36,952 nt of DNA from Psammoneis japonica (lineage: Eukaryota): positions 1 through 36,952 of the forward strand of contig QPGO01000373.1 of NCBI GenBank assembly GCA_008632985.1, in the 5' to 3' direction. Numbering within the stretch: the first letter of the stretch is position 1; each line of letters starts with the position of its first letter. Below are positions 1-36,952 of the stretch, one piece after another. The notes below the pieces were generated by a model that saw only the letters and a program-made list of their open reading frames with translations, searched no databases and was not told the origin of the DNA. Position numbers and translations under genes: made by a program.

Positions 1-3000
1 GCAGTTCTGGCTCCACTTCACTTTGTTTCCACCAAGGTGGGTCGTGAAATTTCTAGAGTCAGAGTGAAATGAGCCCATGATGGGGTGAACCCAACTGACA
101 AGTGCAGGCAGAGGGCCATGGCTGTCTCCCGTGGTTGCCAGGGGTTGCTTTGACCACCAAGGTTGAGCACCAAAATGCCCATCTTGTGCATTTGTTGCCC
201 CACTTCACTTTGTTTCCACCAGGGTGGGAGATGAAATTTCTAGATTCAGTGTGAAATGAGCCCACAATGGCATGATCCCAACCCACAAGTGCAGGCAGAG
301 GGACATGGCTGTCTCCAGTGGGTGCCAAGGGACACTTTGACAACCAAGGTCAAGCACTGAAAGGCACATCTTGTGCAGTTCTGGCTCCACTTCACTTTGT
401 TTCCACCAAGATTGGTCATGAAACCACAAGAGTCAGTGTGAAATGAGCCCACAATGGCGTGATCCCAACCCACAAGTGCAGGCAGAAGGCCATGGCTGTC
501 TCCAGTGGGTGCCAAGGGACACTTTGACAACCAAGGTCAAGCACCAAATGGCACATCTTGTGCAGTTCTGGCTCCACTTCACTTTGTTTCCACCAAGGTG
601 GGTCATGAAATTTCTAGAGTCAGAGTGAAATGAGCCCATGATGGGGTGAACCCAACTGACAAGTGCAGGCAGAGGGCCATGGCTGTCTCCCGTGGTTGCC
701 AGGGGTCGCTTTGACCACCAAGGTTGAGCACCACAATGCCCATCTTGTGCATTTGTTGCCCCACTTCACTTTGTTTCCACCAGGGTGGGACATGAAATTT
801 CTAGATTCAGTGTGAAATGAGCCCACAATGGCATGATCCCAACCCACAAGTGCAGGCAGAGGGCCATGGCTGTCTCCAGTGGGTGCCAAGGGACACTTTG
901 ACAACCAAGGTCAAGCACCAAAAGGCACATCTTGTGCAGTTCTGGCTCCACTTCACTTTGTTTCCACCAAGGTTGGTCATGAAACCACTGGAGTCAGTGT
1001 GAAATGAGCCCACAATGGCGTGATCCCAACCCACAAGTGCAGGCAGAAGGCCATGGCTGTCTCCAGTGGGTGCCAAGGGACACTTTGACAACCAAGGTCA
1101 AGCACCAAAAGGCACATCTTGTGCAGTTCTGGCTCCACTTCACTTTGTTTCCACCAAGGACATGGGTCATGAAATTTCAAAACAATTGGTGAAATGAGCC
1201 CATGATGGGGTGAACCCAACTGACAAGTGCAGGCAGAGGGCCATGGCTGTCTCCCATGGTTGCCAGGGGTTGCTTTGATCACCAAGGTTGAGCACCAAAA
1301 GGCCCTTCTTGTGCAATTGTGGCCCCACTTCACTTTGTTTCCACCAGGGTGGGACATGAAATTTCTAGATTCAGTGTGAAATGAGCCCACAATGGCGTGA
1401 TCCCAACCCACAAGTGCAGGCAGAAGGCCATGGCTGTCTCCAGTGGGTGCCAAGGGACACTTTGACAACCAAGGTCAAGCACTAAAAGGCACATCTTGTG
1501 CAGTTCTGGCTCCACTTCACTTTGTTTCCACCAAGATTGGTCATGAAACCACAAGAGTCAGTGTGAAATGAGCCCACAATGGCGTGACCCCAACCCACAA
1601 GTGCAGGCAGAAGGCCATGGCTGTCTCCAGTGGGTGCCAAGGGACACTTTGACGACCAAGGTCAAGCACCAAATGGCACATCTTGTGCAGTTCTGGCTCC
1701 ACTTCACTTTGTTTCCACCAAGGTGGGTCATGAAATTTCCAGAGTCAGTGTGAAATGAGCCCACCAGGATGGGGTGAACCCAACTTACAAGTGCAGGCAG
1801 AGGGCCATGGCTGTCTCCCGTGGTTGCCAGGGGTTGCTTTGACCACCAAGGTTGAGCACCAAAGTGCCCATCTTGTGCATTTGTGGCCCCACTTCACTTT
1901 GTTTCCGCCAGGGTGGGACATGAAATTTCTAGATTCAGTGTGAAATGAGCCCACAATGGCGTGATCCCAACCCACAAGTGCAGGCAGAGGGCCATGGCTG
2001 TCTCCAGTGGGTGCCAAGGGACACTTTGACAACCAAGGTCAAGCACCAAAAGGCACATCTTGTGCAGTTCTGGCTCCACTTCACTTTGTTTCCACCAAGA
2101 TTGGTCATGAAACCACTAGAGTCAGAGTGAAATGAGCCCACAATGGGCCAAACCCAACTGACAAGTGCAGGCTGAGGGCCATGGCTGTCTACAGTGGGTG
2201 CCAAAGGACACTTTGACAACCAAGGTCAAGCATCAAAAGGCCCATCTTGTGCATTTGTGGCTCCACTTCACTTTGTTTCCACCAAGATGGGACATGAAAT
2301 TTCCAGAGTCAGTGTGAAATGAGCCCACCAGGATGGGGTGAACCCAACCCACAAGTGCAGGCAGAGGGCCGCAGCTGTCTCCAGTGGGTGCCAAGGGACA
2401 CTTTGACATCCAAGGTCAAGCACCACAAGTCCCATCTTGTGCACTTCTGGCTTCACTTCACTTTGTTTCCACCAAGATGGGGCACAAAATTTCTGGAGTC
2501 ATGGCGAAATGAGCCCATGATGGTGTGAACCCAACTCACAAGTTCAGCCAGAGGGCCTTGGCTGTCTTCAGTGGGTGCCAAGGAACACTTTGACAACCAA
2601 GGTTGAGCACCAGTGGGCTCATCTTGTGCAGTTGTGGCCACACTTGTTTCCACCAGAAGGGACATGAAGCTGCAAAAGACAGAGAGAAATGAGTCTGTGA
2701 CGGGGTGAGCCAAACCCACAAGTGCAGGCAGAGGGCTTGGTTGTCTCTGGCAGGTGCCAGGCAACACTTTGACAATCTAGGTTGATTGATGCAAGGCTCA
2801 TCTTGTGCAGCTGTGGCTTCACTTCACTTTGTCACCTCCATGATGAGACGTGAAGAAATTGCAAAAGAAAGAGTGCTGGAGTGAGCCCATTGTGGGGCCA
2901 GCCAATGCCAGCAAGAGCAAGCAGATGGCAATTGCTGCATCTGTTCTGACCCAGGTGACACATTGAGGACCTTGGTGGAGTGCTGCAAGGCCGCTCTTGT

Positions 3001-3050
3001 GCAGCTGTGGTTGCACTGCACTTTGCCCACACAAGGAGGACGGCCAATCA
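1..3050. repeat. Tandem satellite, ~187-bp monomer with ~561-bp 3-mer higher-order repeat; decays towards the right edge; runs off the left end of the window
   Basis: GCAGTTCTGGCTCCACTTCACTTTGTTTCCACC recurs at 1, 375 and 562. Monomer variant B (CCATGATGGGGTGAACCCAACTGAC) alternates with two A monomers (CCACAATGGCRTGATCCCAACCCAC). Copies after ~2130 are progressively more diverged. Confidence 0.95.
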
Positions 3051-3369
3051 TCTTTTGTGTGCAGGAGTTGCTTGTGGCCCCTCTGCACCTCATTCACGAG
3101 AATGAGACATGTGCTGTCAGTGGGTGTGTGGGTTGTTTTTGGCAAGCAAGTTGTTTTCCAAAAAGGAAGATGGGGGCAAATGGGGGCTTGCTTGAAGGGG
3201 GGTGAATCAAAAAGCACGCGAAACCTTTCTGCATGGCACCATTGTCGCGCGACAGCGCGCGATGCTGTCACAGATTTTCTTGCACCAGGAGCTCGTTTTC
3301 TGACAAACAAGTAGACTTCAGGCAAGTAGAAGTAGATTAAGTGGGTTTCGAGCTATTTAGCAAGAAAAC

Positions 3370-5590
3370 GTCATGATGTCAACAGTTGATTTTTTCGGTG
3401 GCACTTGTGAACACACAAATGAATTTGCACTCCATCCTTTTCCTGAACTTTGATCTGTCGGCATTTTCGACACGAGCACGCGATGACAACAACAAGGCAT
3501 GCTTGCATGTGTCATGGCCACAAGCTGTGAGGCGTGCCGTCACATTTGGATTGAACTCGGGGATCTTGATGTCGAAAGCAGCCATTTGTTTGACATTCGT
3601 GATTTTTCATCGCCCACAAACTGGGATTTCAACTGAGTCGAGTTGATGTTGGACGTGTTTCAAAGCACTGCGTTTGATGAAACAATTGAGGGCTCTGGAA
3701 TTATGGCATTTTATGCCATGGAGACTTAAAACAGCAAATGGGTTGACAGTCAAGCAGTGATCAGGTTTGCCAACATTTCCAAAAATGTGACAACAAAAAT
3801 TGCATGGCTCAACAACCAACAACATCTCAAGAGATAGAAACAAGAAAAGTCACTCCTCTTTGCACTTGAATTAAAAGAGACAACAATGCACAACAAACAT
3901 TTGAGAAGGACAAGAAGCTCTTGAATGCATGAAACAAGAAGGGAGTCAATGAATCGCTCTTGTTTCGAACCTCTTGACCTGTTCTCTCCATGATGGTGGT
4001 TGGTTGAAAGGTTGGTGGTGGTTTTTTATGTGACTTGCAGCTTGAGGCATGTTGATGCATGAACACATGGCCCATGTGCAGTGTCACCTTTGGAATGTGC
4101 CACTTGTGGAGCTTGAGTGGACAGCTCTCTGTGCCCAAGCTTTGTCCGCCAAATGCTCCGTCAAAGTCCAGATGCTGCCCCATCCCACCCGACCATTGAC
4201 ACAAAACAGTTCTTGCAAAATGTTGTTGCCTGTTTCCCTCTTCCTCTGCAGAGCAACTCTCTTGGGGACAGTGCTCAAGAATGCTTTCCAACTTGCCAGC
4301 CAAGACACCCAACTTGGGGCTGTGTGGGCTCGAATCTCTCTCAAGACAACTGGTGTGGCAATGCTGAGTCCTCCCTCCTGTTTGACTTCCCAGGAATGCA
4401 CCCAGACCTCCTGCATGCTGGGTTGCTGTCTTTGTTGGCTTTGTCAGCAGGATGTGCCAAGGCTGCTCTGGCCATGTGTGCGCCTGGCTGGCACCACAGT
4501 GCAAGGACAGGTTCGACAACACTTTCTGCTGTCAGCAAAGAGTGTGAGCTGGCTGGGCTGCTGAACCCCACACTTCACAGCTCCTCGGCAGTCATTTCAA
4601 ATCAAGTGCCAACTTGGGGTCAACTGCACCTGGCTGGTTGCAATGCAAAGACAGCTGTGGCAGCACTTTGTGTCAACAAAGAAAGTGTGAGCTGGCTGGG
4701 CTCCCAACCCCACACTTCACAGCCCCTCAGCACTGGCTCCCAATCAAATGCCAACTTGGAGCCATGGGCTGTGAAGCCATTGTTGCAAATCCCTGTGCCT
4801 GACCCCTCACACAGCTTTGGACAGGGTCAACATGTGCAGCAAGCCACCACAAGACAGAGCAATGTGGGGTGAGTGCAGCACAGCTTGAACAAGCAAATCA
4901 TGCTGAGATCACCCAGAGTTGGCTGCTGTCCTGGGGCTCCATTCAAAGCTTAGCTGGGCTGCTTGGCTCCTTGGTGTGCAGCACATGCTTGGCATCACAT
5001 TCTTGTCACCAAGCAGCCACATGGCATGTGCCCACTGTTTGTGCCTGCAACAGCAACCCCGGCCACAAAAAAGCCAACAAAAAGTTGAACCTGCTTTTGT
5101 GGTTGAAGAATGAAAAAATTGGCAATGCAAAGTGGGCAACCAAAGAGAAGTGCCAAAAATGGCTGTTCTCGCTCATTTCTCAAGAGGAGCTTGCACTCAT
5201 GATGCAGGAGGGTCTGAAGCAAGCACCAGTCGAGATGACAATTTTTTTCTCTCTGCCCAACTTAAAACACAGCCTTTGAGTCAATGTGGTGCTCTTTCAA
5301 CAATTCATGCACACTGGGAGGAGCAGCTGGAGCCAGATGAGGGCAGCTGGCCTGGCAGGGCTTGGCTGACACCCAAGCTGGGCTGCTCAGCTTGGTGGCA
5401 TGCACTCAGCGTCACATTGTCACCCTCCTGCAGCTGCAATGTGCCTCACTCTTTGCACCTGCAGCAACCACCCTGGACCAAAAGAAGCCAGTGCAACTCT
5501 GCTGGCCCTGGTTGCATGGTCAATGATTGTGTGTGTGTGTTCAACGGTCGCATCCCCTCTTTTTTTCTCTTTTCCTTTGACCGGCCACGA
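3370..5590. other. TpA-depleted degenerate sequence of unknown origin (relic TE or duplicated gene)
   Basis: Almost no TA dinucleotides, strong CA/TG excess and no protein motif I recognise. Contains a diverged ~143-bp direct duplication (~4520-4620 and ~4663-4760). Confidence 0.4.
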
Positions 5591-6236
5591 ACATGAAAAA
5601 ATTGCCAGTTATTCAGTGACTCCGTTTAAAAGAGTCATCCGTGAGATCATGACCTCGTATAGTCTCCTATAGAAAAATACGTCTACAAGCAGTCATGTAT
5701 GTTCTCAAGAATGTCGAGGTCATCTTCACGACATTTTGGAAATTTGTCGACATAGAGATATCCAACGTGGATCTCACGTGGCGCCAAAATTGATGTTTTG
5801 CAAGTCGTGGGTCATTTCAGAGACAAAATTGTCGCTCACAAAGTCATCATCGTTTCCCCGCATTCTGGATAATTTCGTTTCTCCGCAAGCTATCAAGGGG
5901 GCAAACCGGTACCGGTAAGACCCACCTCGATTGTGATCTCGGTTCATAAACAAATCCAGAATTGCAGAGCCGACAAGAGGTCATTACATTCGTGAAATTT
6001 GTTCTCTGCACCAAATTCAAAAAACGCAAATCGGGTGTTCTGTGTGCGAGTCATTTGAACCCCGCACATTTCACCGTTTATTTTGTTCACACAAAATTGA
6101 ATTCTCACATCAACTTCAGTGATCACAAGTCTCGAATAGGTACGTGATAATGAGAAACATAGATGATAACTAATAGTTCGCAACTCTTATTCTCACTTCT
6201 TTGCCCGAAAACCTAGAACAGAGTCTCGACATCACC

Positions 6237-7118
6237 ATGAATGAAACGCAAACCACAGTTCATTCTTTCGAAAATTTCACCACCGCTCCATCCTCGAAGA
6301 CGACTAAGAAGCGAAAATACAAGAAATCAAAGCCTCTGGATGCCCCCAAAAGACCTCTCAGTGCCTACAACATCTTCTTCCAAAGAGAACGTCAAAAGAT
6401 TGTAACGTCCTCCGCTATGCCAGATCCTCCGCCGAATAATAAACGGCGAGACCGAACCGTTCATGGCAAGATTAGCTTTGAAGATTTGGCCCGTACGGTA
6501 GGAAGCAGGTGGAAGACATTGGATAAAAGGACCAGAGCGAATTTTGAAGCCGAAGCCCAAACTGAGAGAGAACGCTATGCGATGGAAGTACGAGCCTGGC
6601 ACGAGATGCAACTAGGTAAAGGAAGGAAAAAGAGAGGGCGAAAGACATCGTACCAAGTCCACAAGTCGTCAAGAGCTGATTCGGTGAAAGCTCCCACCCC
6701 TCTTGTCACACCCACGTCTGGTGCAAAGGATCGACACAGGGATGTCACGGATGAAACCATTCCCAAGGAAATCCTTGTCCCATCCAACCTAAACAGTCGC
6801 CATCGCGCCCCAAGGTCTCCCGGCTCCATTCTTTTTGCTGTTCCCGCGCTAACCAGAGATCCCTACTTTGACCCAAATGCCCACCGCGAGTGTTTGGAAC
6901 TCACAATGCAAACCATTGAAAACGCAAAGGCGGCTCTCAAGGCGGCAAATCTACCAAAGGCTTGCGTCACTCCTAGCGAGGTCGACACTTTGGATACCTT
7001 TGATGCCAACTTCTGGGGAGAAGAAGAGGAACGACTCTTGTTGTGTCAAGACTTTTTGGCAACTCCACGAGTGTCGCTTGGATCGTTTTCCGAACAAGTC
7101 GAAGCCAACCACTCATAG
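6237..7118 (+). CDS. HMG-box DNA-binding protein (diatom-type)
   Basis: Uninterrupted ORF from the ATG at 6237. PKRPLSAYNIFFQRER...HGKISFEDLARTVGSRWK...ERERY is an HMG box. Normal TA and Tyr content. Confidence 0.9.
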   Translation: MNETQTTVHSFENFTTAPSSKTTKKRKYKKSKPLDAPKRPLSAYNIFFQRERQKIVTSSAMPDPPPNNKRRDRTVHGKISFEDLARTVGSRWKTLDKRTRANFEAEAQTERERYAMEVRAWHEMQLGKGRKKRGRKTSYQVHKSSRADSVKAPTPLVTPTSGAKDRHRDVTDETIPKEILVPSNLNSRHRAPRSPGSILFAVPALTRDPYFDPNAHRECLELTMQTIENAKAALKAANLPKACVTPSEVDTLDTFDANFWGEEEERLLLCQDFLATPRVSLGSFSEQVEANHS

Positions 7119-7196
7119 CGCAATCTCAGATACAAAAAGCTTTTCATCAAACCAATCTCTCTATAGATACTCGTTAAAGTAGTTTCATTACGACAC

Positions 7197-9104
7197 TCAC
7201 TGTTCGTTGGCTACCTTGTAGGCAATTTTATCGGGTCTCGCAACATCCCAAACCACCACGCTTACGACTTGCTCTTGTCTACATTCATTCAGTGTCAACG
7301 CGTCTGCGCCATTAAGCATGCTGGAGGATTCCAGCGCATGAGTATACACGACAAAGTAATGAGAACCAATGTCGTTGTCCTCCTTGTCGGAATTCTTGTC
7401 GTTTGTTGGAGAGGAATGCTGTTGTTGCTGTTGCTTGTGCATGATCATTTGCTCGGACGTGGCACTCACGAGCTCGTTGAGTGCACACGGCAAAATGGGC
7501 CCAACAAGTTCCACGGCACCATCTTTTTCGTTTCGAACTGTCAAGCGTTTCAAACACGAGTGTAAAAAGGGTCCGACGGTTCGTGTCAATAACAAAGGAA
7601 CACGGCGGTCGCCGTCGTCAAGGCCATGCGTGTTAAGGTACACCTCCAAGAACAAATCGACATTGTCTTGTTCCGAACTAATACAAATCGAAACGGACTT
7701 GTTGTCGGTGCTCGTTGTAATGGCATGCTTGACCTTGATGGAAACATCGGCACCCGCGGTAGTGCCGTGGACTTGTGCTTGTCGCAACGCTTCCAATTCG
7801 TCGCGGACATCATCGCTACTGCTCTGTGGAAGAGAGTTTTCTGTAACTGTCTTTTGCAACTGCTCAAACTCGACACCCTTTGATTCTAACTCATTTCGCA
7901 TTCGCTTTGTTGTTTTCGACAAGACAATGAGTGGTTTGTTTTCTTTGTTGAATCGAAACACGGCCGTGTGATTGTCCGCCAAGGCATAAAAGCATGCATT
8001 ATGGGGAGCCGCATCATTCTGGCTACTAGTATCCAACCACGACATGTACAGGGACCGAAAGGCTTGTTGCCATTCGCGTTTTTGGAACTCTGGATGTAAC
8101 GTTTCGTTGGAAGTACCTTCCAAGGGATTGGAAAAGCGTTGCATTTCGGCAAACCAAGCGGCGTCCCGCCCGCCCGTGTCGAATGCCGACTTTGCGGGAG
8201 GTTTTGCATCCGAGGTTGGTAAAATCATGTTGTTTTCCTCGTGTTCTATACTCTTGCGGTACGCCGGATATTGCCAATAATACTCTGCAGCTTGAGGTGA
8301 TGGTTTGGATTGTAGAAATTGTTGCATTCCACTTTCTGTGTTGTTGTCTGGCAGCAAGATGGGATGGTTCTCCATTCTTACACGCCGTTTAATGGAATAA
8401 TCCATCACGCCATTCTCCAAATCCGCCTCGTGCCAATCGTCATGTTGCGGTATTGGGGAAAGTAGCTGTTGCTTTTCCGGAGACGACGATGCTTTTCGAA
8501 ACGGAGACTGCAAGACGCTGTCCAACACGGAAAGCAATCCAAAGCCCCCGGGACTCCTCGCTGCAGCAGCTGTTGTTGTTGGAGTTTTGCGTGCCGGTGT
8601 TGTTGGGAGATTGGAATCCCAAGACACGTGACTTGTTTTTGTGGGTGACACCTCCTTGTCATCATTGCTGGGTGGCGTCGTTCGTTCCATGACGGCTCCA
8701 AACAACGAAGACGCTGATGATTTGCTTTTACTGCTGCGGCTTTCTGTAATGTTGCTTTCTTCTTGTGAGCATGGCAATTTTGTTTCTTCTGCTAAAAACA
8801 GTGATCGAGATGACGTGGATTTTCTTGATAATTTCGAAAAACTCGTAGTATTACCAGGAGAAAAGGTGGGAAGCGGCCTCAAGGAGGAGGACGACACGGG
8901 CAAACTGTTGGATCGTTGCAGCACGGGGCGTTTTTTGGATTGAGAGAGCTTCATACTGCCGGACCGTTTCAACTGCCGCCGTTTGCGAATCTGTCGTTTG
9001 CGTTCCTGCGCACTCATGACGGGAGACAACATGCTACTGCTACTACTAGTTTCATCCTTGTTGCTATTGTTGCTTTGAGATGACGACGACGACATCATGA
9101 TCAT
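7197..9104 (-). CDS. DONSON: DONSON (downstream neighbour of SON) family replication factor
   Basis: 635-aa intact ORF with a Ser-rich N-terminus. Motifs YWQYPA, WQQAFRSLY, FYALADNHTAVFR, TTKRMRNEL..KGVEF, VPLLL...PF and ELVGPILP match DONSON blocks as I recall them; not database-checked. Confidence 0.8.
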   Translation of the reverse strand: MIMMSSSSSQSNNSNKDETSSSSSMLSPVMSAQERKRQIRKRRQLKRSGSMKLSQSKKRPVLQRSNSLPVSSSSLRPLPTFSPGNTTSFSKLSRKSTSSRSLFLAEETKLPCSQEESNITESRSSKSKSSASSLFGAVMERTTPPSNDDKEVSPTKTSHVSWDSNLPTTPARKTPTTTAAAARSPGGFGLLSVLDSVLQSPFRKASSSPEKQQLLSPIPQHDDWHEADLENGVMDYSIKRRVRMENHPILLPDNNTESGMQQFLQSKPSPQAAEYYWQYPAYRKSIEHEENNMILPTSDAKPPAKSAFDTGGRDAAWFAEMQRFSNPLEGTSNETLHPEFQKREWQQAFRSLYMSWLDTSSQNDAAPHNACFYALADNHTAVFRFNKENKPLIVLSKTTKRMRNELESKGVEFEQLQKTVTENSLPQSSSDDVRDELEALRQAQVHGTTAGADVSIKVKHAITTSTDNKSVSICISSEQDNVDLFLEVYLNTHGLDDGDRRVPLLLTRTVGPFLHSCLKRLTVRNEKDGAVELVGPILPCALNELVSATSEQMIMHKQQQQQHSSPTNDKNSDKEDNDIGSHYFVVYTHALESSSMLNGADALTLNECRQEQVVSVVVWDVARPDKIAYKVANEQ

Positions 9105-9689
9105 GGTGCAAATCTGCGAGTTGTGTTGTTACTGACGACCGTCTGCCCGAGTGAGGGTTTTGAGTTGTTGTGTATGTACTGGTATAACTCCTACATACGA
9201 AGCTGTATACTATGAAACGAGTAAAAATTTTCGGTTTTGAATTTTTCCCGAAATTTTTTGTCAGGGCGTCTATAAAATAACCTTGGATGCGCAATGCCCT
9301 ACTTCGTCGATTTATCATCAGAGCGAGAAAAAGTCAAGTAAACAACCATCTGAAACGACAGCGATGATCGATGGTGGATGCAGCTGCAAGTTAAAGGTTG
9401 ACAGCAGCCACTCAAGGCCCCAAGACTTGAGTCATTGACAGAGCAAGCAATCACAACACAGTCTGACCTTGCTTCATTTTGGAGCAGCTGCTGCCAGCGC
9501 CAGCCCCGAATGTGACGTGGATTTGAAATTGCTGTTTCCCGATGCCATTGAGCATGGCACAGCAGAAGAAGTTCACAGCACTCTTCATGGGGTCATTGTC
9601 CAGTGGCTCTGAAGCCCTGCTGCTCTCATCAACATCCAGGCATGAGAAGTTTGCCACACCTTCAAAAATTGTGTGAGACAAAATGGGTG

Positions 9690-11255
9690 CACAACAGGTG
9701 TTGCTTTTGCACCAGGTTGATGATTTCTCCATTGCAGGTCCAGATGAGTTGCACACAACTAAGATTTTCAAAATTTGTCCAAATTGTCATCTCCACTCAA
9801 GAAACTTGTTGGTTCATGGACGATGCATTTGGTGGGGCGGGCAGACATCCATCAATGTGATGACTCTGTTTCAACTGCATGTCATGCACACCTGGGTTGC
9901 ATGTTTGTTTCACATGGCTGGGACAAGATTGCCAAAGATGATGATGCAATGGACTCCAAAGCTGCTGATTTGCCTGTGAGAATTTTGTCAAGAAGTTGTG
10001 CAAGGAAATGGCCCTCGTGGAGGCACTGCAAGTTTGGCAAACTTGCTGCAGAGGCTGGTTTTGGTTGCTGCACCCCCCTTGGTGAATTGTTGCATGCACA
10101 CAATTGTGACATGGTCCAAGTTTGCATCTGCTCTGGACATTGTCCATTGCTCTGCTTTGAAGAGTGTGGCCAAGCATTTTTGTCAGACCAACTGTTGGGA
10201 CACCAACTGCAAAAAACCCATTTGGGACAGCACTCCACTTGCTTGCCCACACTTGCCCACATCAGCAACTTGAGGAGGATCCACATCTTCCTGTGTTTCC
10301 CAAAATTGACAGACTTTCTTAATTGGCTGCCTTCTTGGATGCTGCTGCCAAAAGCAAAAGCCTGCACAATTGGCGCTCTGTGACTGGGTCTGTGTGTGCA
10401 TGTCAGCTGATGCAGCTGCAGCACATCAGTGCAAGACTCAGACAGTGGTGGCAACAAGTTCCACAGAGGCCAAGTTTTGCTGTGTTGTGGGCAACACTGC
10501 CAAGATGGTTCTTTGCTTTTGTTCTCTTCCTTGTGTCTTGCATGAGAGTTGGGTTTTGCTTGCACAGAAGGACTCTGCACCAGCACAACAACAAGAAGCT
10601 CATCATCAAGATTGTCAACAAGCAGAGTCCCACCGAGCAATCGGGGCACATTGACATGCAACATTTTGCAATCCAAGACTGGAAGGATGCCGAACATTTT
10701 GTTGCTGGACATGTTCCTGGCATCATTGACCCAAGCAATGACCTCAGCAAGGCACTCTTGGGTGGATGCTTCACATGCTCATCATGCTCCACGAATGATG
10801 GGAAATTGCCATTTGGTGTGGTTGGCACATTTTTTGGGATCATGTGGAATCACCCATTGGAAATTTGGGGTGCATGGATTTGTTCGGTTGACATTTCTGT
10901 TTCTGTTTGTTGGTGCATTTGCCATCAATTGCTTGTTGTCTGGCACATCTCTTTCTTCCTGTGTGACCTGCCCAGACTTCACAGACTGTGAGTGCAGAGC
11001 AGGGGAGGGTGTCAGCTTGCCCCCATGTGTGGGTTGCAGTCAGATGACTGTTTGGGAATGGTTGATGACTGGACCATTTCAGACAGCAGAGATGATCTCC
11101 ATCTGAGATCCTCTCATTCTTGACTGCAAGTGCACGTCTCACATTCACTGCCCAGTCCTTCAGGAGTCTTTCACCCCACAGCTGCCTCATCCTTTCCAGC
11201 ATGATCCTGACATTCAAAGCACCCCAGTTGCCTCATTCCTTTCAGCATCCTGACA
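9690..11255 (+). mobile_element. Degenerate Ty1/copia (CoDi-like) 3' remnant: RT, RNase H, PPT and LTR
   Basis: Broken frames carry LHQVDDFSIA (RT), PLGELLHAH, TVVATSSTEAKF and HIDMQHFAIQDW...PGIIDPSNDLSK (Copia RNase H). PPT AGCAGGGGAGGG precedes TGTCAG at 11010; CTGACA ends at 11212 and again at 11255. Confidence 0.85.
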
Positions 11256-11259
11256 TTTG

Positions 11260-14200
11260 AAGCTGCATTTTTTTCATTGCTGCTTTTTTTGCCACATTTG
11301 CTGAGTGCGCGACACTGCTCTCACTGAAAGCATCACAATGACCTGACATCAACACACTGCATCATCAAACAACAGCGCAAAATGCAACACATCATCTTGT
11401 TCAACAAAGAGCTCCAGGTTGCTTTGGCATTGTTTGCTGCATTAAGTCAGATGGTCTGTTTTGCCTTTGTTTGTGCCCTCATGAGACCATGTGAATCCTG
11501 GCACTGGACTCAGCAAAAATGGAGAATCAAGCACTGGCTTCTGCAGGCACCAGCTCACCGAAGAAACAAAGTTGCCACTTGCCACAAGCAAACAGAATGA
11601 GGTTTGCTCATGTGTGAAAAGCTTTTTAACATGTTCTCAATTCCAGTTGTTGCACTGTTGTCATTGCACCACATTTCACTTCCTGCCTGCTTGAGTGGAA
11701 GTGTCCTCAGACTTTCCCAACAACAGTCTCCTGGAGAGATTTCAGAAATGCATTTCTCCTGTGCTAATCAGGATGTTTTGATTGAGCACACTCATTGCTG
11801 AAGGCAGCAAATGACTGGTTTGTTGCAACTGTCCCTGTCAGCAGCCCTGCAAGCAAAAAAACGGTCTGTCCTCTGCCTTTTGGCATCTGTGTAAAAGTCA
11901 ATTTTTGTTTCCAAAATCGATTGGTTTTTCATTGCACAATGCTTCTTGTGTCTTCTAACATTGTCAGTTGACACAGGCATTTGCCAGGTTTGTGGTTCTG
12001 AGTGTGCCATTGCCGCTGTTGCAAGAAGGGCCTTTTTGTCACTCCAAGAGGACAGACTGGTCGTCAGTGGAATTCCACGTGATCTTTTGCAGCAGCATCA
12101 TGGCAAGTCCACAATGCACACTCTTGTTGAATGACATGGGACCACAAGCTCTCATCCATTGTTGTTTTGCCTTGTCACTGGCATTTTGCATGCAGTCGTG
12201 TGTCACGAATTAGAAATGCACAATGTAAAAATCATCCATCAATGAGGACAATCAATGACAGAAAATCTGTGCAAGTTCTCAAACCGCAGATGCTCTTTAA
12301 AAAAATGGCCATGCGCCGTCTTTGCCCCCAATTGTGCTGTGATGCAGCACTCTTTTGTCCCGCTGTTTTCACAAAGATCTTCACTGACCTTCTGACCAAC
12401 ACCAGCAGATGGGGCAACCATGTGAAACAATGGGAAGCCACTCTTAGAGTGGTTTTGCACACTGTGCCACACACAGTTTGCTCTTCCAAGAGGACAGACT
12501 GGTTTTCACAATGCAAACATTGAAACTTCACTTTTCCACGTGATGACAAGCAGACCATCTTCACCAAGCTAGATGAGCTTGAGAATCACAGAATTGCAGT
12601 TGACTGTGGTTTTGTCAACTCACGCGACATTGACAAAAAAAAGTGTCGGGACAGATTTTGTCTTGCGTCTTGGGTCTGCACTTTGACCGGGGTTGCTCTT
12701 TCTGCGAGCATGAGCCAACTGTTCTTTTCATGGAGAAATGATTGCTGTGTCAAGAAATGAGAAAGAAGGTCTGCTTGACTGGATCTCATGCTCAGGCAGG
12801 GAACACACAAACAACCACTTCTCTCGACAAATGTCATTCATGCTTGGTGGAATGGCAACCTTTGCTGAGGCATGCAGCACAACTCTCCCTTGCAAGTCAC
12901 CTGCGCTGAAGACTGAGATCTACACACCACCCCTCATCTGGTCCAAGAAGGTCTTCATCAAAAAGGAATGTCTGCAGGGCACCATCTGTTTTTTCTGCAA
13001 TGCACGCTGCCTTGCCTGGACAATTCCTCCTCTTGGCATTGGTGAGCTCCTCAAACAGCTTTGTTAAGATTTTGCCTGCCTGTGCCATGGCTGACCTGCA
13101 ACAATTGCACTCTTGTTGCAATCATTTTTTGACTGTTTTCTGCCATTCAAAATGACAGCATGTTGCCTCCAATTCATGTTTCTGAGATGTGAGAGCTCAG
13201 AGCTTCACAAAGAGCATCTCCACAAGCCCCAAACTGAGATTGTGCCAAAGTTTGGCAATCAGGTGCTCAAACTCTGCCTGTGAAGAAGTGCACAGCACTC
13301 AGAAGGAAACCAAAAGTGAAAATCTTGTGTGAGAACAATGGAGCCACTGTGAGTTGGACTGGCAAAAGAAAGCACCTCTTCATCACCACCCACTCGGTGT
13401 TGTTTTTTCTCTCTGTGCCCCTCTTTGCCAAATCATGCAAGAAGTCCACTCACTCTTTCCACATGAGACCTGGCAGAAGAATTGGATGACAGCCAAACTC
13501 TTGAAAACAGATGGGCCAACACGACTGCATTTTTTGTCATGTGCAGAATTTGTGCTGAAAGCCTCACAGACATGTTTCACATGCCCAGAGATGACATGTG
13601 CACCTTGAAATTTGTGACAATTTTTGAAGTTGCAACAGACGCGTTCCAGCCCTAGGTGGGAGCTCGTAGTACTGACGTGTGACACAAATAATTTTTATCA
13701 TCCGTCGTATGTTTCGCACGTACATTTCTACGTGTGATATTTAAAAAAATTGTCCAGACTCGCTGTTTTGCGAAGCCCCAGACATTTTATATAACGAATT
13801 TATAGAAACAATAATGGGCCAGTTACATTCTTCAATGTCTGAAGAATGTAACTGGCTAAGTAAAAAATGTTGTACTTCAATCATGGGCGAGTTTGTGCGT
13901 TCGCAAAATTGCCTCATTTTCTGTTGGCGATCATTGACATTTTAATTACCGTATAATTTTACTGCGGAGCTCGCACGTAGAATTCTACGGGCCCAATGTC
14001 ACACGGATTCCCACCTACGTCTGGAACGCGTCAACAGTCACAGGGGCTTGCATCTGTTCCCATGCCAGGTCACAAACATGGCAATTTCCTGCAGAGCAAC
14101 AGACAAAGAAATCACCTTGGTTCCTTGGGTGTGCACATCGCCAGACTTCACTGATGACATCAAAGCAAGAATCCTCTAACACACGGCAACAGGTGTGGCA

Positions 14201-14640
14201 AGAACAGCAGCCAGCAATGGCTGACTGATGCAACTGCAGCTGCCAGCAAGAAGGTGCAAATCCAAGGCACACTGTGACAGACAGCAGCTGCTGAGACTTG
14301 AGTCATTGCCAACTCAAGCAACCACAGTGCAGTCTCACCTTGCTCTGCAGGTTGGAGTTCCTGCCAGTGCCAATGCTGAGAAACATGAGTTTGGGTCTGT
14401 CACAGCAGAAGAGGTCCGCAGTGCTCTTCAACAGAGGGGCAGACCCAAGTGCGGCTGTCTTGGCTTGTGGCATGTGTCTTTGTGACTCAGCTGTTCTGAG
14501 CAGCAGCTTCATCTCTCTCCTCCGGCCATTGTCAAACTCAGCAGTCAAATTGACTGCCATGATTGCAGCCAGTTGGACAACAACTGAGCTTTAGACTCTC
14601 CAGGGGCCACAAAGCAGCTCAGCCACAAGATTGTAAAAAA
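11260..14640. other. TpA-depleted degenerate coding-like block, interrupted by a MITE
   Basis: Very few TA dinucleotides. The AACA TSD on both sides of the MITE shows the two flanks were contiguous. TCCAAGAGGACAGACTGGT occurs at ~12043 and ~12485. Family not recognised. Confidence 0.35.
13638..14032 (-). mobile_element. MITE copy 1 (395 bp), GACGCGTTCCAG TIR family
   Basis: Ends GACGCGTTCCAG.../...CTGGAACGCGTC with a 4-bp TSD AACA. Opposite orientation to copies 2 and 3. Confidence 0.92.
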
Positions 14641-14649
14641 GAGCAAGAG

Positions 14650-15205
14650 ATCACATGAGGTGTGCCTGGATGTTTTCCATGCAACACCTGCCCACCTCAC
14701 TGCTGCAACGTTTGCTGCCCTCACTTTCACCACACAGAAAAATGGCATCCGCGGCGAAGTCATCAGTTTGGGGCTGTCTGGTCATCCCCACTCATGCCCC
14801 ATCAAAGCTGCCATTTGCCGCATCCTCCACCTTTGCACCCATGGTGTGCTTCCTGACACTCCCCTGTTGGTTTAGTTTCATGCCGGTGCGTGGCACCGAG
14901 TCACTCCGACTGACATCACTGCTGTCCTTTGCACCGCTGTCCTGACCCTTGGCCTGCAACACCTTGGATTTGCTCCTGACCATGTCTTGGCCCATGGCCT
15001 GTGTGTGGCTGGTGCCATGGGGTTGTTGTGCACCCAAGTGGACACGGACATTGTGCGCCTCTTGGGTCGGTGGTGCTCCGACGAAATGCTGCGGCATCAG
15101 CACCTCCAGGCAGAACCGATCATGAGCAATTTTTCACAGCATGTGCTTCAGGGTGGTGCATTCACTCTCCATCCAAGTGCTGATGTCCCTGTTGACCCAC
15201 CGTGA
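14650..15205 (+). pseudogene. C-terminal part of the tyrosine recombinase of a DIRS/Ngaro-type retroelement
   Basis: LTFTTQKNG...CPIKA and HGLCVAGAMGLL...DIVRLLGRWCSDEMLRH are degenerate SLRxGGA and GRWxSxxxxxY boxes. The expected catalytic Tyr reads His (CAT). Confidence 0.85.
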
Positions 15206-18103
15206 TTTTGCTCCACCACCCTGCCAGACGTGCCCACCCTCCCTCCCAAGTCACAGGCCCTCCACTGCGTTTCTGCACTGCATGTGGGTGGCGCTGGCGG
15301 CCTGCCATCCAGCTTGGGTTTGGGAGTGGGGCTTCCCACAGGGCAAGCAAAGCCAACTCCACACCTGCCATTGGATTGGTTTGTCCCACTCACCAGTTTA
15401 GGACACCTCTGCCAAGGACAAATGAGAAAAGCGGTGAGAGCCGCTGTCTTCATGTGATCAGCAAAGAGGGACTCCAAATTCCCTCCCTCGTTGAAAGTGC
15501 TCAAAGTTGCGTTGGCGAGCAAAGGTCATCTTCATTGGTGTTGTTTGTGTTTTTCCTCTCCATCTCATTCTTTGGAGAATGACAACAGCAAGCCGGATCT
15601 AGACAGCCAATTTTGCTGTCGCATCCGACGCAGGACACCTCCGCCACTGTTGTTTTTCTCTTTCTTTCTTGTCGACACAGAACAATGGATCAGCATCCGA
15701 TCAAAAACCAGGTTGGCACACCACCGGCACAACCGGATTTACCGCCACTGCCAACTCATCCGGCACCACCCCAAGCACTGCAGCCGGCCCAGCAACCACC
15801 ACCGGGGGCACCACAACAAGCACCAGTCATCCAAGGTGCCAACGTCGCACCTCCACAGGCAAACCCACCACAGACCATTAAAACATGCGGGGACTGTTGA
15901 AGCACAGCTGGTCTTGACCCCCATCATGGAAACTGCCAGGAACCCATGCAGGACTTTGCCGCAGTTGTCAATGGCCCATCTTGGTGCAACTCGCAAGCGT
16001 TGTGCGGTTGCCTGGCCATGGCATCTGAACATGACGTGCAGCAATTCTGATGCACTGCTGCACGCCGGGAGTGGTTGACGACCCAGGATGCATGCAGATC
16101 TCCCATCAGCTTTCCACATGCCCAATGATGGCAGTGGGACAACCACAACCATGGGACGGTGGCACGCACGGGTTGGTCGGCGACTTGACGATCAACCAAC
16201 ACCAGATTGCTTCATTCCCGCAAACCATTGCCAACTTGGCACCCAACAGCACACATGTGCTCGACGACGCCACCATGTCAGCCGCCATCAACACTGACCC
16301 CGACAGAGTGCACCCGCATGTTGCCGCACAGACAGCTGACACTGTCAAGGTGTGCACGCGCAACTCCATGTTTGTGCCTTTTGCTTGTGTTGACTTGTTC
16401 TTGTTGACGTCTTTGATGCCCAAACAAGCCTTTGTTTGCATTCATGGTGCAGCCACAGCTGCAAACCAAGTTGATGCATGCCGCCCGCTCTTAGATTTCC
16501 CAAAGGTGGCTTGCAATGCCACACAGAACAATCCTGCAGCATCGGCTGTTTTGCAGGAATGGCCTGCATTGCCACAACCACCTGACGCCGTGCTCATTCA
16601 GTGCTTTGATGGAAAGGTTCAACAAGATTCACCAAATTGCCTCGGGCAAGAACCACCGCCGGTGCAGCAATGGCAACCAGTCATCACCGCCATCGACAAC
16701 TTGACTGCAGAGCAGCAACAACAATGCCTTAATGCCCAGGCAAGGCAGCTTGCTGGCACCCGAGGGAAGACTCCGCATGAGGCCCATGGAGAACAAGCCA
16801 CACTCAAGTTGATGCACTTGTGTCACGTGTGCCAAGAGGCCCAGTTGCCGCAAATGTGGACAGATCTGGCAGCCGCCCCCAAGACAGGTCACGTCGCTGC
16901 CATCCAAGGAAGTGTTGACGAGCAGAGGCAGGCACTTGGTGTGCACTTTGAGGTCCCAGTCTCAGTCAACCTTGTGACTAAGTTGCGCCAGATCAACTTC
17001 ACGGGTCACAATCAAAATGACCTCACGCAGGGCGTCAACCCGTTCATTTTTGGACTCACTGTGCCCGCACAAGCTGAGCAAATCGCGTGCAGGAATGCCC
17101 TGTGCCAACAGATCCACGGTGGCAAATCGGCACCTTCTGTTGCGGACACCAAAATGTTAGAAGCGCCCGATGAAGCACGCGTCACCACCACCATGCAGGC
17201 AGCACAGCACTCCCATGATGGGTGCCGCGTGGTCCTTTCTGCCGCTTTGGGACCACAGCATCCAGTCACCACGTGGCTGCTATAGCAGCACCGCACCGTT
17301 GACATCCACGCCAACGAGTTGGCCACACAGATGACCCGGAACCCCATGCTGCCTGCCGACTTGCAACGACATGCGCAATTGGAGCTCATGCAGTGGTTCA
17401 GTGATCAGAGCCGCGTGGACCAGCCCCTGCCTTTTGACGGTCATCCTGTTGCATGCCTGGCAGCCAAGGGAGCACTCTTTTGGCACTGCAACCTGCCCAA
17501 TGAAGTGATGCCACCAAAGACAGTCCCAACTGCAGTTGGCCCAGCAGCACATCCAGGAGCGCCCCAGCAACCAGTCCTTCCATCAGCGACAGCCTCTCGT
17601 CCTGGCGACAACTCCTCAGTGCGCAACGAGCATTTTGACGAGCGCTTCACTGAGATTCAGCAATGCTGTGCCCAAGCCAACGTCACCTTGCCAGTGGACG
17701 CCAATGGAACACCACGCTGCCTCCCCTTTCACATCAAAGGGCAGTGCAATTCCAATTGTGGCAGCCGTGCCTGTCATTGCAGCAGGCACACTCAGGTGGA
17801 GCAAGACACCCTGCTTGCCTGGGCCACCAAACATTGGATGCCCGAGTGGGCAGTCGGCAACGGTCCTAGTTTGGGGACCAGTGACCAGGAGCCTTCATCA
17901 GCTGCACGTCAGCAGTGCGTCTGTTGCCCCAGCAAGCAGAGAGACTGGGGAAACAGCAGCGCCGCCCCACAGCATGTGGACAGGCAATTGCCGAATGAGT
18001 CACAACTGACACATCAGGCAAGCACGTTGTGCGTGATGCTGCAATGTTGCGTCAACACGGACTCAGTCATTCACTTCAACTGCGTCGTGGACAAGGCAAC
18101 TTG

Positions 18104-19471
18104 GACTTGTTCCAGACTTAGGTGGCGCGCTCATGCCCCTTTTCGCACAAAAATCAAACATTTTATGCTTTATTCAAAACTTATATATCTATATATAATG
18201 ATGATATTAATGGCTGATAATTAAAATAATCAGATGAAATCCGAACCAACAACAGTCAAAATGGCCATGGCTTTCAGTGCCCATGACGGCCCGCTTTTTT
18301 CAACCTTGTGGAAAATTCAATGACACGACGAGGACCGCAGTATTTTATATAGTCTGTGTCACCAAAGAATATGATGAAAATGCTTGTTATAGGCTGCAGC
18401 GCAGCACAAGTAGACAAATCTGTCAGCAACAACAAATTTAGCCTCATTTCACTCACAATTTGCCTCTAAGGGCAAATTCTTTTTCTATACCACGTGTATT
18501 TCCTCCGTGTCACCGACTGACGCAAGTATTTCAGTGGTTTATGTCGATGAAGCGATGAAAAAGGGTCCGAAGTCGACGCCATTGCGTTGGCTGAGTTTCA
18601 TTTCTTCTCGTGTCTTCCTAAACTTATTAATCAACGTTTATTATATACATTCCGTTGAGAGTTTCTTGTATTCACGTAATATAACAAAAGATTATTGATG
18701 TATTATTAGAGACTAAATTTATATTTATGAAGATTTAGTTTATATGTTTATATGCACATTTAAACGTTCATAAATCGCTCATCGGAAAACCGAGCTCTCA
18801 TCTTACGGTACCATTTGGCGATCAATAACTCTTTCAATCTTTAGTTTCATATACTGTCCGTTTGGCGATAGCTGCAGACTTTTTTCTTACCGCTCGTCAA
18901 AAAAGTTTGCACAAGATCGGTTCTAGGACAAAATTTCACGCTGAATCGAATGGGCCACCTCGCACCTTCTGAAAATTGAGTCTTGAGTGTCTTTTGAACA
19001 GATCAATTTTTGGGGGGCGCCTTAAGCAAATTTTTTCCCGCCAAAAACACTCAGGGAATTATTTGATCATCTTGAACAAAATGACGGTCTTCGCAAAAAG
19101 TTTCATTCAGGGAGATTTTTCCATCCGACGATGACAATGGCCTGGCAACGCTGTCTCCTTCTCAACCACAAGCCGTTGAGTCTTGCAACTTCGTCGGTCC
19201 ATGCAGGACACTTGTGTGCGTGGACCGATGAAGTTTCAATGTCCAACTCCAGACAGTTGCAAAGCAGATGGCATTGCCGTTTTCAGCTCTGCAGCCATCG
19301 CCAAACGGACAGTACATGGGTGCATGCACAAGACCTTTCTGCATGCACCCACAACAACATGTTTGAAAATCATCATGTTTTAACTGTTGAAAATTGCACC
19401 GCAAGTTTGGACCGCGCGTTTCATGCAAAAAGGGCCATTTTTTCGCGCGTGTGCGCACTCTGGAACAAGTC
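18104..19471. mobile_element. Non-autonomous TIR element (1368 bp) nested in the DIRS pol
   Basis: TIR GACTTGTTCCAGA / TCTGGAACAAGTC with a 4-bp TSD CTTG. Excision restores the reading RRGQGNL-GPM...HHPAHRVL. Confidence 0.9.
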
Positions 19472-19937
19472 CTTGGGCCCCATGTGCCTCACCCGCCAAC
19501 ACCACCCGGCACATCGAGTGCTTCAAGGGTGCAAGCATCACGGTGTCCCCATCACCATTGCCAATGAACCTTGGAGTCAAGCTGAACGTGATGCTGGCGT
19601 CAACAGGGGACCTCACAAATCCGCCTGCGAGTGCATCAAATTTTTGCATGAAGACATGGCAGACTGCATTGACGAGGGATTTTGGACAGTGGTGCCTTGC
19701 AACAAAGTCAAGCACCATCCAGGCTTGTGCATTGGCCCCATTGGAGCAGTGCCAAAACATGGCCACCGTCCACGTCCCACAGTCGACTGCACACTCCATG
19801 GCACCAATGATGCTGCGCAGCCAAATGCACCTGTGGAGGCCATGCAGTTTGGGCAAGCACTTGATCGGCTGCTCCACCTCATGCTGCTGGCCAACCCCAA
19901 ACGGGGCCATGTCAGTCTCATGAAAACAGACATGTTG

Positions 19938-20334
19938 GACGGGTTCCAATCCCAGGTGGGACTCCGTGTGACATTGGGCCCGTAGACTTCTACGTGCGAG
20001 CTCTGTGTTAAAATTGTCAATCAATTAAAATTTGTATGATCGCCAACAGAAAAAGAGGCAATTTTACGAACGTATCTCCTCCTTCACACTCACAGCACAT
20101 GAACAACAGTTTGCATGGGCACATTCTACAGACATTAAAGAACACACCCAGTGTATTTTCATTGTCATAAATGTTGAAAATAGAAAGCCTTTGGCTTCGC
20201 AAAATGGGAAGTATGAAACAATTTCGTAGAATGTCACACGCAGCCATCTACGTGCGAGACATGTGGCGCGATCCAAAAAACTGTTGATGTCACAGTTCAG
20301 CACTACGAGGTCCCACCTAGAGCTGGAACGCGTC
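19938..20334 (+). mobile_element. MITE copy 2 (397 bp)
   Basis: Ends GACGGGTTCCAA.../...CTGGAACGCGTC with TSD GTTG. Excision restores the RT motif KTDML-DGFCR. Confidence 0.92.
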
Positions 20335-20605
20335 GTTGGATGGTTTCTGCCGCATGAACCTCAACTCAGATCGTGCCCCCGTCCTCGCCATTGCATTTCC
20401 CCCAACCTGCCGGGTGAACCCCCATTGGTTGCCATTCCAGCCAAGCTGCCCATGGGCTGGAGGAACTCACCTCTGGTGTTTAGCGCCGCAACAGAAACTG
20501 GCGCCGACCTGCCAACTTGCTCCTGATGTGTGACTGCAAAGCACCACCACACCGCCTGGAACAGTTGGCCATGTCACAGCCCCCACCCCTGCAACCGCCT
20601 TCACC

Positions 20606-20995
20606 GACGCGTTCCAGCCCCAGGTGGGACTCCGTGTGACATTGGGCCCGCAGAATTCTGCGTGCGAGCTCCGCAGCATGAGAATTTAATTGATGGACAT
20701 GTTTGTCTTCAACATCAAATAAACGGCCAAGTTTGTGGCACAATTGTGCCTCTTGCCACTCGATGTTTTTGCAAATGCACCTGCCCCACGCGATTCTAAA
20801 GACATCATAGAATCGCGCTGTAACAAAAAATGTCAAAAGTTGTTGGACGGATCGCTCAACAAGTGCACCGTAAAATGACACAAAATGTTGAAAAAATCAC
20901 GTAGAAATCTACGTGCGCGACATACAACGTGATTCAAAAAACTGTCGATGTCACAGTTCAGTGGCACAAGGTCCCACCTAGACCTGGAACGCGTC
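20606..20995 (+). mobile_element. MITE copy 3 (390 bp)
   Basis: Ends GACGCGTTCCAG.../...CTGGAACGCGTC with TSD CACC. Confidence 0.92.
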
Positions 20996-22418
20996 CACCG
21001 GCCACACCACTGGAAATCACCGTCCCTGTGCCCATGACACCAGACCCCCATCTCCGGCATGACTGACGCCGGTGTCTGGCACATGTGGAGATTTATGTTG
21101 ACGACTGCATCGGCACCGCCCAGGGTTCCCATGCTGCCCAATGGAGTGCACACCGAACCCTCCTTGCTGCAATCGATGACATCTTCCACCCGTTGGACAA
21201 CAATGACTCGCCCCCATGCACAGAACCAGTGTCAGTCTGGAAGCTCCAGAAAGGTGATGCGTCATGGTCCACCCAACGTGAAGTTCCAGGTTGGCTCATT
21301 GACACAAAAGCAATGACCGTCCGCCTTGCCACTCGCTGCCTGGCCTGTTTGTGCAAAATGCTGCACCAGGATTTTCCCCGCACCAGACAACGAGCTGCCA
21401 CCACCGACCATCACAAACTCCTTGGCGAACTCCGCTCCCCATCCATGGCTGTCCCTGGATCACGGGGCCTGTTCTCCAAGCTGCAGGAAGCTCTCCGACA
21501 TGCCCTCCCCGATGCCCGTGTGTGTCCAACGCCCAATGCACACGACATCTTGGATGATTTTCATGATCTCGCCAACCACGTCAAAATCTGACCCGTTTGC
21601 ATCCAAGAACTGGTGCCACTCACACCCACTGCACATGGCTGTCATGACGCTGCCGGTCACGGGGCCAGCGGCATCATGCTTCCTGCAGCCACCACCATCC
21701 CTTGCCACGCTAAACTCAAATGCTTGCCACATGGCCACTGTCGACACCAACTTGACCTTGGTCCCATGGTTTGGTGCATGCCCTTTCCAATGGATGTCAC
21801 GGACGATCTTGCTGTGTGCGAAAATCCCACCGGTTCCATCACCAACATTGACCTCGAACTGGGAGGCAGCATCGTCCACACCTGTGCTGTGTCAGACTGT
21901 TTCGACGTCCATGAACAGACCAACTTACAGTGCACTGACAACCTTGGTGCAATGTTTTGGCAGCGCAAGGGGTCATCCACCACTGCAAAACCCTGCTCCA
22001 AACTCCTCAAGCACACCACCTGTCATCAATGCAAACACCGCCACGTCTCGCTGCACAATTTCCTTGATGCCCCCCTCAACACCACCGCCGCCGATGCATC
22101 ACGTTTGCAATCACTCACCAATTCCGCCTTTTTGCACCACTTTGACACATTTTATCTGCAGACCAAGTCCTGGCGCTTGTGGACCCCGCCACCAGAGCTG
22201 CACTCCTTTGTGATCTCAGCTCTGCACAACAAGCGGTGGCCTTCACCGTTGCCCCTTCCTGATCCACCATGTACGACACCCATTGGGACAAGTGGGCTGA
22301 CTTCTGCGGCAAGCTGGCCATCAACCCACTGCTCCAAGAGATTGACAACCCCGTCCTTTTCCTCCAGGTCTTCATGCACCACTGCCAAACCGGCTGAATC
22401 ACCCCACGTGGCAATCCC

Positions 22419-22527
22419 GTCCATGCACGCACCACTGAAGATGCCGTGTGGACGATTGGCCAAACGTTTTCTGTCCATGCACGCACCACTGAAGATGCCG
22501 TGTGGACGATTGGCCAAACGTTTTCTG
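22419..22527 (+). repeat. Perfect 54-bp tandem duplication within the YR N-terminus
   Basis: GTCCATGCACGCACCACTGAAGATGCCGTGTGGACGATTGGCCAAACGTTTTCT occurs twice, at 22419 and 22473. Confidence 0.95.
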
Positions 22528-22531
22528 CAAT

Positions 22532-22948
22532 GGGACTGTTTCAGCACAGCCAATCTTGACCCCCATCATGGAAACTGCCAGGAACCCATGCAGGACTTTG
22601 CCACAGTCGTCAATGGTCCATCTTGGTGCAACTCGCAAGCGTTGTGCGGTTGCCTGGCCATGGCATCTGAACATGACGTGCAGCAATTCTGATGCACTGC
22701 TGCACGCCGGGAGTGGTTGACGACCCAGGATGCATGCAGATCTCCCATCAGCTTTCCACATGCCCAATGATGGCAGTGGGACAACCACAACCATGGGACG
22801 GTGGCACGCACGGGTTGGTCGGCAACTTGACGATCAACCAACACCAGATTGCTTCATTCCCGCAAACCATTGCTAACTTGGCACCCAACAGCACACATGT
22901 GCTCGACGACGCCACCATGTCAGCTGCCATCAACACTGACCCTGACAG
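22532..22948 (+). repeat. Duplicate of the DIRS gag segment ~15891-16305
   Basis: Near-identical sequence and near-identical predicted ORFs in both places. Confidence 0.93.
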
Positions 22949-23874
22949 GCCTGCAGTCCAGCTTGGGTTTGGGAGCAGGGCTTCCCACAGCACCAGCAAA
23001 GCAAATCCACTCCTGCAATTGGACTGGTTTGTCCCACTCACTAGTTTGGGACACCTCTGCCGAGGATGAACAAGAAAAGTGGAGAGAGCCACTGTCCTCA
23101 TGCAATCTGCAAAGAGGGACTCCGAATTCCCTCCCTTGTTGAAAGTGCTCAAAGTTGCATTGGCAAGCAAAGGTCATCATCATCGGTGTTGTTTGTGTTT
23201 TTCCTCTCCATCTCATTCTTTGGAGAATGACAACAGCAAGCCGGATCTAGATGGCCAATTTTGCTCCCACCTCTCCCGCCCTCTGGCCTGCCGTCCAGCT
23301 TGGGTTTGGGAGCAGGGCTTCTTACAGCGCCAGTGAAGCCAACTCCACTCCTGCAATTGGATTGGTTTGTCCCACTCACTGGTTTGGGACACCTCTGCTG
23401 AGGACAAACGAGAAAAGTGGCAAGAGCCGCTGCGCACCCTGCAGTGCCAGTTCTACAGCACGTTTCTTTTGCATTCCTGAACGATCACAAAAACATCACA
23501 AGTCACTTCTCATTCTAACATCATGCCAGCAGTTCCGTCAATCAAACCATCTCATCTCTACAAGGCGTCACTCGCCCTCATGGCAACCGGATGGCTTGCA
23601 AGACCCTCGGCAGCATGATTCTTTTCGTCATGGATTCCGGGCTTGTGCTTGGGCATGCCCTGCAGCACGCCATCCCAAGGCTCATAAAAAGGCTCACAAC
23701 TGGTTTGAAGACATCTTCTGATGTCGTCCAATTGATGATGTGGACAATGAGTCAGAGAGGTTCTACGACTGGGATCGTTGAGTGCTGTGATCTAGAAGCT
23801 CACTTTTTCTCTTGTCTGTCGACAACGTTGCGCCAGCTCAGTGCACAGTGAATTCACTTCACGCGTTTTTTACG

Positions 23875-24990
23875 ATGACTTCCAACGATGCTACGATGCC
23901 CTCCTTCGAACTCACCGGACAATGGGACACTCCGAAATGCTTCAAGGGGCCCACCACGAAGTTTGAAGTTCGAGACGTCCCTGACGACATCCACAGCGGA
24001 ATGCACGAAAAGAAAGTGACGTCTTTCAGCGGCGAGTGTGGCGATGATGACCCTCATTTCTCATGTGATTTCTCAAGACAGGTGAAGGAGATCTTTGACC
24101 ATGAGCCCTGCGAAGCAGGCCTGTCCAAGTTCGGCGTCTTCTCCACTTGTCTCGCCGGCACAGCGAAGACCGATTGGGAGCGAGTGCGACAGGAATTTGA
24201 AGATCCGGCGCTGGAGACAGAGGACATGTTCCAAGCCATCCTTGAAACATTCAAGACACATTGCTTCAAGAGCGACACACCTCGATGCGACCAGATCGAA
24301 CATCTGAAGACTGTCAAGAAATCGTCCGGAGCGACTTGCAAACAGTTGTCTCGGCGACAGACAGCATGATGACCGACCTTCAGCAATTTCCGCTGGACGT
24401 CAACAATGAAGGTGAGCCGCTGGACACTCAGCCCACCTTGTCTGACAATGACTGCGTCAACATGCTCATCAAGAGCGCACCGCAAGCTTGGCACGACAAA
24501 CTCACGGCCAACGGCACGAACCCTCGCAACCTCACCAAAAAGGACCTGAAAGAGTGATTCCACCGCATGGAAAAAGCAGAGAAATGCAAAGAGAAATGCT
24601 GCAAGCACTCCAACGACCGTCATCATGGAAGCGACGACCACGACAAAAAAAAAGAACGATCGCAAGACATCTCATGAGGGAACGTCCGGACACAAGATTC
24701 CCCGGAAATCCAAATGCTGCGACTTTTGCAAAAAGGCCGGACACAATGACCAAGACTGCAACCACCCTGGACATCTGCATCACAAGAAAGCATCCTTCAA
24801 ACACGACGACCGAGACAAAAATAACTGCCGCGACAAAGATCGGAACGACCGTCACCGCAAGCATCACTGTCACATCTCCGACGAAGAATCGGACCGATCA
24901 CATTGCTCTTCCAGTGACAAATCCTCGGACTACAATGACGGACGAGCACGTAAAATCCGCCGTTCCGAGAAACAGAATAAAAAAATGTGA
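23875..24990 (+). pseudogene. gag: Gypsy gag (disrupted)
   Basis: ATG at 23875, then frameshifts and stops. CCHC knuckle CDFCKKAGHNDQDC. Tyr is almost absent. Confidence 0.8.
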
Positions 24991-27900
24991 ATCTAGTGGC
25001 GAACTATCTGATGACCACCGGTTCAACTACTTACAAGACAAGATAGATCACGCGAAAGCGGAGCGTAGAAACGCCGCGATCACGAGAAATTTTTTATATC
25101 CGATTAAGCCGATTGGCGCCAAAATCGCAAAGAAAAAGCGCAAAACGGCAGTGTTAGCAGCTACAGTGCTACCAGAAGACGACTCTGTTACTGGATCAAG
25201 CACACTATCATTACTGGACTCTGGAAGCTCTGCTTCCCTCATACACAAATCTCAAGTGCCACGCAGATTCTGGCAAAAAATCAAATCTACCAGTTTTAAT
25301 ACAAAAACCGGCGAGTTCACATGTCGTTATAGAGTCTCATGTGACATAGCCTTACCAGAACTATCCACTACCAAAACCTTCCGATGGTCATTTTACGTTG
25401 ATGAAACAGATGACTCGACTTACGGCGTTATCCTTGGAAGCGACTGTCTCGAGGAACTCGAAATTGACCTATTGTATTCGTCAAAAACGATCCAATGGGG
25501 AGACTCATGGGCTCCAATGCGTAGCCATGATGAAGTAAAGAAAGGATCGGAAGCAGAAGAAATATTCTGGCAGATGCAATCCGACGAACATGATGCCGAC
25601 GCAAGCGAAATACTAAAAGATACCGCTTCGCGCGCAACTAAAATTTTAGACGCTAAATATGAAAAGGCAGACCTCGACAAAATAGTCGATGAATGCTCTA
25701 CTCTAAATAAAAAACAAAAGAAACAACTACTAAAGCTATTAAAGAGCCACGAAACTCTGTTCGATGGCACGCTCGGCGACTTCGACTGCGAACCAGCCGA
25801 CCTCCAAACAAAACCGGGCGAGGACATTCCGTATCACGCGAAACGAGCCTTCAGCGTCCCGCACATCCACAGAGACACCCTATACAAAGAAATACAACGA
25901 TTGGAGGCATTAGGAGTACTGAGAAAAAACGACTCCAGCCGCCATGCATACCCTACCTTCATTATCCCAAAGAAAAACAAAACGGTCCGCTTCGTATCCG
26001 ATTTCCGGAAACTCAACGCGAGACTCCGGCGAGAGCCATGTCCTCCGCCGACAATACAAGAAATATTACAACACCTACAAGGGTTTCAATATGCAACATC
26101 GTTAGATCTCAACATGGGATACTACACGATTAGACTTACCCCAGCAGCACAAGAAATGTGCACGATCATCACCCCGTGGGGGAAATACGGCTACCAACGC
26201 CTACCAATGGGAGTAGCAGTAGCGTCAGATATTTTTCAACTCAAAATGATGCAACTCATGCAAGGTCTAGAGAATTTTGTACGCACTTACCTTGATGACT
26301 TACTCCTTATTGGCCAAGGATCCTTCGAAGAACACTTGGACCAACTCAGCCAGGTCTTGACTAGGCTTCAAAAAGCCGGACTGAAAGTCAAACGCCGCAA
26401 AATCTACATTCTTTGCTACTGAGATAGAATACCTTGGTTTCTGGTTAACCAGGGAAGGGATAAAACCTATGCCAAACAAGGTAGCAGCAATAAATGAGAT
26501 TGCAAGACCAGAGACACAAAAAGAACTTCGCCGATTCATCGGCATGATAAACTTCTACCGCGATATGTGGAAGTCAAGGTCCCACTTAATCGCGCCACTT
26601 ACCGAGTTAATATCAAATAAGAAAAAGAAAAAACTCAACTGGCTCCCCATACATGAAAGAGCCTTCCAAGCAATCAAAGAGGTACTCAGCCGAGACGTAA
26701 TGCTGGCGTACCCCGACTTCTCAAAATATTTACAATCCACGTCGACGCGAGCGACTATCAACTCGGCGCCATAATCTCCCAGGAGGGAAAACCAATAGCT
26801 TTTTACAGTAGGAAACTGAACAAAGCACAAAGGAACTACACTACAACAGAAAGAGAACTGCTCTCTATCGTAGAGTGCCTTCGAGAATACAGAAACATCT
26901 TGTTAGGACACAAAATAGAAGTTTTCACGGACCATATCAATTTGACTTACGAAACGGCGTCATCAGCGCGAGTGCATCGCTGGCGCCTATTTACAGAAGA
27001 GTTCGGACCCACCTTGACGTTCATCAAAGGTGAGGAAAACACCGCAGCCGATGCAATCAGCCGGCTCGCGAAAGAAATACCGACTACGACAGTCGAAGGC
27101 CACGACGGCAGCGCGCCCCAACAATCAAATACTCAGCAGCCGGAGCGAATCACGCAATCCGAGCAGCTCTTCGTACAAACCCGAACTCGAAAGAAAAGAA
27201 AGCTAACAGAGAAAGCTAGAGCTCTCCAGGAAAAAGCTCAATCGCGATCCCAGCCGACCCGTAAGCGAAGGCGCCTGGAAAAAAGAAAAGAGGAAAATGT
27301 TCCCACTGATGGTTTGCCCATCAGCTATAACACTATCGCGAAACATCAATGGAAAGATACAAAACTATGTGAGAAACTTGAAACAGATAGCAATTACACG
27401 ATCAAAAAAATGGGCGATAACGACATCATTTTCTATAACAACGACCGCATGCCGATTCCGCGACCGCTCAGAAAATCACTGGTCGACTGGTATCATATCA
27501 ACCTCTGTCATCCCGGAGCGGATCGAACAGAAGAAACAATCAAACGCAATTTTATATGGAAAAACTTACGCGACGACGTACGAGACCGTGTAACACATTG
27601 TGACGAGTGTCAACGGCTCAAACGGCATACCAAAAAATACGGCCATCTTCCTGCCAAAATAGCAGAATACCATCCGTGGCGCAAACTTTGTGTGGATCTC
27701 ATAGGCCCCTACAAAGTACAGACCGCCGACGGAAAAATACACGAGCTGAAAGCACTCACCATGATCGACCCGGCCACATCGTGGTTTGAAATCAAAGAAA
27801 TACCCGATGCTACTAGCGAGACGGCTGCATTAATAGTCGACAGAGAATGGTTCTGCCGATATCCCCGTCCTCAAAAAATAACATACGATCAAGGCGGCGA

Positions 27901-28450
27901 GTTTACAGGCCAAGAATTTCAGGATCTGTTAGAATCCCATGGAATCAAAGCCAAACCAGCATCAAGCCGAAACCCACAGTCGAACAGCGTCATCGAACGC
28001 GTCCACCTTACTCTCCATATATGTTGCGCACGTTTGACTTACAAATACAAACACCAGACCCGATCCATCCCTGGTCAGGACACTTAGCCAATGCAGCTTA
28101 CGCTGTCAGAAGCACTTGCCACACCACACTCCAAGCCACTCCAGCAGAATTGGCATTTGGACGAGACATGATTTTTGATCAAAAATTCAGGGCTGATTGG
28201 GATCAAATTCGACGTCGCAAGCAACGACTAATCGACCAAAACAACAAGTGCGAAAATTTAAAACGAACAGAACATTTGTGCCGCGCAGGCGACCGCATGC
28301 TGCACAAAAGACGCGACGGACGCAAGCACGAATGCCATTGCGACGGCCTGCACGACATCATTGAGGCATGTTCCAATGGCACAGTGCGAATCCAAGCCGG
28401 TCGAAGGATCAAAGAGCGCATTAACATCCGCCTTCTACATCCTTGCAAAT
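24990..28450 (+). pseudogene. pol: Gypsy pol (protease, RT, RNase H, integrase) with ~3 frameshifts
   Basis: LLDSGSS, LDLNMGYY, RLPMG, YLDD, HVDASDYQLG, HHCC finger (HINLCHPG...CDEC) and the DDE triad VDLIGP / YDQGGEF / IERVH. Frameshifts near 26390, 26730 and 28020. Confidence 0.93.
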
Positions 28451-29356
28451 CACGACATTGGGTTCTTGCTTCACCCTTGGGGAAGCGAATGCAGTGCGCC
28501 ATCCCAAGGCTCACAAAAAGGCTCGTGACTAATTTGAAGATGTCTTCTGACGTCGTCCAATTGATGATGTGGACAATGAGTCAGAGAGGTTCTATGACTA
28601 GGATCGTTGAGTGCCATGATCTAGAAGCTCACACTTTTTCTCTTGTCTGTTGATGACGTTGTGCCAGCTCAGTGCACGCCCCTCTTTTTCGCGGGTGCCA
28701 AGTTTGCCATTGATTCAAAGCAAACATTCAAGAGAACCCATGCCCCCATGATGGGTGGTCCGACCCAAGATTCTCCCTTGCACACGGACGGAGAGTTTGC
28801 ATTGACTCGGAATCCCACGTGCCTTGGGATTGCCATTGCGCCAGGTGGAGCTGCACTGGCGACAAACTGTGCGTGGCATTTCGTGTTTCCAGTTGCAAAT
28901 GCTTTGGCAATGAATCACAGCTGCACTCCTGTAGAAGAACAGCAGCTCGAAGATGAGTTTGGCACAGTTCATTTGAAAAACAAGCGCAGAGTGCCACGTT
29001 GGACATAGAAAAGGAATGATCAGATGTGGAGCCAGCATTGCGTTTGCTCATCTCGGGCTGGATGTAGACACGCGCTCGAGTCAGACGTTTCGAAGCCAAA
29101 TCGATGGTTTCATTTTGCTGTGTTCTCAAACAATTTGCTGCAAAGCCGCGCCAAAGACTTGCAGGTGTTGCATCAGCAATGCTGCTGACACCGTCAATGG
29201 AAGGTCTTGTGTCTGGGGATGGTGCCATGTGAGTGCATGGTGGAACTGGTTTGGATTTCTTTTAGAGATGCAACAGAATCTAGTCCACACTGAGAACAAG
29301 ACAACACACCGGCAGAGCCGACAACTTTGCAGAGAGAAATTCTTCTGATCAATCTT

Positions 29357-30346
29357 TCATCGAATCTCCAGCTGCACAGTGGGGCATCCTGCTTGAGCCT
29401 TGTGTTGATCAAACACTCTTTGCAGTTCATTCACATGTTGCTTTGGCAGCTCTTGGATCTGCTGTGGTGTCGGATTTGCCACTTTTTCAGCCTCAACGGG
29501 GTCACCCAACACCGTGCTGCATTTGACTGGACAGGGCAATGGCGAGCCGCACTGTCCCCAGAAAAACATGAACGCAGCCGGGTGTCGTCTTGAAATCTCT
29601 TCAAATTCAACTTGATGACAAAAAGCATTCCCACCAAAGACATGCACTGGAATGAGACTTGCGCCGGTTTGCAGCGCGAGCTTCATGAGCCCATGTCGCG
29701 TGGCCTTGACCACGTGTGTTTTGGGCCGTGATGAAAACATTTCCGCCAATCTGCCCGGCAACAAAAACAGATTTTGACCTTGACTCATTTTTTGGCAGAG
29801 CACATTTCGACTCGCAGGTCCCGCCGATCCCCAGCAAAGCACTTGTCTCAGCAGCGGAGTGCGCGTCACAACCGTGGCGGCTGCGCCAAAGCCGTGTTGG
29901 GTCGGCAAGTGCTGACTGCAGAATGCCATCCAAAGAAAAGCCTGGAAAGGAGTCACGCCGTGTGGGTGCATGGCGCAAATGCACAACTGGGATGTTTCTT
30001 TTTCGGTGAGATGCGCCGCATCGTTTGCAATCAAGTTGTGATGCAAATCGAAAAGCTCGCGCCAGAGCTTGAAAACACTTCAAAAGCGTGGCCACGGTTT
30101 GTGAGGATGTGTCATGAGAATGAAGTCAATTATGAGCAAAACAAGCGATGCCTTTAAGGAACAAAACAAAAGAACTGGAACGAGCAACACCATGGCCAGT
30201 CCAGTGCAAAACAAACAAGGAACAATCAGCGCGAGAATCCATGCTGTGATTTTGTTGGCTCGTGTTGGTGGAAACCTCTGAGATGCGGCTCGAACCAAGG
30301 TTGGGGATCTCGCGTGTGCACCTTTAGCGGCGTTCTGCTGGCTCAT
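29357..30346 (-). pseudogene. DGAT2: DGAT2/MGAT-family acyltransferase pseudogene
   Basis: HPHG motif, then PLLRQVL, LLPGRLAEM, RHGLMKLALQTGASLIPVHVFG and VLGDP. The N-terminal TM segment lies in another frame (shift near 30080). No Tyr in the 229-aa ORF. Confidence 0.85.
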
Positions 30347-31580
30347 GTTGAGCATTTGACGTGCTCTAATGCACGTGGACGAGGCTAATAAAACCGTCGA
30401 CAACGCCAGAGTGCGCATCTGCGGCATGGTAAGTGCGGTCATAACGGCGGCATGGAAATCTGATTGGACAAACGACGTCAGCTAAGAACTTTTTTCTTAA
30501 CAATAAGTAAAGATGACATCATCCTTACCCCACCATCCGCCCCGCCCCCAGTCGCCGTGCGCCGCCGCCATGCATGCAACAACTTCAAAGAAAAAGTCCC
30601 AAGAGCAAGAGAGAGACACACACTGTGTGCGCAAACAGAAGGCACGTACCGCCCATGACAGCGGCAACTTTCGGACTAGTGAGCATAAAAATAACACCAT
30701 TAGAACCGCAGTGTTTTTGTTAGCATGGATATGTTGTTTCTCTTTTTGTTCAATGCACGTGCGACACTCTCATGGGATAATTTCTTCAACTGTCAAGTAG
30801 AAAGTTTTGCACCGTCCTTCTCGGGCCATTTAGTCTACCTACTCTAAAATCATTTAACTTACAAATAACACCGTTCAATCCGCCATATCTAAATTACTCT
30901 GTACGGTAGTTTCTGTGTCATAGAGATCTAGTTTAGGGACCTTATGCATGGCTTTCTGCGATGCAAGAAAAGACCTGAAAAATTCTTGCGATACAACAGG
31001 TCCATTTTGGAAAGAAGTACGCAAATCGTTACCATTTCCTTCTCGTCACATGTCATATCTACTTCATATTATCGATTGATACTACTTCTAAAGTCATAAA
31101 GTCGAGAGAAGTTGTCCAAAACAACCACACACCGCCATGGCGACTTGCACAAAAAAAACACATCTCATTCCACGTACAATTCTACGCGCGGCTTCAGTAC
31201 TTGACGTGATGCTTCTCGATACAGTGTGCTGTTCTGTAATAGTGCGTGCGTACTACAGTAGAGGCCTTACCGAGTCGTACGACTTGTTCTCATGCGACTT
31301 CGGAGAAACTCTCGATTTATTTAGCTGGCGGGCAGCCTCGCGAAGCCGTACGAAGTCCACTGAAGTCGCGTGATTTTGCCGATCACACGACTTGCGAGCC
31401 GATTTTCAGCTCTTGAAGTCGTGTAGTGTCGGAACATCTGTGGTATGTCTTCTACGCAATCTTCGCGTAAGGTGCTCGCACGACTTGTTCGAGAACCCTC
31501 GCCTCCAACTTGCCTCCAAAGAACAAAAGCACACAAAAACACACACCGGCATCGATGGGCCATGAGATAACACCGGCACC

Positions 31581-32675
31581 ATGGCAGAGAAAAAAACAAC
31601 CTGCGACTTCGAAAGTGCTCTTGATGCTCTGATGCATCCAGATAAACTTGGTGTTGGAGATGAAAACTCTCCACCAACTGGGCATGCCGCTGGAAAAGGG
31701 GATTGCACCGATGGGGACGTGACGATTGTTGGGGTGAAGCCCTCCGCGTGCAACAACATTGCCGACAGAGAACCTTTGTTGGAGGTTCCAAACATCCCAA
31801 AGGAGGCTGACATTGAGGAAATGGAAGGAAAGAGGCGCCTGCCAAACCTGACAAAAGAGGTCAATCAAGAGCTCTGTTGGGATCTCTTGACGTTGATTAG
31901 CACGCGAAATGCCCACTTGCCAATGCCAACGGGTGAGAGCGATCCAAAATGGGAGGAGGTTTTCTACTTGTTCTATGATCCTGTTAAAGGACCAGCGAGA
32001 GGCTATTCTCCGCCACAGGCACCAACCAAAATTCGCAATTGGCGCGAAGCAAATCTCAAAAGAGTTCGTGTTTTGGCCGCGAAGTATGATGCAAAGGCGG
32101 GGAAAGGAGCTGAGAAGGATGCGACGGGATGTGAGGTTCTGGCAAAGACTCTCAATGAAGCAAGACTTTCAGCACAGGCAGCAAAGAAAGATGAGACTCA
32201 AGAGGAACGCAACAAAGCAGCAGCGAGAAAAGCGACAAACGAGAGCTGTGAGTCGGAGCTTGGCCTCACACCTCCAGCTCCATTCAATGGAGGCAAGCAC
32301 TCAACCTGGAGCCATGACGTTGAGCCAACCATAGTTACAACTGTTGGGCGCCTGGATGGATCAGCAAGTGGAGACAGTCGGTCAAGGGATTTTGTGATGA
32401 ATTTGGAGGACGCCCAGAAAGGGGCTGAATCCTTGTTTTCAAATCTATCAAGTGGAATGGCCTTCGGCTCCCCTGAGCTGCAAGCATCCAAGAAGCGCAA
32501 GCTGGATGTGGAAACATTGCGTGAGCTATATATGCTCAAGAGCGATGTGGAAAAAAGCGGGAAAAAGGACGAGCGTCTAAGCGCTTTCTATGGAGCCATG
32601 TCTGAGGAAGTTTTTTCGTCTTTAGGCAAAAAGCCTGCCGAATCCAATGCCACCACCAAACCATCCACAAAATGA
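31581..32675 (+). CDS. Accessory ORF of the Harbinger-like element (putative Myb/SANT-like DNA-binding protein)
   Basis: Open 364-aa frame inside the TIRs, with spaced Trp residues (KWEEVF...IRNW), a charged helical stretch and a KKRK NLS-like motif. Function is inferred from the element architecture. Confidence 0.6.
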   Translation: MAEKKTTCDFESALDALMHPDKLGVGDENSPPTGHAAGKGDCTDGDVTIVGVKPSACNNIADREPLLEVPNIPKEADIEEMEGKRRLPNLTKEVNQELCWDLLTLISTRNAHLPMPTGESDPKWEEVFYLFYDPVKGPARGYSPPQAPTKIRNWREANLKRVRVLAAKYDAKAGKGAEKDATGCEVLAKTLNEARLSAQAAKKDETQEERNKAAARKATNESCESELGLTPPAPFNGGKHSTWSHDVEPTIVTTVGRLDGSASGDSRSRDFVMNLEDAQKGAESLFSNLSSGMAFGSPELQASKKRKLDVETLRELYMLKSDVEKSGKKDERLSAFYGAMSEEVFSSLGKKPAESNATTKPSTK

Positions 32676-32744
32676 AGTTCCAAATGATTGGTTTCTTTCC
32701 ATTGTTTAGCTTAGATTTAATTCATGTTTAGCAAGTTCATATTA

Positions 32745-34150
32745 TTGATCAAACAGCGTGCACTTTGACTTAAAGGTCGTTTGGATATGTGAATGCCGAT
32801 TCGGTTGTACTAGAGGTATGAAAACAAAAGTAACATTATTGGAAAGCGCTTGTTCTGTAGATAAAATTGTTGCCATTGATTGTTGCAAAACTCTTAGTCC
32901 TTCTAAAGCAACGCCTACTTGAGCAAACGCACTGGGATTTTGGCGCGCAACTGCGGGTCGGCAGGATATATGAATACCGATTCGGTTGTACTTGAGGTAT
33001 GAAAACAAAAGTAATACCATTAGAACGCTCTCATTCTGTAGATAATGTTACTGCTATTGATTGTGTCATAATTTTAAGTTCTTCTAAAGCAACGCCTACT
33101 TGAGCAAAACGTATTGGGATTTTGGCGCGCAAGTGCGGGGTCGGTAGGATATATGAATACCGATTCGGTTGTACTTGAGATATGAAAACAAAAGTAATAC
33201 CATTAGAACGATCTCATTCTGTAGATAATGTTACTGCTATTGAATGTGTCATAATTTTAAGTTCTTCTAAAGCAACGCCTACTTGAGCAAAACGCATTGG
33301 GATTTGGGCGCGCAAGTGCGGGGTCGGTAGGATATATGAATACCGATTCGGTTGTACTTGAGGTATGAAAACAAAAGTAATACCATTAGAACGCTCTCGA
33401 TCTGTAGATAATGTTAATGCCATTGATTGTGTCATAATTTTAAGTTCTTCTAAAGCAACGCCTACTTGAGCAAAACGCATTGGGATTTGGGCGCGAAAAA
33501 GTGCGGGGTCGGCAGGATATATGAATGCTGATTCGGTTGTACTCGAGGTATGAAAACAAAAGTAATACCATTAGAACACTCTCAATCTGTAGATAATGTT
33601 ACTGCTATTGATTGTGTCATAATTTTAAGTTCTTCTAAAGCAACGCCTACTTGAGCAAACGCATTGGGATTTGGGCGCGCAAGTGCGGGGTCGGCAGGAT
33701 ATATGAATACCGATTCGGTTGTACTCGAGGTATGAAAACAAAAGTAATACCATTAGAACGCTCTCAATCTGTAGATAATGTTACTGCTATTGATTGTGTC
33801 ATAATTTTAAGTTCTTCTAAAGCAACGCCTACTTGAGCAAAACGCATTGGGATTTGGGCGCGCAAGTGCGGGGTCGGTAGGATATATGAATACCGATTCG
33901 GTTGTACTCGAGGTATGAAAACAAAAGTAACACCATTAGAACGTCTCGATCTGTAGATAATGTTAATGCCATTGATTGTCCCATAATTCCCAGTGCTTCT
34001 AAAGCAACGCCTTGTTAAGCAAAACGCACTTGGACTTTTTGGCGCACAATAACTGCGGCGTCGTTTGGACAAGTCAATGACGATTCCGATCCGCTAGAGG
34101 TGTTGAAACAAAAAATAACATACCTCTGGAAAGCACTTATTCTCTAGACA
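32745..34150. repeat. Internal tandem array, ~183-bp monomer, ~7.5 copies
   Basis: GAATRCYGATTCGGTTGTACT starts at 32791, 32972, 33155, 33338, 33523, 33705 and 33888. The edge copies are diverged. Confidence 0.95.
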
Positions 34151-34183
34151 ATCAACATAAACTATAAAGTGTTTCTATGTTAT

Positions 34184-35620
34184 TTACTGTAGGTACTCTT
34201 CGACCGTTGGTGGCGAAAGACCGAAGGTGCCAATGCTGCTAATCTGGTTGTGATTGAAACAAGTGTAGCAATTGGCCAGCAAAAATGAAACCCTCAATTG
34301 CTCACATGCATGTGGATGCTCACAACACAGCTTCCAATCACTGAATGTACGACATACCCTGAACAAATTTGCCACCATGCCATGACTCCACTCAACTGTA
34401 ATGCGAACGCATTTCATCCGAAAGTTCTGTAGAATTTGGATTGGTGTAAGCGGGGCACCTTGGGCAGGTCGATGCGCCTGTCTGACACATTGCATGGCCA
34501 TGAAACCTTTGTCAGCATAAACTGCATGGACTTTCCCATTTGGAAACCGGCCTTGTTGGAGCTGCAACAAGCAATTGTCAATGCCGCTGAGTTCTTGAAG
34601 CCTGGCGTCGGCTCTGACAATTCAACAGACGACAGATGCAAATACATTGGTTAGACATTGCTTGTAACTCATCACTACAAATGGGAGCAAATGCTTGCCT
34701 TCGAGCTGACACTGGTCCCCAAACAAAAGAGATTCCATTGGGCAAGACAATGCTGAGGACCTTTGTGCCATGCAATTTTTTACACCGCGTGCACACTGAC
34801 CGCTGCAAGTCGCAGGCGTTTGGCTTTCTAGGTGCATCGATCCAATCTCCAATGGGACCTGTTCCTGGGGTCTCTGTCTCAAAGATGGAGCAGTCCATGA
34901 ATCCAAACATGTTGAACACACCATTCGGAAACCGCAAACCCGGCACCAAATGCTGCACATCATTCAATGGATTTGTCCAACGTGAAGGTGCAGCCAATTT
35001 TCGTTCAATTGCAGCCGCAAACCGTGGAAAGTCATCCACCCATCGCTCAAGACTGTTTCTATCCAAGAGATGCCCAAACCGACGCTCAGTGTGCCGAAGG
35101 AACCAAGGGTGTCCATGCGACCACCGCCTGGCGTCGCCACCAAAGAAACCTTCACACAATCTAACGTTGTCGAGTCCAGTCGCAATCTTTGTCAAGGAAA
35201 ACAAAAAGAGCTCTTCACCTCCAAACACATGTGCTTTGTTGCCGGTTGCTGGAACTCTTGCAGCTTGTGGTAGACCAAAAAGCGCACACAGGCGGTGCAC
35301 CTGCTCACGGTTGAACCGTGTGCAAATCCTGAGCCACGCATTGGAGCAGCAGTTGTCGATTGGCCGGTGTCTGACTCGCTCAAAGCTGGATCCATTTCAA
35401 GCTCTTCTTGGAATGGAATGTCAGCAAGGGCTGCATCTTGCCTCGCCCAATGATCTGCGAGATGACGACACGCAACCAAAGCTGTCAACGAGCATGCTGT
35501 GGCAAAATTGAAGGGTTGTTCATCGTCCAATGCTTCTTCTCCCAAATCCAAATCTGCCAGGTCATGCTCATGATTGATGACAAGAAGAAAAACAGCGAGG
35601 AACACTGTCCAATGAATGAC
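34184..35620 (-). pseudogene. Harbinger/HARBI1-like DDE transposase, degenerate, with a probable 85-bp intron (34614-34698)
   Basis: FGFMDCS, KKLHGTKVLSIVLPNGI..WGPVSARR|AD, YADKGF and NFRMKCVRITVEWSHG. The 5' end is approximate. Confidence 0.85.
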
Positions 35621-35987
35621 TCCTTTCAAGGATGTGGACCAAAGCAAATGGTGAGTGCGCAGCAAAGATTGACCACCGGTGGGAAGCGCATGGTTTCTGT
35701 GCCGGTGAGGAGTGCGCCTCGTTGCAGCACGGCGGCGATGTCCATTGTGGCGGCGAGGAGCCCTTGGCATTTCCACTGCAGTTGTTTTGTTCTTTCTTCA
35801 TTTTGTGCTTGATGGTTTTGATTCGAAACTGAAGACGCGAAGCCGCTTCGAACAACCCATGCGACATGGTCGCCGCTCTTGTCGCACGACTTCGGAGCTT
35901 GCGGCTTCACTTGAAGAGCTGATGGCGTGCACCCGCGCGTGCCGATCACGCACGATCACAAGTCGTGCGACTCGGCAAGGACACTCT

Positions 35988-36952
35988 AGTGGCCTCACCG
36001 AGTCGTGCGACTTGTTCTCATGTGACTTCGGAGAAACTCTCGATTTGTTTAGCTGGCGGGCAGCCTCACGAAGCCGTGCGAAGTCCACTGAAGTCGCGTG
36101 ATTTTGCCGATCACACGACTTGCGAGCTGATTTTCAGCTCTTGAAGTCGTGCAGTGTCGGAACATCTGTGGTGTGTCTTCCATGCAATCTTCGCGTAAGG
36201 TGCTCGCACGACTTGTTCGAGAACCCTCGCCTCCAACTTGCCTCCAAAGAACAAAAGCACACAAAAACACACACCGGCATCGATGGGCCATGAGATGACA
36301 CCGGCACCATGGCAGAGAAAAAAACAACCTGCGACTTCGAAAGTGCTCTTGATGCTCTGATGCGTCCAGATAAACTTGGTGTTGGAGATGAAAACTCTCC
36401 ACCAACTGGGCATGCCGCTGGAAAAGGGGATTGCACCGATGGGGACGTGACGATTGTTGGGGTGAAGCCCTCCGCGTGCAACAACATTGCCGACAGAGAA
36501 CCTTTGTTGGAGGTTCCAAACATCCCAAAGGAGGCTGACATTGAGGAAATGGAAGGAAAGAGGTGCCTGCCAAACCTGACAAAAGAGGTCAATCAAGAGC
36601 TCTGTTGGGATCTCTTGACATTGATCAGCATGCGAAATGCCCACTTGCCAATGCCAACGGGTGAGAGCGATCCAAAATGGGAGGAGGTTTTCTACTTGTT
36701 CTATGATCCTGTTAAAGGACCAGCGAGAGGCCATTCTCCGCCACAGGCACCAACCAAAATTTGCAATTGGCGCAAAGCAAATCTCAAAAGAATTCGTGTT
36801 TTGGCCGCGAAGCATGATGCAAAGGCGGGGAAAGGAGCTGAGAAGGATGCGACGGGATGTGAGGTTCTGGCAAAGACTCTCAATGAAGCAAGGCTTTCAG
36901 CACAGGCAGCAAAGAAAGATGAGACTCAAGAGGAACGCAACAAAGCAGCAGC
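35988..36952 (+). mobile_element. Harbinger-like transposon copy 2 (partial; accessory ORF ATG at 36309; runs off the window)
   Basis: Collinear with 31260-32224 at an offset of 4728, with about 24 substitutions and no indels seen. Confidence 0.93.

Follow-up and report, generated by a model that had tools for sequence, protein, structure and literature searches.

Features of the window

Segmentation divided the window (the whole stretch of DNA analysed, 36,952 bp) into seven TA-poor blocks, totaling 21,783 bp or about 60% (59%) of its length, and six blocks at normal TA. The best named protein matches came from diatoms, and no near-identical protein was found.

Two ORFs lie tail to tail in a spared gene island (5511-9450): an HMG-box ORF (6177-7118, + strand; HMG_box E 1.2e-9) and a DONSON-like ORF (7197-9128, - strand; homologs carry PF27662, best identity 35%). 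The first-pass annotation had called this island ordinary in TA, and its TA observed/expected ratio (o/e) of 0.46 is indeed at the usual coding-type level; CG o/e is 1.07 and the codon-phase TA profile is ordinary. TA-poor DNA begins ~660 bp upstream of the HMG-box ORF start and ~320 bp upstream of the DONSON-like ORF start.

To the left of the island, block 1 (1-5510; TA o/e 0.08, CG o/e 0.16) comprises 15 monomers of a 187-bp satellite (1-2832) and unassigned repeated DNA, with word depths of 2,500-7,300 over 3100-5675. To its right, block 2 (9451-13539; TA o/e 0.05, CG o/e 0.18) is low-copy DNA that gave no Pfam or PDB match and has 14 TA in 4,089 bp; an earlier by-eye count of ~15 TA in 9360-13630 agrees with the exact count of 15. 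An extremely high-copy element follows (13633-14036, - strand), with normal TA and with terminal inverted repeats (TIRs) starting GACGCGTTCCAG; word depth is 63,641 in the bin 13404-14047, and TA o/e of the block is 0.60.

Block 3 (14129-18032; TA o/e 0.08, CG o/e 0.48) has a possible tyrosine-recombinase remnant reading MLRH (15086-15097, + strand). The sole aligned homolog (P0275, over 14672-15229) has RY at MLRH, and Tyr where the window reads His at 15095 and 15101; no Pfam tyrosine-recombinase match was found for the remnant even at E<=5. Two segments of block 3 are repeated further on, 15299-15617 at 22948-23265 and 15890-16306 at 22532-22948. Block 18033-19038, at normal TA, separates block 3 from block 4 (19039-19876).

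A hypermutated retroelement pol (19431-22533, + strand) encodes RT and then an RNase H-like domain. In a tblastn map, three pieces of it (19431-19982, 20288-20655 and 20908-22533) line up in order with ~800-aa homologs, and two TIR elements of normal TA (19933-20338 and 20606-20995) interrupt the pol. For the ORF at 21592-22689, 991 homologs were found, and 34 reach E<=1e-30; RVT_1 matches were weak, found in four of 13 scanned homologs of the pol ORF. Block 5 (21061-24828; TA o/e 0.09, CG o/e 0.67) combines pol remnant with the 5' 1.2 kb of a Ty3/gypsy element (23648-28677, + strand; Pfam RVP, RVT_1, RT_RNaseH, Integrase_H2C2 and rve), which has LTR-like direct repeats of ~200 bp (23648-23846 and 28476-28677).

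Block 6 (28681-30217; TA o/e 0.07, CG o/e 0.74) is marked by host-gene fragments, a PEMT/ICMT-like remnant (28625-29005, + strand), whose PEMT-family match at E 3.4e-4 and 21.5 bits falls short of the cutoff (25), and a DGAT2 pseudogene (29357-30079, - strand; DAGAT E 2.5e-27). Next come an unmutated repeat copy (31259-32224, + strand; 18 TA, 56 CG) and a 183-bp tandem satellite untouched by the process (32775-34033; TA o/e ~0.97). Block 7 (34816-36952; TA o/e 0.09, CG o/e 0.82) includes a mutated copy of the former repeat (35987-36952), in which 7 TA and 48 CG remain.

Extent of TA depletion

TA o/e was 0.05-0.09 in the seven TA-poor blocks vs 0.39-0.70 in the six normal blocks. Together the TA-poor blocks have 93 TA, against 1,277 +/- 27 (minimum 1,200) in 200 mononucleotide shuffles, so the TA depletion and CA/TG richness first noticed by eye are real. 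Over most of the window, 1-kb intervals combine TA o/e of 0.02-0.10 with CA/TG o/e of 1.5-1.95; CA/TG o/e in the TA-poor blocks is 1.3-1.9. An environmental baseline of 659 1-kb intervals, from 79 loci with related gypsy pol, had a minimum TA o/e of 0.31 and a median of 0.76, in a metagenome set biased by Tyr-containing search patterns that would miss mutated copies.

Mass balance was drawn up with the normal blocks as an assumed stand-in for the ancestral composition of the TA-poor blocks. Per kb, TA falls from 43.0 to 4.3 and CG from 54.8 to 29.6, CA+TG rises from 147.5 to 212.2, and the YpR total is unchanged (245.3 normal, 246.0 TA-poor). The TA+CG deficit of the TA-poor blocks, 1,982, is matched by a CA+TG excess of 1,903. 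The remaining 12 dinucleotides have similar o/e in the two classes of block.

The segmentation, with the gene island at normal TA, upholds the view that the process acts regionally and spares active genes. The companion claim, that it took in nearly all TE and satellite DNA, was overstated: the 3.2-kb Ty3/gypsy core, all three TIR elements, the 183-bp satellite, the repeat copy at 31259-32224 and block 18033-19038 have normal TA. Nor does TA depletion depend on copy number. TA-free 9553-11891 has a word depth of ~37, the lowest among uniquely matching contigs, while TIR-element pieces at 4e4-1e5 keep normal TA; the repeat targeting proposed earlier is not supported.

Within the gypsy element, the 5' tract 23900-24799 has 0 TA (45.7 expected) and the 3' tract 28100-28699 has 7 (35.5 expected). 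The core (~24850-28100) has normal TA, and its PR-RT-RNaseH-INT domains are intact. In a 100-bp profile the inner edge is sharp, 900 bp without TA and then normal. Instead of marking the limit of an editing tract, this edge could stem from an intact copy, through gene conversion or recombination.

Direction of change

The repeat copies at 31259-32224 and 35987-36952 align without gaps over 966 bp at 97.5% identity, and the unmutated copy was the reference for polarising their 24 mismatches. Eleven are TA->CA/TG with no reverse change, and nine are CG->CA/TG with one reverse; the rest are two further transitions and one transversion, bringing transitions to 23 of 24. The changes altered 11 of 18 TA sites, and outside TA and CG steps (~820 of the 966 aligned bases) there were three differences.

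Conserved Tyr codons tell the same story. The DGAT2 pseudogene lost Tyr at all eight conserved columns (five to His, two to Cys, one to Arg) and has no Tyr in 240 aa vs 8-12 in seven homologs; its conserved H (6/6), K (5/5), W (4/4), N (4/4) and F (12/13) columns were kept, and its frame has 0 TA in each of the three codon phases. In the retroelement pol, two of 10 conserved Tyr columns were kept (three are C, two H, three other), as were 14 of 34 conserved Arg columns (seven are C, six H, two Q, one stop, four K). The RT motif DGFCR is DGFYR in 9/9 aligned homologs. Among the Tyr to Cys/His examples given at first pass, those from DGAT2 and RT stand; the tyrosine-recombinase example has its one homolog, and the ICMT match is the one below cutoff.

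Read from the repeat pair, with its excess of TA->CA/TG, and from the lost Tyr, the direction is fixed as first claimed: TA->CA/TG, an A:T->G:C change that can strike either strand of the TpA step. Polymerase eta, put forward at the same time as a candidate, is supported neither by the preponderance of transitions in the pair nor by AA/TT o/e, which is alike in TA-poor (1.18/1.27) and normal blocks (1.19/1.19).

Context, strands and timing

Susceptibility follows the order RTAY > mixed (RTAR/YTAY) > YTAR, and CTAG is almost immune. Outside the satellite, the TA-poor blocks retain 82 TA, of which 43 are YTAR, 37 mixed and two RTAY, against 129 YTAR, 345 mixed and 179 RTAY in the normal blocks (RTAY vs YTAR, Fisher p = 8e-13). 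Mutated fractions in the 966-bp pair were RTAY 4/4, mixed 6/10 and YTAR 1/3. CTAG counts were 17 in TA-poor blocks (satellite included) vs 21 in normal blocks.

Both strands were used, with CA and TG products uncoordinated. In most blocks the o/e values of CA and TG nearly agreed, and a runs test on CA/TG order in the TA-poor blocks gave z = 0.84.

Mutation acted after duplication or integration. The two LTR-like repeats of the gypsy element have 19 mismatches, all transitions in or adjoining YpR steps, and between them are five adjacent CA<->TG doubles; five more were found between 15299-15617 and 22948-23265. Such doubles indicate that the copies were mutated independently, in place. In the 187-bp satellite the same column alternates among monomers (9 CA / 6 TG at one; 11 CA / 3 TG / 1 CG at another).

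The TpA process is independent of CpG decay, from which it had been distinguished at first pass: CpG decay uses up CG, not TA, and loss of one is uncoupled from loss of the other. The gypsy tract 23900-24799, with 0 TA where ~46 are expected, yet has 58 CpG; copy 35987-36952 lost 9 of 56 CpG but still has 7 of 18 TA. CpG->TpG/CpA decay in the TA-poor blocks would be a second, slower process, probably 5-methylcytosine deamination in the same silent chromatin.

Comparison with known systems

The signature was at first taken to be undescribed. The same one, a rare TpA->TpG/CpA hypermutation first reported in 2026, is known from integrated viral DNA of an unrelated alga, Bigelowiella natans (Mettrop et al., bioRxiv 10.64898/2026.01.13.699255). 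In mutation-accumulation lines, 230 of 231 de novo mutations in two integrated viral regions were A->G or T->C, all of them stated to lie on TpA. The rate, ~6e-7 per site per generation, is orders of magnitude above background. The B. natans genome has 124 TpA-depleted/CpA+TpG-enriched clusters, enriched for TE domains, and most 1-kb intervals of our TA-poor blocks pass the cluster thresholds (Rho TpA <= 0.43, Rho CpA+TpG >= 1.52).

Both cases show A:T->G:C at TpA only, produce both CpA and TpG, are regional, affect single-copy DNA and include TE-type domains in their clusters. They differ in degree, the hypermutable NCLDV region of B. natans still having Rho TpA 0.45, whereas the window is near saturation over 59% of 37 kb. 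Targets differ too: viral regions there; retroelements, satellite and host-gene fragments here, with no viral genes recognised in the window. CpG decay co-occurs in the window, and none is reported for B. natans; as CpG loss shares the TA-poor blocks here, a single dual-specificity process may lie behind both losses. The process in the window shares the B. natans signature, is locally far more pervasive and probably belongs to a different, diatom-like organism.

Fungal RIP is likewise an irreversible regional transition hypermutation. It uses both strands, destroys TEs in situ once they have been duplicated, and its footprint shows in the dinucleotides. Its direction is opposite, as first noted: RIP is C:G->T:A, typically CpA->TpA, yielding AT-rich DNA. 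It also requires duplication, whereas in the window a low-copy block was mutated and pieces at 1,000-fold higher word depth were not. 5-Methylcytosine CpG decay also works on a palindromic YpR step, with CA/TG as products, and is seen in the blocks that lost TA (CG o/e 0.16-0.82), but it consumes CG rather than TA, is slower and is uncoupled from TA loss. ADAR and APOBEC3 turn deaminase chemistry against mobile or foreign nucleic acid, and ADAR favours a 5' U/T beside the edited A; however, they act on RNA or single-stranded cDNA in strand-asymmetric clustered tracks, whereas changes in the window are symmetric, uncoordinated and in integrated DNA.

Interpretation

We consider it about 85% probable that the window records real, regional, in-place DNA hypermutation, TpA -> CpA/TpG, near saturation in silent DNA. 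Its targets would be old retroelements, satellite and host-gene fragments, with expressed genes and recently inserted elements spared. Block boundaries suggest that chromatin state, not sequence homology, brings in an enzyme, which would edit double-stranded DNA site by site.

The chemistry can be named only tentatively. Our leading guess, at somewhat less than even odds, is adenine -> hypoxanthine deamination, the work of a deaminase that may or may not be TadA/ADAT2-like. In nature, TadA/ADAT2-like tRNA deaminases always act on U33-A34, and A34 after the invariant U33 matches the 5'-T/U-A-3' context. On the other side, the symmetric RTAY preference in the window appears to match no known deaminase, and activity on chromatin DNA would be hypothetical. 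An ADAT2 homolog is the candidate proposed for B. natans, and DNA activity has been reported for amphioxus and trypanosome ADAT2 (cited in 10.64898/2026.01.13.699255).

The main alternative chemistry, which we find distinctly less probable than deamination, has thymine altered at TpA. A TET/JBP-type dioxygenase or other modifier on silent DNA would produce 5hmU/5fU-like bases; the altered T would pair with G, giving T->C, seen as TA->TG from the opposite strand. On this reading, 5hmU and 5fU would be strongly mutagenic toward C. TpA being palindromic, A->G and opposite-strand T->C look identical in sequence, and there is no one-sided flank rule (Tyr codons by 5' base, 1 vs 1 informative sites; mixed-context events, 4 vs 2, n=6). 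Dinoflagellates provide a precedent, with 5hmU of enzymatic origin enriched over repeats and silencing TEs (PMC11572971; PMC11071213), but the Breviolum base-resolution map has 5hmU without a sequence motif (PMC11071213).

Hypermutation could also follow passively from heterochromatin, through a bias of replication or repair tied to sequence context (e.g. mismatch or glycosylase repair skewed to G:C at TpA), with no dedicated defence. We think this improbable. It would suit the co-occurrence of TA and CpG losses in the same blocks, the sparing of genes and their upstream regions, and a state unpredicted by copy number. However, the two losses are uncoupled (23900-24799; 35987-36952), an erasure so nearly complete, under so tight a tetranucleotide hierarchy, looks like the work of an enzyme, and in B. 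natans the process is confined to two regions and to a subset of lines (Mettrop et al.).

Very little weight falls on an artefact or composition effect, whether an error of assembly, polishing or base calling where TpA is modified, or foreign DNA that was TA-poor on arrival. Modified bases may give systematic miscalls on some platforms, and the sole run containing the stretch is of one sample from one study, platform unrecorded. Against this, contigs rebuilt from public run X1 (word depth ~30-37x) reproduce the TA-poor blocks with 0-1 differences over pieces of 1.0-2.3 kb, and with 0 differences at 9553-11891, 12432-13588 and 20971-22400; the run is probably of the sample behind the assembly. 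By this match, the TA-poor sequence is not an assembly artefact. Moreover, the host-type DGAT2 fragment and the retroelement both lose Tyr to His/Cys, differences in the 97.5%-identical pair fall almost entirely on TA and CG, and CA and TG alternate among copies. A further, formal alternative is a base modification that every polymerase reads as G or C.

RNA-level editing fixed by reverse transcription, as ADAR-like A-to-I hyperediting of TE transcripts, would accord with the ADAR preference for U upstream of the edited A (cited in 10.64898/2026.01.13.699255) and with the several retroelements affected, but is already contradicted by strand symmetry (CA ~ TG, where sense-only TA->TG would be predicted) and by LTR divergence, since the CA<->TG doubles that set apart the paired LTR-like repeats of a single insertion place the change after integration; moreover, the satellite and the block with opposite-strand gene fragments were hit too, and block edges ignore element edges.

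In-place DNA hypermutation thus keeps part of the first-pass interpretation, namely its direction, its opposition to RIP, its distinctness from CpG decay and its regional character, and drops novelty, repeat targeting and polymerase eta. What the window newly contributes is the context hierarchy, strand non-coordination, independence from copy number and from CpG decay, and sharp-edged TA-free tracts in a young LTR element.

Scale and composition of TA loss

Across most of the window, observed/expected ratios (o/e) in 1-kb windows fall as low as 0.02–0.10 for TA and rise as high as 1.5–1.95 for CA/TG. Density-based segmentation gave seven TA-poor blocks (1–5510, 9451–13539, 14129–18032, 19039–19876, 21061–24828, 28681–30217 and 34816–36952), all at a TA o/e of 0.05–0.09 and totaling 21,783 of the 36,952 bp, and six normal-TA blocks at 0.39–0.70. 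The TA-poor blocks contain 93 TA steps, against 1,277 ± 27 in shuffled sequence (n = 200; minimum 1,200). The baseline came from 79 environmental loci that carry a related gypsy pol. No locus was TA-depleted, and the minimum TA o/e in their 659 1-kb windows was 0.31; the set is of use as a baseline only, since its search patterns contain Tyr and would therefore miss mutated copies. The TA loss in the window is genuine and striking. The first-pass annotation had estimated by eye ~15 TA in 9360–13630, with which the exact count agrees, and the difference in TpA o/e that it expected between repeats and genes holds for part of the repeats, the TA-poor blocks standing at 0.05–0.09 and the HMG and DONSON-like genes, but also TIR elements and a satellite, being spared.

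From normal-TA to TA-poor blocks, TA drops from 43.0 to 4.3 per kb and CG from 54.8 to 29.6, CA plus TG climbs from 147.5 to 212.2, and total YpR is constant (245.3 versus 246.0). The remaining 12 dinucleotides have the same o/e in both compartments; the anomaly is limited to the four YpR steps. GC is 0.47–0.56 in TA-poor versus 0.39–0.51 in normal-TA blocks. Stop codons are affected too: with both strands counted, the densities of TAA and TAG are 3.1 and 3.4 per kb in TA-poor blocks versus 21.9 and 17.9 in normal-TA blocks, and that of TGA is 44.0 versus 36.4. Because TAA and TAG are lost with TA, many reading frames of the TA-poor blocks are packed with long overlapping ORFs, the longest 416 aa, that are not genes.

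Presence in sequencing reads

Contigs rebuilt from a public DNA run (X1) showed no difference from the window over 9553–11891, 12432–13588, 14293–15337 and 20971–22400, and one difference over 15912–18158; this agreement is not fully independent, since run X1 is probably the assembly's own sample and the stretch was found in the runs of one sample only. Word depth was ~30–37 for the contigs matching TA-poor low-copy blocks. The TA-free state thus did not arise when this assembly was polished. The first-pass annotation had raised the concern of an assembly artefact; contigs from what is probably a shared sample lack TA at the same sites, with 0–1 differences.

The gene island behaved differently in run X1. 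Over 5676–8895, word depth was ~82–100 and contigs differed from the window at ~2% of sites, unlike the TA-poor low-copy blocks of 9553–18158, with their exact match and depth of ~30–37. This contrast could arise if a single haplotype carried the TA-poor DNA (hemizygosity), or if the gene-island allele in the assembly were a minor one.

Direction of change

A 966-bp repeat occurs as a reference copy in a normal-TA block (31259–32224, forward strand) and as a mutated copy in a TA-poor block (35987–36952), allowing polarisation. The alignment is gapless at 97.5% identity. Its 24 differences comprise 11 TA→CA/TG (five to TG, six to CA) with none in reverse, nine CG→CA/TG with one in reverse, two other transitions and one transversion; at two positions, 31636 and 32165, an A:T→G:C difference falls outside TpA. 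Change thus reached 11 of 18 TA and 9 of 56 CG sites, with only three differences outside TA and CG steps, over ~820 of the 966 aligned bases.

Outcomes also differ between copies at the same site. Five adjacent CA↔TG doubles distinguish the LTR-like repeats that bracket a single gypsy element, and all 19 mismatches between these repeats are transitions inside or adjoining YpR steps. Five more such doubles separate 15299–15617 from 22948–23265, and monomers of satellite-1 (187-bp unit, 1–2832) carry CA or TG in alternation at identical columns. Adjacent doubles would result from an ancestral TA that was converted to CA in one copy and to TG in its counterpart. The two LTRs of an element are identical when it integrates, so the divergence between the LTR-like repeats arose after integration.

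Proteins encoded by TA-poor DNA provide a third kind of evidence. A DGAT2 pseudogene (29357–30079, reverse strand; DAGAT Pfam match) has lost Tyr in all eight conserved columns (five to His, two to Cys, one to Arg), leaving no Tyr in 240 residues versus 8–12 in seven homologs; other residues were retained in their conserved columns (His 6/6, Lys 5/5, Trp 4/4, Asn 4/4, Phe 12/13). A retroelement pol, colinear with its homologs over 19431–22533, has lost Tyr in 8 of 10 conserved columns, five of them to Cys or His, and of its 20 changed Arg columns, 16 now hold Cys, His, Gln or a stop, a signature of CpG decay. The RNase H-like part of this pol is represented in a TA-poor block by ORF 21592–22689, with 991 homologs. 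As judged from sequence comparison of the paralog pair, the proteins and the copy outcomes, the direction is TA→CA/TG and the change was made in place, the direction first proposed from conserved Tyr codons.

The individual Tyr examples behind that proposal fared unevenly. Where the reverse transcriptase reads DGFCR, nine of nine homologs read DGFYR. For the MLRH motif, taken as a tyrosine-recombinase catalytic site, the sole available homolog has RY at that position, and the recombinase identity itself found no Pfam match even at E ≤ 5; likewise, the identity of the ICMT example rests on a PEMT match below threshold. Among stop-to-stop ORFs of at least 70 aa in TA-poor blocks outside satellite-1, Pfam returned only DAGAT and this sub-threshold PEMT. 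No match came from Pfam at E ≤ 5 for the recombinase, DGFCR and YVDD ORFs or from NCBIfam for six ORFs, and PDB sequence searches with five ORFs gave nothing meaningful. In the ESM Atlas, the DONSON-like ORF had no usable match and the DGAT2 pseudogene hit generic DGAT clusters only, which were uninformative as to taxon; Rfam and tRNA scans of the window were empty. Pfam identified no deaminase among the ORFs of at least 70 aa outside satellite-1, all but a few gene-island and gypsy-core ORFs being covered.

Another public assembly seems to carry the same footprint. P0145, a 341-aa public protein representing the same retroelement RNase H-like family as ORF 21592–22689, has 0.6% Tyr and 12.6% Cys plus His, versus medians of 2.2% and 5.7% among 150 matches, with Cys or His in conserved Tyr columns and Cys, His or Gln at conserved Arg positions.

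Targets, copy number and edges

The process struck retroelement pol, the gypsy ends, one satellite and fragments of host genes (DGAT2, PEMT-like). It spared the TIR elements, another satellite (183-bp, normal TA), and the HMG and DONSON-like genes. The two genes form an island at 5511–9450 as long single convergent ORFs (HMG-box, 6177–7118, forward; DONSON-like, 7197–9128, reverse), and ~660 and ~320 bp upstream of the respective ORFs are spared with them.

Copy number does not predict TA state. The TA-free segment 9553–11891 has a word depth of ~37, the lowest level seen, and the three TIR elements (13633–14036, reverse; 19933–20338 and 20606–20995, forward) have normal TA, their bins combining a word depth of 4e4–1e5 with a TA o/e of 0.39–0.60. 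The latter two keep normal TA though they sit inside the mutated pol. The repeat targeting that the first-pass annotation named as one option is thereby not supported.

TIR family members share conserved termini of ~70–100 bp starting GACGCGTTCCAG and have unrelated interiors. Word depth of up to ~1e5 suggests thousands of copies. Two copies lie ~670 bp apart in the retroelement RT, with a duplicated RT stretch between them. Majority-rule polarisation over the three TIR elements was rejected, since their termini alone align.

Both ends of the gypsy element at 23648–28677 are TA-depleted, while its 3.2-kb core is normal, with PR-RT-RNaseH-INT domains intact; the switch from depleted to normal TA takes place within ~100 bp. 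This inner edge could be the boundary of an editing tract or the result of conversion from an intact copy; apart from the LTR-like repeat, no other copy of the intact gypsy occurs in the window. Partial mutation of this young element and of the repeat copy at 35987–36952 suggests recent activity. A DDE_Tnp_4 (PIF/Harbinger-type) transposase remnant (34187–34621, reverse; E 1.7e-6) lies in normal-TA DNA, close to the edge at 34816.

Some rearrangements came later than the hypermutation. Two segments are found in swapped order, as 15299–15617, a gap, then 15890–16306 in one place and as 22532–22948 joined to 22948–23265 in another, an arrangement reminiscent of DIRS/Ngaro-type tyrosine-recombinase retroelements with their split direct repeats. 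The copies 15890–16306 and 22532–22948 are 97% identical and both TA-free, evidence that their duplication followed hypermutation. The same holds for 22419–22527, where a 54-bp unit is perfectly duplicated in tandem within a TA-poor block.

Strand, sequence context and CpG decay

In most blocks, CA outcomes are about as frequent as TG outcomes, and their order along TA-poor blocks is random (runs test, z = 0.84), so each TpA was struck independently on either strand. Such strand-symmetric, uncoordinated products do not fit a processive single-strand or RNA-level editor.

Survival of TA depended on its flanks. With the satellite excluded, the 82 surviving TA in TA-poor blocks comprise 43 YTAR, 37 mixed and 2 RTAY, versus 129, 345 and 179 in normal-TA blocks (RTAY versus YTAR survival, Fisher p = 8e-13). 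ATAT counts are 0 in TA-poor versus 53 in normal-TA blocks and ATAC/GTAT counts 0 versus 88, while CTAG is nearly untouched (17, satellite included, versus 21). In the paralog pair, 4/4 RTAY, 6/10 mixed and 1/3 YTAR sites were mutated. A one-sided rule (TAY or RTA) was not obtained from the few available sites, the informative Tyr codons splitting 1 versus 1 and the mixed-context events of the pair 4 versus 2; in the bulk tetranucleotide gains, CpG decay acts as a confounder. In satellite-1, whose higher-order unit is three monomers (561 bp) and some of whose monomers are 98% alike, CTAG within TCTAGAG persists in most monomers, which fits CTAG as the most refractory context.

TA loss and CpG decay are two separate processes on shared territory. 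CG o/e ranges over 0.16–0.82 among the TA-poor blocks, while TA o/e is uniform. The gypsy tract 23900–24799 has no TA (45.7 expected) and 58 CpG; the copy at 35987–36952 has lost nine CpG and retains 7 of 18 TA.

Comparison with known systems and possible mechanisms

The 2026 preprint on Bigelowiella natans is, to our knowledge, the first account of a cellular process that drives A:T→G:C hypermutation at a single dinucleotide of the genome. In that preprint (bioRxiv 10.64898/2026.01.13.699255), A→G or T→C makes up 230 of the 231 de novo mutations seen in two integrated viral regions, all of these at TpA according to its authors, at ~6e-7 per site per generation and in some lines only; TpA-poor CDS are enriched for TE domains, and an ADAT2 homolog is proposed as the enzyme. 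The signature, for which the first-pass annotation knew of no description, is therefore not undescribed. Literature searches turned up no account beyond the B. natans preprint. As in B. natans, A:T→G:C change in the window falls on TpA, apart from the two differences of the paralog pair noted above, with both TpG and CpA products, and is regional and orders of magnitude above background, with block edges sharp at 100–200 bp. The pattern is regional, in-place, TpA-specific A:T→G:C hypermutation of presumably silent DNA. B. natans is unlikely to be the source of the window. Its genes are long single ORFs, diatoms are the only eukaryotic relatives with a name (Epithemia for DGAT2, Cylindrotheca for gypsy pol), the closest match to the DONSON-like ORF has 35% identity, and a near-identical protein was absent from all protein searches. 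The source is probably a diatom-like stramenopile and hence a probable second lineage.

Fungal RIP works in the opposite direction, C:G→T:A, and leaves TpA-rich, GC-poor DNA; here, as the first-pass annotation held, TA is lost and GC of the TA-poor blocks is not lowered. RIP also needs sequence duplication, in contrast to the TA-free low-depth segment and the normal deep TIR bins.

The leading candidate chemistry is deamination of adenine, whether by a TadA/ADAT-like enzyme or by another deaminase. The natural target of TadA/ADAT enzymes is always U33-A34, which matches TpA, and their 5'-TA context fits the specificity in the window. The responsible enzyme would be recruited by chromatin state, not by sequence homology, and would edit duplex DNA site by site. 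The main rival is thymine modification at TpA; because TpA is palindromic, sequence cannot separate the two. In dinoflagellates, 5hmU marks repeats and silences TEs (PMC11572971, PMC11071213), but mapping in Breviolum found no sequence motif for it (PMC11071213). Polymerase eta, an early suggestion, would act at WA, yet AA/TT o/e is 1.18/1.27 in TA-poor versus 1.19/1.19 in normal-TA blocks and transversions make up 1 of 24 differences in the pair, so we reject it. ADAR-type editing fixed by retrotransposition is likewise rejected, given CA ≈ TG in random order, CA↔TG doubles between LTR-like repeats and an affected satellite. An artefact is contradicted by the run X1 contigs.

We put at roughly 40% the probability of the fullest reading: a dedicated, chromatin-guided defence editor, with a symmetric RTAY preference, that erases TpA from silent duplex DNA in a second, distant algal lineage (probably stramenopile) and has reshaped a large share of its repeats. 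If so, reshaping of the repeat compartment would be larger than in B. natans. Any mechanism is constrained by the symmetric RTAY > YTAR rule with CTAG nearly immune, by independent hits on either strand with no repeats needed, by independence from CpG decay, and by kb-scale tracts with sharp edges. The value of the finding lies in these constraints, the level of saturation and the probable second lineage. There are practical consequences: profile searches overlook TEs in TA-free DNA, callers of genes and annotators of repeats will give it wrong labels, and gene finders would over-call in it. A natural duplex-DNA A:T→G:C editor would interest the base-editing field, and the mechanism becomes testable should the source prove to be a diatom-like alga that can be cultured. 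Should the dedicated-editor reading be true, tract edges within a single young LTR element could show how targets are delimited, and the system would be an old defence, SAR-wide or wider, built on an undiscovered natural DNA A:T→G:C editor.

Follow-up and report, generated by a model that had tools for sequence, protein, structure and literature searches.

Context-dependent erasure of TpA in transposon-rich DNA of Psammoneis japonica

Among mutators of repeated DNA, RIP in ascomycetes (RID/DNMT4) converts CpA to TpA; it needs paired homologous repeats, acts premeiotically, clusters its changes by strand and creates stop codons. Natural DNA adenine deaminases are, to our knowledge, essentially unknown, which is why adenine base editors have been engineered. 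The closest known system to the one described here is the TpA hypermutation of integrated NCLDV/virophage DNA in Bigelowiella natans (Mettrop et al., bioRxiv 10.64898/2026.01.13.699255, preprint). The text of the preprint describes TpA>TpG/CpA changes that affect both strands, are almost purely A:T>G:C, arise gradually in silent or foreign regions and need no second copy. It counts 231 de novo mutations, mainly in two viral regions, with a de novo rate raised about 1000-fold in clonal lines and activity in some lines only, and it puts forward an ADAT2-type deaminase as a hypothesis. Deamination of A in DNA is further reported for ABE7.10, a TadA-derived, engineered and guided editor of ssDNA in R-loops that favours YAY, disfavours AAA and also accepts CA (PMC10188366), and for amphioxus BjADAT2/3, a tRNA deaminase containing the only natural ADAT2 reported to do so, whose preferred substrates are GAA, TCG and hairpin loops and which edits C as well (PMC10354150).

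Here we analysed a 36,952-nucleotide stretch of P. japonica DNA (assembly GCA_008632985.1, contig QPGO01000373.1; hereafter the window), together with 12 blind 10-kb stretches and alignments of intact versus erased copies (one pair per family). A near-saturated TpA scar covered about half of the blind sample and extended over transposons, satellites and host gene copies. It resembles the B. natans process in its products, its purity, its silent or foreign location and its gradual course, and differs in being a near-saturated scar in another lineage, whereas de novo mutations were recorded there. The terms "context", "flank", "trinucleotide", "tetranucleotide" and "diatom" have no occurrence in the preprint's text, so the TAY>TAR rule described below is absent from that text. 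Among the papers listed by literature searches in a largely non-subscription collection, and judged by title or the opening of the abstract, none dealt with TpA depletion, TpA to CpA/TpG mutation or repeat-induced point mutation of this kind in diatoms. As in RIP, the transition hypermutation is dinucleotide-specific, has sharp edges on repeats and leaks into neighbouring genes, but its direction is reversed (TpA>CpA/TpG), and neither strand clustering nor the creation of stop codons was seen here.

Between positions 9360 and 13630 of the window, 15 TpA remained versus 302 expected from base counts; the erased block proper (9398..13646) held 14 TA, 43 CG and 971 TG+CA. A preliminary description had judged by eye that about 12 of about 15 TA here were YTAR, and the exact count was 12 of 15 (TTAA, 6; CTAA, 3; TTAG, 2; CTAG, 1), the remainder being two RTAR sites (TGTAAA both times) and one YTAY. 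In the local N[TA/TG/CA]N pool the share of YTAR was 21.5% (binomial p = 2.3e-6), so the tetranucleotide distribution of these survivors departs from the background; among TA in the window's intact blocks it was 19% (122/641). The survivors start at 9392, 9760, 10320, 11443, 11627, 11765, 11892, 11956, 12211, 12226, 12298, 12445, 12570, 12921 and 13065; with 9392, at the edge of the block, set aside, YTAR still made up 11 of 14 (p = 4e-5 against 25%). The same bias, claimed earlier for other parts of the window, was present in its other depleted blocks (40 of 75 TA), including eight CTAG copies of one satellite unit. Because those eight are copies, the 187-bp satellite (1..2832, TpA-erased), in which the repeated CTAG makes up 8 of 11 TA, is to be taken as one site.

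The first part of the region (9360..11846, plus strand) is a decayed retroelement-like stretch, presumably Copia-like RT/RNase H judging from its motifs. A decayed homologue, 70-76% identical, lies at the matching place of contig C300; Pfam gave no relevant match for the retroelement naming, and Atlas, IMG/VR and local tblastx searches gave it no support. There follow an erased copy (11847..12505) of a ~700-bp MITE-like repeat with inverted ends, of which both TA-rich and erased copies occur elsewhere, and the rest of the erased block (12506..13632), with three TA versus 83 expected. Intact host genes at 5610..9393, namely an HMG-box ORF (6177-7118, plus strand; a phage search with its protein was empty) and a 643-aa ORF (7197-9128, minus strand), served as a control, and change against their C300 allele was symmetric (A>G, 54 against 53).

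Genome-wide, the relative survival of TpA in the blind stretches fell from 0.37 in YTAR through 0.078 in mixed sites to 0.019 in RTAY; in the aligned copies, survivors numbered 28/64, 27/191 and 1/104, respectively. Both data sets uphold the earlier proposal that RTA/TAY contexts are the preferred targets. YTAR had been called resistant but not immune, which holds with the refinement that its resistance is not uniform: TTAA (0.58) outlasted CTAA/TTAG (0.33) and CTAG (0.22), non-YTAR GTAA/TTAC stood at 0.14, and of 15 aligned CTAG sites just one had survived. For mixed sites, an additive two-rate per-strand model predicted 0.084, close to the 0.078 observed. Where the two strands of a mixed aligned site differed in context, the TAY strand was struck 107 times versus 57 for the other (p = 1e-4). 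This model puts the rate at TAY about 4 times above that at TAR. For the context-specific rates in aligned copies, a check that had been proposed, a hazard fit gave 3.6-fold for TAY and 1.5-fold for a purine at -2; A>G was counted at 98/150 TAC, 91/140 TAT and 36/107 TAG. The strongest protection came from A at +1 and +2. YTAR is a simplification of the rule: a 3' A-run protects, and non-TpA adenines, a minor component, share the 3'-pyrimidine bias (VAY 65/1157, or 0.056, vs VAR 25/1383; TA, 0.476). In older gypsy comparisons, survivors were 3/25 for YTAR, 19/155 for mixed and 1/79 for RTAY, YTAR faring no better than mixed sites.

A:T>G:C change fell almost exclusively at TpA, on both strands; among 542 A in TA, 258 were A>G, six A>C and two A>T. 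TA>CG was found at only 9 of 801 sites, and sites end as TG or CA, rarely CG, because the first hit takes away the T that precedes the A of the other strand. Adjacent hits shared a strand in 287 of 605 cases versus 301.5 ± 12.2 in simulation, hence strand clustering was absent. Young MITE copies carried one or two private hits in 12 of 30 cases, with 12 hits on 32 TAY sites versus 4 on 28 TAR sites. A burst or processive action was rejected, given the absence of strand runs and the single hits in young copies. Re-creation of survivors by C>T (e.g. CTAG from CCAG) was likewise rejected as the main cause, because erased copies held few new TA (0-5 per pair, none in DGAT2) and four of the six survivors in 11847..12505 align to TA of intact copies. 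TpA loss was restricted to foreign or silent regions and genes were spared, the exceptions being one DGAT2 allele flanked by TEs and some duplicated methyltransferases. Thirty MITE copies at 96-98% identity were nearly untouched, and gypsy ends (closest relative, 80%) and DGAT2 were erased, a comparison confounded by age.

The DGAT2 allele pair is the cleanest polarised test. Its TpA-erased allele (28674..30408, minus strand) has 11 TA versus 79 in the C300 allele, the only other assembled copy, and CG counts of 88 versus 91; 64 of 78 TpA are gone, and one exon is left without any of its 11 Tyr codons. Read depth was about 2:1, intact to erased. Adjoining it is a gypsy LTR retrotransposon (23661..28677, plus strand; empty site in C300) with both ends TpA-erased and an intact pol core (about 24930-28200). 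Since erasure reached a host gene allele next to fresh insertions but spared the adjacent gypsy core, we infer that targeting may run via the chromatin domain, not repeat pairing. None of 28 metagenome relatives of the gypsy element was TpA-erased (o/e 0.68-1.03), a count uninformative on spread to other organisms because the search picks up intact elements only.

Collectively, our results show that a targeted mutator turns the A:T pair of 5'-TA-3' into G:C once DNA sits in a transposon-rich domain. The A of each strand is struck independently and gradually, at a rate about 3-4 times higher with C or T 3' of it; a purine at -2 raises the rate modestly and an A-run that follows reduces it. YTAR prevails among survivors because it is the slow context on both strands, RTAY being fast on both. 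The best reading, in which we have middling confidence, is a TadA/ADAT-fold adenine deaminase active in silent chromatin domains. On this proposal a zinc deaminase of the TadA/ADAT2 fold, recruited to silent chromatin, would convert A to hypoxanthine, which is read as G. The A>G product, the favoured YAY and the disfavoured AAA are shared with ABE7.10. An ADAT2-like candidate gene is present at C26, with HAE, PCxxC and N at a position that we take to match TadA D108; the deaminase genes found in the genome form an ordinary housekeeping set, with neither expansion nor chromatin-domain fusion seen. A search for the MPG/AAG family gave no match, which, with 4 of 14 controls detected, lends the deaminase reading slight support. 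Counted against that reading, ABE7.10 takes CA, whereas here CAY changed about ten times less than TAY and a 5' T is close to obligatory; the preferences of BjADAT2/3 find no match here, the older gypsy comparisons show no advantage of YTAR over mixed sites, and a processive ssDNA deaminase should have left hits clustered by strand, which were absent. As Tyr codons are TAY, such a genome defence might kill by missense instead of new stop codons. A bolder version, which we regard as tentative and rather doubtful, is that a dedicated chromatin-guided 5'-TAY DNA adenine deaminase forms a diatom genome-defence system, possibly common to Rhizaria. If true, this system would stand beside RIP and APOBEC as their A-to-G equivalent, without a requirement for paired repeats, and would extend from transposons to the alleles next to them. 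It would have rewritten about half of the sampled DNA and would be the first natural editor of DNA adenines on a genome scale.

The preliminary description took the context to indicate an enzymatic process rather than GC-biased gene conversion. Gene conversion is excluded (see below), and a context this tight demands a chemically specific process, but from sequence alone an A that is deaminated looks the same as a T that is modified or miscopied. An unlikely alternative, though one to be weighed, is that the T in 5'-RTA-3' undergoes a modification, such as oxidation to 5-hydroxymethyluracil or 5-formyluracil, or is copied wrongly by a polymerase that places G opposite it, yielding T>C. Because TAY on one strand reads as RTA on the other, all context data fit a thymine target equally. 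A speculative variant invokes a RID/DNMT4-like enzyme, TpA>CpA being RIP's CpA>TpA backwards, and the genome holds several C5-methyltransferase genes, including two intact ones whose motifs we take to be DNMT4/RID-like; DNMT4-like genes lie at C10 and C59. We know of no chemistry leading from T to C through a C5-methyltransferase. In diatoms DNMT4 has been described as ancestral and of unknown function (PMC9998398). Oxidised T should yield some transversions, and almost none were found; a Tet_JBP search had no match, with no control detected either.

It is improbable that Pol eta-type error-prone patch repair, acting at T:G mismatches from deaminated 5mC, left A>G at WA as a by-product. CpG decays in the same blocks, AAT was raised (24/272 vs 2/232 in the reverse direction), and Pol eta is reported to work at WA hotspots, TA being WA on both strands, and to give A>G at TA in somatic hypermutation as here (PMC7884765). 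However, WA includes AA, which here lay at background save AAT (AAA, 6/394; AAG, 2/200; AAC, 9/201; vs 258/542 at TA), and transversions were not raised. Moreover, TpA loss ran well ahead of CpG loss (64/78 vs 17/91 in DGAT2; 19/22 vs 1/20 in another comparison), and the strand clustering that excision patches should give was absent.

We give little credence to a route in which TpA of silent domains receives N6-methyladenine, followed by its deamination or by a copying error that yields G, with the context set by the methyltransferase. This would account for domain targeting and gradual accumulation, AAT and TAT are both favoured, and eukaryotic 6mA favours ApT. However, TAC changed about as often as TAT, GAT was rarely changed (5/161) and ApT was only mildly depleted; an MT-A70 search, uncontrolled, had no match.

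An ADAR-like enzyme that acts on the DNA half of RNA:DNA hybrids formed by silenced repeats is a very improbable source. Two A_deamin-domain loci exist (C40, C79), and the 5' U/T preference agrees, a point made in the preprint's text by the B. natans authors. However, the ADAR optimum is reported as UAG (PMC5137428), and TAG is a slow context here; neither strand bias nor clustering was present, and the frames scanned showed no dsRNA-binding domain. Neither the Pol eta-type nor the ADAR-type context fits well.

That no special process acted, only gBGC, selection, reversed polarity (ordinary RIP making TA-rich copies) or assembly error, is hardly credible and, for gBGC and assembly artefact, rejected: the net TpA change is indeed weak-to-strong, but A>C (30/3082) versus C>A (18/2409) and CpG>TpG in the opposite direction in the same pairs speak against gBGC. 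A single site has become TG in certain copies but CA in others, and of the two DGAT2 alleles the TA-rich one has the better Pfam score (110.5 vs 96 bits) and retains 11 Tyr absent from the erased one. Contigs of run X1, possibly the source sample, show 0 differences from the erased allele, at a depth of about 30-35, alongside the intact one.

TpA erasure across the silent DNA of a eukaryote points to an adenine deaminase or an equally novel thymine chemistry. It supplies a fingerprint for scoring enzymes and knock-outs: 5' T required, 3' pyrimidine about 4-fold, A-runs protective, strand-unclustered and independent of CpG decay. Its context can be compared with the 231 B. natans mutations, to ask whether one system acts in two distant algae. 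It also bears on transposon dating and annotation, and on allele loss beside new insertions, as at DGAT2.

Two further features of the window illustrate partial and absent erasure. A Harbinger-associated repeat (31259..32224, plus strand), partly erased with 18 TA, has a more erased copy at 35987..36952 (plus strand; 97.5% identical, 7 TA); 11 of their 13 A:T>G:C differences fall at TpA, and the TTAG>TCAG difference remarked on earlier was seen in this pair. A young ~400-bp MITE with normal TpA (13633..14036; 29 TA) is inserted into erased DNA and belongs to a high-copy family, with 1428 first-look candidates.

Positions 9360–13630 of the window hold 15 TA dinucleotides where 302 are expected, and 43 CG where 233 are expected. 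The preliminary description had estimated by eye that about 12 of about 15 TA sites there are YTAR (TTAA, CTAA, TTAG or CTAG); the exact count is 12/15, the remainder being two TGTAAA and one TCTACA. YTAR makes up 21.5% of the local pool of TA, TG and CA contexts (p = 2.3 × 10–6 for 12/15; 11/14, p = 4 × 10–5, with an edge site left out). Two-state segmentation on TA density divided the whole window into intact blocks and sharp-edged depleted blocks. YTAR accounts for 51/89 TA in the depleted blocks (eight CTAG being copies of a single satellite unit) and RTAY, the opposite class, for 2/89, versus 122/641 and 179/641 in the intact blocks.

The bias had been proposed to extend elsewhere, and it does. 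The window is the complete contig C374 of a eukaryotic assembly (91.4 Mb, 597 contigs) that looks diatom-like in the style of its proteins and transposons. From this assembly, we took a blind sample of twelve 10-kb stretches at arbitrary coordinates (14 were requested, two of which do not exist), excluding segments below 500 bases, cutting 30 bases per edge and removing duplicate 22-mers. About half of it (58.8/118.4 kb) is depleted. The survivors depart from the background NTAN distribution, with YTAR at 162/293 TA in depleted versus 388/2334 in intact DNA. Relative to intact DNA, survival was 0.37 for YTAR, 0.078 for the remaining (mixed) contexts and 0.019 for RTAY. An additive two-hazard model, with per-strand hazards of 0.50 for TAR and 1.98 for TAY, predicts 0.084 for mixed sites; across 461 kb of collected loci, survival was 0.27, 0.068 and 0.014, respectively, with 0.062 predicted for mixed sites. 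TTAA survived best (0.58), followed by CTAA/TTAG (0.33), CTAG (0.22) and GTAA/TTAC (0.14), and survivors were enriched for A at +1 (2.05-fold) and +2 (1.86-fold) versus G at +1 (1.29-fold). A 10-kb region, G000:C9:400001-410000, shows intermediate TpA loss (3–10 per 500 bases) with CpG at full density; it is possibly a domain caught mid-erasure, and would be of use in rate estimates.

Of 2752 alignments between the collected loci, 208 set a TA-rich copy against a TA-poor one, as judged by overall TA density and ignoring context; 21 of these pairs were then hand-picked. At 801 aligned TA sites, partly common to several pairs, 321 had become CA, 305 TG, 9 CG and 48 something else, while 118 were unchanged. 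Survival was 56/159 for YTAR, 61/451 for mixed and 1/191 for RTAY sites; with one pair per family (eight pairs, 27 other fates excluded), it was 28/64, 27/191 and 1/104, and mixed sites were hit on the TAY strand 107 times versus 57 for TAR. A competing-hazard fit to the 21 pairs gave factors of 3.6 for a 3′ pyrimidine and 1.5 for a purine at –2, and wider flanks improved it still further. These context-specific rates, which the preliminary description had suggested deriving from transposon alignments, bear out its view that TAY (equivalently RTA) is the preferred target. Its picture of YTAR as resistant but not immune is supported too, although YTAR is not a uniform class: CTAG survived at 1/15 aligned sites, which counts against a simple YTAR rule, and four older gypsy relatives (72–79% identical) showed no YTAR advantage (3/25 versus 19/155 mixed), while maintaining both RTAY loss (1/79) and strand bias (94 versus 42).

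The substitution spectrum was computed in the six least-diverged pairs. Adenines in TA (n = 542) changed to G 258 times, to C 6 times and to T twice. AAA (6/394) and AAG (2/200) were at background level, non-TpA adenines showed a mild rise with a 3′ pyrimidine (65/1157 versus 25/1383), and AAT changed at 24/272 versus 2/232 in the reverse direction. TpA loss is faster than CpG loss (19/22 versus 1/20, 20/28 versus 3/25 and 64/78 versus 17/91). GC-biased gene conversion, already doubted in the preliminary description, fails because A>C (30/3082) shows only a small excess over C>A (18/2409) and CpG in the same DNA decays towards AT (80/554).

A given site can read TG in one copy and CA in another, which requires a TA ancestor. 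Polarity is also evident between haplotypes: C300, a contig carrying the corresponding region of another haplotype, is 88.8% identical to the window in host genes and 89.7% in DGAT2 (28674–30408, minus strand), and from the C300 to the window allele of DGAT2 we counted 110 A>G versus 26 reverse changes (54 versus 53 in the host-gene control). In the aligned exon, the erased allele has 11/11 Tyr codons altered, and its Pfam score is 96 bits versus 110.5 bits for the intact allele. A consensus artefact is ruled out by contigs of sequencing run X1 that match the erased allele with 0 differences, although X1 is possibly the source sample itself and so gives no independent support. X1 depth, taken from 16 of 154 pieces of an unrecorded library, was about 30–35 over the erased and about 54–63 over the intact allele (G000:C300:14971-16700), a roughly twofold difference hinting at three copies. 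Four contigs of a second run of uncertain kind, X2, carry only intact-allele letters over DGAT2 among the matches listed. The erased block at 9400–13630 is 70–86% identical to C300, as expected if each haplotype was erased independently; its flanking genes are 89% identical.

Erasure proceeds gradually once an element has inserted, and it probably happened recently or still continues, since hits are not clustered by strand (287/605 adjacent hits on the same strand versus 301.5 ± 12.2 expected) and young copies of a MITE carry private hits. Among 30 near-identical copies, best matches and thus biased towards few changes, 12 have one or two private TpA hits each (12 on 32 TAY sites versus 4 on 28 TAR sites). 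Of the 29 copies fetched, all have at least one erased flank and 23 have two, which suggests that the element inserts preferentially into erased domains or persists there. This 400-bp MITE (13633–14036 in the window) has a very high copy number.

The choice of target could reflect homology pairing or a chromatin domain that would spread from neighbouring repeats and set the erased region. Domain spreading appears the better fit, because the gypsy element at 23661–28677 (plus strand) has kept about 3.3 kb of its pol core intact while the adjoining DGAT2, with one other assembled copy, is erased, as are tandem or duplicated methyltransferase copies on contigs C297 and C301; age and a 2:1 read depth confound this comparison. 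C300 has an empty site for this gypsy, whose ends are erased; either erasure may be advancing from the ends towards the centre, or the core may have been swapped by recombination. The 27 DNA_methylase matches lie on C43, C10, C59, C78, C27, C301 and C297, and we take two intact methyltransferase genes to be DNMT4/RID-like from their motifs. The 183-bp satellite at 32775–34033, in a Harbinger-associated element, has a TA o/e near 1 here and is erased in other copies.

TpA erasure is a real feature of a barely known kind, and it is almost certain that a TpA mutator sensitive to sequence context exists. RIP was rejected as its identity. For two viral regions of B. natans, a preprint reports 230/231 de novo changes as A:T>G:C at TpA, at a rate about 1000-fold over background, and proposes ADAT2 (10.64898/2026.01.13.699255). 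That system works alike: A:T>G:C transitions almost only at TpA, on both strands, and largely in foreign or silent regions, were found here too. The main text of the preprint makes no mention of flanking context or diatoms. Literature searches found no diatom report of TpA erasure, and the context rule is the new and testable element.

The preliminary description favoured an enzymatic process; an enzyme is still a candidate, and we give adenine deamination an even chance. A thymine-directed route, which we rate as less likely, would yield an identical pattern in the sequence. A search for MPG-family glycosylases gave 0 matches in the genome, weakly, with 4/14 controls giving a signal. TadA-derived ABE7.10 favours YAY and disfavours AAA (PMC10188366), resembling the pattern seen here of A>G alone, with T on the 5′ side, a pyrimidine on the 3′ side and avoidance of A-runs, whereas the optimum of ADAR (UAG; PMC5137428), the GAA context of BjADAT2 (PMC10354150) and the WA motif of Pol eta (PMC7884765) are unlike it. 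The genome encodes an ADAT2-like protein, a TadA-like protein with an N-terminal extension, dCMP and other housekeeping deaminases, and two A_deamin loci; no candidate stands out in this set. The extension is presumably organelle-targeting. Besides the ADAT1-like gene on C40, the second A_deamin gene (G000:C79:344558-345390) directly adjoins an erased block. Near 88500 on the same contig, a deaminase domain lies in-frame with a putative 2OG-Fe(II) oxygenase, so assigned from its motifs, and presumably serves purine or pyrimidine salvage.

Follow-up and report, generated by a model that had tools for sequence, protein, structure and literature searches.

RESULTS

The Ty3/Gypsy element and its surroundings

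The window, i.e., the whole 36,952-nucleotide stretch of Psammoneis japonica DNA that was analyzed (contig QPGO01000373.1), contains a Ty3/Gypsy retrotransposon of about 5 kb on the forward strand. The element possesses a pair of LTRs, a target-site duplication of 4 to 5 bases (flanks tgccc and cgccc), a zinc knuckle in gag, and the gene order protease, reverse transcriptase, RNase H, integrase. The 5' LTR (positions 23661 to 23846) starts with TG, ends in ..GTGCA(C) and lies within a TA-depleted tract extending from 20925 to 24919. It is a direct repeat of the 3' LTR (28490 to 28677), which has mutated independently of it. Between the LTRs lie the gag region (23847 to 24919), in which TA is erased and CG kept; the region encoding protease, reverse transcriptase, RNase H and integrase (24931 to 28100), recognized by the Pfam families RVP, RVT_1, RT_RNaseH, Integrase_H2C2 and rve; and a 3' internal end (28104 to 28489), in which TA is mostly erased (4 TA remain) and CG is kept (share 0.27). 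The best named relative of pol was a Gypsy polyprotein of Fistulifera solaris with 58% identity.

The gag region is degenerate: its frame shifts near 24347 and again near 24650, at a poly-A run, and it is interrupted by an in-frame TGA at 24556; other copies of the element, present in contigs of run X1, have an extra C after 24347. The zinc knuckle, CDFCKKAGHNDQDC, follows the pattern CX2CX4HX4C and begins at 24718. The interior of the element (24931 to 28100) had a TA o/e of 0.80 and a CG o/e of 1.23, was not TA-mutated according to the HMM segmentation, and encodes 18 and 16 Tyr residues in its two long frames. The borders between mutated and unmutated DNA inside the element fall at 24919/24931 and 28100/28104. 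A contig of run X1 spans 24464 to 27025, and thus bridges the border between gag and interior, with 0 differences, so that the border at about 24.9 kb is not an assembly chimera. Altogether 786 run contigs were aligned over 20900 to 30400; among the 40 differences listed of 922, none lay in gag, and 20 located in the flanks were classified.

To the left of the element lies repeat DNA that is older and free of TA and whose CG has decayed in part (20925 to 23660, unstranded); some of it is duplicated at 15299 to 16306. On the right it is followed by a TA-free tract (28678 to 30320, reverse strand) that includes a DAGAT (diacylglycerol acyltransferase) pseudocopy on the reverse strand (29357 to 30079; Pfam DAGAT, E=2.5e-27). 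Runs X1 and X2 contain contigs in which the element is missing and 23654 is joined to 28677; these contigs retain TA at 6 of the listed positions that read TG or CA in the window.

TA-depleted tracts in the window

Tracts were delimited by an HMM on TA versus CA/TG steps; as their limits derive from TA data, they are circular for statements on TA, but not for those on CG. Ten TA-depleted tracts of 465 to 4306 bases were obtained, with a TA o/e of 0.05 to 0.14 and sharp boundaries beside untouched DNA. The CG o/e in these tracts ranged from 0.13 to 0.81. TA-normal tracts had a CG o/e of at least 0.93, save for a 48-base tract at 3312 to 3359 that has just one CG (o/e 0.74). Loss of CG is thus nested in TA loss and never the reverse, because CG-poor tracts were TA-depleted, with the exception of this 48-base tract, while the reverse was untrue. 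The older tracts had a CG o/e of 0.13 to 0.63 and an excess of CA/TG. Relics devoid of both dinucleotides, as described in the original prediction, were found at 2 to 3309, 3361 to 5607 and 9343 to 13648 (TA o/e 0.05 to 0.06, CG o/e 0.13 to 0.24). The GC content was 0.50 to 0.57 in mutated tracts versus 0.37 to 0.48 in normal tracts, and host-gene tracts were moderately TA-poor (o/e 0.52 to 0.65). Left out of sliding windows, step shares and flank counts were 3312 to 3359 (normal) and the stretches 7360 to 7562 and 8467 to 8724, which were called depleted, lie in a host gene and were taken as chance.

Several repeats were spared, namely a 183-base tandem repeat (106 TA in 1272 bases) and inverted-repeat elements of about 400 bases at 13633 to 14036 and 19933 to 20338. 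The multi-copy element interior was likewise unmutated, whereas duplicates and a satellite were mutated. Kinship of the TA-free 187-base satellite to the TA-rich 183-base satellite was considered, and no similarity was found between them; a comparison of the two after reduction to purines and pyrimidines gave about 70% identity in both orientations, which is meaningless.

TA and CG content of the gag segment

Virtually no TA but abundant CG had been claimed for positions 23850 to 24930 (1081 bases), and this was borne out by counts of 3 TA (at 23871, 23892 and 24822; o/e 0.05) and 77 CG (o/e 1.08); the two strings cited as examples were located at 24181 and 24802. The base composition of the segment predicts 58.4 TA, and 5000 shuffles never yielded fewer than 38. 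In 72 sliding windows of 1081 bases within TA-normal tracts the lowest TA count was 32, and the density of the element interior (171 TA in 3170 bases) leads to an expectation of 58.3 TA in the segment (P(<=3)=1.6e-21). The density of pyrimidine-purine steps was even across the window at 218 to 281 per kb. The TA share of these steps decreased from 0.226 to 0.012 in gag, while CA gained 0.086 and TG 0.089, both strands thus being struck about equally.

The CG share of pyrimidine-purine steps was 0.306 in the gag segment versus 0.266 in the element interior (Fisher p=0.25). Compared with the gag segment, lower shares were obtained for the left flank (0.161, p=2e-6), the right flank (0.195, p=0.0013) and the old tract at 9343 to 13648 (0.044, p=5e-29). 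The statement that gag has lost no CG is relative to the element's own interior, because the gag relatives, proteins of 26 to 42% identity, are too distant to provide a nucleotide-level ancestor and hence the ancestral CG. A CpG deficit of the 5-methylcytosine type, accompanied by an excess of TpG and CpA, was present in the older tracts but not in gag, where the CG share was not below that of the interior. An equal reduction of the CpG o/e, which would have told against the original prediction, was consequently not the case.

Ancestral state of gag and of the DAGAT pseudocopy

HMMER searches yielded 13 gag relatives. At the Tyr columns of these relatives the window had a residue other than Tyr in six of six cases (C, C, H, S, C and L), with Cys or His at 4 of them, and the Tyr of GEYG, found in 11 of 11 relatives, is replaced by Cys. 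Pieces A and B of the window gag contained 0 Tyr in 262 residues, versus 2.1 to 6.0 Tyr per 100 residues in the relatives. The ancestral gag was therefore not TA-free, and the possibility that the consensus gag is equally TA-poor was contradicted. Two conserved Arg columns of gag are His and a stop in the window, matching CGN>CAN and CGA>TGA. CG loss within the element is thus small, not zero, and comprises these two columns and 5 LTR sites. In the DAGAT pseudocopy, 9 of the 9 Tyr columns of 9 relatives were non-Tyr (five His, three Cys and one Arg), and the Arg columns were kept in 7 of 9 cases.

Comparison of the LTRs

The LTRs of one element are identical at insertion owing to the mechanism of reverse transcription. 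Those of the present element were 88.8% identical and differed in 19 mismatch columns, made up of 5 CA/TG doublets, 3 cases of TA versus CA/TG, 5 of CG versus TG/CA and 1 other. Former TA sites account for 13 of the 19 columns, and 18 of the 19 are TA- or CG-derived. Five former TA sites were altered on opposite strands, CA in one of the LTRs facing TG in its partner. As both LTRs now differ there, at least 8 LTR sites held TA at insertion. The loss of TA is mutational and occurred after insertion. Editing before integration would be expected to leave changes on one strand that are common to both LTRs; instead, 8 former TA sites differ between the LTRs, and changes are present on either strand. 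CG differed at 5 sites, corresponding to the loss of 5 of about 18 CG site-copies. Because the background amounts to only 1 of the 19 differences, the LTR divergence (11%) exaggerates the age of the element about 20-fold.

Relative rates in a duplicate pair

A before-and-after pair for the estimation of rates was provided by a 966-base duplicate of 31259 to 32224, the mutated copy of which lies at 35987 to 36952 on the forward strand. The copies were 97.5% identical, with 24 mismatches. The mutated copy had undergone 11 TA>CA/TG and 9 CG>TG/CA changes, the other copy 0 TA losses and 1 CG loss, and 3 mismatches were of other kinds. Per site, TA changed in 11 of 18 cases versus 9 of 56 for CG (Fisher p=4.6e-4), and the TA changes comprised 6 T>C and 5 A>G. 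G:C>A:T changes, nearly absent from gag with its lack of a CG deficit, stand beside the TA changes in this pair. The CG losses co-localized with the TA losses (9 versus 1, p=0.02), and since they sit in the same copy, the targeting of both losses is probably shared.

In the duplicate pair and in the LTRs, TA was lost per site about 4 to 5 times as often as CG; the ratio was larger in gag, where about 95% of TA is gone. Applied to gag, a ratio of 4 to 5 predicts that about 45% of CG should be gone, which was not observed; the ratio is therefore variable, as in bursts, or the small counts are misleading. The data support a TA loss that is much faster than the loss of CG.

Dependence on flanking bases

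The survival of TA depended strongly on its neighbors, amounting to 0.019 in the context RTAY, 0.079 in mixed contexts and 0.28 in YTAR (a 15-fold span; chi-square p=5e-14). CG survival in the corresponding contexts was 0.68, 0.55 and 0.64 and showed no dependence (p=0.22). The YTAR floor was constant (0.27 to 0.28) in middle-aged and old tracts while CG continued to fall, so that one floor of TA loss is shared by tracts that differ widely in CG age. A strand rule for the flank effect was equivocal: among 12 single events at mixed sites, 9 were as predicted (one-sided p=0.07), and the product-excess ratios were about 2.9, 1.3 and 1.0 over three nested sets. The satellite tracts at 2 to 3309 and 32527 to 34267 were omitted from the flank-context counts, as satellite copies are not independent.

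DISCUSSION

The locus is probably best read as a young, broken Gypsy gag that underwent TpA-specific mutation after insertion, tract by tract, with a slower decay of CG following in the same tracts. Accordingly read, a young and already broken Ty3/Gypsy retrotransposon would have landed in silent, already mutated repeat DNA. A TpA-specific process acting at the DNA level would then have turned nearly all TA to TG or CA in the two LTRs as well as in the first 1.07 kb of the interior (gag) and its last 0.39 kb, by A:T to G:C transitions on either strand about equally, and would have spared the 3.2-kb middle. As one element has edited ends and an untouched middle, this process would work on chromosome tracts with sharp borders and not on whole elements. 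The TA floor would be attained while CG steps hardly alter, and a slow CG decay, most likely by deamination of methylated cytosine, would follow in the same tracts and finally leave old relics without either dinucleotide. The conversion may be due to an enzyme that deaminates the adenine of 5'-TA-3', as has been suggested for Bigelowiella natans, and the targeting may track silent chromatin that spreads from the flanks or the LTRs.

For mutation-accumulation lines of B. natans it is reported that two integrated viral regions acquired 231 mutations, of which 230 were A>G or T>C and lay without exception at TpA, with a hypermutation rate of about 6e-7 per site per generation, approximately 1000 times the background; the targets were integrated giant-virus and virophage DNA, and the TpA Rho of the viral region was 0.45 (Mettrop et al., bioRxiv 10.64898/2026.01.13.699255, 2026). 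As there, TpA alone is turned to TpG or CpA depending on the strand (here in 11 of the 24 mismatches of the duplicate pair, in 13 of the 19 LTR columns, and as Tyr to Cys or His). Both processes are regional with untouched neighbors, concern foreign or silent DNA, seem episodic, and leave a footprint of low TpA with high CpA plus TpG. The present case differs in its diatom-like lineage, indicated by the Fistulifera solaris relative of the element, and in its targets, which are LTR retrotransposons, a satellite and gene pseudocopies instead of integrated viruses. Compared with the Rho of 0.45, the loss is near-saturated here (o/e 0.05 to 0.14); it can stop in the middle of an element, and CG decay follows it. 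Neither CpG nor diatoms nor effects of flanking bases are mentioned in the main text of the preprint. While the mutations of B. natans were watched as they arose in culture, those described here are known only from their footprint in the sequence.

In the original prediction TA conversion was considered to be faster than 5-methylcytosine deamination and mechanistically separable from it. The higher speed is upheld by the rates in the duplicate pair, the nesting of CG loss in TA loss and the near-complete loss of TA from gag, whereas separability is plausible and supported indirectly; TA erasure is much faster than CG decay and probably independent of it. In favor of separability, the flank dependence differs between TA and CG, the TA floor is equal in tracts with an approximately four-fold difference in CG (o/e 0.20 to 0.81), and the B. 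natans mutator acted as A:T>G:C in 230 of 231 cases. Against full independence, TA and CG are lost from the same tracts all along the window and from the same copy of the pair (11 and 9 versus 0 and 1). The latter observations would also be obtained with one enzyme or damage process that hits the two self-complementary steps, TpA strongly and CpG weakly, CG decay then not being a separate deamination of 5-methylcytosine; both losses yield CA/TG, and amphioxus ADAT2 is reported to edit A and C in DNA (as cited in bioRxiv 10.64898/2026.01.13.699255). Such a common mutator is nevertheless improbable. It is opposed by the three arguments for separability and by gag, in which about 95% of TA is lost and a CG deficit is not measurable; in addition, the two losses alter opposite positions of the dinucleotide, 3' in TpA and 5' in CpG, so that no single neighbor rule spans both. 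Thymine modifications are located at TpA in some protists, and a modified T in TpA (e.g., 5-hydroxymethyluracil or base J, formed by a TET/JBP-type enzyme) could mispair with G and cause T>C. Because TpA is self-complementary, this chemistry would give an identical footprint, A>G on one strand being T>C on the other, and the results from the pair, the LTRs, the step shares and the flanks fit thymine and adenine chemistry alike. A thymine-based process is unlikely, though worth bearing in mind; the sole paper on this signature proposes adenine deamination, which is unproven there also (bioRxiv 10.64898/2026.01.13.699255).

Changes made before integration, either by ADAR-like A-to-I editing of the element RNA or by recombination with the RNA of a mutated copy during reverse transcription, are very improbable in view of the at least 8 LTR sites that were still TA at insertion, 5 of which were altered in opposite directions. 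The equal effect on both strands of gag and the same signature in a host pseudogene, a satellite and the flanks also oppose them, although a chimeric cDNA could account for a mutated gag next to a clean pol and ADAR favors a 5' U (according to bioRxiv 10.64898/2026.01.13.699255). An artefact, be it miscalls of a long-read basecaller at modified bases or a chimera assembled from two copies, is hardly credible. Methylated motifs do cause systematic errors in nanopore consensus sequences; however, separately assembled contigs of the public run X1, which is possibly the assembly's own sample, equaled the window without difference over 20971 to 22448, 24464 to 27025, 26998 to 28146 and 28678 to 29365, and basecalling does not produce frame changes, stops or the 10-fold loss of CG from old tracts. 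Moreover, the signature in B. natans came from short reads (bioRxiv 10.64898/2026.01.13.699255). The least probable explanation of all is a gag that natively avoids TA, for example by selection against UpA in RNA or by codon bias. Coding DNA of the window is indeed moderately TA-poor, as seen in the host-gene tracts, yet Tyr requires TA and the conserved Tyr columns contain Cys or His; frame changes and a stop disrupt gag, TA was likewise lost from satellite and LTR DNA, which is non-coding, and pol of the same element is normal for TA.

RIP in Neurospora and other ascomycetes converts CpA to TpA, lowers the GC content and is triggered by duplication. Post-insertion TpA mutation as proposed here resembles RIP in its dense transitions ruled by a dinucleotide and its sharply bounded tracts of repeat or foreign DNA, and in that it leaks into neighbors and kills genes. 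It differs in direction, as TpA is removed and GC raised (0.50 to 0.57 versus 0.37 to 0.48), and in that repetition is insufficient: the 183-base repeat, the inverted-repeat elements and the multi-copy element interior were spared. Methylated transposons lose CpG through 5-methylcytosine deamination, and the older tracts of the window, with their low CG o/e (0.13 to 0.63) and CA/TG excess, resemble this decay. Gag does not, since its CG o/e is 1.08 and its changes lie at TpA, which is inexplicable by cytosine methylation. In Phaeodactylum tricornutum, DNMT5a-dependent methylation is reported to be tied to the control of young transposons (Hoguin et al. 2023, PMC9998398). ADAR and APOBEC are reported to edit retroelements during replication (PMC4866542, PMC5224506), producing, as in the present case, clustered transitions in retrotransposon sequence with a preference for neighboring bases. 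Such editing concerns RNA or cDNA before integration, affects one strand and is common to both LTRs, while the changes described here arose after insertion, on both strands and in non-retroelement DNA too.

No description of TpA-erasing mutation in diatoms was found in the literature searched, which lay outside most subscription journals. Erasure of a single dinucleotide from silent DNA, with a chemistry opposite to that of fungal RIP, was previously represented by one preprint from 2026 on an unrelated alga. Its occurrence in a diatom-like genome adds a second major lineage and brings ordinary transposons and pseudogenes into the range of TpA erasure, and the locus contributes kinetics in the form of one element with edited ends, an untouched middle and intact CG. 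Because TAA and TAG vanish and TA>TG/CA creates no new stops, long open frames persist in TA-free dead sequence, in which gene callers may predict false tyrosine-less proteins. Tentatively, and with a chance that we put at somewhat below even, diatoms may possess a dedicated, burst-like TpA editor of newly silenced DNA that enters from silent flanks or LTRs, prefers RTAY, reaches its floor before methylated CG decays, is distinct from cytosine methylation, and is common to chlorarachniophytes and maybe old in SAR. If this is true, partly edited elements would be time-stamped snapshots of the speed of the editor, its tract length and the direction of its spread.

TA depletion in the gag segment of a Ty3/Gypsy element

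A direct repeat of 186-188 bases at 23661-23846 and 28490-28677, starting with TG, ending with GTGCA(C) and bordered by tgccc and cgccc, forms the LTRs of a 5.0-kb Ty3/Gypsy element. Pfam domains in the frames at 24452-28087 followed the order retroviral protease, reverse transcriptase, RNase H, integrase, and among named relatives the RNase H-integrase frame came closest to a Fistulifera solaris (diatom) polyprotein, at 58% identity. The gag gene has its start Met at 23875 and a zinc knuckle (CX2CX4HX4C) at 24718. Its reading frame is no longer intact: it shifts near 24347 and again near 24650, and a TGA lies in frame at 24556.

The gag segment (23850-24930, 1081 bases) contained only 3 TA, compared with 58.4 predicted from base composition (o/e 0.05), and 77 CG (o/e 1.08). 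The near absence of TA amid abundant CG described in the original prediction was thus confirmed, and the two strings quoted there were located at 24181 and 24802. None of 5000 shuffles of the segment had fewer than 38 TA, the minimum in 72 windows of equal size within TA-normal DNA was 32, and the probability of three or fewer TA was 1.6e-21 given the TA density of the interior of the same element. The density of pyrimidine-purine steps was nearly constant over the window (218-281 per kb); their make-up alone varied. TA accounted for 0.012 of these steps in gag and 0.226 in the interior, CA and TG were higher in gag by 0.086 and 0.089, and the CG share was 0.306 versus 0.266. TA was therefore exchanged for CA and TG about equally, and CG was not consumed.

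Mutation after insertion

The two LTRs of an element are identical when inserted. Here they differed at 19 columns, comprising five adjacent CA/TG pairs, three TA-versus-CA/TG, five CG-versus-TG/CA and one other mismatch. The TA-derived sites were therefore TA, and the CG sites CG, at insertion and were changed later, in each LTR separately and with both strands open to attack. Since only one of the 19 differences is background, the element is young despite an LTR divergence of 11%.

Tyrosine codons require TA. Of the 13 gag relatives identified in a full HMMER search, ten were aligned together with the Fistulifera protein. At the six columns with Tyr in at least half of the aligned relatives the window reads C, C, H, S, C and L, and it has Cys in place of the GEYG tyrosine, which all 11 relatives share. 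No Tyr occurred in 262 residues, compared with 2.1-6.0 per 100 in the relatives. The consensus gag was thus not equally TA-poor, as judged from relatives at the protein level and from the LTRs, and the original prediction stood on this point.

The right flank carries a pseudocopy of a type-2 diacylglycerol acyltransferase (29357-30079, minus strand), which also lacks Tyr. Its nine Tyr columns, set from nine relatives, read His five times, Cys three times and Arg once, and seven of nine Arg columns were retained. The pseudocopy remains an open frame of 240 codons. Contigs from two public sequencing runs, X1 and X2, connected 23654 directly to 28677 with the Gypsy element absent, so an empty-site paralogue or allele exists. 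This copy had TA at six sites that read TG or CA in the window; no opposite case occurred among the 20 differences listed. The empty-site copy in the same sample was about 92% alike to the acyltransferase region of the window, with TA retained.

Mutated tracts, satellites and open frames

A two-state HMM, in which each TA, CA or TG step was scored as TA or not, was run over the window. Ten TA-depleted tracts of 465-4306 bases (TA o/e 0.05-0.18) had sharp borders with TA-normal tracts (0.52-0.87). Three short segments, a normal one of 48 bases and, within a host gene, "depleted" ones of 203 and 258 bases, were left out as probably due to chance. Two borders fell within the Gypsy element (24919/24931 and 28100/28104). 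The left flank, 5' LTR and gag were TA-free up to 24919, the interior (24931-28100) was TA-normal, and TA was scarce again from 28104 onward, across the 3' LTR and into the right flank. An X1 contig identical to the window over 24464-27025 spans the left border, which is therefore no assembly join, although X1 may be the assembly's own sample.

A TA-normal gene island at 5610-9340, with sharp borders to mutated tracts on both sides, holds two frames, one with an HMG box (6177-7118, plus strand) and one of 643 codons with no Pfam match (7197-9128, minus strand). The TA-free left flank contains a perfect 54-base tandem duplication at 22419-22526. A duplication in swapped order pairs 15890-16306 with 22532-22948 (97%) and 15299-15617 with 22948-23265 (89%). 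Both copies (15299-16306 and 22532-23265) are TA-free, and their present differences lie mostly at CG and background sites, which dates the duplication to after the TA loss.

The satellite at 1-3050 (at least 16 copies of 187-190 bases) has a three-monomer higher-order period, each third copy being 94-98% alike, and is nearly without TA and CG. Sites with CA in one copy carry TG in another (CCACAATGG versus CCATGATGG, for instance), and hence the satellite was mutated in place. The satellite at 32775-34046 (seven copies of 183 bases), in which no sequence similarity to the former was found, is rich in TA (106 in 1272 bases) with normal CG and escaped the TA-erasing process. An element about 400 bases long, with GACGCGTTCCAG... 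ends, occurs in copies that form TA-normal islands bordering TA-free tracts. Two of them, at 13633-14036 and, inverted, at 19933-20338, bracket 14022-19976; partial copies lie at 20606-20671 and 20898-20995.

Long frames were open in TA-free dead DNA, for example at 16035-17285 (416 codons, no Tyr) and 21592-22692 (366 codons, one Tyr), because TAA and TAG vanish and stops do not arise anew when TA changes to TG or CA. A gene predictor may take frames of this kind for proteins.

Rates and flanking bases of TA and CG loss

A 966-base repeat at 31259-32224 has a mutated copy at 35987-36952 (97.5% identity, 24 mismatches). At 11 mismatches TA in the first copy was CA or TG in the second (six T>C, five A>G), at nine CG was TG or CA, one was a reverse CG case and three were other changes. 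Per site, 11 of 18 TA and 9 of 56 CG had changed (p=4.6e-4), a loss ratio of about 5 when treated as first-order losses. The LTRs were similar, with at least 13 hits at about 20 detectable TA site-copies versus 5 at about 18 CG site-copies. Among TA-depleted tracts CG o/e ranged from 0.81 to 0.13 while TA o/e remained at 0.05-0.18; TA-normal tracts had CG o/e of at least 0.93, with 3312-3359 (48 bases, a single CG) as the sole exception. TA loss thus came first and saturated, and CG loss followed. Pair, LTRs and tracts all bore out the claim that TA conversion is the faster.

The contrast in gag exceeded that predicted from the pair, with about 95% of TA lost and no measurable CG deficit, as judged against the element's own interior rather than an ancestral gag. 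On these small numbers it would fit episodic bursts such as those reported for Bigelowiella natans, in which only some lines mutated. CG loss in the element was above zero, as five CG differences lay between the LTRs; two conserved gag Arg columns read His and stop.

Survival of TA, taken as TA in depleted versus normal tracts with both satellites excluded, was 0.019 for purine-TA-pyrimidine (6 vs 132), 0.079 for mixed contexts (51 vs 268) and 0.28 for pyrimidine-TA-purine (55 vs 82; chi-square p=5e-14). No ATAT survived, compared with 36 in the reference, while CTAG and TTAA survived best; these contexts suggest a 4-base preference of the TA mutator. The three values were multiplicative (0.138 x 0.53 = 0.073), as if flanks or strands contributed independently. 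The flank may also influence which strand is hit: 9 of 12 events agreed with such a rule, and product excesses were 2.9, 1.3 and 1.0 to 1.

CG survival in the same classes (0.68, 0.55 and 0.64) showed no order (p=0.22). The resistant TA class survived at 0.27-0.28 in middle-aged and old tracts alike, while CG survival fell from 0.55-0.86 to 0.14-0.31. These unlike neighbour rules and time courses make a case for two mechanisms. The CG losses nevertheless coincided with the TA losses, in the same copy of the pair (9 vs 1, p=0.02) and in the same tracts, which argues against full independence. The original prediction that TA conversion is mechanistically separable from 5mC deamination is therefore probable, not proven. 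Both losses probably have a target in common, for which silent, methylated chromatin is the simplest candidate; a report on Phaeodactylum tricornutum (PMC9998398) links the control of young transposons to DNMT5a-dependent methylation.

Mechanism and targeting

The process acts on DNA after insertion, is specific for TpA and causes A:T>G:C transitions on either strand. It is tract-based, has a strong flank preference and outpaces CG decay. A preprint of April 2026 (Mettrop et al., bioRxiv 10.64898/2026.01.13.699255) describes a matching signature in the integrated viral DNA of Bigelowiella natans, a chlorarachniophyte. Of the 231 mutations that it counts in hypermutable regions, 230 were A>G or T>C, every one at TpA; their rate was about 1000-fold that of the background, and they arose in some lines only. 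The authors propose adenine deamination and point to an ADAT2-like protein without proof. By analogy, the adenine in 5'-TA-3' would be deaminated enzymatically here as well. A mispairing modification of thymine is a possible alternative and would leave an identical footprint.

The pattern suggests targeting by position. The element sits within older mutated DNA; 1.26 kb at its left end and 0.57 kb at its right end are mutated, and its middle is not. Repeats were not always targeted, since the 183-base satellite, both inverted-repeat elements (about 400 bases each) and the Gypsy interior, itself multi-copy, were spared. TA erasure might spread inward from the silent flanks, or it might nucleate at the LTRs and leak from there; either would fit.

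Full-text searches of literature with few subscription journals found no description of a TpA-erasing process in diatoms, and CpG, diatoms and flanking-base effects are absent from the main text of the B. natans preprint. New from this locus are a partly edited element, the comparison of the rates of TA and CG loss, and the flank rule.
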